NCBI GenBank assembly: GCA_963662405.2 | Contig: CAXXKT010000001.1 | Span: forward strand, 1,920,001-1,984,000 | Origin: Syntrophales bacterium | Lineage (GTDB): Bacteria > Desulfobacterota > Syntrophia > Syntrophales > UBA2210 | DNA: 64,000 nucleotides | Direction: 5' to 3' | Shown here: one piece after another, positions 1 through 64,000 of the stretch | How positions within the stretch are numbered: the first letter of the stretch is position 1 | Layout: each line of letters starts with the position of its first letter | Notes under the pieces: model-generated | What the model was told of the DNA's origin: nothing | Database searches by the model: none | What the model saw: the letters and a program-made list of their open reading frames with translations, nothing else | Position numbers and translations under genes: made by a program

Positions 1-1378
1 GCTGATACTGCCCCACGCCGATTGCCTTGGGGTCGATCTTGACCAGTTCGGAGAGCGGGTCCATCAAACGCCTCCCGATCGAAACCGCGCCGCGGACCGT
101 CAGATCATGATCGGGAAATTCATCGCGTGCCACCGCGGAAGCGGAATAGACCGATGCTCCGCTCTCGCTGACCACGATCACGGGGATCTGACGGCCGAAA
201 TCGATCCCCCTGCAGAATGCCTCCGCCTCGCGCCCCCCCGTGCCGTTCCCGACGGCGACGGCCTCGATGGCGAATCTCTTTGTAAGCTCTTGGATGGTTT
301 CAGCCGATTTCTTTACACGGTTATGGGGTTGGAGGGGAAAGATCGTCTCGCTGTGGAGGAGTTTTCCCTGTGGATCCAGGCAGACGATCTTGCACCCGGT
401 CCGGAGTCCCGGATCAATGGCGAGGACACTCTTTTGACCGAGGGGCGGGGCGAGGAGGAGATTCCGGAGATTTTGTGTGAAGACCTTGATCGCCTCCGCA
501 TCCGCCCGATTTTTGCTCTCCAGGCGAATTTCCGTCTCCATGGAAGGCCCGAGGAGGCGCCGGTAGCTGTCCCTGACGGCGAGACGGACCTCATCGGCGG
601 CGGGATTGTCCCTCTTTACAAAATGCTGCTCAAGGACCACCGCGGTCCGCTCCTCGTCGGGAAGGACGCGAAAGGTGAGGACCCCCTCGGCAGTGCCGCG
701 GCGGATGGCCAGGATGCGGTGCGACGGCGCCGTGGCGACCGGCTCTTCCCACTCGAAGTAATCCTTGTATTTTGACCCCTCTTCTTCTTTTCCCTTGACC
801 ATCTTCGAACGGATGACGGCCTTTCTGGCGAAGAGTTCCCTGAGAGCGTCGCGGACCTTCGCGTCTTCATTGATCCACTCCGCGATGATGTCGCGGGCAC
901 CGGCGAGTGCGTCATCCACCGTCTCCACCCCCTTATCGGGATCGAGAAAGGCGATTGCCTCCGTCCGCGGGTCGATGTCTCCCTGATCGAAGATACGCGC
1001 GGCAAGGGACTCGAGACCGCGCTCCTGCGCGATCATTCCCCGGGTGCGGCGTTTTGGCCGGTAGGGGAGATAGAGATCCTCCAACATCGCCAGTGTCGGG
1101 GCGACGAGGACTTTCTCCTTCAGCTCATCGGTCAGTTTCCCGTGGTCTTTCAGGGACGTGAGGATTGCCTCTCTGCGCTTGCTGAGTGCGTTGAGCTGTT
1201 CGAGGCGATCACGGATGGATATGATATCGACTTCATCGAGTCCCCCCGTCGCTTCCTTGCGGTATCGGGCGATAAAGGGGACGGTCGCCCCTTCTTCAAG
1301 AAGGGCCGCGGCCGCCTGTACCTGCCGGTCCGTAAGATTCAGTTCCCGTGTGATCTGAGTGAGATGCGTGTCCGTCAT
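1..1378 (-). CDS. tex: Tex family RNA-binding transcriptional accessory protein (runs off the left edge)
   Basis: Manual minus-strand translation MTDTHLTQITRELNLTDRQVQAAAALLEEGATVPFIARYRKEATG...LEDLYLPYRPKRRTR matches the Tex N-terminus. Alternative in-frame ATG at 1396. Confidence 0.92.
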   Translation of the reverse strand, partial: MTDTHLTQITRELNLTDRQVQAAAALLEEGATVPFIARYRKEATGGLDEVDIISIRDRLEQLNALSKRREAILTSLKDHGKLTDELKEKVLVAPTLAMLEDLYLPYRPKRRTRGMIAQERGLESLAARIFDQGDIDPRTEAIAFLDPDKGVETVDDALAGARDIIAEWINEDAKVRDALRELFARKAVIRSKMVKGKEEEGSKYKDYFEWEEPVATAPSHRILAIRRGTAEGVLTFRVLPDEERTAVVLEQHFVKRDNPAADEVRLAVRDSYRRLLGPSMETEIRLESKNRADAEAIKVFTQNLRNLLLAPPLGQKSVLAIDPGLRTGCKIVCLDPQGKLLHSETIFPLQPHNRVKKSAETIQELTKRFAIEAVAVGNGTGGREAEAFCRGIDFGRQIPVIVVSESGASVYSASAVARDEFPDHDLTVRGAVSIGRRLMDPLSELVKIDPKAIGVGQYQ

Positions 1379-1443
1379 CTGTTGTGCTGTCTCCATGTGT
1401 GTTCGATTCCGTATGAGATTGAGTTGCTTCCGGGGCGTTATCC

Positions 1444-2094
1444 TTAGCTGAACGGCATGACATATCGATACATCATCCAGAAATGGGAGAAGGTCCCCAG
1501 CATGACAAAGACGTGGAAGATTTCGTGAAACCCGACGATACGGGGCCAGGGGTCGGGTCGTTTGATCGCGTAAATCACGGCACCTGTCGTATAGAACAGT
1601 CCGCCGATGAGGAGCCAGATCATTCCCCCCAGGTGGAGGGCCTGTATCAGCGGCCAGATGGCCACGATGGCTACCCATCCGGTGGCGATATAGATAAGGG
1701 TGTAGAGCCACCGGGGGGCTTGTGTCCAGAAGGCCGTCATGATGATGCCGCTCGTGGTCAAGCCCCATATAGCTCCGAACAGGCTCCATCCCCAGACGCC
1801 TTTCAAGGGGATCAGACAGACGGGGGTGTACGTGGCGGCAATCAGGACAAAGATCATCATGTGGTCGATCTTTCGCAGACACTGGCTGATCTTTTCCGAG
1901 ACGGGCAGCCAGTGGTAGAGGGTACTTGCCGTATAGAGCAGGATCATTCCCGCCCCGAAAACGGAGAAGGCGACAATATGGACGGGTCTGACGGGGTGCG
2001 TCGAACCCCAGATCAGGAACACCAAGCCGGTCACCGCAAGGACGAGTCCTATAAAATGGGTCAGCCCACTCACGGGATCCTTCAATTTTATCAT
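1444..2094 (-). CDS. Hemolysin III / PAQR family membrane protein
   Basis: Motifs SGLTH, STLYH, KIDHMMIFVLIAATYTP, GFHEIFHVFV; about 7 TM segments. Start reassigned to MIKLKDPV. Confidence 0.9.
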   Translation of the reverse strand: MIKLKDPVSGLTHFIGLVLAVTGLVFLIWGSTHPVRPVHIVAFSVFGAGMILLYTASTLYHWLPVSEKISQCLRKIDHMMIFVLIAATYTPVCLIPLKGVWGWSLFGAIWGLTTSGIIMTAFWTQAPRWLYTLIYIATGWVAIVAIWPLIQALHLGGMIWLLIGGLFYTTGAVIYAIKRPDPWPRIVGFHEIFHVFVMLGTFSHFWMMYRYVMPFS

Positions 2095-2590
2095 GGTAGT
2101 ATCCCTTTCATTTGTGTACGGTGGCTGGTGTTGTGCTGCCGTCGCTGGCATACCCCGGCCCGTCGCGGGTTTACCCCCTGTTAAAGCGTAAACCATGGCG
2201 GAAGATAGCACAAAGGAGGCCTTTATTGCTACCATTTCCAACCGATTCTTTATCGACTATATGGCCGAATTCCGCGCCGTCGGCGTGTTTCCGTGTCGAT
2301 GCGCGCAGCGATCACCATCCGGATACGGAAGACTTCGTGATTCTAAAGAATTGCCATTGACCGTCTGACGGTCTTTGACTTTTTGTCAATTTTGAGTATA
2401 ACTTCACGAGAAGAACGGTTCACCTCTTTCTCTATTGGCATTACAAATCGTTTCAATTGCCGATTCGGACAGCGGATTCTTGGGATCGCGCATGGGGAGA
2501 CGGTCGGATTTTCCGGTTTCCCCTATGCGAAGCGATTATGCCTCTATCATCGCATCCGCGGCAGTGGTCGTCGCAGACAAGGAGGAGGGA

Positions 2591-4651
2591 GTGCCCGATA
2601 CCAAGGGAATCACACGCAGGACATTTGTCACCGGTGCTATCGGTTCTCTGGCTGCGCTTCACCTGGGGACAAGACATCTTTTTGCCGCGCAGCCGGAGAA
2701 AGCCGATCTGGTCTTTTATGGTTCCCCGGTCCTGACCGTGGATGGGAAAGACAGTGTCAGGGGGGCCTTTGCCGTAAAGGGGAATCGGATTATGGAGACG
2801 GCAAGGAATTATGCCGGGATCAGACACCGTATCGGCGAAGGAACACGGGTCGTCGAGTATTCGTCGGGAAGTGTTACCCCCGGCATGATCGATGTCCATA
2901 ATCATATCGTAGCGCAGGCCACGACAACGGTCAATTGGATTGACCTCATTCGATGCGCCAGCACCCGGCATGTCAGGGAGACCATCGCGCGATGGATTGC
3001 CGACAACGATTGGCCTCCCGGTCGGTGGGTCCGGGCGGTCGGTTACATGTGGATATGGGACAAGATCGCCATGGCAGCAAAGGAGGGGAACCGGGGGCCA
3101 CCCCTGATGAATAAGTGGGATATCGATGCCGTGGTGACGATTGGCGAAAAGAGGGTGGATCTCAGCCGGTACCCCATCTATATCATTCAGTTGAGTGGTC
3201 ATTATGCGACGCTGAATGGCCTTGCACTGCAGAAAGCCTATATCAGCGATGAATATGGCGCATTTTACAGCGGTCGCTACCGGGAATGCCTGACGGTTTC
3301 CGGGAGGAGCGTTGGGGAGGCGTTTTCACCGCAAGGACACGCCTTCGGATCTTTCTTCAACATGTCGCGGAACCGGGGGAGAACCGAAGTGGACGGTACC
3401 GTTTTTCACCACTACGCCATGGAGGAGTTTCTCACCCGCGCGATCCGTTACGGAGGGTTTCCGAAACTCGACGAACGTGAGATGACGGAGGCGTTGAAGA
3501 TGCGGTCCCGTCAGTTTGTCCGGCAGGGAATCACTTCAATCTATGACAATAACCTTCGTGCGATCAGCCTGCTGCCGGCGGTAAAGGATTTTCCCCGAAA
3601 GAGTGATGTGGAAGAACGTCTCCGCATCAGCCTTTACCCCTATGTGTGTCATGCCACCAAGGGTGCCTTTCCCGCCTTTGACAGCGGCAGGAGGAGAGGA
3701 GTCACCTCACACGCGTCTCTCTTTGACGGTGAGTGGATGCGCCTGATCGGGTATAAGCTGCAGATCGATGCGTCCACCATGACGGGATTGACCTGGGAGC
3801 CCAGCAACAGCATCGGCGATGCGACAAAGGGAAAACTGAACCTGTGGAAATATGACGAGTTCCTTGATGTGGTGCAGGCGCTGGATGATATGAAAGCCCA
3901 GCTATCGATCCATGTCGTAGGGGATAAGGCGCTGGACTGGACCCTCGATGCCTATGAAGCGGCGAAGGTGGGAGGAAAAAACCGCCGCCATCGGGTTGAA
4001 CATGTCCCCTGCGTCCCGGAAATGAGCAGAAACGGTGTGAAGAACAGGACACAGCCTCTGTACGAACGGGCGCGGGATCTCAATATGGTCTTTTGCCCGC
4101 AGCCGGCCTTTATCCTCTATTATGCACACTTTTTCGAGCAGGCCTTCGGATCGGGTGTGGGGAAATTTCGGCAGGAGAAACTCTTTCCGCGCATGGCTCA
4201 TTCAATTCCCTATCGAAGCGCCGTCGAGGCGGGAATCAAAGTCGCCTTAAGCTCAGACAATCCCTGCGTCATCGATACGAGGCCGACGGTTGCGCTGTGG
4301 GAGTCCGTTCACCGCAGAACACGCCGCCTTGCCAAGGAGGGGCAGGTTTTCCTCGAGAGTTTTGTCTATAATCACCAGGAGGCCGACGGCGAAGTCTGTG
4401 ATGAACGGGTCGATTTCCGGCAGGCACTGCGGGGGCATACCATCGACGCTGCCTATGCTGGTTTTGAAGATCACGTAAAAGGATCGATAGAGAAGGGAAA
4501 ACTGGCGGATATCGTCGTCTGGGACAGGGATATCCGCATGATCGGGGACAGAATGCCGATCAATCAGGGCACAGAAGTCGCCCCGGTTCTTGTCATTGTC
4601 GATGGAAAGATCGCCTATCGTGATCCATCAATACGGATCGGAGTTGCCTAG
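2591..4651 (+). CDS. YtcJ-like metal-dependent amidohydrolase with Tat signal
   Basis: GGAGGAGG RBS then GTG; twin-arginine TRRTFV; PGMIDVHNH, HVVGD, RVEH, SSD, KGSIEKGKLADIVV. Confidence 0.85.
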   Translation: MPDTKGITRRTFVTGAIGSLAALHLGTRHLFAAQPEKADLVFYGSPVLTVDGKDSVRGAFAVKGNRIMETARNYAGIRHRIGEGTRVVEYSSGSVTPGMIDVHNHIVAQATTTVNWIDLIRCASTRHVRETIARWIADNDWPPGRWVRAVGYMWIWDKIAMAAKEGNRGPPLMNKWDIDAVVTIGEKRVDLSRYPIYIIQLSGHYATLNGLALQKAYISDEYGAFYSGRYRECLTVSGRSVGEAFSPQGHAFGSFFNMSRNRGRTEVDGTVFHHYAMEEFLTRAIRYGGFPKLDEREMTEALKMRSRQFVRQGITSIYDNNLRAISLLPAVKDFPRKSDVEERLRISLYPYVCHATKGAFPAFDSGRRRGVTSHASLFDGEWMRLIGYKLQIDASTMTGLTWEPSNSIGDATKGKLNLWKYDEFLDVVQALDDMKAQLSIHVVGDKALDWTLDAYEAAKVGGKNRRHRVEHVPCVPEMSRNGVKNRTQPLYERARDLNMVFCPQPAFILYYAHFFEQAFGSGVGKFRQEKLFPRMAHSIPYRSAVEAGIKVALSSDNPCVIDTRPTVALWESVHRRTRRLAKEGQVFLESFVYNHQEADGEVCDERVDFRQALRGHTIDAAYAGFEDHVKGSIEKGKLADIVVWDRDIRMIGDRMPINQGTEVAPVLVIVDGKIAYRDPSIRIGVA

Positions 4652-4665
4652 AGGAAAGGAAGATC

Positions 4666-5277
4666 GTGATGAAAAAGGGGATTTTCCGATTGGTTATGTT
4701 TGGTTTCGCACTGGTATTCGTGGTGTTGAATCTGTTGATTACGACGGCGTACGCCCAGGATGCCCGGAAGGGCGGGGCCCTCTTCCTTCGGATCGTACGC
4801 GCATGGGACACAAACGGGGATGGAAGACTGGGGCCTTCGGAATGGGAAGGGAGACGTCCCTTCGGTGAGGTTGATACAAACGGCGATGGTGTTATCACCG
4901 AGGATGATTTTACAGTTACGGAGGCAGATGCTTCACCGGTAAACCGGTTTGAACGACTTGTATCGGCATGGGACAGGGATAAAGACGGGAAAATTTCGCC
5001 TGAGGAGTGGAAAAGTAAGAGAGATTTCAACGGATTCGATAAGGACGAAGACGGATTCATTACGCGGAAAGATTTTTCTCGGGGAGCGGCCGAAGCCGGC
5101 ACGATAAACCCTCAATTACAGCAGGGACATTCCCTGGTTGATGCCCTCGACCTGAACAAGGACGGTCGCATCAGTCGTGCTGAGTGGGACAAGGAAAAGG
5201 GGAACTTTGACGATTTCGATATCAATATCGATGGGTATGTAACAAGGGAAGAATTGAACGAAGAGGATGATCTGTAG
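4666..5277 (+). CDS. Secreted EF-hand repeat protein
   Basis: Signal-like N-terminus and six DxDxDG loops (DTNGDG x2, DRDKDG, DKDEDG, DLNKDG, DINIDG). Confidence 0.85.
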   Translation: MMKKGIFRLVMFGFALVFVVLNLLITTAYAQDARKGGALFLRIVRAWDTNGDGRLGPSEWEGRRPFGEVDTNGDGVITEDDFTVTEADASPVNRFERLVSAWDRDKDGKISPEEWKSKRDFNGFDKDEDGFITRKDFSRGAAEAGTINPQLQQGHSLVDALDLNKDGRISRAEWDKEKGNFDDFDINIDGYVTREELNEEDDL

Positions 5278-5282
5278 ACCAT

Positions 5283-6353
5283 ATGTACACATCATACTAC
5301 GGGTTCAGAGAAAAACCCTTTCAAATAATACATGATCCTTCCCGTTTATTCATGAGTAAGGGTCATGCGGATACGTATGCGCATCTCGAGTATGCCCTGG
5401 TGGCGGATAAGGGCTTTGTCGTCGTTACGGGTGAGCCCGGTTCAGGAAAGACTGCTTTGATCAATTTACTCATCAAAGAACAAGGGACAGCCTTCAAGAT
5501 CGGGGTCTTGAACCCGAATGACTCACATCCGGAACAGCTTATGACGAGTATCTGCCGCATATTCGGGGTGAGTTCAAACAGTCATGATGTCACAGAGGTG
5601 ATACGGGTGTTTCGCGGCCTCTTCGGCGGTTACCGAAAGGCGGGTCAACGGGCGGTTCTCATCGTGGATGAGGCACAGGACCTAACGGACGAAGATCTTG
5701 AGCAGATGCGGATACTTGCAAATCTGGAGACGCATAAGAACTACCTGATTCAGATTATCCTGGTCGGTCGTTCTGGTCTCAAGAAAAAACTTTTCGGAAA
5801 CAAGACAAGAGATTTTATCCAGAGGGCCACGGTCATTTGTCACCTGGCCGGTCTGCAACGAAATGAGGTGGGCTCATATCTCCGTCACCGTCTCCAATAT
5901 GCGGGGGGATCGCACAACCTCGGCCTCTTCGATCAAGAAGCGACAGAATCAATATATGAACATTCTCGAGGAGTCCCAAAGCTTGTCAATATTATCTCCG
6001 ATGCTGCCCTGATCTATGGCTATGCCGATGAACTCAAGACGATTGGGAAGGATGTCGTTGAGGAAGTGGTAAAGGACGCCACTATGGACGACGGCATATA
6101 CCCCCGCCCTCTTTCTGTGACCGGTAAGACAAAGATGGTTGACCGGAGAATGGATAAGGATATCCGGTGGGATATCGAAAAACAGGTGCGTGTCCTCGAA
6201 AACAGAATCCGGCGTATCAATCAGGCCTTACGCAGCCGAAACTCGGCCAGGAGCGATAAAAATGAAGCCGTATCCGAGCTGACATGCATTTTCAAAAAAG
6301 TGGAAAACCAATTAACCTCCCTGCTGGGAGAGATAAAGATCTTTCTTTCGTAG
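5283..6353 (+). CDS. ExeA/GspA-like AAA ATPase (PEP-CTERM/secretion associated)
   Basis: MYTSYYGFREKPF start, Walker A GEPGSGKT, Walker B LIVDEAQ, SRGVPKLVN. Confidence 0.88.
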   Translation: MYTSYYGFREKPFQIIHDPSRLFMSKGHADTYAHLEYALVADKGFVVVTGEPGSGKTALINLLIKEQGTAFKIGVLNPNDSHPEQLMTSICRIFGVSSNSHDVTEVIRVFRGLFGGYRKAGQRAVLIVDEAQDLTDEDLEQMRILANLETHKNYLIQIILVGRSGLKKKLFGNKTRDFIQRATVICHLAGLQRNEVGSYLRHRLQYAGGSHNLGLFDQEATESIYEHSRGVPKLVNIISDAALIYGYADELKTIGKDVVEEVVKDATMDDGIYPRPLSVTGKTKMVDRRMDKDIRWDIEKQVRVLENRIRRINQALRSRNSARSDKNEAVSELTCIFKKVENQLTSLLGEIKIFLS

Positions 6354-6986
6354 TTGTTCCTCCGTCTTATTCTTTTCTACACCCGCTTTGAAATCGTTTG
6401 TACACTTGGGGATCCGCCTTGAATAGTCCCGAAGGGGTTTGTGTGTGATCTCAGATCACCCACGATTTCAAATCCCCCCATTTTCCCCCATGGCCTATCA
6501 CGGATCGGAAGGAAACGTCTGCGCCCATCCCCCGATTATCGGGCCCTTTTTCGTTCGTTTCTGAACCGGTGTCCCATGGTTTATCGAACGTTCTCCGTAT
6601 CAGGGGCAGCCGTTGTCACGAAGAACGGTTCGGATGCCGGATCGACCCTGACGTGACGGCATGCCCTTAATCCGCCCGCTTGAGGTGAAGACACTTCGCA
6701 GTTTATCGAGCAATGTCTATTTTCAGGTCCTGAGCTGAAACGCATTCACGTTTGTATTGTCCCGTCGGTGACATCTCTTCCGCCATCAGAATGGATATTC
6801 CATGCCCCCTCATTTCTTTTGGCGCATTTCAATCGAGAAAGTAAACTAACATACTGGAAATACTTGTAAATACTACTTTAGTAGTATTTACAATCGGCTC
6901 TGGTTCTGGGAAAACAGCAGACAAGAAAACAGACAGATAAAGAATCGATAGAGAATTGAAAGTATGGAGAGAGGGGGAATGGGGAA

Positions 6987-7607
6987 ATGAAGAAATTATT
7001 ATTTGTCATTGTATCCGTATCTGTCCTGTTTATGGCGGGGGTTGCCGGCGCCACGCTGTATACTTTCGAACCCACCCCGACTGATATGTATGATTTAGAC
7101 CATTATTACTGGTACACATGGGGTATCGGTCAGGTCATACCGGAGGGGGAAACCATACAGAGCGCAACGCTGTCCTTCAACAATATCAGGAATTACAACT
7201 CCGAACCGAATGATTTGTGGGTCCATCTTCTCGACTCGGTCACGGTCGGCGTTACCCAGGGAGAAGATTCTATCAATCCTGATCAATGGCGGGCGGATCA
7301 CTTCGCCGGCCAGGGGATTCTCCTGTTTGATTGGGAACTTCCCGAGTATCCACAAGATCTCACATATGTATTCAATACATCTCAACTTGCCGCTCTGAAT
7401 AGTTATATTGGGGATGGGAATTTCGGTTTTGGATGTGATCCCGACTGTCACTACTCCAATGACGGTGTCTCACTGACCATCCAGACCTCCGGAGCGCCGG
7501 TTCCTGAGCCGACCACGATGCTGCTCCTCGGATGCGGCCTGACGGGGTTGGGGTTTGTGAGGAAAAGGAAGCAGAACATCTCAAAAGCAACGAGAACGGA
7601 AGGTTGA
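6987..7607 (+). CDS. PEP-CTERM sorting domain protein
   Basis: Signal peptide; C-terminal VPEPTTMLLLGCGLTGLGFVRKRK. Confidence 0.93.
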   Translation: MKKLLFVIVSVSVLFMAGVAGATLYTFEPTPTDMYDLDHYYWYTWGIGQVIPEGETIQSATLSFNNIRNYNSEPNDLWVHLLDSVTVGVTQGEDSINPDQWRADHFAGQGILLFDWELPEYPQDLTYVFNTSQLAALNSYIGDGNFGFGCDPDCHYSNDGVSLTIQTSGAPVPEPTTMLLLGCGLTGLGFVRKRKQNISKATRTEG

Positions 7608-7866
7608 ACCCACCGCTCACACCTCGAAACGCTCTGTGAGGTATCGAAGGATATGCCCGGGAACTCGTTTCAGGGTTGTGCTCGAGGGTCGGCCGCCAGT
7701 GAGAAGAGAGTCCATTCAACACAGCGATAAAAAGAAGGATTGATCAAAAGGCCCCGGAGGGGCAAGATCATGTTGCTTCCGAGGCTCTTGCCGGGGGTGG
7801 TTACCGGTAGGCGACCACCCCAAATCCTACCGTTGCTTCCAAATCTCTCGACGGCCGGTTTTACTC

Positions 7867-8232
7867 TTAAATTCCCTTTGCCTGTTTCTTTTCCTTCTTT
7901 TTCTCGAGTTTCTTCTCGAGCTTTTGCTGGCGTTTACTCACCTCGGCAGGTTCCTCATCACCCTTCGCCTTCTTGGTTTTTTCCTCTTTGGGAATGGCCA
8001 TCTTCTCGGTCTTGAGTTTTGCTTTTTCCTCTATTCTTCGTTGTTTTTCATCAATAACGGTGAGCCTGGCCCCGATCTCTCGTATCTTGGCACGTATCTT
8101 TTTGACGGAAGCGTCCTTTGCTATTGTTCCCTTATCAAGACCACGTTCTTTGAGAACCTCCAACCTGCTACTCAACACACCGTCCCAGTAAGACTTTTGG
8201 GTATCCCGTGCGATTTTATCCTTTGAAGCCAT
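7867..8232 (-). CDS. Lys/Glu-rich hypothetical protein
   Basis: GGAGG RBS; 121-aa basic coiled-coil-like ORF. Confidence 0.7.
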   Translation of the reverse strand: MASKDKIARDTQKSYWDGVLSSRLEVLKERGLDKGTIAKDASVKKIRAKIREIGARLTVIDEKQRRIEEKAKLKTEKMAIPKEEKTKKAKGDEEPAEVSKRQQKLEKKLEKKKEKKQAKGI

Positions 8233-8466
8233 ATAATTCCTCCCGGTTTTTATTTCTTGCTTGTTGTATCGGCAAACATCGCGCTAAGCTGCCACAAGTG
8301 ACCGGTCAAAGTCAACAGAAGAAAACGGATGATGCGATATCACGGTGAATATTTTTCGGTATGCACTCATATCCATCGTGATTATTACGGGATCAACAGG
8401 ACCGTTTCCGTTTGCAGGGCATGTTCCTTTTCGTTACAATCTTCACTGTTGGATTGCATCCCGGAG

Positions 8467-8646
8467 ATGAGAGTTATGATCAATTGTCAGCAGTGCGAAC
8501 ACTATTACATCACCTGGGACAAGTATTTCCCTCACGGGTGCAGGGCCCTGTGTTTTAAGTCGGCCCAAGTTCCTTCCATTACTGTGTTGGCCAGCTCCAA
8601 CCAGGAGTGCACATTTTACAAAAAGAAAATCCCGAAAAGAAAATAA
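8467..8646 (+). CDS. Small Cys-rich protein (CxxCxxYYITWD family)
   Basis: INCQQCEHYYITWDKYFPHGC...FKS...P...C pattern; RBS GGAG. Confidence 0.65.
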   Translation: MRVMINCQQCEHYYITWDKYFPHGCRALCFKSAQVPSITVLASSNQECTFYKKKIPKRK

Positions 8647-8703
8647 CTTGAATCATGGCGCCTGATCGGTGTTTGTTGATTGCTCTGGCTATGCCGTCAT
8701 GCA

Positions 8704-10014
8704 TTATCCATGAACCGCTTGCAGATTATATGAATGTTGACGAGGGGTCCGTTTGTGAGCCCGGGGAGAAAAGGACCGTTTGTTGCCGTTGCGCGGTTTC
8801 ATGCTCCTTCCGCGTCGATTTTGGCCGGGAGAAGCGGGGGGGTTGTCCGCCGGCGGGGCAATCGTTAATCCTTCGACGCTCTGATATGTCACCCGGACCC
8901 CCAGGGTCCTTTTGAGTGACTGCACCAAGTCGATGTCCTGACCGGTCACGAAGGTAAAGGCTTCGCCGGCTCTGGAGGCGCGACCCGTCCGACCGATACG
9001 ATGAGTATAGGCATCTTCCGTTGCCGGCATATCGTAATTAATGACGTGTGAGATGCGCGTCACATCGATACCGCGGGCGGCGATATCGGTGGCGACCATG
9101 ATCTCATAGCGGCCGTCCCTGAAACCGTCGAGGGCCTTCCGGCGCTTTTGCTGAGTCAGGTTTCCATGGAGGGAAATAACACTATACCCTGATTTATCCA
9201 GCTGTCCCGCAACGCTTTTTGCCCTTGATTTTGTCCGCGTAAAAACCAGGACGGATTCCCGGTTCGTGTGATCGAGAAGATCTTTAAGCAGTGCCGTCTT
9301 GGTGTCCATCTGCACCGGATAGAATCGATGCGAAACGGTTTCGACGGGTGCCGTGCGGCCGATTTGAATCTGTACCGGATCCTGGAGGAGATCATTGGCG
9401 AGGCTCTGTACGTCCGCCGGCATGGTAGCGGAAAACAAAAGCGTCTGGCGCTTTTTCGGAAGGCGCTTCACGATTTTTCTGATATCCGGCAGAAACCCCA
9501 TGTCGAACATGTGATCCGCCTCATCCAGGACCAGGACCTCAATGCGAGACAGATCGATCGTGCCTCGATTGACATGGTCCAGGAGCCGGCCGGGACATGC
9601 GGAGATGATATCCACATGGTCGTTCAGTTTCTTGATCTGTGCACTGATGCTTACTCCGCCGTAGATGGATGCGCTGCGCAGTTGCGTCTTGCGGCCCAGC
9701 TGCCCGATGACTTCATGGGTCTGCTCGCTGAGCTCCCGCGTCGGAGCGATAATCAGTGCACGGACGCAGTCGCGCGGCTTTTGCATGAGTCGCTGCAGAA
9801 TCGGCAGAACAAAGGCTGCGGTTTTCCCGGTACCGGTCTGGGCAAGGCCCATGACATCGCGGCCTTCCATGACAGGCGGGATTGCTTTGAGTTGAATGGG
9901 TGTCGGCGTCGTGTAACCCAGGGATTGTATGCCAGCATGTATCTTCGGGTGTAACGGGAACTTCTCAAAACTCATTTTTTCTTTTTCCTTCTTCTCGGTA
10001 TGTATTAGTGACAT
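8704..10014 (-). CDS. rhlE: DEAD-box RNA helicase (RhlE-like)
   Basis: Q motif, AQTGTGKT, PTRELS, DEAD, SAT, ARGID, HRIGRTGR. Confidence 0.92.
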   Translation of the reverse strand: MSLIHTEKKEKEKMSFEKFPLHPKIHAGIQSLGYTTPTPIQLKAIPPVMEGRDVMGLAQTGTGKTAAFVLPILQRLMQKPRDCVRALIIAPTRELSEQTHEVIGQLGRKTQLRSASIYGGVSISAQIKKLNDHVDIISACPGRLLDHVNRGTIDLSRIEVLVLDEADHMFDMGFLPDIRKIVKRLPKKRQTLLFSATMPADVQSLANDLLQDPVQIQIGRTAPVETVSHRFYPVQMDTKTALLKDLLDHTNRESVLVFTRTKSRAKSVAGQLDKSGYSVISLHGNLTQQKRRKALDGFRDGRYEIMVATDIAARGIDVTRISHVINYDMPATEDAYTHRIGRTGRASRAGEAFTFVTGQDIDLVQSLKRTLGVRVTYQSVEGLTIAPPADNPPASPGQNRRGRSMKPRNGNKRSFSPRAHKRTPRQHSYNLQAVHG

Positions 10015-10375
10015 ATGAATCCCTCTCTAATCGTCGCGGCTGCTTGCGATGTGTACTTCACACCCCCGTGCCGGACCGCAAAGATCAGTCACAGGCACGT
10101 GCCCAAGCTGGATTCTGGTACGATGAGCTGGATTTTCCTGCCGAAGTTTCTCAAGAGAGAAGAAAGATGGGAAGGCAAATAACTATCGTGATCACCACGC
10201 GTCTTTTACAGACATATTCTTGAAATAGCAAGCACTATCTTTGCGCGGCAAAAGAGACATGGTTTCGCATATCATTTTTCTTACTGTCGTGTTCAATAAA
10301 AAAGAAACCGTTTTCCGCAGGAAGTAAGACTTGTACGATAGATATCCGTCCTCAAAAGCGCCGGGCTCTTTTTTG

Positions 10376-11830
10376 TTACTGCTTTGGAGGAGAGACTGGG
10401 ATTGGCTCTACCTCGATGGTTACCTCCACCGGGGGGCTCTTCCCGTCGGCAAAACGGGCCTCCGGAGGGATGACCAGTTGCGGGGTGACCTGTGTCGTTT
10501 CGGTAATCCCCGGGAGGTTGATCGGTTCGGTTGTTACCTTGATCCGTTTCATGTCTTTCTTGAGGGCCTTGAGCTGAACCGAGGGTGGTGAGGCGGTGAC
10601 ACTCCCGAGTTTAAGGCCATTCGGTAGGGCGCCGGAGAGGCTCACCTTGACAGGTACTTTAAAAGTGATGAGCATATGCGCCGTGAATTTGATCTTGTTC
10701 GGGTTGATAGCAACGACGGTGACGTTTGACGGATGCTGGAGATTTGTGGTACCGATCGGTAACTCCTGCCGTCCCTCTTTGATTCCGGTCATATCAAGAG
10801 TGACGTTCAAGGACTCTTTGTTTAAGAGGCTGAATGCCTGTTTCGAGCCCATGAGGGTAACCGTTGTCTCTTTCGGACTCTCCTCTTCGATGATCCAGTC
10901 GGGTGGAAGATTCCGATACACAATGGGCCTGACGAAATCGCGCCTGATACTCTCGGTCTGGTGCCCGAATGCGAGCCACAAGCCACAGGCAAGGAGTATG
11001 GCAATGATCTTCTCCCCCCAGTTTTCACTCAGCCAACGGAACCCCGCGTTTTTCTCAGGGGCCGTCTCCCGATATAATTGTTCGAGGATAGCGAGCAGAT
11101 CTCCCGGGTGGTGGAGCCTCACCAGGTTCCCCTCACGCGCTATGGAGACGGTTCCCCGCTCTTCCGATACGACTATACAGAAGGCATCGCACCGTTCCGA
11201 AAGACCCAGCGCCGCCGTATGACGAAGACCCAGATTGGCTATTTTACCGGGGTTGACCGAGAGGGGGAGATGGCAGCCGAACCGGGTAATGTGTCCATTT
11301 TCGATAACGACTGCGCCGTCGTGTCCGATCGAATGGGGATCAAAGATACTCTCCAGGATCGCCTCACTCAGGTTCCCATCGAGATCGAAGCCCCCCTTGA
11401 GATGGCGATCCAGGAAATCGTCCCCTTTGAGGACGATTAGTGCCCCACGGCGGTTCTGGGCGATCCGGGTGATGGCACGATTAATGACCTCCGCGTCTTG
11501 AAGCGGTGATGTGTCGAGAGAGCCTTTCCTGGTGAATCGCCAGGTGGCCAGACGCTCAAAGAATCTGCGGATATCTTCCTGGAAGATGATAATCAGGGCG
11601 ATGGCCAGGATGGCAAAGAAGCCCTGGAGGGCGTATTCCGTGATATACAGATGAAAGATCCGGGCAATGGCGTATATCAACGCGAGGATGAAGATGCCGA
11701 TCAGGACAAAACGTGATGCCGTCTTCTTGAACCACATCAAGGTAATGTATGAAAATATGGCGATAATGACGATATCGAGAAGATCGGGAATTCGTATCGT
11801 GTGTGCCAGTTGGATGAAATATTGTTCCAT
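10376..11830 (-). CDS. dacA: Diadenylate cyclase (CdaA-type, 3 TM + DAC) fused to YbbR/CdaR domains
   Basis: IIIFQEDIRR, HDGAVVI, GLRHTAALGLSE, VVSEERG; then TM 'WGEKIIAILLACGLW' and YbbR-like beta repeats. Confidence 0.88.
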   Translation of the reverse strand: MEQYFIQLAHTIRIPDLLDIVIIAIFSYITLMWFKKTASRFVLIGIFILALIYAIARIFHLYITEYALQGFFAILAIALIIIFQEDIRRFFERLATWRFTRKGSLDTSPLQDAEVINRAITRIAQNRRGALIVLKGDDFLDRHLKGGFDLDGNLSEAILESIFDPHSIGHDGAVVIENGHITRFGCHLPLSVNPGKIANLGLRHTAALGLSERCDAFCIVVSEERGTVSIAREGNLVRLHHPGDLLAILEQLYRETAPEKNAGFRWLSENWGEKIIAILLACGLWLAFGHQTESIRRDFVRPIVYRNLPPDWIIEEESPKETTVTLMGSKQAFSLLNKESLNVTLDMTGIKEGRQELPIGTTNLQHPSNVTVVAINPNKIKFTAHMLITFKVPVKVSLSGALPNGLKLGSVTASPPSVQLKALKKDMKRIKVTTEPINLPGITETTQVTPQLVIPPEARFADGKSPPVEVTIEVEPIPVSPPKQ

Positions 11831-12086
11831 GGTTCCCGTTCGTTTGGCGTTTTACGCGGAAAACATCCCTCCGATGACCGATGACATCGAATTCCGGAAA
11901 ACTCGTTTATTATAGATAAGTGTAATACAATACGTTGATATTTGGCAATATCTTTCTTTTATGTCCCTTGAATTTGATGCCGGTATCGTGCTAGTAATGA
12001 TTTTGAATGCGGGTTTTGCCGCTCCGATGGCCCGCCCGGTTCTATCCCGTGCTTTATGCCGATGCTCGCGAGAAGGATAGATACAT

Positions 12087-13139
12087 ATGATGGATTCTCA
12101 AGGACATACCCCGGATGACCCCGCAAAGGCGATGCTTTCCGTAGTCGGAAAGAAAAGGGCAATTTTGATCATGTGTCATAACAACCCCGACCCCGACACG
12201 ATCGCGTCGGCAGCTGCGCTGAAATATATCTTTGCCCAAAGCCTCCATCGCAAGGCGGTTATCGGGTATGAGGGGACTATCGGTCGGGCTGAAAACCGTC
12301 AGCTCGTCCGACGCCTGAAGATTGAGATGATACGAACAACTGATCTGAATTTCAGTGATTTCTCAGTTATTGCCCTTGTCGACAGCCAGCCGCATACCGG
12401 GAACAATGCCATTCCTCAAAAGATCTTTCCCCATATCGTTGTTGATCATCACCCTATGAGGAAAGACACCGCGCGGTGTGCCTTTTATGATATTCGACCC
12501 GATTACGGCAGCTCATCAACAATCCTGACGGAATACCTCCGTGAACTTAACCTGAAAATCGATCGCAAACTTGCCACCGCGCTCTACTACGGGTTGAAGA
12601 CCGATACGAACGGTCTCAGTCGTTCATTCACGAAGCCTGATCTGGACGCCTTCAACTATCTCTTTCCCCGGATCGCGCCGCGAACACTGGCGGGGATCGA
12701 GAATCCGAGCGTGCCGAAATCGTATTACCTGAAATTTGCCGATGCGATTGCCCGGTCGGTCCAGTACGGAGATGTTATGATTTCCCAGATGGGCGCCTTG
12801 ACCAACCCCGATGTGACCGCCGAGATGGCCGATTTTCTCCTGCGGATGGAGAACATCCGGTGGACCCTCTGTATGGGGGAATACAAAGATTTGCTGCTGT
12901 TTTCCGTTCGGACATCACGTCGGGGGATGATGGCGGGGAGGATAGCGATCCGGATTGTTAAAAATCTGGGCACCGGCGGAGGACACGAAAAGGCAGCCGG
13001 CGGAAAAATCGGTCTTGACGGTCTGAAGCAGGAAGAGCGAGCGCAGGTCGCCCAGAGGGTTACCGATCGGTTCCTCAAGCTCCTCGGTGCCCAGGACCGG
13101 GAAGGGAAACCCCTTACAGCTTTGGCCCACGCGGATTAA
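12087..13139 (+). CDS. DHH/DHHA1 family phosphoesterase
   Basis: HNNPDPD, VD, VDHH, TDT, GGGHEKAAGG. Confidence 0.9.
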   Translation: MMDSQGHTPDDPAKAMLSVVGKKRAILIMCHNNPDPDTIASAAALKYIFAQSLHRKAVIGYEGTIGRAENRQLVRRLKIEMIRTTDLNFSDFSVIALVDSQPHTGNNAIPQKIFPHIVVDHHPMRKDTARCAFYDIRPDYGSSSTILTEYLRELNLKIDRKLATALYYGLKTDTNGLSRSFTKPDLDAFNYLFPRIAPRTLAGIENPSVPKSYYLKFADAIARSVQYGDVMISQMGALTNPDVTAEMADFLLRMENIRWTLCMGEYKDLLLFSVRTSRRGMMAGRIAIRIVKNLGTGGGHEKAAGGKIGLDGLKQEERAQVAQRVTDRFLKLLGAQDREGKPLTALAHAD

Positions 13140-13203
13140 CACGATAAGAAATCACTTTTTACCATCGAGGATCATCCTGTCAGATCGTAGCGAGGATTAC
13201 CAT

Positions 13204-13605
13204 ATGAACATCCAGGAACATATCAATTCGTCACGGCGGAGCGGGGCGATCGATTTCGTCATTGAAGAGAGAGATGAAGAATGCGTTGTCAGCAGCATGC
13301 CGGTCACGGAAGGGGTGCGTAATCCGTTCGGGACGGTGCAGGCGGGTGCCCTGATTTGGCTGGCGGACGTGACGGCATCGATCCTTGCAATAGGGGCGCA
13401 CAAAATCGGTCCTTCCGGGGAGGGTTTCCCCCTCGCGATCAATCTGCATACGACGCTGCTTGATAATCAGCGAGATGGGACCGTTCGCGCAGAGGCGCGA
13501 TTCGTCCGAAAGGGAGAGCGAATCATCGTGATACGGACCTGCCTTACCAGTGACAGGGGGGAGCTGCTGGCTGAGGTAAACTCTACACACATTCGTGCCG
13601 TATAA
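13204..13605 (+). CDS. PaaI family thioesterase
   Basis: NPFGTVQAGALIWLAD hot-dog motif. Confidence 0.85.
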   Translation: MNIQEHINSSRRSGAIDFVIEERDEECVVSSMPVTEGVRNPFGTVQAGALIWLADVTASILAIGAHKIGPSGEGFPLAINLHTTLLDNQRDGTVRAEARFVRKGERIIVIRTCLTSDRGELLAEVNSTHIRAV

Positions 13606-13647
13606 CGTGGCATGGGACAGATAATCGATAATTGAGAAAGGAAATGG

Positions 13648-14436
13648 ATGATGCATGATTCGAAGGGCGTTGCCGTTCTGACGGGATCGTCACGGGGCGT
13701 CGGGGCCGCGACGGCCCAACTGCTCGCACGGCAGGGCTACAACATTGTTGTCAACTATTCGAAGAGCGAAGGAGAGGCAAGAGAGATCGCGACGGCCTGC
13801 GAGGCCCTCGGCGCCGAGACACTTTTGTGCCAAGCCGATGTCGCCAATGATCAAGACTGTCGCAGAATGGCGACGGAGACAATGGAGCGGTGGGGGCGTA
13901 TCGACGCCCTGGTAAACAACGCGGGTGCGACCAAGTTCTGCGCCCACGAAGATCTCGAAGGGCTCAGCAAGGATGATTTCCTCCATATATACGGAATCAA
14001 CGTGGTGGGGCCCTACCAGATGATCAGGGCCGTGGCTCCCCATATGAAAGGTATCGGAAGCGGCGCGATTGTCAATGTGGCCTCCATCGCCGGGGTGACC
14101 GGGGTCGGGAGTTCCGTTGCCTATGCCGCCTCGAAGGGTGCCCTGATCACGATGACGCTTTCGCTGGCCCGTGTCCTCGGTCCCGAGATTCGTATCAACG
14201 CTGTCTGTCCCGGATTAATTCAGGGGGATTGGCTGCGGCAGGGGATGGGCTCCGAAAGGTATGAAGCTTCCGTACGGTATTGGGAAAAGAAAGCGCCTCT
14301 CCGGATGACGGCTACGCCGGAGACCGTGGCGGAGACGATCGTCTACTTTATCGTCGGTGCCCCTCTGGTGACCGGTGAAACCCTGATCCTCGACGGCGGC
14401 GGACACCTGGCGATGACACCGATGAGCCGACGGTAG
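13648..14436 (+). CDS. SDR family oxidoreductase
   Basis: TGSSRGVG, NNAG, YAASK, NAVCPG. Confidence 0.93.
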   Translation: MMHDSKGVAVLTGSSRGVGAATAQLLARQGYNIVVNYSKSEGEAREIATACEALGAETLLCQADVANDQDCRRMATETMERWGRIDALVNNAGATKFCAHEDLEGLSKDDFLHIYGINVVGPYQMIRAVAPHMKGIGSGAIVNVASIAGVTGVGSSVAYAASKGALITMTLSLARVLGPEIRINAVCPGLIQGDWLRQGMGSERYEASVRYWEKKAPLRMTATPETVAETIVYFIVGAPLVTGETLILDGGGHLAMTPMSRR

Positions 14437-14459
14437 AGGAACAATACCCGGCGAATGGT

Positions 14460-14759
14460 ATGGCACGGTGGCATGTCTATATGATCAGGTGCGGGCAGGG
14501 GACTCTCTACACGGGAATCACCACCGATGTGGCACGACGTTTTGCCGAGCATCAGTCGTCGGGACCCCGAGCCGCACGGTATCTGAAGGGGAGAGGGCCG
14601 CTCCGGACCGTTTTCTCTGTCGATGTCGTCGACCGTGCGGCCGCGCAGAGGCTGGAGCGCAGAATCAAAGGGCTGACAAAGGCGAAAAAGGAACTCTTGG
14701 TCCGGCATCCCGAATCCTTGCGCGAGATCGTCGATACCGCTCCGACACGAGAGACTTGA
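14460..14759 (+). CDS. GIY-YIG nuclease family protein (YhbQ-like)
   Basis: WHVYMIRC..GTLYTGITTDVARRFAEH...LERRIK. Confidence 0.88.
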   Translation: MARWHVYMIRCGQGTLYTGITTDVARRFAEHQSSGPRAARYLKGRGPLRTVFSVDVVDRAAAQRLERRIKGLTKAKKELLVRHPESLREIVDTAPTRET

Positions 14760-14872
14760 ATGACCCTCTGAAGTCATATTGAGCAAAGGGGTACATCTTC
14801 TCGGGCCCTATGAAAGATGAGATGATCATGTGCTGCCGATGCACCTCGAGAGGGCGGAAATCAAACCGGATC

Positions 14873-15550
14873 TCAAGGCCTCTCTTGATTTTTCGCTGGT
14901 CCGTTTCCTTTTGCCGGGAACACCCGGTCAAAATCGCGAAGCATCCGACCGGTCAATCTATCCCTGACCGATTGAGGGTTGTGGGTGATATCCAGGATAA
15001 TCTCCTCCATGTTCTCCAAGGTGCTGCCGATGCGATTATCGATGCGGCGAGCAAGAATACCCGAAAAGAGTGCCATGACGAACCGGGAAATGCCGTTGTC
15101 TCCTCGCATGAAGAGTTCCACGACCCCCGTGATTCCTTTGCTGCCTGCTTCATACGCGAAGATGACCACACCGCTTGCGGTGAAAAACGAAGGGATCGCC
15201 CAGTGGTTGAAACTCCCTGTTGCACAGAAGGTCCGTGAACGATCGGACCGATCAATCTGCCGGACATCGCCGATAATCCCCTGTGGATCGGAGACGTGGA
15301 TGCCGGCGTTTGTCCTGGTCACGCGGTAGGGAGGCCGGAACCCGTATATGACCCAGAGTTGCCCCATAAGGGAAGGATTATCCATGGCCTTTTCCCATAT
15401 CGGAAGCGTGGTATCAATAGAAAATGTCTTTTGATAAGTCGTTGTCGGGGTTTCAATGATTTCTCCAACAGGGAGCTCGAGCGCCTGGACCGGAGACACC
15501 GCGGGGAAAAGCAAACAGATGATCATAATCAGCAGAGATCTTTTCAACAT
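14873..15550 (-). CDS. Hypothetical secreted protein
   Basis: GGAG RBS; signal peptide MLKRSLLIMIICLLFPAVSPVQA. Confidence 0.65.
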   Translation of the reverse strand: MLKRSLLIMIICLLFPAVSPVQALELPVGEIIETPTTTYQKTFSIDTTLPIWEKAMDNPSLMGQLWVIYGFRPPYRVTRTNAGIHVSDPQGIIGDVRQIDRSDRSRTFCATGSFNHWAIPSFFTASGVVIFAYEAGSKGITGVVELFMRGDNGISRFVMALFSGILARRIDNRIGSTLENMEEIILDITHNPQSVRDRLTGRMLRDFDRVFPAKGNGPAKNQERP

Positions 15551-15756
15551 CAAGGCTCCTCGAGGGATTGGTGCCGGCAGTATAGATGGATTGTCCGTAT
15601 GGATCAATCTCAAACTCGCGAGGTATGCTGACGCATTTCTGCTTGAATCGGGGAGATGGGGCAATGGGCAGCAAGCAGCCGCTGCGCATGTTACCGTATG
15701 CCCGGGAGTGAGCGGGCAATCGCAGCCAATGTCGATAAAAAAGGGGTCACGACATC

Positions 15757-15819
15757 TCGTAACCCCTTGGAATCTGGAGCCGATGAGCGGATTTGAACCG
15801 CTGACCTGCTGATTACGAA
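15757..15819. repeat. Left att site: 3' part of tRNA-Thr plus start of its terminator
   Basis: 63-bp exact direct repeat of 54524-54586 (tcgtaaccccttggaatctggagcc...ctgattacgaa). Confidence 0.95.
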
Positions 15820-15876
15820 GTATTTGCTCCAGTTATATCTCATTAAAACAACTGATAAATGTGGAGAATCAATTGA

Positions 15877-16416
15877 CTACGTAGGCGTACAGACTTCGAC
15901 AATGGTCATCACAGCCCACCAGTTGATCACGTTTCCCAGTTCGGCGTGGGCGTGGGTGTGGTGGCCATAGATCTCTTTGTCGCCGGCATCGGTGATAACC
16001 GGCTCCTCGCCGCCAAGCATTTGACGAAATGCGTTCTGGATACCGGCGTTGCCTAGGTTGTTGATCGGATCGCCGAGGCCGAAACGCTCCCAGGTGAGCT
16101 GACAGCAGGGGCGGACGATCATCCAGTCGTATTTGTACATCTGATCCTGCAGCTCGCTGCCGGCATAGATCACATACGCATTGCTGACTGAGATGTCCGT
16201 CAGTGACCCGCGGGCTGTCTCGATCGAGACCGGGGAGGTGAAGTCCGAGATGTATGTCTGGGGATCCTCGTACCGCTGCTGCCACATCTCCCGGATTTCG
16301 GGGATGGCGGCGGCAATATCATGAGTATCGGTGTATTGATCAAACAGATACTCCTCGGACCGAGGAGTAATAATCCGTATGTCGTACGTTCGAAATCCAG
16401 CCCGTAACGGGATCAA
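15877..16416 (-). CDS. Hypothetical protein (possibly a gene fragment)
   Basis: 179-aa ORF with GC3-biased codons; no clear start or recognised motif. Confidence 0.45.
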   Translation of the reverse strand: MIPLRAGFRTYDIRIITPRSEEYLFDQYTDTHDIAAAIPEIREMWQQRYEDPQTYISDFTSPVSIETARGSLTDISVSNAYVIYAGSELQDQMYKYDWMIVRPCCQLTWERFGLGDPINNLGNAGIQNAFRQMLGGEEPVITDAGDKEIYGHHTHAHAELGNVINWWAVMTIVEVCTPT

Positions 16417-16630
16417 GGCATCGACGTGACAGACTGATAATCACGACGTATTGAATAGGTGAAAGCCTTGGGTGGAGCCTCTTGCTGTGGGCAATTGGCG
16501 CCCACTTGTCATGCTCCTCTCATGGCTTTTTCTTTGTGATCATCTATGCGTGTACTGACATTTCAACGATTCATCTTTCTCCCGTGTGTGGATTATCGGA
16601 TTGAGAAATCGAGAGACATCTTGTATAGAG

Positions 16631-17129
16631 ATGGCCATAAAGGTCACCGCCATATACCAACCGGACCAGTCGACAAAATGCAAACGTCCCCTCTCTCTCG
16701 CCATCGAGAGGAACCTCGACCTGAGCCAGTATCTCATCAAGCACCCCGCCGCGACCTTTTTCGTGAAGGTGACGGGGAACTCCATGATCGACGCGGGGAT
16801 CCATGACGGGGACATCCTGATCGTCGACCGTTCCCTCAAGCCCGTCGATAAGAAGGTTGTCATAGCCGTCGTGAACGGCGAGCTGACCGTGAGGAGAATC
16901 AGAGTCACCAGAGGAAAGGGGGTCCCCCTTGACGCTTTTTGCTGAAAATCGAGAGAAACACTCCGACAAGATCATGCAGGTCCTCGACAGCATCAACCGC
17001 CGGTTCGGGGCCAACACGGTCCGCTGCGCCGCCACGAACTCCACTACAAACCAAAAATGGCAAACGGTGGCCGAGTGGCGTTCTCCTTCCTATACCACCA
17101 ACGGGGACCAGCTACCCCGCGTGTCGTAA
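16631..17129 (+). pseudogene. umuD: Internally deleted umuDC: UmuD (S24) N-terminal part joined to UmuC C-terminal tail
   Basis: LDLSQYLIKHPAATFFVKVTGNSMIDAGIHDGDILIVDRS...NGELTVRR, then IMQVLDSINRRFGANTV...SPSYTT in another frame. Confidence 0.85.
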
Positions 17130-17160
17130 CAACATTACCATAAAAGGAGGTATCTTTCCC

Positions 17161-17508
17161 ATGGCCCTGAAAAAAGAAGGTCTAGTCAAATTAATCGAAG
17201 AGGAACTTGGCTTTCCCAAGAACAGATCGAAAGAGCTGGTAGAATCCGTCTTGGAGATCATGAAGCAATCACTGGAGGAGGGTGAAGAAGTGAAGATCAA
17301 TGGCTTCGGGAAGTTCTTCCTCATCGATAAGAAAGCCAGGAACGGGAGGAACCCACAAACGGGAGAGGATGTAATCATTGAACCCCGGAGGGTTGTTTCT
17401 TTCAAATTCTCCCCACAGGCGCGGGCCAAGCTCAACAGCGAATTGACATCACGCACCACTCAGAGCGGATCTGGCGCCTTCATGAAGCGAGCAACGAGAA
17501 GTCTTTAA
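17161..17508 (+). CDS. IHF-alpha/HU family DNA-bending protein
   Basis: GGAGG RBS; MALKKEGLV...VKINGFGKF...ARNGRNPQTGE...RRVVSFK. Confidence 0.9.
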   Translation: MALKKEGLVKLIEEELGFPKNRSKELVESVLEIMKQSLEEGEEVKINGFGKFFLIDKKARNGRNPQTGEDVIIEPRRVVSFKFSPQARAKLNSELTSRTTQSGSGAFMKRATRSL

Positions 17509-17521
17509 AGGAGGGATTACA

Positions 17522-18358
17522 ATGAGTGCTCGGAAACCACTTTTTAGCATCTTTACGTGTCTCTTTATTGTTGCTCTCATATTGGTTTCCCCACCTGGCG
17601 TTCAAGCTGTCGACTATTCGGAGATTCATTGCAAGCATTTCATCCACGGCTACCCAGCCGGCGTCCCACTGAGCAATGACCTCATTATTCGTGATATTTA
17701 CGCACTGTCGTCAAATGATGCGACCAAACTAGCGGATTGGGTCTGCTATCGCCTCGATAAAGAGACCGTCACCGGAGACGTGGAAACCTCAAGGAAATGG
17801 CAGGCTGATCCGTGGCTGGACGAGATCGAAACATTGGAGCCTTCTGATTATGCGGGCGCACATGCTGCCCTGCATGTAGACCGGGGGCATCAGGCTCCTT
17901 TGGGAAGCTTCAAGGGGACAAAGCAATGGGCTGATACGAACATGCTTTCAAATATAACCCCTCAAAAGGCAAACCTCAACCAGGGGCCCTGGAAGAAGCT
18001 TGAAGAAAAAGTGCGTGACCTTGCGAGGGCCGGTGATGTCGTTTATGTGATGACGGGGCCGCTATATGAGCGAGATATGCCAAAGCTGCCCGGGGCAGAT
18101 GAACCTCATTTGATTCCGTCAGGGTATTGGAAGATCATCGTCATACAACCAGACAAGGACATCAATTCCATCCGGACGGCAAGCTTCATCTTTGACCAAG
18201 AGACACCAAGAAATGATGCAGTAATCGATCATCTTTGCGCGATCAATGATATTGAGACAAAAACAGGGCTTGATTTTCTAAGAACCCTTCCCGACGAGAA
18301 GGAAGAAGAGATTGAAGGGGCAATGAATAACAGGTGGGTTGAAGCACAGTTTCAATGA
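17522..18358 (+). CDS. Secreted DNA/RNA non-specific endonuclease (NucA/Serratia family)
   Basis: Signal peptide; DRGHQAP, SNITPQKANLNQGPW..LE, IPSGYWK. Confidence 0.9.
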   Translation: MSARKPLFSIFTCLFIVALILVSPPGVQAVDYSEIHCKHFIHGYPAGVPLSNDLIIRDIYALSSNDATKLADWVCYRLDKETVTGDVETSRKWQADPWLDEIETLEPSDYAGAHAALHVDRGHQAPLGSFKGTKQWADTNMLSNITPQKANLNQGPWKKLEEKVRDLARAGDVVYVMTGPLYERDMPKLPGADEPHLIPSGYWKIIVIQPDKDINSIRTASFIFDQETPRNDAVIDHLCAINDIETKTGLDFLRTLPDEKEEEIEGAMNNRWVEAQFQ

Positions 18359-18502
18359 TCTTTTCACGCTCAGCCGGACAAACAGAAGCCCCGGATGAGA
18401 GAGGTTTTTTCACCCGGGGCTTCCGCAGCAAAAGTATCGCCAATCCCTGCAGTGTTTGTGGTTAAATTGTACCACCCTACCGTCATAAATCAAGGATTTT
18501 TT

Positions 18503-18739
18503 ATGCCCGATAAAACAGCCCATATGCTTCAGAAAACCTTGGGGATCCTGAGCAAGCTCCAAAGCTATAGAGGTGAAGACTTTACAACGGGAATGCAAGA
18601 GTACCTCCAACTTGTGGACCAGTTCTACCGGGAGAACGAACATCTTGTGGCTCGCCAGCAATATGAAGTTGCACAGACAGATCCCGAGTACTTTTTGCGG
18701 CTCCTGGTTCTAGCCGAAGAGATCCACAAGGAGGAGTGA
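18503..18739 (+). CDS. Hypothetical protein
   Basis: 78-aa helical ORF following a hairpin at ~18388-18422. Confidence 0.45.
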   Translation: MPDKTAHMLQKTLGILSKLQSYRGEDFTTGMQEYLQLVDQFYRENEHLVARQQYEVAQTDPEYFLRLLVLAEEIHKEE

Positions 18740-18753
18740 TAGGATCAACCTTA

Positions 18754-18967
18754 TCATCTACAATTGATCAGTAAGTTAAGGAGAATTTCGATGATTGTCT
18801 TTTGAAAGTCTCTCGGTAAAATTTCTTGACAATACATCATCGTAGAGTTACCTAAATAGCTGTTTTGATTTTGACGTTTTTTCTGCTTGCGAACGTCTGT
18901 AAGCAAGGAGGGATTATGGCCTGATCATCGAAGCCCTGTTTCTGAAAAAGAGAGGTGGGGCTTTTTG
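18754..18967 (+). repeat. Intergenic repeat family B, copy 3 (3' part: TTGACA, leader, hairpin + U-run)
   Basis: Aligns by eye with 22015-22094 and 27380-27603. Confidence 0.75.
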
Positions 18968-19149
18968 CTCCTTTCTAGCCACTCAACAACCATCAGGATA
19001 AGCTTTTTGAGGAAATATGGAGATGAAGCATCGCATAGCACGCCTACTGTGTTCATTGATTCTGTCCAATATCTCCCTAAATGTTTATGCAAGTGAACAA
19101 GGCAATCGAGTAACAAAAACTTTCTGGTCGATATGAAATAGGGATCAAG

Positions 19150-21747
19150 GTGTCGGTTATGAAGAAATGTGGCCCTCCTATCGTACGACTTCTCTGTTTC
19201 AGTTTTGCGATTTTTCTGCTCTTCCTAACAGCTTTCATTCTTCAGTCCGTGATTGCCCTCCGGGCTGAAGCCTCCCCAAACGCAAGTAAACCTCCCATCC
19301 TCTCCGCCTCTGAGCTTGATTACCCTCCCTTCTGCATCGTTGACGCTGAAGGCGAGCCAGACGGCTTTTCGGTGGAACTGCTGCGTGCAGCCCTGAAGGC
19401 CATGGGACGCGAGGTCACGTTCCGTACCGGGTCCCATGCCAAGGTGAGGGGCTGGCTGGAGGAAGGCAATGTTCGGGTTCTCCCCTTGGTGGCTCACACG
19501 CCGGAGCGTGAACACCTCTTTGACTTTACCTTCCCCTACATGTCTCTCCACGGCGCCATCGTGGTCAGGAAAGATGAAGAAACGATCCGAAATCTGGAGG
19601 ATCTGAGAGGGCGGCGAGTGGCCGTCATGAAAGGACATAGTGCCGAGGAGTTCCTGTGCCGTGGAGACCGGGGGATCGAGATTCTTACGGCTAACACTTT
19701 CCAAGATGCCCTCCATATCCTAACCGAAGGGCGCTGTGACGCCATCGTCATGCAGCGGCTTGTAGCGCTCCGTCTCATCCAGGAACACAGTTTAACAAAC
19801 CTCCGTGTTATCGAAAAACCCATCGAAAAATTCCGGCAGGATTTCTGCTTCGTCGTCAAGGATGGTGATCATGACGCACTGGCTCTCCTGAATGAAGGAC
19901 TCGCACTCGTCATGGCGGACGGAACTTACCGCCACCTGCATGCCAAGTGGTTCGCTGACCTCCAGCTTCCGTCCGACCGGTCCATTATTATCGGCGGAGA
20001 CTACAATTACCCTCCCTTTGAATACTTGGATGACAAAGGCCGCCCAAGGGGATTCACCGTCGAACTGACACGTGCCATCGCCCGCGCAATGGATATGGAT
20101 ATCCGGATTCACCTTGGCCCCTGGTCGGATATCGTCAGGAGCTTGGAGCAAGGCGATATTGACGTCATTCAAGGTATGTTCTACTCCCCGGATCGCGATC
20201 TTAAATTCGATTTCACCCAATCCTACTTAGCAAATCAGTACGTTGGCATTGTGCGCAAGGGCGAAGGTGATCCCCCTAACGGGACTGCTGACCTAATCGG
20301 TAAGCGCATCGTGGTGGAACGTAGTGACGTCATATACAACTTCCTGCTCGAACAAGGCTTGTCAAATCAGGTTACACTGGTTGAGACGCAGGAAGATGTT
20401 CTACGGGAACTGGCGGAGGGAAAACATGACTGCGCACTTGCCGTCAGGATCAGCTCCTTGTACCTGATTAAGAAGCACGGTTGGACTAACCTAGTTCTAG
20501 GTCGAAGTCCATTTGTTACGATGGAATACTGCTATGCTGTGCCGAACAATCGAAAGGCACTCCTGGCCCAGTTCAGCGAGGGGTTGAAGACTGTTGAACA
20601 AAGCGGTGAATACCACAGAATCCATGAAAAATGGATGGGGATTTACACGGAAAGACCGATAATCGAATTTCTGCGTTATACTGCAATGGTGGCCATTCCC
20701 CTCCTTCTCATTCTCTTGGCGATTTTTCTGTGGTCGTGGTCTCTGCGTAGAAAAGTGAGAATGAGAACAAAAGAACTGAGGGAGAGCGAGGAACGGTACC
20801 GTGCGTTTTTCGAAAACAGTATGGATGCCATTATGCTGACTGCACCTGATGGAAGAATCCTCGCCGCGAATCCGTCCGCCTGCGAGATGTTTGGCCGTAC
20901 TGAAGATGAAATCCTCGAACTGGGGAGGAAAGGGATAGTTGCTGCAACCGACCCGCAACTTACCACATTCTTGGCCCAGCGAAAAGCACAGGGGCGGGCG
21001 AGGGGAGAATTGACGCTGGTTCGAAAGGGTGGCTCACATTTTCCCGCCGAAGTAACCTCTGCCTTCTTCCGGGACAGCTCTGGAGCGACAAAGACCAGCA
21101 TGATTGTCCGAGACATGACCGACCGCAAAAAAGCAGAAGATGACCTTTTGAAAACTCTCGAACGACTCAGAAAGGCATTTGCCGCCACCATTCAGGTCCT
21201 GGTCTCAGCAGTTGAGATCAGAGATCCTTACACCGCCGGTCACCAGGTGCGGGTGGCACACCTTGCCCGTGCCATCGCCGAGGAGATGGGATTTGACGAG
21301 GAACGAATGGAAAACATACGCGTTGCCGGTCTCATTCATGACATTGGGAAGCTGTCAATCCCGGCGGAGATCCTTTCCAAGCCGACACAATTAACGCCAA
21401 TCGAATTCAGTCTTGTCAAAGAACATCCACGGAGCGGCTACGAGATACTGAAGAGCGTTGAGACCGAATGGCCACTGGCTGAAATCGTCTGCCAGCACCA
21501 TGAGCGGATGGATGGTTCAGGCTATCCACGACACCTGAAGGGAGATGAAATCCTCCTCGAGGCTCGAATCCTTGCTGTTGCCGATGTAGTCGAGGCCATG
21601 GTCTCCCATCGCCCCTGGCGCCCGGCCTTGGATATTGCGACTGCTTTGAATGACATAGAAAATAACAAGGGGATCCTTTACGATAATACCATTGTCGATA
21701 CCTGCTTGCGCTTGTTCCGGGAGAAAGGATACAAGTTACCGGAGTAA
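19150..21747 (+). CDS. Two periplasmic SBP family 3 domains + TM + PAS + HD-GYP phosphodiesterase
   Basis: DYPPF and NYPPFEY...GFTVEL SBP motifs; PAS; RDPYTAGHQ, HDIGK, HHERMDGSGYP. Confidence 0.92.
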   Translation: MSVMKKCGPPIVRLLCFSFAIFLLFLTAFILQSVIALRAEASPNASKPPILSASELDYPPFCIVDAEGEPDGFSVELLRAALKAMGREVTFRTGSHAKVRGWLEEGNVRVLPLVAHTPEREHLFDFTFPYMSLHGAIVVRKDEETIRNLEDLRGRRVAVMKGHSAEEFLCRGDRGIEILTANTFQDALHILTEGRCDAIVMQRLVALRLIQEHSLTNLRVIEKPIEKFRQDFCFVVKDGDHDALALLNEGLALVMADGTYRHLHAKWFADLQLPSDRSIIIGGDYNYPPFEYLDDKGRPRGFTVELTRAIARAMDMDIRIHLGPWSDIVRSLEQGDIDVIQGMFYSPDRDLKFDFTQSYLANQYVGIVRKGEGDPPNGTADLIGKRIVVERSDVIYNFLLEQGLSNQVTLVETQEDVLRELAEGKHDCALAVRISSLYLIKKHGWTNLVLGRSPFVTMEYCYAVPNNRKALLAQFSEGLKTVEQSGEYHRIHEKWMGIYTERPIIEFLRYTAMVAIPLLLILLAIFLWSWSLRRKVRMRTKELRESEERYRAFFENSMDAIMLTAPDGRILAANPSACEMFGRTEDEILELGRKGIVAATDPQLTTFLAQRKAQGRARGELTLVRKGGSHFPAEVTSAFFRDSSGATKTSMIVRDMTDRKKAEDDLLKTLERLRKAFAATIQVLVSAVEIRDPYTAGHQVRVAHLARAIAEEMGFDEERMENIRVAGLIHDIGKLSIPAEILSKPTQLTPIEFSLVKEHPRSGYEILKSVETEWPLAEIVCQHHERMDGSGYPRHLKGDEILLEARILAVADVVEAMVSHRPWRPALDIATALNDIENNKGILYDNTIVDTCLRLFREKGYKLPE

Positions 21748-21807
21748 AAACCCAGCCAAGGTCCACAGCAGACATCCGATATAAGATTATTATATTTTAT
21801 TTGTAGG

Positions 21808-22094
21808 AGGAAGAATCGCGCAGCGAAAAGTATTTCTCGGATACTCCTGCTGCGATCCTCCCACTGTTCACTTATCCTCACAATCGAGTGCGCCGAGAGA
21901 TTACCGATTATTTATTGAAGTCGACATTCTGGGGGAAAGTCTCTGTGTAGCAGATTTCTTTCGGTAATGCGCAGGAATGATCAAAGAAAAAAGGAAACGT
22001 GCTGTTTATTGGTGTCACCTACAACTCCTCAAAATCTTTTCAGGAGAAAATCGATGATTACCGTTTGAAAGTCTCCCCTAATATCTCTTGACAA
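21808..22094 (+). repeat. Intergenic repeat family B, copy 1
   Basis: Closely similar to 27170-27460, including a long identical core tattgaagtcgac...gtcacctac. Confidence 0.9.
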
Positions 22095-22188
22095 GGTGCC
22101 ATAATGGGGTTACTAGTCAAGCCATTCTATTGATTAGCTTTTTGTTAAGAATCACACAGGTACTCTTTTGTTACCGTTGGTGAGTATA

Positions 22189-23115
22189 GTGAAAAAAACG
22201 GTCATTCTTTTCGGTGCTGGTGCAAGTTACGGTGCAGGAGACATTCTTCCAGAGAAACCACCCCTAGGGTCGGATTTGTTCGATCGGCTGACAGCCTGTG
22301 CACCAAGAACTTGGGGTGCCCTACCATCTCCTTACCGTGATGAGTTCGTCACGAAAGGGTTTGAAGAAGGAATGGAACTTGTCTATGAGCAGCTATCGCA
22401 TCTGATTGCGCCACTGATGAGGGATATGGCTGTATATCTAATACAATACCGTCCTTTTTCATTTGAGTCAGCTTACGACCACCTACTCGAGCAATTATCG
22501 TCTCTTAGTCTTATTAACTCGGTTCTGTTCTCCACTCTCAACTACGATTGCATTCTGGAGTTTTGCCTTATTCATCGTGGTCATAAACCGTCCTATTGGG
22601 ATGAGGGTACAAACCATAACACGATTCCAGTATGGAAACTGCACGGATCGTCAAATTGGTTCACTTCTTCTGTGAAGGCGGGGTCGGGAGTATCATTTGG
22701 CAGAGGGGTTACATTTTCTGGCGGACTAGAGGCCTTCTTGGATATCGGAACAGTTGTTGAACACTGTTTGGTCAATCAAGGATTATATCCTGCAATGAGT
22801 CTTTATATGAAAGACAAACCTGTGCAGATTGCTCCCGAGCAAATCTTGCGCCTTCAATCAATGTGGAAAGACGCGGTTCTGAACGCACAGAACGTCATAT
22901 GTATCGGCGTAAACCCATTACCGGCGGACAGACATATATGGGAACCAATATCTGAAACCGATGCTCGTTTGTTTTTTGTTGGCGACAAGAACGCTTACGA
23001 CAAATGGATATCTAAGTATCGGTCAAAACCATCCATATATATTGATTGTTTTTTCGATTCAAGTGTCAAAAAACTGGTGAAGGGAGTGGCAGATGAACTT
23101 AACGGAAGCGGATAA
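22189..23115 (+). CDS. SIR2-like domain protein (defence-type)
   Basis: VILFGAGAS, STLNYD, KLHGSSNW, CIG motifs. Confidence 0.82.
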   Translation: MKKTVILFGAGASYGAGDILPEKPPLGSDLFDRLTACAPRTWGALPSPYRDEFVTKGFEEGMELVYEQLSHLIAPLMRDMAVYLIQYRPFSFESAYDHLLEQLSSLSLINSVLFSTLNYDCILEFCLIHRGHKPSYWDEGTNHNTIPVWKLHGSSNWFTSSVKAGSGVSFGRGVTFSGGLEAFLDIGTVVEHCLVNQGLYPAMSLYMKDKPVQIAPEQILRLQSMWKDAVLNAQNVICIGVNPLPADRHIWEPISETDARLFFVGDKNAYDKWISKYRSKPSIYIDCFFDSSVKKLVKGVADELNGSG

Positions 23116-23386
23116 AAAGAAGATCCTAGAATGGCTCGAAGATAAATGCGGGGCCATGAGGTGTCTAGCCTGCGGGCAGAATCAGTGGGAGTTGTTACCT
23201 TTCTCAACTTTGCAGATTGGCTTTGACCTCCACACGACACGTTTTCACTATCACAACGGCATACCATTCATAGGTATCACATGTGTTCATTGCGGTTATG
23301 TAATGCAATTCAGTTCTGGGGTTATTGGCTTTAAGCCTGAACCACCCCAAAAACCAGAGATAAAAGAATCTGAAAAGGGTTCGTAA
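23093..23386 (+). CDS. Small zinc-ribbon protein
   Basis: CLACG...CVHCGY; GGGAG RBS; overlaps the end of the SIR2 gene. Confidence 0.75.
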   Translation: MNLTEADKKKILEWLEDKCGAMRCLACGQNQWELLPFSTLQIGFDLHTTRFHYHNGIPFIGITCVHCGYVMQFSSGVIGFKPEPPQKPEIKESEKGS

Positions 23387-23485
23387 ATCATTAACACTTA
23401 AAGCATTTTTTCGGGGTCTTGTATTGCAATTTTGCAGAGTTTCTTTTTTATAAAAAAAGTACGTATACATTAGTTACGGGGCAAT

Positions 23486-24367
23486 ATGGAAATACCAATA
23501 TTATTACAATTAATCTTTGCTGCTTTGTTAGGAACAGCGGGGTCTGTGATAGCTCAAAAATATATTGAAACCCATGCACCCCTAATAATTACTTTATGTA
23601 TAATTGGGATGGTTATCATAGGGGGTCATGGTATTTATCGTATTTACTCGAAAGATATTTTTAAAGTAACTTCCATTATCCAAGTGAGGCTCAAATGGCC
23701 TGGGCCTTTGGTGTTCTGTTACCCATCTGCATCAGGGAAGAATCTTTCTCCCATTAGCGTAGCCCTCTTCGTAGAAGTAGTTAATAACAAGGATGTTATC
23801 TCACGTATCTCCAGCTATGAGTGTAGAGCGTTGTTGGAATATGACGAAGGGGGAAATACTGTTGTTAACCATGCACCAAATGGAGGGATAAAACTTGAAT
23901 ACAAACCGGCAGGGAAAACTGTGACGAAGTGGAGGAATTTATATGGTATGGGATTTGTGGACAACCAAGTATATTATATAACTGATCATGACTGGAGAAA
24001 ATGCAAGCGCGTTGATTTTAGAAACAATGGTTTTGATAGGCTAGCCAAGGACACTCAATTAAATCCCGGCGAATCTTTAAAAGGGTGGATGTTTTTTGAA
24101 TTGGAACATGATTTAAGGGGTCAATTGCCTGAAATTAAAAAAGTGGAATTGACATTTACTAATTCAGTCGGAGAGTCACAGTCATTGAAAATTAAAATCA
24201 AACAAAACGTAAAGGATGACAACGACATGGTTAATTATATAAGTTCAGGTGAATGGATTCTTCTTGAAGGGTACCATGACCTTACAAAAGAAAAATATAC
24301 AATGACACCGATGGTTGACTTGCGTAGAATTTTAAAAACAGGAAAATCTATAATCGTAAACCCTTGA
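23486..24367 (+). CDS. Hypothetical protein with 2 N-terminal TM helices and a beta-rich domain
   Basis: AT-rich 293-aa ORF with two hydrophobic N-terminal segments. Confidence 0.75.
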   Translation: MEIPILLQLIFAALLGTAGSVIAQKYIETHAPLIITLCIIGMVIIGGHGIYRIYSKDIFKVTSIIQVRLKWPGPLVFCYPSASGKNLSPISVALFVEVVNNKDVISRISSYECRALLEYDEGGNTVVNHAPNGGIKLEYKPAGKTVTKWRNLYGMGFVDNQVYYITDHDWRKCKRVDFRNNGFDRLAKDTQLNPGESLKGWMFFELEHDLRGQLPEIKKVELTFTNSVGESQSLKIKIKQNVKDDNDMVNYISSGEWILLEGYHDLTKEKYTMTPMVDLRRILKTGKSIIVNP

Positions 24368-24440
24368 GCAGACATTAAAGCGGGATGTATAACAAATTCC
24401 CCTTACTATGGCATCAATCCGATAGGGGGGTACTGAATAT

Positions 24441-24714
24441 TGCTGATTACGAAATGAAATATACAACAACTCGATGCCGATTGGTTCCCTTGCTTTCAGG
24501 AAGGAGCAGATAATCTACATGAACCTAGAATGTGCAGCCCGAGTTGTGCATCTTTCAACCCGCATTCGATAAGGTTGGCTGACGAATTGTGGTGCTGACT
24601 TGTATTTGTAGTCAATAAATGTGGGAAATGGATTCGCGGCTTGGCTTTCAATCCGTACTGTTCAGGCAGGATAAAGGAAAATGCCAGAGTGTCGGTTATT
24701 GACGCCACCTACAA
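24441..24714 (+). repeat. Intergenic repeat family A, copy 1 (starts with att core tgctgattacgaa)
   Basis: 24493-24714 appears identical to 31988-32209; the preceding ~50 bp are diverged but alignable. Confidence 0.92.
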
Positions 24715-24755
24715 GTCCATACCTTTCGCTTTGGAATTGAAGTGAGAATTACCAC

Positions 24756-26987
24756 TTATAATCCAGTCTTTTCGAATGTAAACCCTTTTTCCCTGAACAG
24801 TTTTATGCAGGCATCCACCACATCTGCATCGTAAAGAATCCCCCGGTTGTCCTCGATCTCTTTCAGGCCCGCGTCGATACCCAGGGCGGCACGATAGGGA
24901 CGGTGGGAGGCCATGGCTTCGACTACGTCACAAACGGCCAGAATCCGGGCTTCCATGAGAATCTCATCACCTTTGAGATTTCTTGGATAGCCCGAGCCGT
25001 CCATCCGCTCATGGTGCTGGTAGACAATCTCCGCCAGCGGCCATGAGGATTCCACACCCTTCAGGATGTCGTAGCCTTTCTGGGCATGTTCCTTGATCAG
25101 GGAAAACTCGGTCTCCGTCAGCTTTCCTGGTTTGGACAATATCTCTGCGGGAACGGATAGTTTTCCGAGATCATGAATGGAACCGACTATATAGATACCT
25201 TCAATCATGTTTTGGGGAAGCTTCATCTCTGTGGCGATAGCACGGGCAAGGATCGCAACGCGGAGCTGGTGATTGGCAGTATAGGGGTCTCTGGCTTCAA
25301 CCGTGGATACTACGACCTGAATAGTAGCGTTGACGGCATGCCTGAGAAGCTCGAGGGTATTGACGAGGTCCTTCTCCGCCTGTTTGCGAACAGAGATGTC
25401 AAAAATGATGGAATGAAGGAGATCCTTGTTATTGACTTTGATTTTGCTGCTGAACACACCCACATCTCGAACTGAGCCGTCGGCCCGCCTGTGGCGAAAC
25501 TCGAAATGCACTTGTTTATTGCTTCTGGCCTCCTCCATCTCCTTTTTGATCTCTTCAGGCGAAAGGGTGTTGATCTCTTGAATCTTCATCTGCGTGAGTT
25601 GTGCACGCGACCATCCATAAAATTTCACCGCTGCCCTGTTGACATCAAGGATATCCCCAGTATCCGGATCTAAGATCATCTTAACTGCTGCATGGTCTTC
25701 AAATACTTTTCTGAAAAGCAATTCGCTTTCCCTTAAAGCCTCCTCCGCCCGCTTGCGCTCGGTGATATCCACGATACTGGTAATGAGGTAAAGGGGGATT
25801 CCTTGCGCATTACGCTGTAGCGTGGCGCTGACATCTGCCCAGACGGTATCGCCGTTTTTGTGGAGGTATCGCTTTTCAAATCGACAATCGGTCTGCTCAC
25901 CGGCTACGAGGGAACGGATATATTCCTGGCTTTCCGCTACGTCGTCCGGATGGGTGATGTGCTCGAAATTGAATTGTTGGAGTTTCTCGATACTATAACC
26001 CAGCATGTCGGCAAAGGCCCTGTTCACCTGCAGGAGACTTCCATCCGGCTTCGTCAGAGACTTGCCGATAGTGGTGCGTTCGAAAATGACACGAAACCGT
26101 TCTTCGCTTTCCTGAAATTCAATCTCTGCCTGCTTGCGGTCGGTAATATCGCGAAAAATACCCAGGAGAAAATCTTTATCGGATAATCGGACTTTTGCCG
26201 CCCGGATTTCAACCGGAACCACTGTGCCTCTTTTCGAAAGGAGTTGCTCTTCTAGCGTAATACCGGGATCTCCCTCCATGTGTTGTTTAAAGGTTCGAGA
26301 AATTTTTCCAATGATTGTTTCGGGAGGATGGAGAATTGCCTGATCCTTTCCGATAAGTTCTTGCTTGGTCCGCTCTACCATTCGGCATAAGCTCTGGTTG
26401 CAGTCTACCAGTCTGCAGGTTTCAATGTCAGCCAACGCCATACCGTCTTGAGCGTTATCAAACAGGGTTCGGTAACGCATTTCGGACTCATGCAGTACAT
26501 CCTCCTCATGTTTCCGTTCGGTAATATCACGAAGATTCATTACGAACCCTGCCACTAGCGGATCATCCAAAAGATTACTGCCGACACCTTCCAGGATGCG
26601 CACGGTGCCGTTTTGGTGCTTCACATGGAAACTGTTAGGGATGAGGTTCTCTTTGACGAACAATGCCCTGCCGAAATCCGTAACGGCCCTTGGCTTATCG
26701 TCAGGCACAATCAGATCTAAAACCCGCGTTCCGATCAACTCGCCCGGCTCATAGCCGAGAAAATGCTCAACGGAGGGGCTCACATATGAGATGAATCCCC
26801 GCTTATCCAAGACAACGATGATACCGGATGAGTTCCGGATGATCGCCTGGTAATACTCCGCATTTTCCCGTACCGTTGTTGAGACCTTCTTGCGTTCTGG
26901 CTTAGATTGCTTCGGTTTCTTGATTTTCCGTTTCGAGGCGGATATTTTTTTGATCGGTTCTTGATTTATTCTGGTTGAATTTCGCAC
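24756..26987 (-). CDS. Multi-PAS (x4) HD-GYP phosphodiesterase
   Basis: Repeated DITERK PAC ends; RDPYTANHQ, HDLGK, HHERMDGSGYP. GTG start after GAGGGG is my reassignment. Confidence 0.9.
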   Translation of the reverse strand: MRNSTRINQEPIKKISASKRKIKKPKQSKPERKKVSTTVRENAEYYQAIIRNSSGIIVVLDKRGFISYVSPSVEHFLGYEPGELIGTRVLDLIVPDDKPRAVTDFGRALFVKENLIPNSFHVKHQNGTVRILEGVGSNLLDDPLVAGFVMNLRDITERKHEEDVLHESEMRYRTLFDNAQDGMALADIETCRLVDCNQSLCRMVERTKQELIGKDQAILHPPETIIGKISRTFKQHMEGDPGITLEEQLLSKRGTVVPVEIRAAKVRLSDKDFLLGIFRDITDRKQAEIEFQESEERFRVIFERTTIGKSLTKPDGSLLQVNRAFADMLGYSIEKLQQFNFEHITHPDDVAESQEYIRSLVAGEQTDCRFEKRYLHKNGDTVWADVSATLQRNAQGIPLYLITSIVDITERKRAEEALRESELLFRKVFEDHAAVKMILDPDTGDILDVNRAAVKFYGWSRAQLTQMKIQEINTLSPEEIKKEMEEARSNKQVHFEFRHRRADGSVRDVGVFSSKIKVNNKDLLHSIIFDISVRKQAEKDLVNTLELLRHAVNATIQVVVSTVEARDPYTANHQLRVAILARAIATEMKLPQNMIEGIYIVGSIHDLGKLSVPAEILSKPGKLTETEFSLIKEHAQKGYDILKGVESSWPLAEIVYQHHERMDGSGYPRNLKGDEILMEARILAVCDVVEAMASHRPYRAALGIDAGLKEIEDNRGILYDADVVDACIKLFREKGFTFEKTGL

Positions 26988-27169
26988 ATTACCCCTCGCG
27001 TTGTAGCAAAAGGGATGATCCGAAAACAAAAATAGGCAAGCTGATATGAAAAACATTTGTGAAATCTACATGATAACTGTTGAAATGTCAACATGGGATA
27101 TCGTCCATCAAACGCTGCTTACCGTTTAAAAGAATGTATTTTCATCAACGCTGACGTCTTACTGATTGC

Positions 27170-27603
27170 AGGAAGAATCGCGCAGCAAAAGTACTTCTCG
27201 AACACTCCTACGGCGATTCTCCCACTCTTCACCTACTTATCCTCACCATCGAGTGCGCCGAGAGGTTACCGATTATTTATTGAAGTCGACATTCTGGGGG
27301 AAAGTCTCTGTGTAGCAGATTTCTTTCGGTAATGCGCAGGAATGATCAAAGAAAAAAGGAAACGTGCTGTTTATTGGTGTCACCTACTACTGCTCAGAAT
27401 AATTTCAGGAGAAAATCGAGCATTATCATTTGAAAGTCTTAACACAAAATTCCTTGACAATACATTGTCTTAGAGTTAACCAAGTTAGCAGATTTGATCT
27501 TTATGTTTTTATCTGCTTGTGAACGCTTGTACCCAAGAGGGGGGATTATGGTTCGGACATCAAAGCTCTGTTTCTCAAAATGAGGAATAGGGCTTTTCTT
27601 TTT
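27170..27603 (+). repeat. Intergenic repeat family B, copy 2 (longest)
   Basis: Shares its 5' part with 21808-22094 and its 3' part with 18754-18967. Confidence 0.88.
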
Positions 27604-27732
27604 GTGAACTGTACGATCCAATTGGGGGTACTATACTGCATAATCTTAGATGTTTACGATATGATACGAGATACATATAAATATTGTTAGCGAGTTGTCG
27701 TGTCAGAGCAAACCGCATTGAGGTCTTAAAAA

Positions 27733-29409
27733 ATGGTGACAAGCCCGGAACCGGGAGGGGAAAAAACACGTCTCAGGATTGATCAAGCCAATGTGTTTTA
27801 TAACTACGCGATAGGATTCGAAGCTAATTCTGTTGACCTCGTTGGAACGGCAAGAAAGCTCCTGAAAAAAGGGATTGCGAAAGCTGTATTTTTCTCTGAC
27901 CGCAAAGTCCTATACACCGACGCGGACGGGAAAGTACAGATAGAGTTGATACAACCACAAGGTCGGCAATGGGACCACCGCTGGAAGGTCGAATTTGACT
28001 CAAAAATCCCCGCCGATGTCGATGCCGAACTTATCCTTGCATTCGAAGTGTCATTTGTTGAACACCGTATGGATGGCCCTAACGCTGGAAATATTCCGCC
28101 CTATCTCAGGGCCAGCCTTCCGCCGATTGTGTTGGAATCGGATGAGTTGCAGTTGCCTATTTTCGCGTCAATCAAACTGTTCGCTGACGGAATCGCCATC
28201 TTGAGTTTTCAGCTTGATGCTACTTGGGATGGTGTTGACGAGGAATACTTTGTATCGAACATTGTAAATATTTATCAGTGCTACTTCAACTCCATATGGG
28301 TCGATTCTCAAATTCAACGGCTTGATGCAGAAACGATACTGCCGGTAGCGTTCCAAGACGAGATATCCCTCGCTGGAAATCCGATTGGGGGCCGCAAAGT
28401 AAATAAATTATTGCGGAAGATGCGAATGGAAAGCCAAGCCTTAATAAACAAAGACCTCGGCGAGCAAGGGCGGCAGTTTGAAGTTGGCAATGAGCAATGG
28501 GTTCTACACCCGATTATTGGGACCAAGAACCAAGACTCGTGGGAATCAACACTAGATTTATGTCGACTTGAGTATTCTAATGCTTTGAGTGCGCTACTCG
28601 TGCATGGTCGAAAACAGCGGAAGATCCAGGCACAGTCCGCGTACTCGTGGCAAGGTCGACCTTCTGTTGCTCTTATGCGTTTCCGCAGGCAACCCACGAC
28701 TAAGGATGATCTCCTAAGCGGTTTCGCACCCTCATTGTCACGAATACTCATGCGGTCAGCAACCTTGGAAACGCCGCCAGATCTTCCTCCAGATCTACGA
28801 CTTTTTGGAGATTACTGCTTCCATGGAAATCGTTCTTTGCTCCTCTGGACATGGCTGCTTCCGCATGGGGCGCTAGTCAACGCTTGGGAGGAGTCGGAAT
28901 CGCGTTCCGCTCTTATGGAACACCAAGCGCGTTCCGAGCACATTGAATACCACAACATGCGGATCGTCCGCGCATGCGAAATGGCCCAATCTCCACTATC
29001 TGATAACCACCTGAGAGAAGCCTATGAAACCCTAGCCTCGCTCCACGATGTGATTCACCATAGCAGCCAGGCGGGGGAGATTACAAATGCGCTGACGTAT
29101 CTCTTAGAAGAGAGCGGTACGACGAAGCTGGTGGCTCCTGCGAAGGAAGCAGCACGCTGGCACCTTGACGAGTTGCGATACAGGTCTGATAAACGCCGAA
29201 CCCGCGTGGATTATTGGCTCTCCTTCGTTTTTGGGCTAGTCGGAACCACAGGGTTGGCAGATTTTGCCATTCGGCCCTTTCTGGTCAACGCTTGGCCTGG
29301 TCTCAGTCGTGAAGCGACCCCGCTTGTCGCGTTAGGAATCGCTGGCTTAATCGTCTCTTTGATAGCTCTCTCCATATGGTTCCTTAACAGGGGAGAATCG
29401 GACGACTAG
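27733..29409 (+). CDS. Hypothetical protein with C-terminal 2-TM hairpin (integron cassette 1)
   Basis: 558-aa ORF, GAGG RBS, two C-terminal hydrophobic helices; flanked by GTTAGCG (27686) and an attC. Confidence 0.8.
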   Translation: MVTSPEPGGEKTRLRIDQANVFYNYAIGFEANSVDLVGTARKLLKKGIAKAVFFSDRKVLYTDADGKVQIELIQPQGRQWDHRWKVEFDSKIPADVDAELILAFEVSFVEHRMDGPNAGNIPPYLRASLPPIVLESDELQLPIFASIKLFADGIAILSFQLDATWDGVDEEYFVSNIVNIYQCYFNSIWVDSQIQRLDAETILPVAFQDEISLAGNPIGGRKVNKLLRKMRMESQALINKDLGEQGRQFEVGNEQWVLHPIIGTKNQDSWESTLDLCRLEYSNALSALLVHGRKQRKIQAQSAYSWQGRPSVALMRFRRQPTTKDDLLSGFAPSLSRILMRSATLETPPDLPPDLRLFGDYCFHGNRSLLLWTWLLPHGALVNAWEESESRSALMEHQARSEHIEYHNMRIVRACEMAQSPLSDNHLREAYETLASLHDVIHHSSQAGEITNALTYLLEESGTTKLVAPAKEAARWHLDELRYRSDKRRTRVDYWLSFVFGLVGTTGLADFAIRPFLVNAWPGLSREATPLVALGIAGLIVSLIALSIWFLNRGESDD

Positions 29410-29448
29410 CCTGTGGCTGATCAGGAGCTCTGATTAAAGGCTACGATT

Positions 29449-29519
29449 CGCTAACATGTCACTTGAGGGGGATGTGAAAAACGCTGGCGCCTTTCCCCGG
29501 CCTCAGTTCATCGTTACCG
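29449..29519 (+). other. attC recombination site
   Basis: CGCTAAC...TGAGG...CCTCA...GTTACCG imperfect palindrome; CGCTAAC is complementary to GTTAGCG at 27686-27692. Confidence 0.75.
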
Positions 29520-29533
29520 CCGTTGAGTCACAC

Positions 29534-30463
29534 ATGAACATCGATTTGATTGAAAATTATTTTCTACAGAAATACCCTGGCGATGGCCGACGTAAGGCGA
29601 TACGTGAAGAGCTTACAATTTGTTGCATTGATTTTGTAAAGTCTGGATTGGCTGATTCGAATTTCATCAATGAACTGTGTTCCGGTTCGGAAAACAAATT
29701 TTGGTCCCGTCTGTCGGAGGCATTATTATCAGCACGCCTAAAAAACGTAGGACTAATTCCCGAACCATCGCAAGGTGGTGGCCCTGATTTTTATGTAATT
29801 GATAATGGTCTAAAGGTCTGGATCGAAGTTATTTGTCCTGAACCAACAGGTTTACCAACCGAATGGACAGAACCAGAAACGGGTAAAGCGATAAGCTTTC
29901 CGTATGAGCAAATTCTTCTGCGTTAGACAAGCGCCATAAAGGAGAAGGCAGAAAAGTTACTTGGTAGCATGGATGGAGAAGGTAGAGGCTATATTGAAAA
30001 AGGAATTGTCTCTATTGACGACGCATATGTAATCGCTGTTAATGGCCGCAAGCTTCGTAGTGGCAATCCTTTCCCTGAACTTTATGGTATAAGCCAGTTT
30101 CCCTTTGCAGTTGAAGCGGTTTTTGCTGTCGGCCCATATCAGATAAAAATAGATCGCGATACGCTTAAACAAACAGGTGATGGACATCAGCACAGACCGT
30201 TAATAGCAAAACCTAAAGGAATGCCTGTCCCTGCTTACACTTTTCTTGATGAGAGATTTCAGCCAATCAGTGCCATTTGGGCTGTGGATATAGATGGCAC
30301 GTCTGCGATTGGAAACTCAGAGCCAATGGTTGTGGTTCATAATCCAAATGCAGTTAATTCAATATCAACTGGCTTTTTGCCGGCCCATGATGAGTATGTG
30401 GCTACTCCTATCAAAACGGATGAATATGAACTGAAAAGACTTGATGGTAACTTACTTGACTGA
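29534..30463 (+). pseudogene. PD-(D/E)xK-like nuclease-fold gene interrupted by an in-frame TAG (cassette 2)
   Basis: GPDFYV...VWIEVICP; TAG at 29924-29926, and the frame continues into the 29969-30463 ORF. Confidence 0.72.
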
Positions 30464-30504
30464 CGCACAAAAAGCGTGCGCGCCCCACAGCAGAAACGTT
30501 AAGA
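30445..30504 (+). other. attC recombination site (degenerate left arm)
   Basis: TGGTAAC...CGCAC/GTGCG...GTTAAGA; shares gcgcgccccacagcag with the attC at 36637. Confidence 0.65.
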
Positions 30505-30583
30505 TGCTTGTCTGTTCGGCTGCAGCGGACACATCGCTTGAGCCATCGGGCAGCCTGAGACGGTGTGCTAAAGGAATAAAGGC

Positions 30584-31786
30584 ATGAAAAAATATCACGT
30601 CGCATTGTCGTTCGCTGGTGAAGATCGCAATTATGTTGATAACGTCGCAAGAAGATTGCAGGACTGCGGTGTCAAGGTCTTTTATGACAAGTTCGAGGAA
30701 ACCAATTTGTGGGGGAAGGACCTCTACACATACCTGTCAGATGTGTATCAGAATCAGGCGTTTTTCACGGTCATGTTTATCTCTGAGGACTACAAACGGA
30801 AGTTGTGGACAAATCACGAGCGGACAAATGCCCAGGCCCGAGCCTTCTCAGAGAACCGCGAGTACATCCTGCCGGCATTCTTCGATACGAGCGTTGAAGT
30901 TCCGGGAGTACTGAAAACGACTGGATACGTGGACCTCTCAACGCTACCCCCTGAGGAATTCGCAGACAAGATTATCGACAAACTTGAGAAATCAAACGTC
31001 CTACTACTCACGGAGGTGCATTACTCATATTCCGATGTCGCTCGTGCAGACGTAGATTTTCCGATCCGGGACGGAGACGAAGTCTCAGAGATTATCACTG
31101 CCCTTCGATCAAATAACTGGTACACACAGAACCCAGCGATAGAGAAAATCTTCAAGCTTGATTGGAAGAAGCGGACCTCGGATGAGGCATTTGTCCTTGG
31201 ACGGAATATCTATCAATGCGCGGACGGAGGCGAGCGCCGGGCCGAGGCAATCATGAATGACCTACGGCGCGAGTTTGCGAAGTTCCCTGACGAATGGGCC
31301 ACACATATCCTGAATGGCATGTTCTACGAGGCATACTTCAACCACGAGGGGAATTTCAGGGGATCGAAGCTAAAAAGCAAGTTTCTCTCGCACTTATTCG
31401 CTATCGAGACTGTGGCAAAATTCGAAAAGACCATCACGTACATCCAGTACGTGCTCGATCCGTACCGAGGCAGCCTTGGCGTCCTACCGAATAAGTCTCC
31501 CGAGGTGCTGCGGATTAGAGTCAAAATCGAGGAAAAGGACCCACCGGTGGTCACGAGCATAAAGGCTCAAGGGAAGGAGCAACTGGTAACCAGCTCTGAA
31601 GATTTAGACGATCCCGGCTGGCGGTTCTCCTACCGTGGATTTACGTTGGATGGATTCCCCGAGCAGCTCATGAAGTTTTGGAATATCCCAGAGGACCACT
31701 TTGAGATTGATTACGACAAGGATCTTCCAGGCATAACCAAAGTCCACTTGCCCAAGGGGACGACGTTGGGACAACTGAAAGTGTGA
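30584..31786 (+). CDS. TIR domain protein with C-terminal helical domain (cassette 3)
   Basis: YHVALSFAGEDR, VFYDKFE, LWGKDL, FISEDY, WTNHE, YILP. Confidence 0.9.
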   Translation: MKKYHVALSFAGEDRNYVDNVARRLQDCGVKVFYDKFEETNLWGKDLYTYLSDVYQNQAFFTVMFISEDYKRKLWTNHERTNAQARAFSENREYILPAFFDTSVEVPGVLKTTGYVDLSTLPPEEFADKIIDKLEKSNVLLLTEVHYSYSDVARADVDFPIRDGDEVSEIITALRSNNWYTQNPAIEKIFKLDWKKRTSDEAFVLGRNIYQCADGGERRAEAIMNDLRREFAKFPDEWATHILNGMFYEAYFNHEGNFRGSKLKSKFLSHLFAIETVAKFEKTITYIQYVLDPYRGSLGVLPNKSPEVLRIRVKIEEKDPPVVTSIKAQGKEQLVTSSEDLDDPGWRFSYRGFTLDGFPEQLMKFWNIPEDHFEIDYDKDLPGITKVHLPKGTTLGQLKV

Positions 31787-31815
31787 AGCGCTTTTCGGGA
31801 TTATCAGGGGGTGCG

Positions 31816-31941
31816 GCCGAACCTGTAGCTGCAGCAGACAGCCAGGGCCGTGGCATTTCAGACAATACGGAGTAGCTTGAAATTAAACGCATTATCCAAG
31901 TTCAGTGGAGGCCCTGGCTGCTGCTGAGCATGGCGTTACTG
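31816..31941 (+). other. attC recombination site (long)
   Basis: GCCGAAC..GCTGCAGCAGACAGCCAGGGCC...GGCCCTGGCTGCTGCTGAGC..GTTACTG; GCCGAAC is complementary to GTTCGGC at 30514-30520. Confidence 0.85.
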
Positions 31942-32209
31942 ATTACGAAAAGAAATGAGATTATCTCGATCCCAATTGATTCTAACACTTTCAGGAAGGA
32001 GCAGATAATCTACATGAACCTAGAATGTGCAGCCCGAGTTGTGCATCTTTCAACCCGCATTCGATAAGGTTGGCTGACGAATTGTGGTGCTGACTTGTAT
32101 TTGTAGTCAATAAATGTGGGAAATGGATTCGCGGCTTGGCTTTCAATCCGTACTGTTCAGGCAGGATAAAGGAAAATGCCAGAGTGTCGGTTATTGACGC
32201 CACCTACAA
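31939..32209 (+). repeat. Intergenic repeat family A, copy 2 (starts with ctgattacgaa)
   Basis: 222-bp block matching 24493-24714. Confidence 0.92.
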
Positions 32210-32600
32210 AGGCTCAGAACAACTCCGGAGAAAAATCGGTTATTACTGTTTGAACTTGCCCCCTGTAGTTGATAATCTTTCTCCCGGAATAATTTCAGGC
32301 AAACATCCACTGCATCCGCATCGTAAATGATCCCCCGGTTATCCTCGATCTCTTTCAGGGCCGCATCAATACCCAGAGCGGCACGATAGGGACGGTGGGA
32401 GGCCATGGCTTCGACTACGTCGCAAACGGTCAGGATGCGGGCCCCCATGACAATCTCATCCCCCCTCAGGTTTCTCGGATAGCCCGAACCGTCCATCCGC
32501 TCATGGTGTTGGTAGACAATATCTGCCAGAGGCCAGGAAAATTCGATGTCCTTTAGTATGTCATAGCCTGCCTGGACGTGATTTTTGATCAGGTCGAAAT
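32191..32600 (-). pseudogene. 3' remnant of an HD-GYP gene
   Basis: FDLIKNHVQAGYDILKDIEFSWPLADIVYQHHERMDGSGYP...; no HD motif or start; begins directly after the EAL gene stop, out of frame. Confidence 0.85.
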
Positions 32601-35327
32601 TTACCTTTGTTCTGCGGGAACATGTGTGCGCAGCAGATCGGCAAATTGTTCGGGCACAACGGGTTTACTGAAGTAGAACCCCTGCATTTCATCACAGGAG
32701 CGTTCCTGCAGAAAGTCCATTTGCTCCTGAGTTTCCACACCTTCGGCCACAACGGTAAGCCTGAGAGTCTTGCCCATGGCAATGATCGCCTCGGCGATCG
32801 CTTTGTCCCCAGAATTGTCAGGAATGTTACGAATAAAGGATCGATCCACTTTGAGTGTGTCAACTGGGAAGTGTTTGAGCTGGGAGAGAGAAGAGTAGCC
32901 GGTACCGAAATCGTCGATGGCAAGCCTCACACCCAAGTCCTTGATCTTCGAGAGCACCTTGATCATGCGCTTGGGGTTATGCATCACCATACTTTCGGTG
33001 ATTTCAAGCTCCAGCAGATTTGGCTCCATCCCGGATTCGTCCAGCGCTGCTTTGATATCTTCGAGCAGACCGCCATCCATGAGCTGACGGAGTGATAGAT
33101 TTACGGCCATACAGACAGGGGGAAGGCCCTGGTTTTGCCAGGCGACATTCTGGGCACAGGCGGTTTTCATGACCCATCTGCCGATGGGCACTATCAGCCC
33201 TGTCTCTTCGGCTACCGGGATAAGTTGCATGGGAGTCACTGAACCAAGCGATGGGCTCTGCCAGCGCAGCAGGGCTTCCACCCCGGTGATCGCACCGGTC
33301 TTAAAATCAAGCTTGGCCTGATAGTGCAAAGAGAGTTCGTTTCGCTGCAATGCCTCCCGCAGGTTAGTCTCGATCGAGAGGCGTTCGATGGATTGCGTTT
33401 TGATGCCCTTGGAATAAAACTGGTAGTTGTTTTTTCCTTCCTCCTTGGCAAAATACATGGCTATATCGGCATTTTTCATCAAGGTCTGTTCGTCCATGCC
33501 ATCTTTGGGATAGATGCTGATGCCGATACTTGCTGTTACACGGCATTCCTCACCCATGATTGTCATCGGCTTCATGGCGGTAGAAAGGACATTCTTGGCC
33601 ACGGTGGCAATCTTGCTCAGATCACCCACCTCCTCAATCAGTATGACGAATTCATCTCCTCCCAGACGGGCGATGACGTCGACCGCCCGCAGAGCCTGCC
33701 TCAATTGAGTTGCCATTTCCTGTAGCAGCAGGTCGCCGGCTTCGTGCCCCAGTGTGTCGTTGATAATCTTGAAGCGATCCAAGTCGATGAAAAATACAGC
33801 GAGTTCTCGCTTATAACGCTGCGCTGCCTGAATTGCATGGTTCAACAACTGGCTGAACATCAAACGGTTGGGGAGGTCGGTCAGGACATCATGTGTGGCG
33901 AGATACTGAATTTTATCTTCGGCACGTTTGCGCTCGGTGATATCGCGAACAATAGCCTGAATGTACTGTTTACCGGCTATTCTGAAGGCATTCAGGCTGA
34001 CCTCTGCATCAAACAAGGTCCCATCGTAACGACGGGGCGTCCATTCGAAAAACTGCGGCTGACCTTCGACTGCCGCATTCATTCTTTCCCGAGCTTCCTC
34101 CACGGATTTTTTTCCATCAGGCTGAACTTCCGGAAAGAACGGGTCAGGAGGGTGCCCGATGATCTGCTCCCTGGTACACCCGAACATTTCCAATGTCTTT
34201 TTATTGCAGTCAATAAAGATATTCTGATCCATCAGGAAAATAGCGTCACTGGCAGACTCGAAGAGGGTCCGGAATTTGGTTTCGCTTTCCCGCAGAGCCT
34301 CCTCCGCCTCTTTGCGCTCGGTGATGTCACGGTCGATTCCTCGGTAACCGATAAATGCCCCCACCTCATCAAAAACCGGTTCACCACTGGTTTCTAATAC
34401 TACCGGCCTTCCATCCTTATGCAGGTTAATGTTCACCAGTCCCGAGAACGCTTCGTGCGTAGCGATATAACCGCCGAATATACCTGCAACCTCGCTGATC
34501 CCTTCCGGGGGCATTAAATCGAAGGGTGTCTTCCCGATAACCTCTTCAGGTTTGTACCCAAGGATATCCCATACCTTCGGATTGGAATAGGTATATATGC
34601 CTTCGTGATCCACTACCCACATCCAGTCGCTGGACTTTTCGACTAAGTTCCGATACTTCACTTCGCTTGTACACAATGCCTCCTCCGCCCGTCTGCGCTT
34701 GGCAATTTCGCTTTGGAGCTGCTCATTTGTGTTCCGTAGATCTGCTGTGCGTTGTTCAACCCGATCTTCCATGCTTTTCCTGTCCAGCCCCATCTCGCCT
34801 ATGAGCCGGGCCAGGCGAGAAAAGAAATCCATCATCGTTCTCACCTGGTTCTCGGAAAAGATGGGAACCCTGCTCAACGCTGCCAGGTAGTCAGTTTTGC
34901 CAAACCCAAATTCTTCCGCCTGTCGGATAAAGTATTTTTTGTCCGGCGGCTCAAAGAAAAACTGGCCGGTAAAAAAGTTGGCGACGTGTTCGTCGCCGAG
35001 CATGATAGGTACGGCGGCATCAACCAGACCATTCTTGCACTTGTAGACGTTATAGCCCTCTCCTTTTTTCAATTGACCAGCCAGGATGGTGTCGCTTTCC
35101 CGACAGCGACACGCCGTCGTGATGTGGACTCGGTGAAAACGCGTACAAATATCTTGCCATCCGGTGGCGATCAGGATGTTACCTTCCAGGTCAAGGATGG
35201 CCGTCACTGCCCCGGTGATTGCGGTAAAGCTCTCGCATAACTCGCGTAATTCGCTGATATTTACCAGTTCAGCAAACATGAGGCTCTCCCTGTGGGCTTC
35301 CTTGTCCATAACCTGCTCCTTTAACAT
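32601..35327 (-). CDS. PocR sensor + PAS x2 + GGDEF + EAL protein
   Basis: PocR (WQDICTRFHR...CRESD...YKCKNGL); RAVD..RLGGDEF; VEALLRW; DDFGTGYSS. Confidence 0.93.
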   Translation of the reverse strand: MLKEQVMDKEAHRESLMFAELVNISELRELCESFTAITGAVTAILDLEGNILIATGWQDICTRFHRVHITTACRCRESDTILAGQLKKGEGYNVYKCKNGLVDAAVPIMLGDEHVANFFTGQFFFEPPDKKYFIRQAEEFGFGKTDYLAALSRVPIFSENQVRTMMDFFSRLARLIGEMGLDRKSMEDRVEQRTADLRNTNEQLQSEIAKRRRAEEALCTSEVKYRNLVEKSSDWMWVVDHEGIYTYSNPKVWDILGYKPEEVIGKTPFDLMPPEGISEVAGIFGGYIATHEAFSGLVNINLHKDGRPVVLETSGEPVFDEVGAFIGYRGIDRDITERKEAEEALRESETKFRTLFESASDAIFLMDQNIFIDCNKKTLEMFGCTREQIIGHPPDPFFPEVQPDGKKSVEEARERMNAAVEGQPQFFEWTPRRYDGTLFDAEVSLNAFRIAGKQYIQAIVRDITERKRAEDKIQYLATHDVLTDLPNRLMFSQLLNHAIQAAQRYKRELAVFFIDLDRFKIINDTLGHEAGDLLLQEMATQLRQALRAVDVIARLGGDEFVILIEEVGDLSKIATVAKNVLSTAMKPMTIMGEECRVTASIGISIYPKDGMDEQTLMKNADIAMYFAKEEGKNNYQFYSKGIKTQSIERLSIETNLREALQRNELSLHYQAKLDFKTGAITGVEALLRWQSPSLGSVTPMQLIPVAEETGLIVPIGRWVMKTACAQNVAWQNQGLPPVCMAVNLSLRQLMDGGLLEDIKAALDESGMEPNLLELEITESMVMHNPKRMIKVLSKIKDLGVRLAIDDFGTGYSSLSQLKHFPVDTLKVDRSFIRNIPDNSGDKAIAEAIIAMGKTLRLTVVAEGVETQEQMDFLQERSCDEMQGFYFSKPVVPEQFADLLRTHVPAEQR

Positions 35328-35687
35328 AAATTTCTTTTAATCTCGGATACTCATCGCCAGTCGCAGACCATCCTCCGATTCCGGTACGGCGATCAAATGG
35401 ATGTGGTTAGGTTAGGCATAAGGCAATATGCCCATACTTCAACACCGCAACGGGAAGACCATTCAGACAACAGGTTTATGTATTCCTGGTAATCTCCATC
35501 GTTAAAGAAGGTTTCCTCCACGTTGGGTTATATGATGTGGAAATCCTGGGACCACTATTCGTGCTATCCTTGTCATAATATGGAACACTATAGCTGAAGG
35601 TATGCATCTTACTTCAGTTCATGAAAAAAGAAAAGTGATTAATATCGTTCGAAATAAAGTATTAACTTAAAAACTGCCAGGCGCTCT

Positions 35688-35803
35688 CTTTCAGGAAGGA
35701 GCAGATAATCTACATGAACCTAGAATGTGCAGCCCGAGTTGTGCATCTTTCAACCCGCATTCAATAAGGTTGACCGACGAATTGTGGTGATTACTTGTAT
35801 TTG
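35688..35803 (+). repeat. Intergenic repeat family A, copy 3 (partial)
   Basis: First ~116 bp of the repeat A block, with a few mismatches. Confidence 0.88.
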
Positions 35804-36019
35804 AAAGTGTAAACCCCATATTGATTTCCGTCTTATCGAGTACGAGGAAGAATGTTTCAACTTGCTTGAAGTTCAATGGTTATAAAGAAGAATTGCCATG
35901 TTTAGGTTTTATCAGGATCCAGCCAAACATTGTTGGCCTTAAAAGATTGAATGAAACCATAACTTTTTTCTCCTCACTCACCCTTGATCTTTGTACGTCA
36001 ATGGCGCATAATAAGATAT

Positions 36020-36337
36020 ATGAAATTCATTGAAACTCCAATATTCACGAAGGAAGTCCTTGAACTAATGGAGGACGATGAATACAAGGCATTACAAGTT
36101 GCCTTACTGCTGAGGCCTGAACAAGGAGCCATTATTCCCAAATCTGGAGGTCTCCGCAAAGTTCGCTGGGCAATAAAGGGAACAGGGAAACGCGGTGGTC
36201 TCAGGATAATCTATTATTGGGACAAGAAAACAGAGTCTTTCTACATGCTTTATGTTTATCAAAAAAACAAACAAGATGACCTAACGCCAGATCAGCTCCG
36301 GATCTTAAGTCGATTAGTAGAGGAGGAGCTAAAATGA
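36020..36337 (+). CDS. higB: RelE/HigB family toxin (cassette 4)
   Basis: MKFIETPIFTK...GGLRKVRW...GKRGGLRIIYY...YQKNKQDDL; own promoter TTGATC-N17-CATAAT. Confidence 0.9.
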   Translation: MKFIETPIFTKEVLELMEDDEYKALQVALLLRPEQGAIIPKSGGLRKVRWAIKGTGKRGGLRIIYYWDKKTESFYMLYVYQKNKQDDLTPDQLRILSRLVEEELK

Positions 36338-36624
36338 AAGAACAAGACTTTAATAACCTACTCAAAAGCATTAAGCAGGCTGGAAAAATCCGTCGCGGAG
36401 AGATGAAAGCCAGTCGAGTTCATGAGTTTGTTCCCGCTGATATTAAAGCAATCCGGAACCAACTTCACAAGTCTCAGTCTGAATTTGCCATGATGATTGG
36501 AGTAAGTGTATCAACCCTCCAAAATTGGGAACAGGGCCGCCGTACTCCTGAAGGTCCAGCGAGAGCACTTCTCAAAATAGCTGCGGCAAACCCAAAAGTA
36601 GTGGAAGAAGCCCTTTCCGCATGA
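36334..36624 (+). CDS. higA: HigA-like XRE-HTH antitoxin
   Basis: SQSEFAMMIGVSVSTLQNWEQGRRTPEGPARALL; ATGA overlap with the toxin. Confidence 0.9.
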   Translation: MKEQDFNNLLKSIKQAGKIRRGEMKASRVHEFVPADIKAIRNQLHKSQSEFAMMIGVSVSTLQNWEQGRRTPEGPARALLKIAAANPKVVEEALSA

Positions 36625-36636
36625 ACGAAAGATATG

Positions 36637-36695
36637 GGCCAACAATCTGCTGTGAGACTCGCAGAAACCGCGCGCCCCACAGCAGCACATTGGAA
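36637..36695 (+). other. attC site (59 bp; right core reads ATT instead of GTT)
   Basis: GGCCAAC AAT CTGCTGTG...CACAGCAG CAC ATTGGAA; GGCCAAC is complementary to GTTGGCC at 35932-35938. Confidence 0.8.
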
Positions 36696-36711
36696 GTCAG
36701 AAACCTGGAAG

Positions 36712-37014
36712 ATGGGTATACAAAATAACCTAAAGTCAGTCCTTATCCGCGAGGGGTTCACGCAGGCAGAACTTTCCCGGGCCTCGGCTGTGTCAACCGG
36801 AACCACCAATCGCGTTCTGAACCGGCAAAGTTCAGTAGCCTCGATTACTATGTCCAAGATTGTTATTGCTTTCAACATGTCATCTTACAATAAGTACAGC
36901 ATCAGGGGCGTCTTCCCCGCGCGCAGGAAAGAAATCTCCCGCGTCACTCAATCGCCCGATCGCGTAATGCCCGGAGTTTTTGCTCCCCACCCCGTCCACT
37001 GTCCGGACCCATAG
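36712..37014 (+). CDS. XRE-type HTH protein (possibly degenerate)
   Basis: NNLKSVLIREGFTQAELSRASAVSTGTTNRV. Confidence 0.55.
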   Translation: MGIQNNLKSVLIREGFTQAELSRASAVSTGTTNRVLNRQSSVASITMSKIVIAFNMSSYNKYSIRGVFPARRKEISRVTQSPDRVMPGVFAPHPVHCPDP

Positions 37015-37031
37015 CCCTTTGAGAAGGTTTC

Positions 37032-37313
37032 TTACGTAAGGCGGCGAGGGGGCGGCGACGGTGGCGGTCCTTTCGGAAACGGCGACCAGTCACCTCTGAG
37101 GGCTATCCTGTGGGCATCCGCTATCGTCGGGGCACAATCTCTGCACAGATAGCGCAACACGCCTCCGTTACGCCCATGGTACGGACCCGTAACAAACGAC
37201 CACCCCCATGTTCTCCGAAACTCCTGTCTGCACACAACGCACTGACGCCAGAGCAACAGGGGGAACCTCAGAGAGATGCCCTGCTCATATCGCTCTTTGG
37301 GCTCACGCTTCAC
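37032..37313 (-). CDS. Phage hypothetical protein (CxxC...CxxC)
   Basis: Overlaps the upstream gene; GGAGG RBS. Confidence 0.55.
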   Translation of the reverse strand: MKREPKERYEQGISLRFPLLLWRQCVVCRQEFRRTWGWSFVTGPYHGRNGGVLRYLCRDCAPTIADAHRIALRGDWSPFPKGPPPSPPPRRLT

Positions 37314-37617
37314 CTTGCTTCCCTCCGTTCTTCCCTCTTGTCCTCTTTTTCCTTGCCAGCTCGGGGCGGGTGTTCAGTCCTTCGAGGTGACCCAGGATTT
37401 CGCCCATGATGAATTTCTTTCGCCACTCCGCTATGAGCTCAGTGTCCGACATCCATATACCTCCTCCCCCCCGGGACTTTCAGGCTGGAAACCCTCTGTC
37501 TCTTGTCCACGCAAGGATCGTGTCGGCGGAGAGTTTGCAGTGCTCCGTTATCGCCTTCATGCCTATCAGTTCCACGCTACCATCTCCGTGATCCGGGTTT
37601 TTCCCCTTGGGGTTCAT
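37303..37617 (-). pseudogene. AlpA/excisionase-like HTH gene with in-frame TGA at 37480-37482
   Basis: LIGMKAI...W...GFPA*KSRGGGGIWMSDTELIAEWRK, paralogous to the upstream gene. Confidence 0.65.
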
Positions 37618-37937
37618 TTCTTTTCGCTCGCGTTTGTCATGTCCTTGGCCGGCTTCTTTCCCTGATCCTTCTTCCTGTTGCTGACTTTGCGCGCCGGCCG
37701 TGTCATGATCCGGTCGGTTATCATCTCGGCTGCCCCTTTCGGGACAATGCCTTTCAGGACGTATGAGATATACCACTGATCCACAGCGTCGGAGTCTGAC
37801 AGGAGCGTCCCGCCGGGCTTTCCCGTTGATGATACGGCCGGGAACCCGTACTCTTTGATCCACTGTCGGATCTTGTCTTCCCCCACCTCGCCCTTGAAAT
37901 GATCCAGGATTGCCTTCATGCCTATCAATTTTGCCAT
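37614..37937 (-). CDS. AlpA/excisionase-like HTH protein
   Basis: LIGMKAILDHF...IRQWIKEYGFPA...SDSDAVDQW. Confidence 0.7.
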   Translation of the reverse strand: MAKLIGMKAILDHFKGEVGEDKIRQWIKEYGFPAVSSTGKPGGTLLSDSDAVDQWYISYVLKGIVPKGAAEMITDRIMTRPARKVSNRKKDQGKKPAKDMTNASEKK

Positions 37938-37939
37938 GC

Positions 37940-39850
37940 TTACCACCTCCGTGATTTAGGCTTTTTCTCTTGCGGTTCTTTCCGTGGCGCCGCTGGTACG
38001 GACGCCTGTTCTTTCTGTTGCCTCAGATAGCTTGCCAGCATCTTGAGCGAGGGCAACCATTCGCTGTCGGCGCATGCCGCCGCGATCACTTCACAGTCGA
38101 GCAGGTGGTTGTCCTTCCGGATCTGTTTCCAGTAGGTCTTGCCTCTCCGGTCCCGCCGGAACTCTTCGGCCAGGACCTGGCGCGCGTAGTCGAGACCGGT
38201 GTCCGTGTTGAGCAGGAATCGCTGTGTCTCGCCTTCTTCCCGTTCCATGCGCCAGTGCAGCAGGGCCTTGTACTGGTCGGTGTCGAGGAGTCGCAGCTCC
38301 AGACCGCCGGGAATTGGCTTGTTCGATCGGGGCAGCTTGTCGATCTGCGACACCCTGATCCGGCCTATCTGCCTATGGGTCGCACCCTTGGTCCCGAAGA
38401 CCCTGCCCGGTTGCTGATCTCGTATCCACTGGTAGATCTCCTCGGTACGGGTCCAGATGTTCTCTTCCGTAACGCCGCCCCCGGTATCGATGCCGGCGCG
38501 CCAGATGCCCATCGTCTCGGTCGGTTTTCCCTCGATAGGATATTGCGTGTTGAAGACGAGGTTCTCCACGTCGTCGAATGTCGTCAGGTAGCCGTACTGG
38601 ACCAGCCATGATGTCAGGTCGTCGGCCCAGGCGCGGACGACGAACCAGAACCCGCTTTTCTGAACGTCGATACCCGCGGTCAGGGCGACCGCGTCTTTAG
38701 GGACAATGCCGGCGGCAAGTTCGGTCCTGCCCTCGAGGAGGGCGCTTTCCTTCTTCGGGACCACCGTCTCCCGCCAGACCTCGGCCTTGTGCTGGGTGAT
38801 GTAGACCATCATCTTCGACGGGTCCTCCATCCCACGCATATAGGCGGCGACGCAAGAGGACAGGGAGACAAAGGGACTGTACCAGGACGGGAGATGGAAC
38901 CCGATGACCGGGGCGCGCTCCACCGGGCTGTCCGGGATCCAGCCGTAAAACGAATCGGGGTTCCCGAGCCCGTTCAGGACGGCCTTGTTGCGCAGATGAT
39001 CATCCCACAGCATCCCGCAGGATTCGCACTGGTAGTGCGCCAGGCGCTTGCGGACGATCTCCCGGGGATCGTTGCAGGTCTTCGGCCAGTTGATCTGTCC
39101 GAAGTGCATCACCTGGGGGGCCCTGCAGACGGGGCAGACCGCGTAGTAACGCATCAGTTCGTCTGCCTCCCTTTCGATCATGGGGCCGATGTAGCCGCTC
39201 TCGTCCGTCGGGGTCGACAGGTCGATGGTTTTTTTGGTGAAGGGGTAGGCGTTCTGCCGCTGGTCGGTGAGTGCGATGGGATCGGCTTCCTTGCCGGTGA
39301 AGTCGGGATACTTGTCCACCTCGTCCCGGATCATGTAGCGGACCGATTCGGAGGACATCTCGGCGGCGCTGGTCGCCCAGGCCATCATGAAGTCCATGCC
39401 GTTCGTGAAATTGACATGCAGGGTCGTCGTGTCGGAAACGCCGGGTCCCAGGAGCTCGGCTATCCGGGACGTGGATCTGAACATGGGGAGAATCCGCCGG
39501 CGGGCGATCCGCTTTGTCACCTTCTCGTCGGGCATGATGTACATGCAGGGGCCGGGATCCTGCTCGATCCACTGGCAGAGGGCGTTGAAGGCGACCTGTG
39601 TCTTGCCCGTCTGGGGCGCGAACATGAGGATGATCCGCCTGACATGGGGCTGACTGATCGCGTTCATGGGCCCGACCAGGTAGGGCGTGGTCGTGTTCTG
39701 CCAGAGTCCGGTCATAGGACCGTTCGTGACGATGCGGTACCGCTCGGCCCACTCGGATACGGCCAGGCGTTCCCGGAGACGAAAGACGCGCCTCTCTCCC
39801 GGGGTGAAGGTGAGTGAGTCTTGGCTTTTTAGATCAGGAGCCGTGTTCAT
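37940..39850 (-). CDS. terL: Terminase large subunit, lambda GpA family
   Basis: SEWAE, TPYL, AP-QTGKT, DEVDKY, STPT, AGIDVQ, GIDTGG, NHLLDCEV. Confidence 0.95.
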   Translation of the reverse strand: MNTAPDLKSQDSLTFTPGERRVFRLRERLAVSEWAERYRIVTNGPMTGLWQNTTTPYLVGPMNAISQPHVRRIILMFAPQTGKTQVAFNALCQWIEQDPGPCMYIMPDEKVTKRIARRRILPMFRSTSRIAELLGPGVSDTTTLHVNFTNGMDFMMAWATSAAEMSSESVRYMIRDEVDKYPDFTGKEADPIALTDQRQNAYPFTKKTIDLSTPTDESGYIGPMIEREADELMRYYAVCPVCRAPQVMHFGQINWPKTCNDPREIVRKRLAHYQCESCGMLWDDHLRNKAVLNGLGNPDSFYGWIPDSPVERAPVIGFHLPSWYSPFVSLSSCVAAYMRGMEDPSKMMVYITQHKAEVWRETVVPKKESALLEGRTELAAGIVPKDAVALTAGIDVQKSGFWFVVRAWADDLTSWLVQYGYLTTFDDVENLVFNTQYPIEGKPTETMGIWRAGIDTGGGVTEENIWTRTEEIYQWIRDQQPGRVFGTKGATHRQIGRIRVSQIDKLPRSNKPIPGGLELRLLDTDQYKALLHWRMEREEGETQRFLLNTDTGLDYARQVLAEEFRRDRRGKTYWKQIRKDNHLLDCEVIAAACADSEWLPSLKMLASYLRQQKEQASVPAAPRKEPQEKKPKSRRW

Positions 39851-40734
39851 TGTTCGTCCTCCGTCTCTTCGTCTGTTTCGTCTTCCATAGCCTCGTCATT
39901 TCGTTCTGGGGGCGGCAGGATCACCCGGAAGGTCCGCTCCTCGCTGTAGCGGGCCAGGAACGATTCGAAACGGCCGAGAAGCCATTCGATCAGATCGGAT
40001 ATCGTGTCGGCATTGCCGGCGGCGCGGTTCACGATCTCGGATGCCTCGGCCCGCGCAAAGGTCTCAAGGTCGTTCCGGAAGACGGCGGCGCGTTTCGCCA
40101 GTTCTCCCTCGAACAGGTCCTTCGGCACGTAGGCGCCGGTGAACATCTCCGCCTTCATCGTCCAGTGCCGCGCCTGGGCCTTGGTCTTTTCGATCTCCGC
40201 GTGCAGTTTTTCCTGCTGCAGCTTCTCAAGTTTTTCTGAAGCGCTCCCGTCGGCCCGCTTCAGATAGGTCTGCGCATATCGGTCGACCTCATCGATCCGG
40301 TAGGTACCGTCGGCCTCGCATCGGAGTTTCCCCTCCTTTTTGTGCTTGTACACGGCGGACTTCCTGACCTTCCAGCCCTGATCCTGGAGGTACTCGGCCA
40401 CCGCCAGTGTGTTGGCAAGGGACGGAGCGCTCCCCAGGTATTTTTCGGACAGGACCACCAGTTGCTGTTCCAGGGCGGACTCCGCCTTCTGCCAGTCGTT
40501 GAGGCGGGCGGAGGTGGATTCCGCCTGGTAGTCCCGGATGCATTTCACAACGGCGTTGTGCAGGACCTTCAACGCGATCTGGTCCTGCCCGCCGGCAACC
40601 TCAAGCAGTTTTTTTACCTTCTCCTGATCCATCATTCCGTCCGAGATCGCCTGGCAGATCATCCAGGCGCGCTGCGCGTTACTCGCGCGCTTCCAGTCAT
40701 CAGCGACGATCTGATTCTCTTTTCCCTTTACCAT
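39847..40734 (-). CDS. Terminase small subunit-like (Nu1-type wHTH + coiled coil)
   Basis: Overlaps the terL start (ATGA); HTH then EKLHAEIEK...GAYVPKD. Confidence 0.65.
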   Translation of the reverse strand: MVKGKENQIVADDWKRASNAQRAWMICQAISDGMMDQEKVKKLLEVAGGQDQIALKVLHNAVVKCIRDYQAESTSARLNDWQKAESALEQQLVVLSEKYLGSAPSLANTLAVAEYLQDQGWKVRKSAVYKHKKEGKLRCEADGTYRIDEVDRYAQTYLKRADGSASEKLEKLQQEKLHAEIEKTKAQARHWTMKAEMFTGAYVPKDLFEGELAKRAAVFRNDLETFARAEASEIVNRAAGNADTISDLIEWLLGRFESFLARYSEERTFRVILPPPERNDEAMEDETDEETEDEQ

Positions 40735-41072
40735 TTACATGAGGCCCCTTTCGTGGTATCGGCACTCACGTGGATGGTAGCGCTTCGGCGCCCTGTGTCC
40801 CTGGCACAGGTTTACGGGAGCTCCCTACTCCCGGAATACCGTCCACCCTTCTTTTTTCCTTCAGTACAAACCGTCAATTATCTCTTTCGGATCTCACCTC
40901 CTCCCGATCAGGCTTCCCCTTTACCATTTACATAGGGGAATCGTTCGTGGTACAGAGACTCACGTGGACAGCAGTGCCGTAACGCCCTGTACTCTACCCC
41001 AGGTATTCCGGGAGTTTCCCAACAGCTCCCGGAATACCCTCCTTTCTTCCTTTTTCGCTTCAATACAAACCA
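40720..41072 (-). repeat. Diverged ~195-bp tandem duplication with conserved hairpins
   Basis: Shared blocks ctttaccatttacat, ttcgtggta, actcacgtgga, ctcccggaatacc, tacaaacc recur at offsets of ~195 bp. Confidence 0.75.
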
Positions 41073-42385
41073 TCGGTCATACGGCCTTCTTCCCGGCCTC
41101 TTACCAGCTCTGCCTTTTCCCCGGTGAACCGTTCCCACCGCTTCACGATCACGTCGCAGTAGACGGGTGTCTTCTCCATCGTGTTGCAGACACGTCCCAT
41201 CTGCTCGCACGCCATCAGGGTCGTTCCGGATCCTCCGAACCCGTCCAGGACGAGTATGTCAGGGCTGTTCGGCGTGCTGTTCCGGATCATCCTGCCCACC
41301 AGGGGAACGGGTTTCTGCGTGGGATGGAGGGGGTTCCGGGATTGGCGGTCCTCTCGCAGAACGGTGGCGGCCTCGCATCGCCGCATCTCCTTCACCAGTT
41401 CCACGAGCTCCGCGCGTTTCATCCGGGAGATGTCCGCCTCCTCGTCGATCACGGTCGTCAGTGAGTAGTCCATACAGAAGTAATGGGCCCGCCCCGGCTT
41501 CCATCCGTACAGGATGGGCTCATGTTTCCAGTTGTAGTCCTGCCGGCCGAGAACGGCGCCGTTCTTGACCCAGATCAGGCACTGCTTGAGGAGAAACCCC
41601 GCCTCGATGACGGCGCTCCGGAAGGCCAACCCCCCGATGTCGGAATGGGAGACGTAAAAGCAACTGCCCTCCCGGGTGTGGGTGTAGATGTTGCGGAAGG
41701 CGGCTGTGATCATCTCCCGGAACCGTTCAGGGGGAAGGTTGTCGTTCTCAATGCCCTCCCCGCGGTCGTTGTGATAGTCGACGTTGTAGGGGGGATCCGT
41801 CCAGACCAGATCGGCGAGGCGACCCTCCATCAGACTGGCCATCGCGCCGGCGTCGCTGCTGTCGCCGCAGAAGAGGCGGTGCCTCCCCAGGAGGTAGAGG
41901 TCCCCCGGACGGGTGATGGGTTCGGTGATTTTTGCGACCTCGGTTTCGGCATCGAAGCCGTCTTCCCGCGGTTCGGTCTCTTCCGCCCTCGGCATGATCT
42001 CCGCGATCTCTTCCGCGTCGAACCCGGTGAGGCTGACGTCGATCTCCACGGCCTCAAGTTCGACAAGCAGATCGCGGAGCCGGTCGAGGTCCCATTCGCC
42101 GCTGATCTTGTTGAGGGCGATATTGAGGGCCTTCTCCTTTTCCTCGGGGAGATCGACAACGGAGACTTCGGCCTCTGTCCAGCCGAGGTCCCGCATGACG
42201 GTCAGTCGCTGATGACCGCCGACGAGGCGCCCGGTCCGCACGTTCCAGATCAGGGGATCCACACAGCCGAATTCCTCCAGCGAGCGGCGGAGCTTCTCGT
42301 ATTCCCGGTCACCGCTGCTCAATGCCTTGCGCGGGTTGTAGTCCGCCGCGGTCAGATCACTCAGTTTCATGGTACTGAATTTCAT
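41060..42385 (-). CDS. ParB-like N-domain + DNA adenine methyltransferase
   Basis: ADYNPRK, LVGGHQRL, LNKISGEWD; TDPPYN, HPTQKP, LDGFGGSGTT. Confidence 0.92.
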   Translation of the reverse strand: MKFSTMKLSDLTAADYNPRKALSSGDREYEKLRRSLEEFGCVDPLIWNVRTGRLVGGHQRLTVMRDLGWTEAEVSVVDLPEEKEKALNIALNKISGEWDLDRLRDLLVELEAVEIDVSLTGFDAEEIAEIMPRAEETEPREDGFDAETEVAKITEPITRPGDLYLLGRHRLFCGDSSDAGAMASLMEGRLADLVWTDPPYNVDYHNDRGEGIENDNLPPERFREMITAAFRNIYTHTREGSCFYVSHSDIGGLAFRSAVIEAGFLLKQCLIWVKNGAVLGRQDYNWKHEPILYGWKPGRAHYFCMDYSLTTVIDEEADISRMKRAELVELVKEMRRCEAATVLREDRQSRNPLHPTQKPVPLVGRMIRNSTPNSPDILVLDGFGGSGTTLMACEQMGRVCNTMEKTPVYCDVIVKRWERFTGEKAELVRGREEGRMTDGLY

Positions 42386-42394
42386 GGTGCCTCC

Positions 42395-42838
42395 CTATTC
42401 CACCTGCTTCGATATGGCCCGGAGCTTTCCCAGGGCACGGAACTTGATCTCCCACAGCCTCACCGTCTCGGGGCTGATCTTCAAAATCCCGGCAATCTCC
42501 CGGGGGGAAATCCCGAAATGCAAAAAGACGGCAAGGAGGAGGACTTCGCTGTAGGTCATGTGACACCCGGCCAGGAAGGAACCCGTGAGGGCTGTAAAGA
42601 ACTTCCCGCATTGCCGGCAGCACACCCGTTTCCCTTCCCAGAATCTCTGCAACGCCTTTCCCGCTATCTCACCCCGGCACTCCGGGCAGCGGACGGGTCC
42701 TCTCCCGTGGATCGTCCCGAGGATCCATGCCCTGCAGGCGTCCTCATCCAAAAACCCCGCCTGAAATGACGCGGCAACATCGATCGGGACGAAAACGTTT
42801 CGCCTTATGCATTTCTCTTTATTTGCTTTAATTTCCAT
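42395..42838 (-). CDS. Zn-ribbon + HTH protein (resembles IS1595/InsA N-terminus, no DDE domain)
   Basis: CPEC...CRQC..FTALTGS...ISPREIAGILKISPETVRLW. Confidence 0.7.
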   Translation of the reverse strand: MEIKANKEKCIRRNVFVPIDVAASFQAGFLDEDACRAWILGTIHGRGPVRCPECRGEIAGKALQRFWEGKRVCCRQCGKFFTALTGSFLAGCHMTYSEVLLLAVFLHFGISPREIAGILKISPETVRLWEIKFRALGKLRAISKQVE

Positions 42839-42884
42839 CGGTTCCGTTTTTCCATGCAGTTTTTATTCAACAAGTAGTGAAGAG

Positions 42885-42931
42885 CCGGGGTGCTCCGTCT
42901 CCGTGTCCAAGGATTCCCTCAGGAAGGACCC
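42885..42931 (-). other. Putative cos site (cosQ + cosN-like)
   Basis: Minus strand: GGGTCCT + 23 nt ending ACG + GAGACGGAGCAC CCCGG, same spacing as lambda cosQ to nick site as I recall it. Confidence 0.6.
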
Positions 42932-43299
42932 GCTCGAGGGTCTCCTGTTCTGATGAAGGGAAGGAGATCGCCACGGGAGATGAGTTCGTTCAGATCGTCA
43001 CGGGCTTCCTCCAAGAGATCGCAGAGATTCTGGGCGGCGGTCCACCGAGCGGTGCCGATGTCGTCCCTAGTCATGGCCGGTTCGAAGTGGAGGCGGAAGC
43101 CGTCCCTCTCCCGGTAGATGGAAAAGCCCTTGTCCCGGTTCATCTTCATATACTCCGCCAGTCTCATCACCGCCGGGCGGTGCGTCCAGGGTGATGGATA
43201 TGCGTTTGTCCTGTTCGTCGGGGATCCCGTTGTTTCTTGTGTCTGTGTTTCTTCTTTTCCCGTCTGTGACTGGTACTTTTTGAAGTCGATTATTGGCAT
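42919..43299 (-). CDS. Phage hypothetical protein
   Basis: GGAGG RBS before MPIIDFKKYQ; the longer ORF call runs through the iterons. Confidence 0.6.
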   Translation of the reverse strand: MPIIDFKKYQSQTGKEETQTQETTGSPTNRTNAYPSPWTHRPAVMRLAEYMKMNRDKGFSIYRERDGFRLHFEPAMTRDDIGTARWTAAQNLCDLLEEARDDLNELISRGDLLPFIRTGDPRAGPS

Positions 43300-43370
43300 G
43301 ATTTCCTCCATAAACCGGCAAATCGCGATTTTGAACATCGCAGCATGTTGAAATTGCTTACGTATCCGGG

Positions 43371-43677
43371 TGGTCCAAGCTGGAATTGGCGAAACGAGTT
43401 GATATTGTTTGATTATTCGGAAAGTGGACCGGAAATGGACCGAAATGGTCCAAGCTAACTTTTTGATTTTATTGACTGGTCCAAGTGGTCCAAGTACTTT
43501 TCTATAAAATAGATTTATAAAATTGTAAGAAGTGTTCTCAACGCGCGCGCGCGCGTGCGCGCGCATGTGCAATATTTCAAAAAAGCTTGGACCACTTGGA
43601 CCACTTGGACCGGGCCGCGAAATCATTACGGTTTTTTCGGTGGTCAGGTTGGACCAGCCTGGACCACCTGGACCACC
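43371..43677. repeat. Putative replication origin: inverted iteron arrays around an AT-rich block and a CG-alternating core
   Basis: TGGTCCAAG x4 (43371, 43446, 43477, 43486) versus (C)TTGGACC/CTGGACCA x6 (43586-43677); directly downstream of the primase-helicase. Confidence 0.75.
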
Positions 43678-43805
43678 CTGCACCGTTTTCGCCGGTATTT
43701 TGACATACGGCCGCGTAAAATACTCGGGGGACGCGGGGGAAAACAGCGGTCTGGTACCGCACCGGAGGAAGCGATTCAAATGCTTTCTCTTGTTCATGGT
43801 CATAC

Positions 43806-46232
43806 TCATGTCTTCACCTTCAGTCCCACGCCGCGTATCACCCGTTTCCGTTCTCCGGAGATGCGGGGACGGTAGATCATGATGTTGTTCACGGCGTTCT
43901 CGAGCTCACGGAAGAAGTTGTTGTTCGACGTCGGCATGTACCCGTTCATCCCGCAGTACTGCCGGTACCGGCTGTAGATCTCGTCCTTGGCCACTTCCTC
44001 TTCACTGCCGGTGACGCACTCGTCCTCGACGAAGGAGAGGATCGGACTGTTCGATCTTCTGTAGGACATGATGAGGGCGCGGGTCTCCTCGCAGTCGGTG
44101 AACCGGCCCTTCTCCATCAGTCTCCTGAGCCCGCAGAGGGCCCAGTAGAAGATCTCCGACAGCTCTTCTTTGAGCTTGTCGAAGAGGTAGGGATCACGTT
44201 CGGGATCCCCCTCGAGGAACTGCCGCTTGAATCTGACCGGCAGGAACCGTTCGTACAGCGCATCGGAGGTGTCCTTGATGCGGGGCAGGATGTTCCCGGC
44301 GAATATCAGCTTGCAGTACGGGGCGAACTCGAAGTTGTCCCGGTGCTTGAAGGCGGCCTGGATGGGATCGCCGCTGGTGATCGCCTTGAAGTAGCTGCTC
44401 TCGATCGCCTGGCTCCCGATCTCCGTGGATATGTTCAGGAGCTTGTTGTAGAGCGACGACCGGGGGAACTCACGCTCCAGGTCCGGGAAGGAGACGGCGG
44501 AGCAGTTCCTCCCGCCCACCATCTCCCTGAGGAGCTTCATGAGCGTCGACTTCCCGTCCCGGCCCGGGCCGTAGAGGAAGAGGCACTTCTCGTAGCGTGC
44601 ATGGCGCGTCAGGATGTAGCCGGCGAACTCCTGGACCTGGTCGATAACCGCAGGGGTCCGGACAGTGGCGTCGAGATAGGCAAGGAACCGGTCGCACCGT
44701 TTCGGGGACGCCGGATCCAGGGATACGGGGAAGATGGTGGTGAAATAGTAGTCCGGATCGTGTTCCTTCATGTCGAAGGTGGTGATGTTCAGCATGCCGT
44801 TCTGCAGGCAGATCCAGTCCATCCGGTCGTTGACCTTCCGGCCGTGGGGCAGCGTGCAGAGCTTCCGCACCTGGTAGACGGCATCCTCGACCCGCGCCTT
44901 CTGTGATTCGGTGGCCAGGTGCCGTATGGCGGCGTTCTTCAGGTGGTCCTCGTCGAACTCTTCCCAGTACTTCCCGTTCCAGAGATAGATCAGCCCGGAC
45001 GCCGGGTCGGACATGAGCCGGTACTCCGCAAGAAGCCGCTCCGCCAGGAGGCGGGCCTTGAATGAGTAGCGGTGGTTGACGCCGTGTTCGAAGAACTCCT
45101 TCACAGACTCCAGATCGCCCGGGGGAGGATGCTCTCCTTCGGAAGAAGACGGCGTGGTCGACGTCGTTCCCCGGGTCTCGAACCGCGGCTTCTCCGCCGA
45201 TTCGACCAATATCTTGAAGTCGTCTGTTGTCTTTTGATGTCTGACGAAGAAGTCCGTCAGATCCTGGCCGTGATCGGCCGGAAAGCCCCCCTGCTCGTCT
45301 TTTCCCATGAAGCCGGGCCATTGTATGACCCGTACCGATTTTGCCGTGCCGACGAGCGCCTGGGCGGCGTACCGGGTGTACTTCTGTCCCGGGCGGTCGG
45401 CATCGTAGGCGATGACCACGTCCCGGTCCCTGAAGGCGTCCAGCTGGTCGTCGGGGAACGTCTTGAGCTTCGTTGTCTGGGTGATTGCGTTGAAACCGTG
45501 CGACAGGGCGCAGATCGTGTCGCTTTCGCCCTCGCAGAGGATGACCGTATCTTCGGGGTGCAGGGGGCGTGCCGGGAAGAGGCGCGACCGGCCGGTGGAC
45601 CGGGCGAAGGAGATGATCTTGTAGCGCTTCGCCCCCGGGCGGTAGAGCCTGATGTTGACCAGCTTACCCTCGCTGTCCCGTACGGGGACTGCCAGCCGGT
45701 CCGGGACCTTGATGGCCACCAGGGCGCCCTTCTTCGACAGGTAGTGCGTCTGGAGGCGGAGGTCGAGGATCTCCATCCATTTCCGTGACCATCCCCGTTC
45801 CTTCTCCATGCGGGCCAGGAGGCCTTCCGGAAGGGCCGGGAAGAGCTCCAGGGCGCGCTCCATCTGTTCGTTGACCATCGCCGGATCGAGGGGAGGTGTC
45901 TCTTTCTCCGATCGTTCTGCCGCAGCATTTTTTGCTCTCCCGGAGGAGTCGATCGGGATGTCGTAGGCCTCGCAGAAGGCCCTGAATCCCTCCTTCCGGC
46001 CGTAACCCTTCACCTCGGACCACAGCCTGATCAGGTCGCCGTCGGCGTTGCAGGAGAGGCACTTATAGACGTCTTTCTTGAAGTTGTACGAAAATGAGGG
46101 GTTCTTCTCGCCGTGGAGGGGACAGAGGCCGTGCAGTTCGCCCTTGGTCTCGTCGACGCTCGTGACGGTGAACAGCGTCCTTGCGATCTCCGCCCGGCGG
46201 GCTTCTCCCAGGTATTTTGCGGCAAGACCCAC
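43806..46232 (-). CDS. Phage primase-helicase (CHC2 Zn finger, TOPRIM, D5/SF3 helicase; P4-alpha-like)
   Basis: CPLHGEKNPSF...CLSC; CEGESD, YDAD; GPGRDGKST, KAITSGD. Confidence 0.93.
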   Translation of the reverse strand: MGLAAKYLGEARRAEIARTLFTVTSVDETKGELHGLCPLHGEKNPSFSYNFKKDVYKCLSCNADGDLIRLWSEVKGYGRKEGFRAFCEAYDIPIDSSGRAKNAAAERSEKETPPLDPAMVNEQMERALELFPALPEGLLARMEKERGWSRKWMEILDLRLQTHYLSKKGALVAIKVPDRLAVPVRDSEGKLVNIRLYRPGAKRYKIISFARSTGRSRLFPARPLHPEDTVILCEGESDTICALSHGFNAITQTTKLKTFPDDQLDAFRDRDVVIAYDADRPGQKYTRYAAQALVGTAKSVRVIQWPGFMGKDEQGGFPADHGQDLTDFFVRHQKTTDDFKILVESAEKPRFETRGTTSTTPSSSEGEHPPPGDLESVKEFFEHGVNHRYSFKARLLAERLLAEYRLMSDPASGLIYLWNGKYWEEFDEDHLKNAAIRHLATESQKARVEDAVYQVRKLCTLPHGRKVNDRMDWICLQNGMLNITTFDMKEHDPDYYFTTIFPVSLDPASPKRCDRFLAYLDATVRTPAVIDQVQEFAGYILTRHARYEKCLFLYGPGRDGKSTLMKLLREMVGGRNCSAVSFPDLEREFPRSSLYNKLLNISTEIGSQAIESSYFKAITSGDPIQAAFKHRDNFEFAPYCKLIFAGNILPRIKDTSDALYERFLPVRFKRQFLEGDPERDPYLFDKLKEELSEIFYWALCGLRRLMEKGRFTDCEETRALIMSYRRSNSPILSFVEDECVTGSEEEVAKDEIYSRYRQYCGMNGYMPTSNNNFFRELENAVNNIMIYRPRISGERKRVIRGVGLKVKT

Positions 46233-46461
46233 TATAAAACCCCTTTTTCTCCTCCTGGAACAGCCCGAGTTCCCGCAGTCTTACCTTTCCCCTCAGAATC
46301 GGGGAAAATCGAAAATTGACGCTGAAACCGCCCCCCAACAACCACTTTCAAGGGTTTCCTCGCAAGGGACGCCCCTTTACTTGTCCCACAAGGGAGGGAT
46401 TCTTTCCCATACGATATGAATGGACCGGACAGGTTTCGATGAGACTCTTCAGCAGCGCGAA

Positions 46462-47682
46462 TCATAAAGACAATACCTCCTGCGCAAGGCGCTTTGTACC
46501 CATGTCGATGTACTCATCTTTCAATTCGATCATGACGGCTTTTCTCCCCAACTCCTTTGCCACATACGCCGTTGTCATCGATCCGCCGAACGGGTCAAGG
46601 ATCACATCACCAGGCATGCTTCCGGCTAGGATACATGGTTTGACAAGATCCGGAGGAAATGTTGCGAAGTGGGCTTCCTTATATGGCTGCGGGTTGATGA
46701 TAAAGGCCAGTGGATCACCGTCATCGTCCGTCAAAAGACCCTGCCATGATTCGAAGAACCAATCAGTGTTGCGTCTAGCCCGGAGAGTAACAACATCCTT
46801 TACCGCCGCCGAGAATGACGTGTTCTGTTTGTCCCTCCAGCCCGGTCCACGACCGAATTTAGATGACGTTCCGAGCTCCTGTTCTTTCCGGCCCGTATCT
46901 TTTGTCACATTGTGATCTATTGCCCTGTGAGATCCCGGGCCATTCATCCAACCGGAGACGGGCTTTTGAGCCTTCGGGTTGACGCCGGGCGGTACCATAT
47001 GCTCGAAGGATCGAGCGATTGTCTGTCCACCGGGACCGCCATCAGCATACTTGTGGTGATCTGATCTTCCTCGCCGCCCATACCGTGCGTGTGAATATGG
47101 TGATGCCATGATCTTTACCGATTCATGGTCGTAGAAGTATCGAGAGGACTTCGACAGGAGAAATATATATTCTATAAATTGAGCTGGTCTATCTTTACAG
47201 GATTCAGGCATCCCGTTTCTCTTCAGCCAGGGGCAGCACGAGCGTAACCACCAACCGTCTGCCTGGAGGGCCATAGCGACGCGGAAAGGTATCATGCATA
47301 GGTCTTTGGGCTTGAGTCCCAAAACACGATAATCTGATCGCGGGATGAGGGCATTATCTCTGCGACGTGATTGTGTGGTTGATCGCGCTCCTCCTCGTGC
47401 ATCGTTCCTGTTGCCGGCATACAAATCCCCCATATTCAGCCACAACGTGCCGTCTTTGTTCAAAACCCGGCGGACTTCACGGAAGATAGTCACTATCTTC
47501 TCAACATACTCTTGGGGTGTCTTTTCGAGGCCGATCTGACCCGCGACACCATAATCACGCAGTCCCCAGTACGGAGGCGAGGTTACGCAACACTGTACAT
47601 ATTCGTCCGGGAGGCTCCGGAGGATTTTGAGCGCGTCACCGTGATAGATCGTTATCCCTGCGTGGTCATAATAAGGCGTCAT
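46462..47682 (-). CDS. DNA methyltransferase, N4-C/N6-A family (SPPY)
   Basis: VTSPPYWGLRDY, HFATFPP, LDPFGGSMTT; long internal insertion. Confidence 0.9.
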   Translation of the reverse strand: MTPYYDHAGITIYHGDALKILRSLPDEYVQCCVTSPPYWGLRDYGVAGQIGLEKTPQEYVEKIVTIFREVRRVLNKDGTLWLNMGDLYAGNRNDARGGARSTTQSRRRDNALIPRSDYRVLGLKPKDLCMIPFRVAMALQADGWWLRSCCPWLKRNGMPESCKDRPAQFIEYIFLLSKSSRYFYDHESVKIMASPYSHARYGRRGRSDHHKYADGGPGGQTIARSFEHMVPPGVNPKAQKPVSGWMNGPGSHRAIDHNVTKDTGRKEQELGTSSKFGRGPGWRDKQNTSFSAAVKDVVTLRARRNTDWFFESWQGLLTDDDGDPLAFIINPQPYKEAHFATFPPDLVKPCILAGSMPGDVILDPFGGSMTTAYVAKELGRKAVMIELKDEYIDMGTKRLAQEVLSL

Positions 47683-47689
47683 TCCCTCT

Positions 47690-47983
47690 TCAACCTCCCT
47701 CACACATCGACAAGGGGAGCAATTCAACCGACATGATCACCCATCCAACTCTCAGCCCGTACGCCGGGCCGGGCAGGATAAAGATGATCCGCACAAGCAT
47801 CTTCCGCCCGGTATATTCCAGTGGCTTTCCTTCTTTCATTTCCGCGCCGGTATACTTTGTCTCCCGCAGGAGGATCAAATCGCCCGCCTGATAATCCCGA
47901 TCGTTGTACCGGATCTCCCACTCCCTCAATCCCCGGTATGATGCCTCAAACATCTCCGGGTCCGTCTTTAATTCGTGTTTCAC
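47690..47983 (-). CDS. DUF3850 / ASCH-like protein
   Basis: HELKTDPEMF...WEIRYNDRDYQAGDLILLRE...YTGR. Confidence 0.85.
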   Translation of the reverse strand: MKHELKTDPEMFEASYRGLREWEIRYNDRDYQAGDLILLRETKYTGAEMKEGKPLEYTGRKMLVRIIFILPGPAYGLRVGWVIMSVELLPLSMCEGG

Positions 47984-48410
47984 TGTTTTGCTCCCTCATT
48001 CCTCCCGAATCATTGCGATCGAGATTCTGCAGGCCAAATATGAGCAGTGGAATATCTCTCCGGTGTATCGCTCCATGGGTTTGGGTATGCAGAAAGTTGA
48101 TGTTAATGACGTCACTGCCGTCCTCCAGTATCGCGAGGCGTATCTTCTCATGCATGTCCGTCCGGGAGTCCTTGTCGGGGAAACGTACTATGTGACCGTT
48201 CGCGGGATCGGGGGGTGAAACATCCCTGCCGGCAACAATGCGGTCGAACTCATCGCGCAAGCGTTGTTCCATTTCCCTTTTATCCGGAGGGCCGATGCGA
48301 ACCAGTATCAATTCATCCGGAGGCTCTTTCATGGGTGACTGTGCTCCTTTCCCGCAAGCGGCATTGTCCCGGCCGTCTGATCCCGCATCTTTTTCCCGTC
48401 TCATCGCCAC
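47946..48410 (-). CDS. Phage hypothetical protein
   Basis: ORF in the operon with GGAGG RBS. Confidence 0.45.
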   Translation of the reverse strand: MAMRREKDAGSDGRDNAACGKGAQSPMKEPPDELILVRIGPPDKREMEQRLRDEFDRIVAGRDVSPPDPANGHIVRFPDKDSRTDMHEKIRLAILEDGSDVININFLHTQTHGAIHRRDIPLLIFGLQNLDRNDSGGMREQNSETRIKDGPGDV

Positions 48411-48412
48411 TT

Positions 48413-48796
48413 CTACCTCCCCAAAAACATAACTTCGCGGGTTTGATTTCCGAAGGACCTGGCCTCTTCAACGGTACCCATAAAGACATCAACTCTCTCG
48501 TGGAACCTTTTGTTCATCAAATCGTTGACCCTCCGGACACCAACACCATCAATATAAACCCGTCCGCCAAGCCAGTGCATCAGATCCCGGGACACGGCGC
48601 AGGTCCACCCGGCCACCGGGCCCTCCATGGTGGCGGTGTGTCCCGGATCGCTGTTCGTCTCGCATTGCCGGTTTGTGTATGCCGTGACCGTGGCGGTGAT
48701 CTCCTCGGTGGCGGAACCCCCCTTCACCTGGTGTATGACGTACACCTGGGAGGCTGCCAGGATCGCAATGAACAGGATGTTCCAGAAGAGTTTCAT
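48413..48796 (-). CDS. 3D-domain (MltA-like) protein with N-terminal TM
   Basis: TVTAYT, CAVSRDL, RRVNDLM, RVDVFM. Confidence 0.75.
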   Translation of the reverse strand: MKLFWNILFIAILAASQVYVIHQVKGGSATEEITATVTAYTNRQCETNSDPGHTATMEGPVAGWTCAVSRDLMHWLGGRVYIDGVGVRRVNDLMNKRFHERVDVFMGTVEEARSFGNQTREVMFLGR

Positions 48797-48847
48797 AGAT
48801 CGTCAACCTGCCGTGCAATAAGTCTTCGTTGTCCGTGCTAGCGGCTG

Positions 48848-49030
48848 TCATGGCGCATAAGCAATATTCCATGTCGGATGATACAATCGTGACGCCTTTT
48901 CCCCGTCAATCCGTATGCGAAGATAGGGGCCGCGTGTTCCGGTGATAACGCCGTGCCTGCCTTCACAGTTCACTCTTCCGCCACGTTTGGCGGGGACGCC
49001 ATAGGCTTTCCTGATATAATCCATGCTCAC
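48848..49030 (-). CDS. Small phage protein
   Basis: DYIRKAYGVPAKRGGRV...YHPTW. Confidence 0.65.
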   Translation of the reverse strand: MSMDYIRKAYGVPAKRGGRVNCEGRHGVITGTRGPYLRIRIDGEKASRLYHPTWNIAYAP

Positions 49031-49464
49031 CGTGTCCCCTCCGACATATCCGCACAGTCTTTTCCCGTCTTGAAAATGATGTCCTGCAATCCTGACTCGA
49101 GGATGGTGATCGCCTCGCTTTCGATCATACGGCAGTTTATGCCTGCCGCCGTTTCCAAGGCCTTATAGATCTCAATATCCGGGCCCTGGAAAACGATGGT
49201 GATCTTTTTCCCGTCTCGGGCTTCTCTTATGGCTTCCTGGGCCTCGTTTGCCGCCTGTTCGGCTCTTTTGCTTTGAATTTCATCACATCGATCCTCGATG
49301 TCCTTACGCTCCTTGGCCAGGATCCGCTCTCGGACCTTCGCCAACGCCTTTTTTCGTTCCTCGTCTTCGAGACCCCTTGCAGCCTGGTAGCACGTGCCGC
49401 ACAGCCCCTTGGCCATGATCTTGATGTCTTTCCGTCCGCAATTCTCACACGTCCCTATCTTCAT
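49027..49464 (-). CDS. Phage hypothetical protein (Zn-finger-like N-terminus)
   Basis: CENC...GLCGTCY. Confidence 0.6.
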   Translation of the reverse strand: MKIGTCENCGRKDIKIMAKGLCGTCYQAARGLEDEERKKALAKVRERILAKERKDIEDRCDEIQSKRAEQAANEAQEAIREARDGKKITIVFQGPDIEIYKALETAAGINCRMIESEAITILESGLQDIIFKTGKDCADMSEGTR

Positions 49465-49734
49465 GGCGTCCTTCCCCCTTTTTCTCCTTCACCCTCCACG
49501 GCAAATCGCGGTTTGGCCATCCTGTTGTGCCTCGGTCCCAGATGCTTCCGACATGCCGCTTACCGCCGCGGCCAAATGGCTCTCCGATCTCCGCAAGTGA
49601 TCAAGGACCTGCTCATCGGGGTCGTGTCCGTCCCTCTCTCTATCGTTGATTCTCAACACCGCACGGCTGAGTTCCATCTGTGCACATCCCAGCTCTTCTC
49701 TCCAATGCATTGCCTGGTCCCCTTGCTGTGTTAA

Positions 49735-50019
49735 TTATTTCTTCACCTCGGCATTCTCCCTTTCCAACAGTGGAAGATCCCGAGGGGAAAATGATGTTTT
49801 GTGCAATCTCCCTAATGCATCAACGTAGTCACACATCAATACAGGCTCTTGCACAAATCCGACTTCAACATTGCCGATGATAGTAGAGTGCCCGGTAACC
49901 AGCATAGTGATACCAAGGTATGTGAAGGATTCTCCCCGCTTCCTGAATGCCTCGAGCCTCTTGATTGCCTCTTCTTGCCAACTCGGTTTTTGTTCAGCTT
50001 TCTTCCTTTTCAACCACAT
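49735..50019 (-). CDS. Phage hypothetical protein
   Basis: ORF within the leftward operon. Confidence 0.5.
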   Translation of the reverse strand: MWLKRKKAEQKPSWQEEAIKRLEAFRKRGESFTYLGITMLVTGHSTIIGNVEVGFVQEPVLMCDYVDALGRLHKTSFSPRDLPLLERENAEVKK

Positions 50020-50262
50020 ACTGTTACTATTCTCCTCGCCGTGTCGTGATCCTCTGTATGTTCTGTGTCCCCAACCATTCTTCTCGCAGATGGTCCCGCT
50101 CTCCCTAGAGGATATAAAGCAGCATCAGGAACGCCCCCATCAGCATCACCAAAAAGGCGACGCATCCGAGCATGCGCCGCCAGTTGCTTCGAGGATCCGG
50201 CATTTCCAGCTTCACAAAATAGCCTGATACCTTCGCAATGACTTCCATGGTGTCTCCCTTTC

Positions 50263-50463
50263 TCATGTGTAGAGCTCACGCCGGGGAATCCCGTTGTCCG
50301 CGTCAAACTTCCCCTGATCCCAGGCCAGCGACATTTCCGGGGAGGAAAACAGGGTGAAGTGGCAGTTCCCCTCGTTCGGGCCCTGCTTTCCGCAGTCGTA
50401 CCCCGCGTTGTATGCTTCCTCCAGGGTCCGGCGTTTCGGTATGATTTCTGAAAGTGTCATCAC
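50263..50463 (-). CDS. Phage hypothetical protein
   Basis: EEAYNAGYDCGKQG...AWDQGK. Confidence 0.5.
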   Translation of the reverse strand: MMTLSEIIPKRRTLEEAYNAGYDCGKQGPNEGNCHFTLFSSPEMSLAWDQGKFDADNGIPRRELYT

Positions 50464-50493
50464 CGTCCTCTTCCTTCCGGGATGGTCCCGCTG

Positions 50494-50709
50494 TTATGAG
50501 TGTTTCTTAGACCCTCTGGCCGCGTCGGGTGGGTACGCTCCAGCCGGCGACTTTCCGCTTCCGTAATGCTTTTTCCTGAAATTGTGCACGATCCGATCGG
50601 CTTCGATCTTTGATTCGATCGGCGACTTCCTCCTCGTTTTGCCGAGGTTGAATGCATCAATGATCAGATCCAGCTTTTCATTCACTTCTTTGAACTGTTC
50701 ATTCGTCAT
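50494..50709 (-). CDS. Phage hypothetical protein
   Basis: MTNEQFKEVNEKLDLII, overlapping the end of the CII-like gene. Confidence 0.45.
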   Translation of the reverse strand: MTNEQFKEVNEKLDLIIDAFNLGKTRRKSPIESKIEADRIVHNFRKKHYGSGKSPAGAYPPDAARGSKKHS

Positions 50710-51190
50710 ATCGATCCCGCCCATCGTCAAGACAGATCTGTGCCCGCAGAAGCGCCTCGATCGCCTCGTCGATCTCGCGTGAGAGACGCTTTTTTTCGGC
50801 ATCCGTCACCCTTCCGTCGCGAAGCGACTCCGCAGCCACGGAAACGACATCCGCCGTCTCTTTCATGATATCTGATATCCGGGTTGCGATAGAGGAGGCA
50901 CTGCAATCTGTGCCACCGTCGAGTTGGATAAAGTAACCGTTTGCCTGACGGCACAACTTTTTCATTGTCTGAACCGGTTTCGTGACCCTGATGATACCGA
51001 TAAAGCCTTCGACCGATGGTTTGCCGTCCCCATTTCTATAATTCTGGTGAGTTCGCCAACTTCGCCCGACCATATTTTCAAGATCGCGGTCAGAATAGCC
51101 GTTGAAGTTTGCCTCCCGCATCAGATCCTTCAGAATGTCTTCCGCACAATCCCTGTGAGCCTGCTTGATTCCGGTCTGTGATCTTGTCAT
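50699..51190 (-). CDS. Phage regulatory CII-like protein
   Basis: GGAGG RBS; C-terminal ESLRDGRVTDAEKKRLSREIDEAI pattern. Confidence 0.7.
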   Translation of the reverse strand: MTRSQTGIKQAHRDCAEDILKDLMREANFNGYSDRDLENMVGRSWRTHQNYRNGDGKPSVEGFIGIIRVTKPVQTMKKLCRQANGYFIQLDGGTDCSASSIATRISDIMKETADVVSVAAESLRDGRVTDAEKKRLSREIDEAIEALLRAQICLDDGRDRYDE

Positions 51191-51527
51191 TGCCTCCCTC
51201 CCGAATATCGTGTAAATGCGCCACCTTTCCCCCTGTCAATTGACTACGACCCGCCGTATCATGCGAGTCAAGGGGAAAGAGATGGTCAACGAGATTGTGA
51301 TCGATACGCAAAACGTCACTACGGAGATTATCGAAAACCGGCCGGAGCAGCTCCGCGAGCTGGAGCATGGCCCGTTCGTTGCCGCTGTGGTAGGACGTGA
51401 GCAGTTGAGAGACCCGGGCCCGGGACACGGGCGGGTTCATGTTCTGCGCGAGGATTTCATGCGTCAGCCCGCCGTAGGTGATCAGCGTCGTGATCATATT
51501 TCTATTGATAATGCGTTTTTGTTTCAT
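51090..51527 (-). CDS. Cro-like HTH protein
   Basis: GLTHEILAQNMNPPVSRARVSQLL; divergent from CI. Confidence 0.55.
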   Translation of the reverse strand: MKQKRIINRNMITTLITYGGLTHEILAQNMNPPVSRARVSQLLTSYHSGNERAMLQLAELLRPVFDNLRSDVLRIDHNLVDHLFPLDSHDTAGRSQLTGGKVAHLHDIREGGNDKITDRNQAGSQGLCGRHSEGSDAGGKLQRLF

Positions 51528-51801
51528 TATAGTGACCCTTACCTCATGTTAGCTGGTGCGTTTGCGGAGTCTTTGAAAGAAACGGCACGGTATCAGAGAG
51601 CCCTTCGGTACGGTATAGCCGTTGACATTCTGAGCTGGCCAAAGAAAAAGCGGTCTCCGCGGACTCCGGTAGAGATCCGTCAACTGGAAGATCCGCTGAA
51701 TGTAAGCAGCGGTGAGGGGTAAGAACATTAACTGAAATAACGTTGTTCATGATGCCCTCCGTTGTGAGTTTGTTAGTACGGTGAGTAAATAATCGGAAAA
51801 A

Positions 51802-52491
51802 ATGATAATGTCAAGAAAAAAATCGAAATTTTCGAATAAAACATCAGATATTATCGATTATATTAAAAGGATAAAAGGCTTAAAAACTGACACAGAATTT
51901 GCTAAAATATTAGGAATACGTCAAAATACGGTATCTACCTGGAGAGGAAAAGATTCCTTTCCCGTAAAAAAAATAATCAAATTTTGCGATAAAGAAAATA
52001 TATCTCTTGCGCCGTTCGTAGGTTCTGGTAACAGGTTCGACAATCCCCCAAGCCATACAAACCCATCCAACCATACCGATGACAACTATTTCATCAATGC
52101 TATGATGGCGCATCCAATTCCTATCGTAGGAACTGTTCCCGCTGGTTTTCCCCAACTACCCCCTGACGAAGATCATGTCATTGATTATCTTTCGATTCCC
52201 GACGTGCCGAGAGATTCATTTGCTATGATCGTATCAGGCGAAAGCATGTCTCCCACAGTCAGAAGCGGAGATTATGCCGTTTTTCAAATTGCCGGAGGAG
52301 GAGATATAAAAAGCGGTGATCTTGTCATTGTCAGTAATGAATGGAATGAGTTGATTCTCAAGCGGTTTAGAAAAAAAGATCAAAAGATTGTACTAACCAG
52401 CGACAATCCAGAGTACCATGCTATAGCTCCAAATGATCACTACAGAATTATTGGTAAAGTAATCAAGGTGATAAGGGACATTAAATTCTAA
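51802..52491 (+). CDS. CI-like repressor (HTH + S24 peptidase)
   Basis: EFAKILGIRQNTVSTW; VPAG cleavage site; GESMSP, LILKR, SDNPEY. Confidence 0.92.
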   Translation: MIMSRKKSKFSNKTSDIIDYIKRIKGLKTDTEFAKILGIRQNTVSTWRGKDSFPVKKIIKFCDKENISLAPFVGSGNRFDNPPSHTNPSNHTDDNYFINAMMAHPIPIVGTVPAGFPQLPPDEDHVIDYLSIPDVPRDSFAMIVSGESMSPTVRSGDYAVFQIAGGGDIKSGDLVIVSNEWNELILKRFRKKDQKIVLTSDNPEYHAIAPNDHYRIIGKVIKVIRDIKF

Positions 52492-52643
52492 AATAAATTA
52501 ATGCTGCACGTGTCAAAGAAAAACAACGGCTGCAATCATCCAGGAAAAGACGTCTGCTGAGGCGGTTATAAAGACACCTGTATCATCCTCACCGGTGCGG
52601 CCTCTGGTCTGGATCGGAAATTGTCCCCAATGGAAATACAGAC

Positions 52644-53663
52644 ATGAGCGTCCGTAGAATAGGTGAGAACAAATACCAGATCGACGTGTACGAAGCCGGC
52701 CGGAAGGGGAAGCGGATCCGCAAAATCATAGAAGGAACCGAGGTCGATGCAAACCAGCTCGAACGCGACATAAAGCTGGCGCTGGGCCAGACACCCTACA
52801 AAACCGAAACGATCGCTGCCTTGATCGAGCCGTACCTCGAATGGGTAAAAACCGATCAGTCCGACCGGACCTACACCGAAAAATACAAAATGCTCAATGG
52901 GCACATACTCTCATTCTTTGGCAAATTCATGCCCCCGGAAATCACCAGACGGCACATTGACGCCTACAAAAAATACCGTCTGGACGAGATAGGCAAAAAG
53001 CACCGGCAGATCAATCTCGAAATCACCACACTCTCGGCCATGATCAGGTGGCATTACGATCTTGAAGGCATCGACGACGCGCCGCTGCCGCGCCACAAAA
53101 AACTCCCCTACAAACGTCCCCTCCCGCAATACCTCTCCCGGGAGGAGGTTGATCGATTCATTGGGGCCATGTCGATATTCCATGTGGCGTTCTGCGGGTG
53201 CATGTATTACGCCGGAATGCGGTTTCAGGAGGTTGCGACCCTCAAGCTGGGGTCACTACACGAGACGCACATCAAAGTGATGGGGAAGGGCAGCAAGATA
53301 CGCTTGGTGCCCATCTCCGGGACGCTCCGTGGTATCCTGGACAGATACCTCGAGGGACGGGCACAGCTCGCGGAGAAGAATGAAAAGATTGCCGGGTCCG
53401 ATCTGGTATTTCCATCGGCAAAGACCGGACGACCGCTGACCAGTATCAAAACAGCGATCCGACTGGCTCTGGGGCGTGCAGAAATCGGCCGGAAAATCAC
53501 ACCCCACATGCTCCGGCACGCATTCGCGACCCATCTGCTCGAGGGAGGAGGCGACCTGAGATCTATCCAGATGCTGCTGGGACACGCTCAAATCAGTACG
53601 ACACAGATCTATACAAACGTCGCCATGCCCCACTTGAGACACACCGTCGAACTCCTCAAGTAA
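52644..53663 (+). CDS. int: Tyrosine recombinase / phage integrase
   Basis: [38 protein letters not shown]. Confidence 0.93.
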   Translation: MSVRRIGENKYQIDVYEAGRKGKRIRKIIEGTEVDANQLERDIKLALGQTPYKTETIAALIEPYLEWVKTDQSDRTYTEKYKMLNGHILSFFGKFMPPEITRRHIDAYKKYRLDEIGKKHRQINLEITTLSAMIRWHYDLEGIDDAPLPRHKKLPYKRPLPQYLSREEVDRFIGAMSIFHVAFCGCMYYAGMRFQEVATLKLGSLHETHIKVMGKGSKIRLVPISGTLRGILDRYLEGRAQLAEKNEKIAGSDLVFPSAKTGRPLTSIKTAIRLALGRAEIGRKITPHMLRHAFATHLLEGGGDLRSIQMLLGHAQISTTQIYTNVAMPHLRHTVELLK

Positions 53664-53713
53664 AAAGCGTAGTCAATATTGACTACAAAAAAGGAGCTAC
53701 GACAAATCGTAAC
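53542..53713 (+). repeat. Direct repeat copy 1 (int 3' end + GTAGTCAATATTGACTAC)
   Basis: Near-identical to 54349-54531. Confidence 0.9.
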
Positions 53714-53746
53714 TCAGAAGGCATCAAACTCTGCAAAGGACCCTAT

Positions 53747-53995
53747 TTGCCATATCCCTACAGTTCGAATATTGAAGGGGCCAAGTACGGTGAAATAAGA
53801 GAACTGAGGATTCAACATAAGGGGAAACCATACAGAGTCATTTACGCCTTTGATCCCCGAAGGGCCGCTATTCTGCTGATCGGCGGCAGGAAGACCGGGG
53901 GAAAACGGTGGTACGAAAAATACGTACCCCTGGCAGAAAAGATTTATGAGGAGCATTTGAAGTCGCTAAAAGAAGAAAAAGGAGAAGTACCATGA
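53747..53995 (+). pseudogene. 5'-truncated RelE/Gp49-like toxin
   Basis: PYSSNI...IRELRIQHKGKPYRVIYAFDPRRAAILLIGGRKTG; the usual N-terminus and an RBS are missing. Confidence 0.75.
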
Positions 53996-54312
53996 GCAAA
54001 CCTTATTCTATATTGAGAGAGAAGATGAAACCCGCGGCAAGAAAAAAGGCATCAGAGAAAACCAAGGCGATGCTTGAAGCTATGCCATTACAAGAATTGC
54101 GTCAGGCCAGAAATTTGAGTCAGGAACAATTGGCACAGACATTGTCTGTTAACCAGGCTGCGGTATCAAAGATTGAGCATCGGACAGATATGTATATCAG
54201 CACATTGCGGAACTTTATCAAGGCCATGGGGGGAGATCTTGAGATTATTGCTAAATTCCCTGATGGGTCGATCCCGATCAATCAGTTTAAGAGAATTGCT
54301 GGGAAACGGTAG
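53992..54312 (+). CDS. XRE-HTH antitoxin
   Basis: LQELRQARNLSQEQLA...VSKIEHRTDMYISTLRNFIKAMGGDLEI. Confidence 0.9.
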   Translation: MSKPYSILREKMKPAARKKASEKTKAMLEAMPLQELRQARNLSQEQLAQTLSVNQAAVSKIEHRTDMYISTLRNFIKAMGGDLEIIAKFPDGSIPINQFKRIAGKR

Positions 54313-54348
54313 AACAATCGATTCATATCTTCTTAAGTCCTATAGGAT

Positions 54349-54531
54349 AGGGAGGAGGCGACCTGAGATCCATCCAGATGCTGCTGGGACACGCTCAAAT
54401 CAGTACGACACAGATCTACACAAACGTCGCCATGCCCCACTTGAGACACACCGTCGAACTCCTCAAGTAAAAAGCGTAGTCAACCGTAGTCAATATTGAC
54501 TACAAAAAAGGGGTTACGAAAAATCGTAACC
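54349..54531 (+). repeat. Direct repeat copy 2 (orphan int 3' fragment)
   Basis: Encodes [39 protein letters not shown] a second time. Confidence 0.9.
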
Positions 54532-54586
54532 CCTTGGAATCTGGAGCCGATGAGCGGATTTGAACCGCTGACCTGCTGATTACGAA
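54524..54586. repeat. Right att site
   Basis: Identical to 15757-15819; overlaps the tRNA 3' half. Confidence 0.95.
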
Positions 54587-54617
54587 TCAGCTGCTCTACC
54601 GGCTGAGCTACATCGGC
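54542..54617 (-). tRNA. tRNA-Thr (anticodon CGT)
   Basis: GCCGATGTAGCTCAGCCGGTAGAGCAGCTGATTCGTAATCAGCAGGTCAGCGGTTCAAATCCGCTCATCGGCTCCA, a 76-nt cloverleaf with CCA end. Confidence 0.97.
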
Positions 54618-54860
54618 CTTCATACCGGACAGCTTGAAAAGTGCCTTTCTATCGTAACCTTCTCCTGTTGTCAAGAGATTAGCCGAGACATTATCGTTAT
54701 TGTGCTTTTTGAATCGTATGGGGATGAGCAGAAGCGTATTTTGTCCTTTCCACCGAAGGCTCATACCCTTTGCCTTGACTTTCCCCCCTGTTTTGGTAGT
54801 ATCTTCGCGGTTTAAGCGTGGGGTCAAAAGACCCGGAAGCAACACGGAGTCATAGGAGAG

Positions 54861-56804
54861 ATGGCGCAACAGAGGCAGCGATACAGGAGCTGGGTGGAGA
54901 TCGACCTGGACAGCTTCAGGGATAACTGGGCCGAGATAGGACGGTTGGTCGGTCCCGGTGTCAAGGTTCTCCAGGTGGTTAAAGCGGATGCGTACGGCCA
55001 TGGGGCGATCGAGATCTCACGGGCCGCCGTGAAAAACGGCGTGTATGGCCTCGGGGTAGCCAATGCGGATGAGGGGGTGCAGCTCCGGGTCGGCGGGATC
55101 GACGCACCGGTTATCATCCTGAGTCCTTCCACGACACCTGAGATCGATGAGATCATCAAGTATCATCTCATCCCCTCCGTATCGGATGTCCACTTCGCGC
55201 AAGCGCTGAGCGAAAAGCTGGTCGAGAATGGGGCGCAGCTCCCCGTGCATATCGAGGTCGATACCGGGATGGGGAGAGGCGGGGCCATCACTGAGGATGC
55301 CATCGCCATGGTGAAGGAAGTACGTGCCCTCCCCAACATGGAGCTTGAGGGGATATTCTCCCACCTGTCCGTCAGCGAGGTGGGGGATGACGCGTATAAC
55401 GATCTCCAGTGGGAGCGCTTTGATGAGATCCTGAGGGGTCTGGAGAGGGAGGGGATTACTGTTCCCATCAGGCACATCTCGAACAGCGGCGGGGTGATCG
55501 ATTTTCCCTCCTTCTGCCTGGATATGGTCCGTCCCGGGATCATGACGTATGGTGTTTTCCCCGGTCACGGTATGGAGGCGAAGGCTCATTTGATCCCGGT
55601 GATGACCTTCAAAACAACCGTCGTGATTCTCAAAGACTTCCCCGCCGGATACAGTATCGGGTACGGCAGGACGTATGTTACCAAGAGGCCGACGCGGATA
55701 GCGACCATACCGGTCGGATACGGTGACGGGTACGGTGTTGTCATGTCGAACCGGGGTGAGGCGTTGATTCGCGGGAGGAGGGTGCCGATCGTAGGGCGGA
55801 TCTCTATGGACATGTGCACGGTCGATGTGACCGATATCCCCCACTGTGAGATCGGAGACGAGGTGGTCCTGATGGGACGGCAGGGGGAAGAGTATATCTC
55901 GGCGGGTGAGATTGCCGAAAAGGCCGGGACGATCAGCTATGAGATCCTCTGCGCCCTGGGGAAGAGGGCCCCGCGGGTATTTGTCGATAGGGGGAAACCG
56001 GATGCGGTCGAACCGAAACTGCGGCGGATCTTTATACCCGGAGAGGAAAAGTCCATCGGTCGGATCGACAATATGATACGCAGTTGCCTCCAGGCCCGGA
56101 CGATCGATCCGGCCTTCGCCGATGCGATCTACTATGAGATGTTCGAGACGCTCTTCGGGAAGGAAAACCGCCGGCTGGAATTGAGGATGGGGTTCAGATA
56201 TGATATCAGGATCGGCGAGTTACACGAGCCGGACGGGGAGTATTTCAAGGCCACGACCCATATCGAGTATACAAAAACGTTGAGGGACACCCGCTTCATC
56301 ATCGGGTGCGCCCGAAATGAGGAGCAGCTCTCGGCCCTCTTCGAGGAAGAGCGGTGTGAATACCGGTGGCTCCTGAACGGGACGAACAGTCCCATTCCCA
56401 TCAGAGAGGGTGATTTTCGGGTGACCCGCGTGGCGATTGATGGTGCCGACGTACCGATTATCAGTACGCAGAGCACTCACCGGGGATACGAGGTCCTGTG
56501 CGGCGGAGATGACCTCGATGAATTCATGAACCGGCAGGTCAGGGTGGCGATCGAGATAGAGACGAAAAAGCACCGGGGGACCAGGATGTTCCCCGTCTAC
56601 CTGGCATACCCCACCCGTGGATTGGGCATATCCTTCAGCTATGAGGGGACGGGGCTCAGGAATGTCAGGGAGGTGAGCTTCTTCGCGGGGCGGCGCCCCT
56701 ATCCGGAGGTACGGATGGATGAGGGGCGGTCGATAGAACTCAGGATCGATGACGATGAATGGATCTTTCCGAACAGCGGCGTAACTTTTGTCTGGGATCT
56801 TTAG
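54861..56804 (+). CDS. alr: Alanine racemase with ~270-aa C-terminal extension
   Basis: VVKADAYGHGA, DTGMGR, VRPG, IGYG, GRISMD, GTISYEILC. Confidence 0.92.
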   Translation: MAQQRQRYRSWVEIDLDSFRDNWAEIGRLVGPGVKVLQVVKADAYGHGAIEISRAAVKNGVYGLGVANADEGVQLRVGGIDAPVIILSPSTTPEIDEIIKYHLIPSVSDVHFAQALSEKLVENGAQLPVHIEVDTGMGRGGAITEDAIAMVKEVRALPNMELEGIFSHLSVSEVGDDAYNDLQWERFDEILRGLEREGITVPIRHISNSGGVIDFPSFCLDMVRPGIMTYGVFPGHGMEAKAHLIPVMTFKTTVVILKDFPAGYSIGYGRTYVTKRPTRIATIPVGYGDGYGVVMSNRGEALIRGRRVPIVGRISMDMCTVDVTDIPHCEIGDEVVLMGRQGEEYISAGEIAEKAGTISYEILCALGKRAPRVFVDRGKPDAVEPKLRRIFIPGEEKSIGRIDNMIRSCLQARTIDPAFADAIYYEMFETLFGKENRRLELRMGFRYDIRIGELHEPDGEYFKATTHIEYTKTLRDTRFIIGCARNEEQLSALFEEERCEYRWLLNGTNSPIPIREGDFRVTRVAIDGADVPIISTQSTHRGYEVLCGGDDLDEFMNRQVRVAIEIETKKHRGTRMFPVYLAYPTRGLGISFSYEGTGLRNVREVSFFAGRRPYPEVRMDEGRSIELRIDDDEWIFPNSGVTFVWDL

Positions 56805-56831
56805 CGGATCAACAGTAAGGGAACGAGTTTG

Positions 56832-57887
56832 ATGAACACAGTGCGCGTGGGGATTATACTGGGGGGGATGTCTTCCGAGAAGGAGGTCTCGCTCAACAGC
56901 GGGAGGAATGTGTACGATAACCTGGACCGGGAACGGTACGAGCCCGTCCCGATCTTTATGGACGGCGAGGGAAGGTTGTGGGTGATCCCCTGGCAGTTGG
57001 TGTCGCAGAACACGACGGCTGATATCGCCGATCACTTGAAGGAGGCGCGGCGGATTTCATACGAAGGCCTGAGCGGCGAGATCGACTTCGCCTTCATCTC
57101 TCTCCACGGGAAATACGGTGACGATGGGTGTATCCAGGGGCTTTTGGAAATCCTGGGAATTCCCTATACCGGTCCCGGCGTCCTGGCCTCCGCCCTGGGA
57201 ATGGACAAGGATGCGCAGCAGAAAATCCTGAAGGCGGCGGGGATCGATGTCCCTGAGAGTATGACGGTCGGCGAAGGAGAATGGTTGCGGGATCGAGAAG
57301 CCGCCCGGCAAAGGATAGAAAAGGAATTCACAATCCCGTTTGTTGTCAAGCCGATCAGAGAGGGGTCGAGCATGGGGGTGACTATCGTACGGGACCCGGG
57401 GATGCTGGATACCGCGATGGCCGGGGCCTTCGCATGGGACCGGGTGGTTCTGGTTGAGGAATATCTGGACGGGACCGAGTTTTCGTGCATTGTCCTGGAG
57501 AGGGAGGAGGGACCTGAGGTCCTCGGGGTAACCGAGATCCACCCGCAGAGCGATTTCTACTCGTACGATGACAAATATATGCCGGGGAGGTGCAGCAAAT
57601 TTACTCCCCCCCGGAATATCCCCGCAGAGGTGGTCGCCCGAATCGAGGAGCGGGTGGTCGAGGCCTTCACGATCCTGGGATTCAGGTCGTACGGGCGGAT
57701 TGACGGGTTTGTCCTGACCGACGGACGGGTCCTGATCACCGACCCGAATTCATCCTCGGGGATGGCACCGTCGTCCTTCTTTTTCGAGCAGGCCGCGGAG
57801 GCAGGGATGCTCCCCCCCATGATCCTGTCCGAGCTGATCGAGATCTCGATCAGGGGTCACGGCGGGAAAAAAGGCCCGCTGCAATAG
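56832..57887 (+). CDS. ddl: D-Ala-D-Ala ligase family protein (paralog 1)
   Basis: GGMSSEKEVSL, LHGKYGDDG, MDK, EGSSMG, YSYDDKY, GRID. Confidence 0.88.
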   Translation: MNTVRVGIILGGMSSEKEVSLNSGRNVYDNLDRERYEPVPIFMDGEGRLWVIPWQLVSQNTTADIADHLKEARRISYEGLSGEIDFAFISLHGKYGDDGCIQGLLEILGIPYTGPGVLASALGMDKDAQQKILKAAGIDVPESMTVGEGEWLRDREAARQRIEKEFTIPFVVKPIREGSSMGVTIVRDPGMLDTAMAGAFAWDRVVLVEEYLDGTEFSCIVLEREEGPEVLGVTEIHPQSDFYSYDDKYMPGRCSKFTPPRNIPAEVVARIEERVVEAFTILGFRSYGRIDGFVLTDGRVLITDPNSSSGMAPSSFFFEQAAEAGMLPPMILSELIEISIRGHGGKKGPLQ

Positions 57888-57999
57888 GGACAAGAGAAAA
57901 ACCGCGGACTGAGAGGAAGCAGGTAACGGAATGATAATGCATGACGATGAGGGTGTATATCCCGTGGTCACCTGACGAACAGTTAGTGATGGAGTAACA

Positions 58000-59070
58000 A
58001 TGGTTGTGGAGCAAACAAAAACCGGAAAAATGAGGGTCGGGGTCATCATGGGAGGGATCTCTTCTGAAAAGGAGGTTTCCCTCGAGAGTGGGAGAAACAT
58101 CTTCAGCAAGATAGACCGGAAAGAGTATGAACCCCTTCCGATCTTTATGGACAGCCGGGGGCTCTTATGGGAGATCCCGATCAAGCTGCTGATGCGCAAT
58201 TCCACCGGAGACGTCGAGGCGGATCTGGAGACGGAGGCCAGACGGCTTTTTTATGAAGACCTGAAGGGTGCGGTGGACTTTGTCTACATCGGCCTCCATG
58301 GCAAGTACGGAGAGGATGGTTGCCTGCAGGGGGTGTTGGAACTCTTGAAGGTCCCCTATGCCGGCTCAGGGGTTTTGGGATCGGCGCTTGGCGCCGATAA
58401 ATACGTCTCACGGAAGATCCTTGCCATGAGCGGCCTGGATGTCCCGCGGACGAAGGCCGTTTCGCTCAAGGAATGGGGAGAGAACCGCGATGATATCATC
58501 GCCGGAATCGAAGAACGGATCGGATTCCCCTGTGTGGTAAAACCGACCCGGGAGGGGTGCAGCACGACGGTGAAGAAGGTCGTTTCCGCGGCGGGTATCG
58601 AGAGCGCCCTCCTGGCCGCCTTTCAATGGGACACCGTGGCCCTGGTCGAGGAATTCATTTCAGGAACGGAGGTTACGTGCGGTGTTCTCGGGAACGATAC
58701 CCCCGAAGCCTTTGTCCCCTCCGAGACGATACCGACGCAGGGAATTCTTTCGCTGGAGGATAAATTCCTGTATGGTCAGGGAGAGAATAAGACCCCCGCG
58801 CGGCTCCCGGAGGATACCCTTCGGATGATACAGGATGTGGCAGTCAGGACCTTTCAGGTCCTGGGGCTGAAGGTATATGCCCGGATTGATATGTTTGTCA
58901 CCGGTGACGGGCGCATTGTCGTTCTCGAGCCGAATAGTCTTCCGGGGATGACCCCCTCGACGGTCCTCTTTCACCAGGCGGCCGCCGCGGGGATTACGCA
59001 GACCGAGCTGATCACCAGGATCATACGGCTATCGCTCGAAGCACACGCGAATAAGAGAGGGCCGCTGTAG
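58000..59070 (+). CDS. ddl: D-Ala-D-Ala ligase family protein (paralog 2)
   Basis: GGISSEKEVSL, LHGKYGEDG, LEDKF, ARID, EPNSLPG. Confidence 0.88.
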   Translation: MVVEQTKTGKMRVGVIMGGISSEKEVSLESGRNIFSKIDRKEYEPLPIFMDSRGLLWEIPIKLLMRNSTGDVEADLETEARRLFYEDLKGAVDFVYIGLHGKYGEDGCLQGVLELLKVPYAGSGVLGSALGADKYVSRKILAMSGLDVPRTKAVSLKEWGENRDDIIAGIEERIGFPCVVKPTREGCSTTVKKVVSAAGIESALLAAFQWDTVALVEEFISGTEVTCGVLGNDTPEAFVPSETIPTQGILSLEDKFLYGQGENKTPARLPEDTLRMIQDVAVRTFQVLGLKVYARIDMFVTGDGRIVVLEPNSLPGMTPSTVLFHQAAAAGITQTELITRIIRLSLEAHANKRGPL

Positions 59071-59082
59071 GCCGGGTGGTGT

Positions 59083-59862
59083 ATGAACAGGATTTTCGCG
59101 GCAATCGACAGATTCGGGAAGGTTGTCCTCGAGAACATCGAGGAAATGGGGAAGATCCTGATCCTGTTCCTCTCCGTCCTGATGTGGATGGTGCGTCCCC
59201 CCCTGAAACTGCGCCTGATCTTCAAGCAGATGGAGTTTGTCGGGGTCAAGTCCATCTTCGTCGTTGTCCTCACGGGTACCTTCACCGGGATGGTCATGGC
59301 GCTGCAGGGGTACTACGGATTTCGGATGTTCAATGCGGAGAGCCTTGTCGGTTCTACCGTCGCCCTGGGAATGACCCGGGAGCTGGGGCCGGTTCTCACC
59401 TCCCTGATGGTGACCGCTCGGGCGGGGTCCGCCATGGCCGCCGAACTGGGGACGATGCGCGTTACTGAACAGATCGACGCCCTGTCTGTGATGGCCACAA
59501 ACCCCGTCAAGCACCTGATCGTCCCGCGGATCATCGCGGGGGTGGTCATGCTCCCGGCCCTTACCATCGTCTCCGACTTTATGGGGATCCTTGGTGGATA
59601 CTTTGTGGGGGTGCCGATTCTGCATATCAATGAAGGTGCCTTTGTAAAGAATATTACGAAGATGGTGGATCTGGACGATTTATATAACGGCCTGATCAAG
59701 GCGGCCGTCTTCGGGTTGATCCTGTCCCTGGTCGGGTGCTACAAGGGGTTCAACACGACGGGAGGCGCCGAGGGGGTGGGGAAGGCCACCACGGAGGCGG
59801 TGGTCCTCGCGTCGATATCGATCCTGATCAGCGATTATTTTCTGACGGCGATTATGTTTTAA
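59083..59862 (+). CDS. mlaE: MlaE family ABC permease
   Basis: RELGPVLT, AELGTMRVTEQIDAL, GAEGVGKATT. Confidence 0.93.
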   Translation: MNRIFAAIDRFGKVVLENIEEMGKILILFLSVLMWMVRPPLKLRLIFKQMEFVGVKSIFVVVLTGTFTGMVMALQGYYGFRMFNAESLVGSTVALGMTRELGPVLTSLMVTARAGSAMAAELGTMRVTEQIDALSVMATNPVKHLIVPRIIAGVVMLPALTIVSDFMGILGGYFVGVPILHINEGAFVKNITKMVDLDDLYNGLIKAAVFGLILSLVGCYKGFNTTGGAEGVGKATTEAVVLASISILISDYFLTAIMF

Positions 59863-59895
59863 GAAGGAATTTCCGTGGGGCGAGTGGGAAACGAT

Positions 59896-60642
59896 ATGAT
59901 CAGACTGGTTGATGTCCACAAGTCGTTCGGGCGGCAGAGGGTTCTCGACGGTATCGATCTCGGTATAGAGGAAGGAAAAACCACCGTCATCATCGGCGGG
60001 AGTGGCGGGGGGAAGTCCGTTCTCCTGAAGCATATCATCGGTCTCTTGCGCCCCGACAGCGGCCAGGTGCTGGTGGACGGTGTGGATATCGCTGCGTTGA
60101 ACGACCGGGATCTGAATGAGATCCGGAAGAAATTCGGGATGCTCTTCCAGGAGGCGGCCCTTTTCGACTCAATGAACGTCAGGGAGAATGTCGCCTTCCC
60201 CCTGAGAGAGCATACCAAAAAGAAGGAAGGCGAGATCCGACGGATCGTGGCCGAGCGGCTGAAGGCGGTCGGTCTTCCCGGTGTCGAGGATAAGATGCCG
60301 TCTGAACTGAGCGGCGGGATGCGCAAGAGGGTAGGGCTGGCCAGGGCGATCGCCCTGCATCCGCAGATTGTGCTCTTCGATGAGCCCACCACCGGCCTGG
60401 ACCCCGTGATGACCGAGGCGATCAACGAACTCATCATCAAGACTCAGAAAGACTTCAATCTCACCTGTGTGGTGATCAGTCATGATGTCCAGTCGATCTT
60501 TACGGTGGGACACAAGATCGCCATGCTCTATCAGGGAAAGATCATTGAGCATGGAACCGCCGAAGAGATACGGAGATCTTCCAATCCGGTGCTCAGGCAG
60601 TTTCTCTCCGGGAGTCTTGAAGGACCGATCAATGTGATGTAA
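59896..60642 (+). CDS. mlaF: MlaF family ABC ATPase
   Basis: GGSGGGKS, LSGGMRKRVGLARA, FDEPTTGLDP. Confidence 0.93.
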   Translation: MIRLVDVHKSFGRQRVLDGIDLGIEEGKTTVIIGGSGGGKSVLLKHIIGLLRPDSGQVLVDGVDIAALNDRDLNEIRKKFGMLFQEAALFDSMNVRENVAFPLREHTKKKEGEIRRIVAERLKAVGLPGVEDKMPSELSGGMRKRVGLARAIALHPQIVLFDEPTTGLDPVMTEAINELIIKTQKDFNLTCVVISHDVQSIFTVGHKIAMLYQGKIIEHGTAEEIRRSSNPVLRQFLSGSLEGPINVM

Positions 60643-60687
60643 GGTACGTGGAATAAAGCGGTATAAAACACACCCCGGCGGTGAATA

Positions 60688-62228
60688 ATGGAAAGAAAGT
60701 TGTCGTCAATCAGCGCGGAAGCAAAGGTGGGCCTGTTTGTTCTGGTGGCGTTGATCATACTGGGGTACATGTCGTTCAGGGTCGGCGAACAAGGGTTCGG
60801 CCTGAAGAAGGGGTATCCGGTCACGGTGATATTCGATAACGCGACAGGCCTTGAAAAGGATGCCTCCGTGCAGATAGCGGGTGTCGAGGTCGGGCGGGTC
60901 GAGGATATCTCGCTCAAGAACGGCAAGGCCCGGGTCACGCTCCGGATCCTTCCGGAGATAAAGCTGGAGAAGGACACACGGGCCAAGATAAAGGCGTACG
61001 GTATCCTGGGGGACAAGTATGTCGATATCGTACCCGGAACCCCGGGCGAGACCTATATCGCGGCGGGCGGGGACATCGCCAGGGTGGAACAGCAGGCAGA
61101 TATCGACAAGCTACTCAGCGAGCTGGGGACCATAGCAGGCGATGTCATGGAGGTGACGGCTTCACTGAAAAAGACCGTCGGAAGCGCGGAAGGTGAAGAA
61201 AACCTCAGGGTGATCATCGACAACACTCGGATTATCACGGAGGACCTCAGCCGGATCGTGAAACAGAACGATGCCAAACTCAACCTGATGGTCGAGAATC
61301 TCAGCGAGGCCTCGATGGAGATGCGCAGGGCCTTTGCATCGCTCAACCGTATCGTGGAAGGGATTGACCGGGGGGAGGGGACCATCGGCCAACTGATCGA
61401 GAACCGGGATGTCTTTGACAACCTCAATCAGACGCTTGTCTCGCTCAGGGATATTACGGACAAGATCAACCGGGGTGAAGGCTCGATCGGAAAACTGGTC
61501 AATGACGGTGGTACCGTTGACAACCTCGAGCAGACGCTTGCATCGCTGAGGGATATTACGGACAAGATCAACCGGGGTGAGGGCTCGATCGGAAAACTGG
61601 TCAATGACGAAGACACCGTCGATAATCTGAACGCAAGCCTCAATAGCGTCGAGACGAGTATGGAGGGGATAAACCGGTTTGTATCGAAGTCCGAACAATT
61701 CAGGACCTTTCTCGGATACCGAGGGGAATACCTCTTCGACGAGGGTGACGGAAAGGGGTATTTGACCCTCACTATACGGCCGAAGGAGGATTATTTCTAT
61801 ATTCTCGGTTTTGTCGCCGATCCCCGGGGCGAACGGACCGTGACCGAGGCTACGGTGGGCGGTGTCACCACAAGGACAGAAAAGTGGGAGGAGGATGAAC
61901 TCCTCTTTACCGCTCAGATCGGCAAGAGATTCAAGGATATTGCCCTCAGGGGAGGCGTCTTTGAATCGACGGGAGGGATCGGGGTGGACTATTTTGCCCT
62001 TGACGACCGCCTGCAGTTCACCTTCGAGGCCTTTGACTTCGGCAGTGACCGGAACGCGCACCTCAAGGCATACGCAGAATACGGCTCATGAGGCACCTCT
62101 ACCTGTCGGCGGGTTGGGATGACTTTATCAGTGACGAGGGGAACGAATCTCCTTTTGTCGGACTGGCAATCAAGTTTGAAGACGAGGACCTCAAATATCT
62201 CCTCGGCAGTGTGCCAATGCCGAACTAG
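60688..62228 (+). CDS. mlaD: MlaD/MCE family protein with apparent 1-nt frameshift near 62082
   Basis: MCE motif GLEKDASVQIAGVEVGRV...GILGDKYV; 34-aa repeats; C-terminus MRHLYLSAGWDDF...EDEDLKYLLG lies in another frame. Confidence 0.85.
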
Positions 62229-62346
62229 CTGAGCGGGGAGCTGAAAATCCCCGGGATTGATACGCGCAGGATATCCCGATGGTACCCCCTTGACATTTTC
62301 CGGTATGTGTATATATTACGACCGCGGTTTGATGGGACGGTGTTGA

Positions 62347-62913
62347 ATGAGGTGCTTCAGTCCACCGCAAATATCCCTTGTCGGGACGACTTTTCGATGT
62401 GCGGAGGAGTTGGCTGAGGATTATTTTCATCTTGGCAGAAGGGGTCTTAAGGCCCATCGGTACGAGGTGAAGACCCTTGCCCATCTGAGCGATCAGGAGG
62501 TGGACGGTACCGCGTTTGCTCACCTGTGCCGGTATCAGTACCGGAAAGAAGGCAAGGCCGATCATCCTGACAACTTCTACTTTTTCAAGATTTGTCTCCA
62601 GGATGACCGGATCCTCGATGCGGTGAAACGAAGCGAGTCATTTGTCAAGCTGGAGCCCCTCATGCTCTATATCGCGGCGCACGAGTTGGTTCATGTCATT
62701 CGTTTCAACAACAGTCAGGCCGATTTCGACGCGCCTTTCGAGGAAAAGGTTGTCGAGGAAGAGAAGGTCCATTCGATTACCCGGAGTATGCTGAAGCCGA
62801 TAGCGGGGACGGATGTGAATCTCGTGCTCGAGTGCTTCAGTGATCGCTATCGAATTGGAGATATCTATAATGCCCGCTCATCCGAAAGGGATGATGCGGA
62901 GAGCGGGCACTGA
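62347..62913 (+). CDS. Hypothetical protein with HExxH motif
   Basis: YIAAHELVHVIRF; upstream TTGACA-N17-TATATT promoter. Confidence 0.75.
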   Translation: MRCFSPPQISLVGTTFRCAEELAEDYFHLGRRGLKAHRYEVKTLAHLSDQEVDGTAFAHLCRYQYRKEGKADHPDNFYFFKICLQDDRILDAVKRSESFVKLEPLMLYIAAHELVHVIRFNNSQADFDAPFEEKVVEEEKVHSITRSMLKPIAGTDVNLVLECFSDRYRIGDIYNARSSERDDAESGH

Positions 62914-62941
62914 TAAATTGTCTGGCGGAGGTGGTAGTTAT

Positions 62942-63223
62942 ATGCCTATTTATGAGTATCAATGCAAGAAATGTGGAAAGAAATTCGAAGTTTTTCAGGG
63001 AATCACGGACGGAGAGATCAAAAACTGTAAGTTCTGTGACGGGACGGTTAGTAAACTGATATCCCTCACCTCATTTCACCTCAAGGGATCGGGGTGGTAT
63101 GTGACCGACTACGGCGGAAAGAAACCGTCCGTATCCGAGGCACCTAACAACGATTCGTCCTCCACATCAAGCGAGACAGCGTCCGTGCCGGACCCCAAAC
63201 CATCTTCCGAAAAGAGTGAATAA
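62942..63223 (+). CDS. FmdB family zinc-ribbon protein
   Basis: MPIYEYQCKKCG...CKFC...FHLKGSGWYVTDY. Confidence 0.9.
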   Translation: MPIYEYQCKKCGKKFEVFQGITDGEIKNCKFCDGTVSKLISLTSFHLKGSGWYVTDYGGKKPSVSEAPNNDSSSTSSETASVPDPKPSSEKSE

Positions 63224-63265
63224 CGGAGGCGTTGCCTCTCCAGGTTATGGCCGGGAATCCTCTTG

Positions 63266-64000
63266 TCACGAGGGTTCTCGGCTTTCTCGCTTGATCCCCC
63301 CGCTGTGTTCTTCCCTCAGCAGGTCATCCACGGTTTTCACGGGATTGAATGTTGCGGAAGGCACCGCCACGAAGACGGTGTTCCACCGTGCCATGGCGCC
63401 ATTCCACAGACCGGGAAGTTCCAGGGCCTTCAGAGGTCGTCCTTCGGATGACTTGTGTGCGATAATCCGCGTGTTCCCGTCGACGTACCGTTTGAGGTCG
63501 AACTTTTCGCCCCGAAAATCCCGGGTGCCGCACACCAGGTCGACGGGATTGAAGTACGTGGATGATTTCCAGATGGCGCGCTGTCGTTTCGATTGATCAA
63601 CCTGTACCTCTTCCACAATCTGCAGTGACCGAGTCCCGTCCGGTTCCTCCACCCAGAAGGGGCCTCCTCCCGGCTCCCCCTCGTTTTTCACCATACCGCA
63701 GACACGCAGGGGGCGGTTCAGGATATCGAAGAGCATGTTTTTTTTCCGTGTCCCGGTACAGGTGTAAAAAACCTGCGGAAGCGTGCGGGACAGCCGTTCA
63801 CGGCAGAAGAGGGCGGTTTGGGAAAGGTCCGAATCATCCGGCTCTCCGTCGCTCAAGAGACGCAGGTGGTGAAAGATCTCTTCCTGAAGCGTCACGAGAT
63901 ACCCCCCGAGGACTTTTTTGTGGAGCACCGTCTCCGGCTTGAAACGATCGGGGACGACATTATCGATATTCTTGATGAAGATGATGTCTTCTTCGATAAG
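63266..64000 (-). CDS. DUF4301 family protein (runs off the right edge)
   Basis: FIKNIDNVVPD, RPLRVCGMVKNEGEPGGGPFW, LELPGLWNGAMA, FNPVKTV. Confidence 0.9.
   Translation of the reverse strand, partial: LIEEDIIFIKNIDNVVPDRFKPETVLHKKVLGGYLVTLQEEIFHHLRLLSDGEPDDSDLSQTALFCRERLSRTLPQVFYTCTGTRKKNMLFDILNRPLRVCGMVKNEGEPGGGPFWVEEPDGTRSLQIVEEVQVDQSKRQRAIWKSSTYFNPVDLVCGTRDFRGEKFDLKRYVDGNTRIIAHKSSEGRPLKALELPGLWNGAMARWNTVFVAVPSATFNPVKTVDDLLREEHSGGIKRESREPS

Follow-up and report, generated by a model that had tools for sequence, protein, structure and literature searches.

Element W, which spans 38,767 bp from att site to att site in a 64,000-nucleotide stretch of a Syntrophales genome (the window, from whose first letter positions are counted), clearly derives from a phage of the type of C, a complete prophage in the same genome, and has had its structural module replaced. 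W and its two sister copies, A and B, have about an even chance of being satellite-like defective phages that would depend on a helper, their own terminase packaging them into the proheads of a sister phage.

Boundaries, switch and replication genes of W

W is bounded by an exact 63-bp direct repeat, found by repeat comparison across the 64-kb window at 15757-15819 (attL) and 54524-54586 (attR, minus strand); its 31-nt core occurs twice in the window, against none expected from 100 shuffles. The attR copy lies inside an intact tRNA-Thr(cgt) gene (54542-54617, minus strand) and forms its 3' portion, while attL is the displaced 3' part of the tRNA gene. A tyrosine integrase of 339 aa is encoded at 52644-53663 on the plus strand (Phage_integrase, 5.8e-32; PHROGs). 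The integrase gene, both att sites and the distance between them that a sequence-only reading of this DNA had put forward are thus borne out.

The gene content of W was defined by a Pfam scan of 71 ORFs and a PHROGs scan of 58 ORFs. A lysogeny switch region (50699-52491) comprises a CII-like gene of the CII/CP76 type (50699-51190, minus), small minus-strand ORFs and a CI repressor with an S24 peptidase (51802-52491, plus), the CI and CII-like genes being recognised by both Pfam and PHROGs; no regulator of the AlpA or MerR family was found among the 71 scanned ORFs. The early region (46232-50802, minus) holds a 77-aa ORF, an N6/N4 methyltransferase (46462-47727) and small ORFs, and is followed by a primase-helicase of 808 aa (43806-46232, minus) with Zn-ribbon DnaG, Toprim, D5_N, DUF5906 and Pox_D5 domains. 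Beyond it lie p147, which is Cys-rich with a weak HTH match, and p296 (42395-43809, minus), two backbone genes also present in A, B, C and a fifth copy, D, and then a ParB-domain DNA methyltransferase of 441 aa (41060-42385, minus; Pfam, PHROGs and further domain matches). On the far side of the integrase a Gp49/HigB-like toxin is paired with an HTH antitoxin (53747-54312, plus; Pfam, PHROGs).

The packaging genes and their immediate neighbours

The large terminase gene terL (37940-39850, minus) encodes an intact GpA-type protein of 636 aa, as evidenced by matches to GpA_ATPase (1.9e-56), GpA_nuclease (4e-47) and phrog_15 (2.7e-145). The TerS-like protein of 295 aa (39847-40734, minus) matches phrog_57 at only 2.5e-7, and the position of its gene directly upstream of terL is kept in relatives. 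The CI- and CII-type genes, primase-helicase, TerS-like gene and intact GpA terL listed in the earlier reading are therefore all present by Pfam or PHROGs.

Upstream of terS lies a non-coding block (40735-41080, minus), a candidate cos/pac site for terminase recognition or a late-promoter region. Its part at 40735-40865 is common to the five copies W, A, B, C and D, with 110 of 131 positions invariant and 54 of 56 beside terS, and a diverged tandem second copy of the block is found at 40914-41080. It has no Rfam match, folds no better than its shuffles (z -1.2), and is conserved to a degree that does not exceed that of the surrounding genes. What had been called a cos-like site is this shared non-coding block, a candidate recognition site.

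Three small genes and then about 21 kb of cargo had been claimed to follow terL, and this arrangement was confirmed. The first, p110 (37614-37946, minus), overlaps terL where the latter ends. W, A and B have in common a variant of the last ~25 codons of p110 and part from C at one identical base within the gene, phage C departing at ~37673 in the window. The second, p93 (37032-37313, minus), encodes a small CxxC...CxxC protein; W, A and B have it, and the complete phage C lacks it. The p93 protein of W is 90% identical to those of A and B, with a dN/dS of 0.11 at a dS of 0.35. Its family comprises 267 representative clusters; outside this genome, scans of metagenome and viral contigs and a search of 50,697 phage records gave no relatives. 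The third, p126 (36634-37014, plus), is a small HTH-like ORF with weak PHROG matches that is common to B and partly to A. A RelE-like toxin with an HTH antitoxin (35984-36624, plus; Pfam, PHROGs) stands next to it.

Cargo in place of head and tail genes

The cargo extends from the RelE/HTH pair down to 15820, and no capsid, portal, protease, connector or tail family was matched in W, either among the 71 ORFs scanned with Pfam or among the 58 scanned with PHROGs. A PocR, double PAS, GGDEF and EAL protein of 908 aa (32601-35327, minus; Pfam) is followed by a 3' fragment of an HD-GYP gene, a pseudogene remnant recognised by Pfam and nucleotide comparison (32191-32496, minus). A cluster of four genes (27733-31786, plus), a candidate defence system, encodes a 558-aa CorA-like membrane protein, ORFs of 156 and 164 aa, and a 400-aa TIR-domain protein, with matches to TIR_2 (6.2e-18) and PDC-S66 (1.1e-13). 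The 558-aa protein has 209 homologues, every one without a name. Being of portal size, it was considered as a portal and rejected, the predicted fold being that of a CorA-type membrane protein (model pLDDT 81; best folds CorA, with weak TM-scores).

Further towards attL lie a four-PAS HD-GYP-type protein of 766 aa (24756-27056, minus; Pfam), ORFs of 315, 97 and 293 aa (22168-24367, plus) and an 865-aa signalling protein with two SBP_bac_3 domains, PAS and an HD-GYP-type HD_5 domain (19150-21747, plus; Pfam). The 315-aa ORF has a weak SIR2_2 match (7.6e-4) below the cut-off, and the 97-aa and 293-aa ORFs matched no known family. Over 1450 nt, the 3' part of the 766-aa gene matches a paralogue from contig C2 at 95.7% identity, and a 216-bp stretch at 31992-32210 repeats 24497-24712 at 99%. 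A promoter-like, leader and terminator element that is repeated genome-wide stands upstream of a cargo gene (18756-18966, plus), with further copies at 27380-27597 and, in part, 22039-22094. The att-proximal end module (15877-18739) consists of minus-strand ORFs of 179 and 157 aa, a 114-aa ORF, an HU-type DNA-binding protein (16939-17508, plus; Bac_DNA_binding, 1.2e-25) and a non-specific DNA/RNA endonuclease (17522-18358, plus; Endonuclease_NS, 3.6e-43). It is also present at C1:300-303 kb (89% nucleotide identity) and at C1:119-122 kb (80%) adjoining tRNA-Arg(ccg). No gene for helper manipulation was recognised in W.

Sister copies in the same genome

The genome holds four GpA TerL genes, with 94-98% amino acid identity, against one Phage_portal_2 gene, the lambda-type portal, which is located in C. 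A and B are integrated at two tRNA-Arg genes, tRNA-Arg(cct) and tRNA-Arg(tct). Both carry the W backbone at 92-95% nucleotide identity, then p110, p93 and cargo, and lack structural genes. Their cargo differs from that of W and includes an XhoI-type RM system, ThsB and an AriA/OLD-like ATPase as well as Gabija and AbiEi. C is a complete prophage of ~33 kb with a gpW-like adaptor, portal, protease-capsid fusion, cement protein, tape measure and tail chaperone, its head and tail genes taking up ~19 kb; its TerL is 98.4% identical to that of W, and it has a related TerS and the same block upstream of terS. The right end of C adjoins IS copies, and a search for its att sites found none. D, on contig C2, is a decayed copy with a truncated terS, the ParB-methylase and the primase, and without terL. 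The portal, capsid, protease and tail genes that follow terL in a complete lambda-like phage are thus found in C and are absent from W, A and B. Presence of the structural module in all close relatives, which the earlier reading had named as contrary to its claim, was not observed: of the three other copies with a full TerL, two lack the module just as W does and one has it.

W, A and B measure 38,767, 39,899 and 41,655 bp. When recent insertions are subtracted, one 1,230-bp IS-like element in each of A and B and one 1,274-bp IS3 copy in B, all of which recur elsewhere in the genome at 100% identity, the lengths become 38,767, 38,669 and 39,151 bp, although the cargo of the three is unrelated. 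The proposal that cargo holds the element near phage length gains support from these corrected values of 38.8, 38.7 and 39.2 kb. The att repeat pairs of the three elements are perfect (63, 48 and 48 bp) though the elements differ by a dS of 0.06-0.19, which suggests, from sequence comparison, that integration is more recent than their divergence.

Beyond the backbone, a 3.3-kb early block (46.2-49.5 kb) is found in W, A and B at 96-99% identity and not in C. A and B have 4.3 kb of one att-side end in common at 98.8%, and immediately beyond the attR of A there remains part of the end of a C-like phage. The integrase of W is 28-30% identical to those of A and B, whose own genes are 70% identical in nucleotides. 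The repressors of the copies are unrelated or only half related, the HTH of the W CI being unrelated to that of C, and such differences would permit co-residence with a helper.

Selection and distribution

The terL genes show a dN/dS of 0.09-0.17 in all six pairs (0.145, 0.165 and 0.160 for the pairs among W, A and B; 0.09-0.14 against C), and terS gave 0.15-0.27. No internal stops were found in the backbone genes of any copy. Neither relaxed selection on terL nor a cargo ORF with a Pfam or PHROGs match to a capsid or portal, the other two outcomes named as contrary, was therefore observed. Note that terL could look selected without functioning in W if exchange with an active phage, by recombination or gene conversion, had maintained it: gene by gene, the identity values of C fall among those of W, A and B, parts of which are 99% alike.

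Among related loci outside this genome with at least 2 kb of sequence after terL, a portal was found in 9 of 12. In a related complete genome a portal accompanies all five TerL genes, in four cases with ~3-7.6 kb of extra DNA in between; in L037 the extra DNA between terL and portal consists of sensor kinases. As to whether the capsid-less architecture of ~39 kb recurs, it does so in A and B, and outside loci mostly keep a portal; across the 12 assessable outside loci, the related complete genome and the metagenome and viral contig scans, it was seen in this genome only.

A possible satellite life cycle

If W is such a helper-dependent element, as recurrence, length, selection and differing immunity indirectly suggest, DNA damage would inactivate its S24-type CI repressor, the integrase would excise it and the primase-helicase would replicate it. 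TerS and TerL would then recognise the site ahead of terS, cut there and pump one unit length of ~39 kb into proheads from a co-induced or infecting sister phage, for example C, which would also provide tails and lysis. The particle would carry W to a new cell, where it would integrate at tRNA-Thr. The space freed by head and tail genes would be taken by swappable cargo, namely signalling genes, the TIR cluster and toxin-antitoxin pairs in W and classical defence systems in its sisters, so that the length would stay within the limit of the borrowed head. Such elements probably arose by cargo growth at the terL-portal hotspot, as seen in the related complete prophages, followed by loss of the structural block beside a compatible sister phage.

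More tentatively, and at a little less than an even chance, W, A and B may represent an undescribed satellite class, motor-only and of full length, that keeps TerS, TerL, the recognition site, an SOS-type switch and replication, discards the virion genes, holds the helper's length by 17-21 kb of exchangeable defence and signalling modules, and passes from phage to satellite through growth of cargo between terL and portal. If this is true, elements within a few percent of their helper in sequence display the phage-to-satellite transition. Of the two origins first offered for W, a decayed prophage with a replaced module holds as history, with ancestry in a C-type phage, and a new terminase-bearing satellite is partly supported.

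Alternative explanations

The main rival, possible if somewhat doubtful, treats the three as domesticated remnants of prophages that no longer move: W, A and B would be sisters that lost the structural block by deletion beside a cargo hotspot and were kept for defence and signalling genes of benefit to the host, with terminase, replication and switch genes intact through recent loss or gene conversion from C. The backbone is indeed mosaic, since in terL and primase C lies no farther from W than B does and some stretches common to W, A and B reach 99% identity; the cargo of A and B contains IS copies, the HD-GYP gene of W was converted by its chromosomal paralogue, and the architecture is confined to one genome among those surveyed. 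Summed depth over contigs of public runs was ~4.6 for W-specific sequence and 2-5 for the flanks, and since the two are alike there is no sign of induction in these runs. Purifying selection on genes of defective prophages has also been reported (Bobay et al. 2014, as referenced in PMC11389934). Such remnants would nevertheless require three independent losses of the whole module ending at near-equal lengths, or a single loss that then reached three att sites by way of three integrases and so implies mobility. Moreover, p93, which the shell-less copies alone carry, has diverged further than terL and is still under selection, the backbone genes of W, A and B are unbroken while D shows ordinary decay, and the att repeats are perfect.

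A one-off transduction product of the lambda dgal type, in which aberrant excision exchanged the late genes for ~20 kb of DNA from beside a former att site and the product was packaged once at phage length and integrated without a satellite life, is unlikely. Lambda dgal has the order att, int, switch, replication, cos, terminase, novel joint, foreign DNA, att. W shares this order, is of phage length and carries partly host-like signalling genes, and the C-like remnant outside the attR of A is as in a tandem double lysogen. The GC content of the cargo (0.42-0.52; backbone 0.55-0.62) is, however, lower than that of the flanks (0.51-0.59), the cargo of A and B consists of classical mobile defence systems rather than chromosomal neighbours, and one post-terL variant with three cargoes and att sites requires diversification after the event. 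An assembly artefact, by which near-identical backbones of ~13 kb misled the assembler into joining terL to unrelated DNA, is very improbable even for an environmental-sample assembly with four repeats at 92-98% identity, as every element has a perfect att repeat of its own that closes it at a separate tRNA, the terL-cargo junction regions differ by 10-12% between copies and lead into different cargo, and a summed contig depth of 17-25 for the shared part against that of W-specific sequence fits four to five single copies.

Comparison with known systems

For the preferred reading of W, A and B as helper-dependent, self-packaging elements, a precedent lies in the defective lambdoid prophages of E. 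coli O157 Sakai, described as having morphogenesis defects and being packaged via co-resident prophages (Asadulghani et al. 2009, PMC2669165). In both cases several related lambda-like prophages share a genome, a morphogenesis defect is combined with an intact terminase and a cos-like region resembling that of a sister, and complementation by the sister is the proposed route to particles; W lacks morphogenesis genes and matches C in TerL (98.4%) and in the terS-upstream block (110/131). As far as the Sakai account describes them, its prophages are damaged piecemeal, whereas the head and tail block of W is wholly gone, with 17-21 kb of cargo instead, and three copies are in the same state and of the same length, here known from sequence alone.

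Like cf-PICIs (de Sousa et al. 2023, PMC10085698; bioRxiv 10.1101/2022.09.08.507074), W carries both terS and terL and would need a helper for part of the virion. In the description given there, cf-PICIs encode capsid, head-tail adaptor and connector and borrow tails only; W, by contrast, is ~39 kb long, has a CI/CII switch and shows no capsid, adaptor or connector by Pfam or PHROGs. With classical PICIs and SaPIs it has in common an integrase, a primase-type gene for its own replication, a small terminase and accessory cargo with defence genes among it. PICIs, however, are described with lengths of up to 28 kb (median 9.5 kb), a regulator of the AlpA, MerR or Stl class and, as a rule, no further phage genes (PMC10085698), whereas W has terL, is four times as long and matches a resident phage at 92-98% identity along ~9 kb of backbone. 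Of the features in the SatelliteFinder PICI model from the same source, W has the integrase at one end; it differs in its regulator, in its size and in holding phage genes other than terS or one for capsid morphogenesis.

P4-like satellites carry genes for capsid size (Sid, Psu) and for cross-talk with the helper. W contains a terS-like gene and terL and has no capsid-related matches. It does resemble such satellites in tRNA integration, a D5/alpha-type primase-helicase and the absence of head, tail and lysis genes (P4: PMC4936722), and the variable defence hotspot within conserved flanks, seen between A and B, is like those of P4 (Rousset et al. 2022, PMC9122126). P4 itself is given as 11.6 kb, with no terminase, a shrunken helper capsid and little sequence in common with P2 (PMC4936722); W, unlike P4, has TerS and TerL, phage length and a near-twin as candidate helper. 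The concept of proto-hitchers, defective prophages becoming satellites (PMC11389934), includes the reductive phage origin and the co-residence with a helper that different repressors and att sites would allow here, and W, A and B would turn this concept, as set out there, into a concrete case with three diverged members.

Some of the cargo of W consists of host-like signalling genes with signs of recombination between them and paralogues on the chromosome, which suggests a long residence of the element in its host and counts against the satellite reading.

Gene content of the integrated element

The integrated element of the window (W, 15757-54586) is bounded by an exact 63-bp direct repeat (15757-15819 and 54524-54586), and the att-to-att distance of 38,767 bp in the sequence-only reading was confirmed from the mapped repeat. 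The 31-nt core of this repeat occurs twice in the window and in none of 100 shuffles, and the right copy forms the 3' part of an intact tRNA-Thr(cgt) gene on the minus strand (54542-54617). We scanned 71 ORF translations (12.1-57.9 kb) against Pfam and 58 ORFs of W against PHROGs. Leftwards from the tRNA gene, a Gp49/HTH toxin-antitoxin pair is followed by a tyrosine integrase, a CI repressor with an S24 peptidase, a CII-like activator with small early genes, an N6/N4 methyltransferase, a primase-helicase, the conserved genes p296 and p147, which have no assigned function, and a ParB-domain methyltransferase, separated by a non-coding stretch of 346 bp from a TerS-like gene (phrog_57, only 2.5e-7). 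The large terminase TerL is intact and of the GpA type (GpA_ATPase 1.9e-56, GpA_nuclease 4e-47 in Pfam), and downstream of it lie three small genes (p110, p93 and p126), a RelE/HTH pair and then cargo of signalling and defence type. Both points stood as first read from the sequence, and so did the lack of a virion module, as no ORF of W matched a capsid, portal, protease, connector or tail family in Pfam, PHROGs or NCBIfam. The GC content of the cargo is 0.42-0.52, versus 0.55-0.62 in the backbone.

The cargo starts with a PocR-PAS-GGDEF-EAL protein, followed by an HD-GYP gene fragment (32191-32496), a plus-strand cluster of four genes ending in a TIR protein (27733-31786), a four-PAS HD-GYP protein, three unknown ORFs, one of them with a sub-threshold SIR2 match, and an SBP-PAS-HD-GYP protein; a non-specific endonuclease, an HU-type protein and two further unknowns occupy the far end. 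The cluster encodes a 558-aa CorA-like membrane protein, unknowns of 156 and 164 aa and the 400-aa TIR protein, and looks like an undescribed TIR-linked defence system. A portal identity of the portal-sized 558-aa ORF was considered and rejected, as its model (pLDDT 81) resembles CorA channels weakly, at low TM-scores, and bears no likeness to portals. The protein belongs to a widespread unnamed family (209 matches), with homologues (209+, unnamed) in Vibrio, Pseudomonas, Halomonas, Desulfobacteraceae and others. A search of 24 ORFs against NCBIfam for a capsid or portal hidden among the unknown cargo ORFs yielded nothing relevant, and a protein atlas search returned unnamed clusters only. Note that a 216-bp stretch following an HD-GYP gene (24497-24712) is repeated with 99% identity at 31992-32210, beside the HD-GYP 3' fragment, and that the 3' 1450 nt of the gene (24706-26155) match a paralogue on contig C2 of the same genome at 95.7%, while the whole proteins share 65%. 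Both point to signalling paralogues having recombined within the cargo.

Sister copies in the same genome

The genome contains four GpA TerL genes, versus a single lambda-family portal, and tblastn and blastn searches with W delimited four further copies, A to D. Copy C (contig C1, about 2,346.4-2,379.65 kb), whose TerL is 98.4% identical to that of W, is a complete-looking prophage, with a 100-aa p110 homologue, a gpW-like adaptor, the lambda-family portal and a protease-capsid fusion after terL, as well as a cement protein, a tape-measure protein and a tail chaperone. No att sites of C were found with 11- to 13-nt seeds or a repeat finder; its right end adjoins three IS copies. Copy A (39,899 bp) is flanked by 48-bp repeats, one (228516-228563) forming the 3' end of a tRNA-Arg(cct) gene and the other at 268415-268462. 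In copy B (41,655 bp), whose repeats are likewise 48 bp long, the one at 2626372-2626419 forms the 3' end of a tRNA-Arg(tct) gene and its partner is at 2668027-2668074. Their backbones are 92-95% identical to that of W at the nucleotide level, and their TerL proteins 94.5% (A) and 98.1% (B). Both carry p110 and p93 as in W and then cargo without any structural gene, consisting in A of an XhoI-type restriction-modification pair, ThsB (2.1e-111), an AriA/OLD-like ATPase and DUF5677 and DUF3800 proteins, and in B of GajA (1.3e-224), GajB (4.3e-185), PDC-M45 candidates, AbiEi, a 1303-aa ORF and IS copies. Copy D (C2:345.5-352.0 kb) is a real wreck, a decayed fifth copy in which terS, the ParB-methylase and the primase are all truncated and terL is missing. 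A GGDEF-EAL gene directly adjoining D is 59% identical to the GGDEF-EAL gene in the cargo of W, which hints that this type of cargo has long been linked to the backbone.

Upstream of terS, a non-coding block (40735-40865) is present in all five copies, with 110 of 131 positions invariant, including 54 of the 56 nearest terS, and with two inverted repeats whose stems are kept while the loops vary; W, B and D hold a diverged tandem second copy. Judged by its position, the block is a candidate cos or pac site. It is no more conserved than the neighbouring genes, and a structured RNA was rejected, as Rfam gave no match at E up to 0.1 and the block folds no better than shuffles.

A different non-coding element of about 200 bp occurs in at least 33 copies in the genome, in W at 18756-18966, 27380-27597 and, in part, 22039-22094, and elsewhere in the extracted loci L006 (16171-16338), L007 (2253-2328 and 5709-5869) and L011 (2404-2591 and 4607-4794); the region adjoining copy B holds copies as well. 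It consists of a promoter-like TTGACA-17 nt-TAGAGT, about 110 nt and a strong terminator hairpin with a T run, whose stem is preserved through a few compensatory changes, and it has no match in Rfam. Its copies in W, A and B precede cargo modules on the plus strand by 60-240 bp, namely those encoding HD-GYP, SIR2-like, ThsB, DUF5677 and GajA proteins and the CorA-like/TIR cluster. It may serve as a portable leader for expression or attenuation, or mark a module border used in cargo exchange.

Selection, length and proposed module exchange

Copy C parts from W, A and B at one same base within the last ~25 codons of p110 (window ~37673). The latter three all have the variant p110 end, p93 and, at 46.2-49.5 kb, an early block of 3.3 kb that is missing from C. 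A and B have a common att-side end (4.3 kb at 98.8%), about 800 bp of which are 83% like the right end of C, so that the two vary solely in the cargo lying between conserved flanks, an arrangement like that of a hotspot. W, A and B are integrated at three different tRNA genes. The integrase of W is 28-30% identical to those of A and B, which share 70% of their nucleotides; the CI HTH domain of W is unrelated to that of C, and for the A and B repressors similarity (48%) is confined to the C-terminal parts. In the circular form, integrase, att site and end module make up a single contiguous cassette, and we infer that the differing modules were swapped as such by phage-type recombination. All three att repeat pairs are perfect (159 bp in total) while the common genes of W, A and B differ by dS 0.06-0.19, which suggests that integration is younger than divergence; gene conversion between att copies would look alike.

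The backbone genes are uninterrupted in W, A, B and C, and dN/dS was calculated on them by the Nei-Gojobori method with our own script, in whose output apparent stops correspond to alternative C-termini. For terL, the gene singled out for this check by the sequence-only reading, the values give no sign of relaxed selection, with 0.145 for W-A, 0.165 for W-B, 0.160 for A-B and 0.093-0.135 in comparison with C. The ratios are 0.15-0.27 for terS, 0.11-0.15 for the primase and 0.11 for p93, where dS between W and A/B is 0.35. Identities are mosaic: in terL and the primase, B and C are equally close to W, and in the ParB-methylase and p296, A is closest to C. Together with blocks that are 99% alike among W, A and B, this points to ongoing recombination with working phages.

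The genome holds two copies, 100% identical to each other, of an IS-like element of 1,230 bp that is bounded by terminal inverted repeats and contains a 306-aa ORF belonging to no known family; one copy lies in the cargo of A (C1:247300-248529) and one in that of B (C1:2632809-2634038). B additionally contains one 1,274-bp IS3 copy, of which the genome holds 13 full-length copies at 95-100% identity. When these recent insertions are subtracted, a step taken post hoc with the data already seen, the raw length spread of 2.9 kb gives way to lengths of 38,767 (W), 38,669 (A) and 39,151 bp (B), with unrelated cargo. Copy C measures about 33.2 kb and lacks the early block and a 3.3-kb AMP-ligase end module. 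From the p110 breakpoint to its own end module C spans about 18.9 kb, similar to the roughly 16-18 kb of net cargo in A and B.

Relatives outside the genome

TerL is 31% or less identical to that of the nearest cultured phages, and relatives at 58-75% identity come from IMG/VR, JGI metagenomes and two Syntrophus-labelled genome records. The shell-less architecture recurs within the genome, in A and B, and was seen nowhere else. A lambda-type portal lies 0.7-7.5 kb downstream of terL in 9 (L027-L031, L036, L037, L039 and L047) of the 12 relative loci that extend for at least 2 kb after terL and could thus be surveyed, the remaining loci being too short; some of the portal-bearing loci represent one phage present in two collections. 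The other three (L041, L042 and L044) have no portal within 4-10 kb and continue into host-like or unknown genes. Shell-less relatives with p93 were found neither in metagenome contigs nor in phage records, and in viral contigs one of eight candidate stretches passed tblastn, without a locus.

GpA TerL is found in 36 of 277 genomes across the order Syntrophales. In five multi-copy genomes in which portals were counted, TerL and portal numbers are 5:5 (G180), 2:2 (G165), 3:2 (G177), 2:1 (G209, where the extra TerL match is weak) and 2:1 (G236, where the extra TerL sits at a contig edge), and the 4:1 excess is so far peculiar to the genome of the window. The ATPase-domain match precedes the portal match by 1.8, 5.0, 8.2, 8.5 and 9.6 kb in G180, versus 2.0 kb in C, and L037 has 7.4 kb between terL and portal (11908-19321) encoding a FIST-PAS sensor kinase, a response regulator and a PAS hybrid kinase. 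With 3-7.6 kb of extra DNA in these related complete prophages, the terL-portal junction is a cargo hotspot of the Syntrophales GpA-terminase phage lineage.

Possible satellite-like mobilisation or domestication

W, A and B fit a phage-derived lineage that has lost the whole virion module and is otherwise phage-like. The most economical mechanism is helper-dependent packaging, in which their own terminase would package the DNA into proheads of a sister phage such as C, and a packaging length limit would account for their near-constant size. That the three are satellite-like defective phages of this kind is, on the genomic data at hand, an even call.

The strongest alternative is immobile domestication, with the terminase retained through recency or gene conversion, which we regard as possible and tentatively keep in view. 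In its favour, recombination with working phages could mimic selection on the genes of W, A and B, and the depth of contigs from public runs shows no induction signal. Seven such runs were available, all as contigs, of which X1-X4 were compared with 46000-64000 and X3-X6 with 9000-25000. No contig in X1-X6 bridges an empty att site, and neither an attP joint nor a pile-up of molecule ends was seen. X3-X6 come from another study; in them the host sequence on either side has low coverage and W has none, and a loose end at 15819 in X6 continues into a tRNA-Thr-like sequence differing from that of this genome. As no contig bridges the site, these observations are given no weight. A one-off dgal-like product is improbable, and an assembly artefact hardly credible.

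Satellite-like packaging of W, A and B would differ from described satellite families. P4 and PICI have no large terminase (PMC4936722; PMC10085698), and PICI measure 9.5 kb in the median (PMC10085698), whereas W has terL and 38,767 bp; P4-like satellites have no terminase, but W has both a TerS-like gene and terL. The cf-PICI combine a large terminase with their own capsid and connectors (PMC10085698), and W has neither capsid nor connectors. By these definitions W belongs to none of the three families. Satellites are depicted in these two sources as small and sharing little sequence with their helpers. Morphogenesis-defective lambdoid prophages of E. coli O157 Sakai are complemented by co-resident ones (PMC2669165), and 'proto-hitchers' derived from defective prophages and needing co-residence with a helper are discussed in PMC11389934. 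In the present case, a complete and nearly identical phage is accompanied by three elements of phage length that are intact, have diverged and differ in their immunity and attachment modules. Were these elements mobilised, they would represent a living intermediate of the phage-to-satellite transition and would show that, under a packaging length limit, the loss of structural genes can open about 20 kb of space for defence cargo. Satellite finders would miss such elements as too long and too phage-like, and prophage finders would score them as 'incomplete prophages', so the size of the class could be underestimated. If immobile, they are an ordinary yet unusually clean case of prophage domestication into defence islands.

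Attachment sites and end modules

In the three same-genus genomes examined (G031, G032 and G034), alr adjoins tRNA-Thr(cgt); as the far flank is not syntenic, a clean attB could not be reconstructed. In the window, the alanine racemase ORF (54861-56804) encodes 647 aa, with both racemase domains ending by residue 373 and about 270 C-terminal residues that match no family. In G034 (L060:968-14160) the tRNA gene beside alr is accompanied by a different integrase and then by PLD, helicase, DrmE-like and methylase genes, a DISARM-like island; tRNA-Thr(cgt) is an integration hotspot in the genus.

Just outside attR of A, a piece of ~800 bp (C1:268500-269296; L008:8500-9296) is 84% like the right end of C and is oriented as the int-att-end of a circular C-like genome; it probably remains from another prophage of the C type that was once integrated in tandem at tRNA-Arg(cct). 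The att-proximal module of W (16571-18739), made up of a 157-aa ORF, HU, the non-specific endonuclease and a 114-aa ORF, recurs at C1:119191-122041 and C1:299245-303094 with 80-89% nucleotide identity. One of these recurrences starts 1.6 kb from tRNA-Arg(ccg), and the module may be an end module common to several tRNA-integrating islands.

Follow-up and report, generated by a model that had tools for sequence, protein, structure and literature searches.

In a CALIN, attC sites are clustered but no integron integrase accompanies them (Cury et al., 2016, PMC4889954), and mobilisation by a distant integrase has been discussed (PMC4889954; PMC9668308; PMC11389934). The origin of integrase-less arrays and the movement of their cassettes between cells are raised as open questions in the literature covered (PMC4889954; PMC9892861), and anti-phage genes are known to be stored in the chromosomal cassette pool (bioRxiv 10.1101/2024.07.02.601686). 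One prophage with an integrase-less array led by attI has already been described, the Shewanella cryptic prophage M16-3 (Qi et al., 2023, PMC9892861). The locus in the present window (the whole stretch of 64,000 nucleotides that was analysed) is CALIN-like in having at least two attC sites (attC1 and attC3, 2.3 kb apart), no neighbouring intI and an IntI elsewhere in the genome (compare PMC4889954). In contrast to the CALINs described there, its array keeps an attI homologous to that of the host, with ~10 such sites in one genome, and the first array has only two intact attC sites; because this attI is retained, the array is predicted to be able to take cassettes in.

As in M16-3, the array is attI-led and lies inside a prophage, but M16-3 is reported also to have a complete integron, head/tail-related genes and a broken phage integrase (PMC9892861), whereas the element here has no intI and no head/tail block, has an open integrase frame and is one of three size-matched elements. 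The HigBA unit, with its single attC and no integrase, resembles a SALIN; SALINs are, however, defined as having no other att site nearby (bioRxiv 10.1101/2022.09.11.507474), and the HigBA unit follows an attI copy. A further likeness is to defective-prophage “proto-hitchers” and phage satellites, the element being a partly deleted phage with a close likeness to a potential helper, with which a different repressor would permit co-residence (PMC11389934). Within the literature covered, which lies outside subscription journals and bioRxiv supplements, no description was found that combines attC-bearing satellites, multiple attI, defence cassettes of CorA-like type and defective prophages constrained in size.

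The original prediction placed four integron gene cassettes in a phage-type island lacking an integron integrase. We consider it rather probable, from sequence comparison, that the window holds two integrase-less integron platforms, loaded in trans, in the cargo half of a helper-dependent, head/tail-less prophage derivative. The platform features are as follows.

23439..24457, + strand: possible fifth, decayed platform (attI-like remnant, 293-aa ORF at 23486-24367, eroded attC-like hairpin, half-site motif)
27411..27598, + strand: leader “X”, multi-copy and non-coding, ahead of the first attI
27625..27688, + strand: attI copy, type A, crossover between G and TT at 27686/27687
27686..29512, + strand: cassette 1, 7/7 core, 558-aa protein at 27733-29409, attC1 at 29449-29519 intact
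29513..30497, + strand: cassette 2, 309-codon gene at 29534-30463, attC2 at 30445-30504
30498..30513, + strand: remnant of 16 nt between the GTT of attC2 and that of cassette 3, unique in the genome
30514..31934, + strand: cassette 3, 400-aa TIR-domain protein at 30584-31786 (PF13676), attC3 at 31816-31941 intact
31935..31952, + strand: downstream half of the docking site, conserved GTTAMTGATTAC...AAAG after the last attC
35899..35934, + strand: attI copy, type B, crossover between G and TT at 35932/35933
35932..36688, + strand: cassette 4, RelE/HigB-like toxin at 36020-36337 and HTH antitoxin at 36334-36624, attC4 at 36637-36695

All eight core 7-mers were found where originally placed. Cassettes 1, 3 and 4 have fully complementary cores (7/7: GTTAGCG at 27686 with CGCTAAC at 29449; GTTCGGC at 30514 with GCCGAAC at 31816; GTTGGCC at 35932 with GGCCAAC at 36637), and cassette 2 pairs at 6/7 (GTTACCG at 29513 with TGGTAAC at 30445). 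Background pairing on the contig carrying the window (C1) is 7/7 for 46 of 3212 ORFs (1.4%) and at least 6/7 for 291 of 3212 (9.1%). The three 7/7 pairs therefore exceed chance, but the 6/7 pair alone does not and is probably a coincidence; its TGGTAAC falls inside the final codons (D-G-N) of the cassette 2 gene. This gene is broken by an in-frame TAG at 29924. Cassettes 1-3 are indeed almost contiguous, the core of cassette 3 lying 16 nt past the GTT of attC2.

Judged by cores and folds, two of the four attC-like palindromes, attC1 and attC3, are intact, and attC2 and attC4 are damaged. Bottom-strand folding, a check proposed at the outset, gave an attC shape for attC1 (z −1.66; R-box pairing probability 0.97-0.99), a hairpin for attC4 in which the R and L boxes pair and some bases stay unpaired (z −4.81) and a long bulged stem with a weak R-box for attC3 (z −2.82; probability only ~0.14), but failed for attC2 (z +0.36; R-box probability ~0.25), whose minimum-energy structure is not attC-like. 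The right arm of attC2 is intact and its left arm eroded, with no pairing between them; at the attC4 crossover the right core reads ATTGGAA, ATT replacing the GTT kept in a sibling copy. Both damaged sites carry the CGCAAAAA-CCGCGCG loop common to host attC sites. Our covariance model R1, small and insensitive (18 attC sites from outside the window; first alignments were dropped as too gapped), supported only attC3 well (23 bits, E 0.0045); attC1 scored 12 bits (E 2.1, top strand, below one unrelated match), and attC2 and attC4 gave no match. Neither the complete prophage region described below nor two related phage loci gave an attC with R1, a weak null because this insensitive model also missed attC4.

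Recurrence elsewhere also bears on the cassette boundaries. Cassette 3 recurs core to core, as a 96% DNA match to 30514-31937 with different flanks (L036), and a contig of run X4 spans 30514-31938. Homologues of cassette 1 are cassettes at four of seven loci, sitting in integron arrays, and the boundaries of cassette 2 recur in part among its homologues. The full-length TIR homologues of cassette 3 have a 7/7 core at only 3 of 18 loci, so this gene family is not confined to cassettes. Cassette 4 was seen elsewhere only as a sibling remnant that keeps the GTT and has HigBA deleted (C1:2650806-2650956), and HigBA cassette DNA was not found in 60 relatives. By these boundaries the units are IntI-type cassettes with exact crossovers between G and TT, as originally proposed. 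Assembled contigs of runs X1 and X2 cover 29123-32015 and 35759-36730 with zero differences and may derive from the window's own source; no cassette-excision joint was present among the 15 of 37 joints listed in assembled contigs, which drop rare forms.

Landing sites for the cassettes can be refined from chance sites to attI copies. Ungapped, the type A site shares 48 of 64 nt with the attI in the host's intact integron, a site itself assigned by its position between intI and the first cassette; a 36-nt comparison gives 31/36, against 26/36 for the next unrelated site. The type B site matches four other orphan sites, holding different cassettes, at 27-29 of 36. By homology, then, a copy of attI opens each array, and in the first array this copy is homologous over 64 bp to the attI of the host integron. 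Homologous sites are common to ~10 other arrays in the genome, nine of the 14 attI-like sites analysed have a 7/7 complementary attC core closing the first cassette, and ATAAAYAYYGTT is present 17 times and its reversed pattern 0 times. The downstream half-site has 13 genomic matches, against one for its reversed pattern, and adjoins the last attC of several orphan arrays. The leader has a conserved TTGACA box, ~130 nt and a terminator-like hairpin (27562-27596), with 64 profile matches in the genome; Rfam returned only tRNA at gathering score in the window and nothing up to E 1 in 27100-37000.

A fifth, decayed platform at 23439..24457 is possible but uncertain: its attI-like remnant matches the attI of the split-intI array at 23/36, the background level, its hairpin has a fold z of +0.17, and the half-site motif lies at 24439. 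No empty attI was found in 339 genomes or viral contigs. An empty docking-site pattern with at most one mismatch matched 13 of 339 genomes against four control matches, and seven viral contigs exactly, but none of the 20 candidate loci had attI-type upstream DNA, leader or intI; exact attI patterns gave 0 matches in viral contigs. Leader and attI-like sites are present in two genomes of the same genus (L134, L144), with no match downstream to the insensitive R1 in the stretches examined.

The window has no IntI and hence no intI adjoining attI, and, phage integrase aside, none of the genome's TIGR02249 matches is an intI or intI remnant near the array. A search of the genome, as originally suggested, located an intact IntI (C1:2211885-2212937, 471 bits, TIGR02249), 264 kb from the first attI copy, and a split intI. 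Homology to the host attI ends at 64 bp, intI-side DNA being absent. Evidence for in-trans loading comes from two other orphan sites of the genome, whose cassettes are 100% identical to those of intI-linked arrays: the first cassette at C2:54199 matches one in the split-intI array over 764 + 140 nt, and for that at C2:287957 the match is to a cassette of the intact array, over 140 nt. The prediction that a host integron acts in trans is supported to this extent. Of the four cassettes themselves, no full copy was found elsewhere in this genome. Comparison of cassette content across related islands, also suggested originally, revealed a sibling at C1:236 kb with the same leader and attI and wholly different cassettes (TIR ThsB-like, HD-CE ATPase, OLD-type ATPase). 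We infer, with good support from such comparisons, that the chromosomal IntI or that of an earlier host loaded the cassettes in trans, which would proceed by ordinary attC x attI recombination with the newest cassette adjoining attI; cassettes 2 and 4 later decayed or became locked in. No LexA was found in the genome with PF01726, and SOS control of intI is therefore not assumed.

The surrounding island is phage-derived, and its description can be narrowed to a head/tail-less derivative of a co-resident prophage. Its features are as follows.

15737..15819, unstranded: attL of the element, a copy of the 3' part of tRNA-Thr(CGT), 83-bp direct repeat, 95% to 54504-54586
37673, unstranded: junction at which the element, like two siblings, departs from the complete prophage, just ahead of its portal-capsid-tail block
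37940..40734, − strand: terminase large (37940-39850) and small (39847-40734) subunits, PF05876/PF20454, phrog_15, phrog_57, open frames
43806..46232, − strand: primase-D5 helicase (replication)
51802..52491, + strand: CI-type repressor with S24 domain
52644..53663, + strand: phage-type tyrosine integrase, not IntI (phrog_1, E 4e-58)
54504..54617, − strand: attR and intact tRNA-Thr(CGT), the tRNA at 54542-54617

No portal, capsid or tail gene was recognised among the 39 ORFs of the element, which has its own integrase, att sites, repressor and replication genes, as expected of a satellite or hitcher. Its left arm is 92-95% identical to the complete co-resident prophage, and its terminase subunits 98% and 95%; the complete prophage continues into portal, protease-capsid, decoration and tape-measure genes and has the sole portal of that family in the genome. 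By this comparison, that prophage has three head/tail-less derivatives, the 38.8-kb element among them; they share one deletion junction, have integrases 29-69% identical and occupy different tRNAs. Their att-to-att lengths are 38,850, 39,947 and 41,703, against 42,911 for the complete phage, or ~38.8, 38.7 and 39.2 kb against 41.6 kb without multi-copy IS, a size match drawn from three elements, all related. TerL, TerS and primase have open frames, with dN/dS of 0.09-0.20, values that may predate head-tail loss or reflect recombination with the complete prophage.

Phage satellites of the PICI and P4 types are small. Unlike these, the element here retains the two terminase subunits and nearly the full length of the helper, with attI platforms and signalling genes in place of the lost block. 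The shared junction, intact terminases and near-helper length suggest helper packaging, and with moderate confidence we infer that the element is a derivative that depends on a helper, or did so until recently. It would replicate, cut its own DNA with its own terminase and need shells from the complete sister prophage, its cargo occupying space freed by the lost head-tail block, and may travel in particles of this intact sister phage. Shuttling of cassettes between hosts, as first suggested, would be a further step, and the head/tail-less junction was not found in 338 other genomes of the class. More tentatively, as a possibility we would not call probable, such elements would form a family of helper-packaged phage derivatives of full length that have traded the head-tail block for an attI cargo bay, loaded with defence cassettes by the host IntI and carried in sister shells. 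If true, the element would rely on two separate helpers and act as a virus-like ferry for integron cassettes, and packaging would link the chromosomal cassette pool to phage-borne transfer. The genome is a directly testable case, with one intact IntI, ~10 dispersed attI copies bearing different cassettes, several of which lie on phage-derived elements, together with a candidate helper phage.

The attI sites and arrays could instead have been captured ready-made, with intI left behind, the three elements being immobile relics that owe their likeness to recombination between prophages resident in the genome and whose cassettes are decaying. Damage to attC2, attC4 and the cassette 2 gene, the HigBA deletion in the sibling and the possible decayed fifth unit are all consistent with such capture, as is the failure to find the head/tail-less junction, or relatives, in the 338 other genomes of the class; intI loss and rearrangement are among the origins given for CALINs (PMC4889954). 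Against this stand the end of attI homology at 64 bp without intI-side DNA, the different cassettes behind the sibling's leader and attI, the identical cassettes at other orphan attI sites and, in all three elements, terminase and primase frames that are open and lengths that match, and we regard capture as unlikely, if deserving of serious consideration.

Two further alternatives concern the insertion step. IntI inserts at very many GWT sites (bioRxiv 10.1101/2022.09.11.507474), and cassette 3, 16 nt beyond the GTT of attC2, resembles an off-site insertion; but arrays produced at non-specific sites (attG or secondary), as SALINs or CALINs without a dedicated platform, would not be expected to open at attI homologues shared with ~10 others, or to show the directional bias of ATAAAYAYYGTT, which makes this origin improbable. 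Movement of the cassettes by the tyrosine integrase of the element itself is more improbable still. This enzyme is the sole recombinase in the window, and the 11-mer CTGATTACGAA of the att core recurs directly after attC3; however, it scores far under the IntI cut-off (TIGR02249, 108 bits against 265), in line with its original reading as a phage/Xer-type enzyme, and matches phage integrases, and the 11-mer was dropped as a phage att core, being one variant of a broader half-site consensus that also follows the arrays of other elements.

Returning to the cargo of the platforms, the originally proposed defence function is suggested only by domains. The cassette 1 protein has two predicted C-terminal membrane helices and a weak CorA likeness, and matched no curated defence model; no fold was assigned, as the best CorA match in Foldseek (E 6.5e-4) had a TMq of 0.17 and rmsd of 15, and the best VIA match (Z 7.2) covered the C-terminal helices alone. 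One of three cassette 2 homologues tried weakly matched PD-T7-5 (E 4e-7), a cassette 2 profile matched no solved structure, and neither cassette 2 nor the 293-aa ORF had a viral homologue in our searches. For cassette 3, the match to curated defence models is limited to the TIR domain, the C-terminal part giving no Atlas match and no convincing fold match. The TIR protein of cassette 3 and the 558-aa, weakly CorA-like membrane protein of cassette 1 are two uncharacterised candidate defence proteins.

The window corresponds to C1:1920001-1984000 of the host genome (3.8 Mb, three contigs, including C1 and C2) and contains a prophage derivative without head or tail genes. The right half of this element encodes a phage-type integrase, CI repressor, CII-like protein, primase-helicase, two methyltransferases, and both terminase subunits; the left half carries PAS/HD-GYP/GGDEF-EAL signalling genes, a nuclease, an IHF/HU-like protein, and the cassettes. 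Features in window coordinates are:

15737-15819 and 54504-54586: 83-bp repeat flanking the 38,850-bp element; the second copy overlaps tRNA-Thr(CGT)
16540-17100: umuD/umuC-type gene fragments (by eye) fused to an IHF/HU-like ORF, with close copies at C1:300-303 kb
18784-18966, 22046-22132 (partial), and 27411-27598: copies of a non-coding leader
19150-21747, 24756-27056, and 32191-35327: PAS/HD-GYP and GGDEF-EAL genes interleaved with cassette platforms, including an HD-GYP 3' remnant (32191-32593)
22168-23115: 315-residue protein with a weak SIR2-like match, downstream of the partial leader, which may be a defence gene; no attC was found at it
24440-24714, 31936-32225, and 35688-35803: second non-coding repeat, 95-100% identical among copies here and in other elements, which appears to have spread recently in the manner of a miniature mobile element
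from 27686: first array, cassettes 1-3, ending in attC1-attC3
35932-36688: cassette 4 (HigBA), ending in attC4
40721-40875 and 40914-41074: upstream of terS, two imperfect direct copies of a repeat, a candidate packaging or promoter region; one sibling likewise has two copies, the other sibling one, and the complete phage one
53542-53713 and 54349-54530: duplicated integrase 3' end, near attR
53747-54312: second toxin-antitoxin-like pair (Gp49/DUF891 and HTH) between these duplicates

The original prediction described four integron cassettes bounded by GTT...AAC cores in a phage-type island without intI, and overall this observation was partly confirmed. All eight cores are present at the predicted positions; as background, a 7/7 core pair surrounds 46 of 3212 ORFs (1.4%), and one of at least 6/7 surrounds 291 (9.1%). 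Two of the four proposed attC sites look intact: attC1 has an attC-type fold in which the R box pairs (z -1.66), and attC3 forms a long stem (z -2.82) and alone gains good support from a covariance model built in the analysis (E 0.0045). The other two are imperfect. attC4 has the best fold of the four (z -4.81), yet carries ATT at the crossover; the higA end and the same attC are retained in a sibling element, there with GTT. attC2 combines a host-type right arm with an unpaired left arm (z +0.36); the left core proposed for it falls within coding codons, and close homologues extend a few residues further. The cassette 2 gene has an in-frame stop at a position occupied by one common sense residue in 118 of the 120 homologues listed, and cassette 3 starts 16 nt beyond the GTT of attC2. 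Contigs from two sequencing runs, possibly the window's own source, show these features with zero differences.

Comparison with other loci identifies these units as genuine cassettes. Cassette 3 recurs in a metagenome locus with 96.1% DNA identity over 30514-31937, core to core, with different flanks, and a contig from an independent run spans 30514-31938. Homologues of cassette 1 have a GTTAGC core upstream and an attC-like site downstream in four of seven loci (one further locus is partial and two show nothing); these four include the first cassette of a complete integron, a member of a long Halomonas array, and a DNA match beginning at 27682. Among three loci with near-full-length cassette 2 homologues, an attC-like hairpin follows one, a GTT core precedes one, and the third has no boundary.

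The landing sites of both arrays are attI copies. Two intI genes are present in the host, one encoding an intact IntI (471 bits) and the other split in two frames (C1:2211885-2214393 and C1:30433-31643, respectively); each has its own array and runs in the direction of that array. A multi-copy 1.28-kb IS separates the intact intI from its attI. The 64 bp ending at 27688 share 48 ungapped identical positions with that attI, and the likeness ends there; over 36 nt the site ranks third in the genome (31 versus 26 for the next unrelated site). The site upstream of HigBA is a second attI subtype, common to four other orphan sites, i.e. those without adjoining intI (27-29/36). A 7/7 complementary attC core closes the first cassette at 9 of the 14 sites examined (out of 16), and a conserved half-site follows the last attC in several orphan arrays, attC3 included (13 matches versus 1 in the control; at least seven come after an attC-like arm, judged by eye or by model). 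No intact empty attI site was found in 339 genomes or viral contigs. Within the attI copy, TTTACG-17-TATAAA (27653-27681; by eye, absent from the promoter-scan list) could be a cassette promoter.

The leader precedes many attI sites. It combines a TTGACA box, a conserved GGATTATGGTCTGATCATC, and a terminator-like hairpin, lies upstream of attI sites and signalling genes, gives 64 profile hits genome-wide, and is present in 24 of 36 same-family genomes versus 1 of 24 others. It has no match in Rfam and is possibly an attenuator or small RNA.

The proposal that a host integron loads the island in trans was partly supported. At two C2 orphan attI sites, the starting cassettes are 100% identical to cassettes within intI-linked arrays, the footprint that recent IntI action at a distant attI would be expected to leave. 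Because no full copy of any of the window's four cassettes occurs elsewhere in the genome, their own loading in trans is proposed by analogy; the IntI of an earlier host would be equally suitable. The leader and attI also occur in a sibling element (77% over 530 nt, with identity ending at GTT), where different cassettes follow (ThsB-like TIR protein, HD-CE ATPase, and OLD-type ATPase). An ORF-less cassette of ~145 bp with a 109-bp attC is found at six places in the array of the intact integron (C1:2214391 and five others) and also at orphan sites, e.g. C2:287957.

Two other head/tail-less elements and a prophage share the element arm 37612-50495 at 92-95% identity. Past the terminase, this complete prophage continues with portal, protease-capsid, decoration, and tape-measure genes, and head genes also continue in the four related phage contigs examined. 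The three truncated elements depart from the complete phage at one junction, after which the next several hundred bases are common to them (88-89%). They sit at tRNA-Thr, tRNA-Arg(CCT), and tRNA-Arg(TCT); their integrases are 29-69% identical, their repressors divergent, and their cargo mostly unrelated. Without multi-copy IS, their lengths are ~38.8, 38.7, and 39.2 kb versus 41.6 kb for the complete phage. Terminase and primase frames are open (dN/dS 0.09-0.20). Lambda-type terminases package unit-length genomes within a narrow size range, and a helper-packaged derivative is therefore the simplest reading. Against helper packaging, 338 other genomes of the class gave no match to the junction, the size match comes from three related elements only, and the low dN/dS may reflect a time before the deletion or recombination with the sister phage.

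A fourth related element (C2:323086-355015, 31.9 kb, tRNA-Lys) retains some of the backbone and has no terminase match. The distal 4.3 kb of the two siblings are 98.8% alike; the sibling at C1:232-236 kb has an XhoI-family nuclease and Eco57I-type methylase in this common part. The sibling at C1:2626-2631 kb also has a Gabija-like GajA and, in reverse orientation, a DUF488 cassette.

Published sources describe CALINs, mobilisation by distant IntI, and attG insertions (PMC4889954; PMC9668308; PMC11389934; bioRxiv 10.1101/2022.09.11.507474), and an attI-led CALIN within a prophage (PMC9892861). No description of orphan-attI arrays combined with a size-matched, terminase-bearing, head/tail-less family of derivatives of a resident phage was found in a literature search that excluded preprint supplements.

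A defence role for the cassette cargo is plausible. The N-terminal part of the cassette 3 protein is a predicted TIR domain of bacterial NADase type, and all 19 sequences compared keep Glu79; its C-terminal 260 residues have no Atlas match. In cassette 2, a PD-(D/E)xK-like motif was picked out by eye, and one homologue of it matches PD-T7-5 weakly; cassette 4 is a RelE/HigB-HTH pair. In the confidently predicted fold of cassette 1 (pLDDT 87), a long helix is accompanied by two hydrophobic helices at the C-terminal end, and likeness to CorA is weak.
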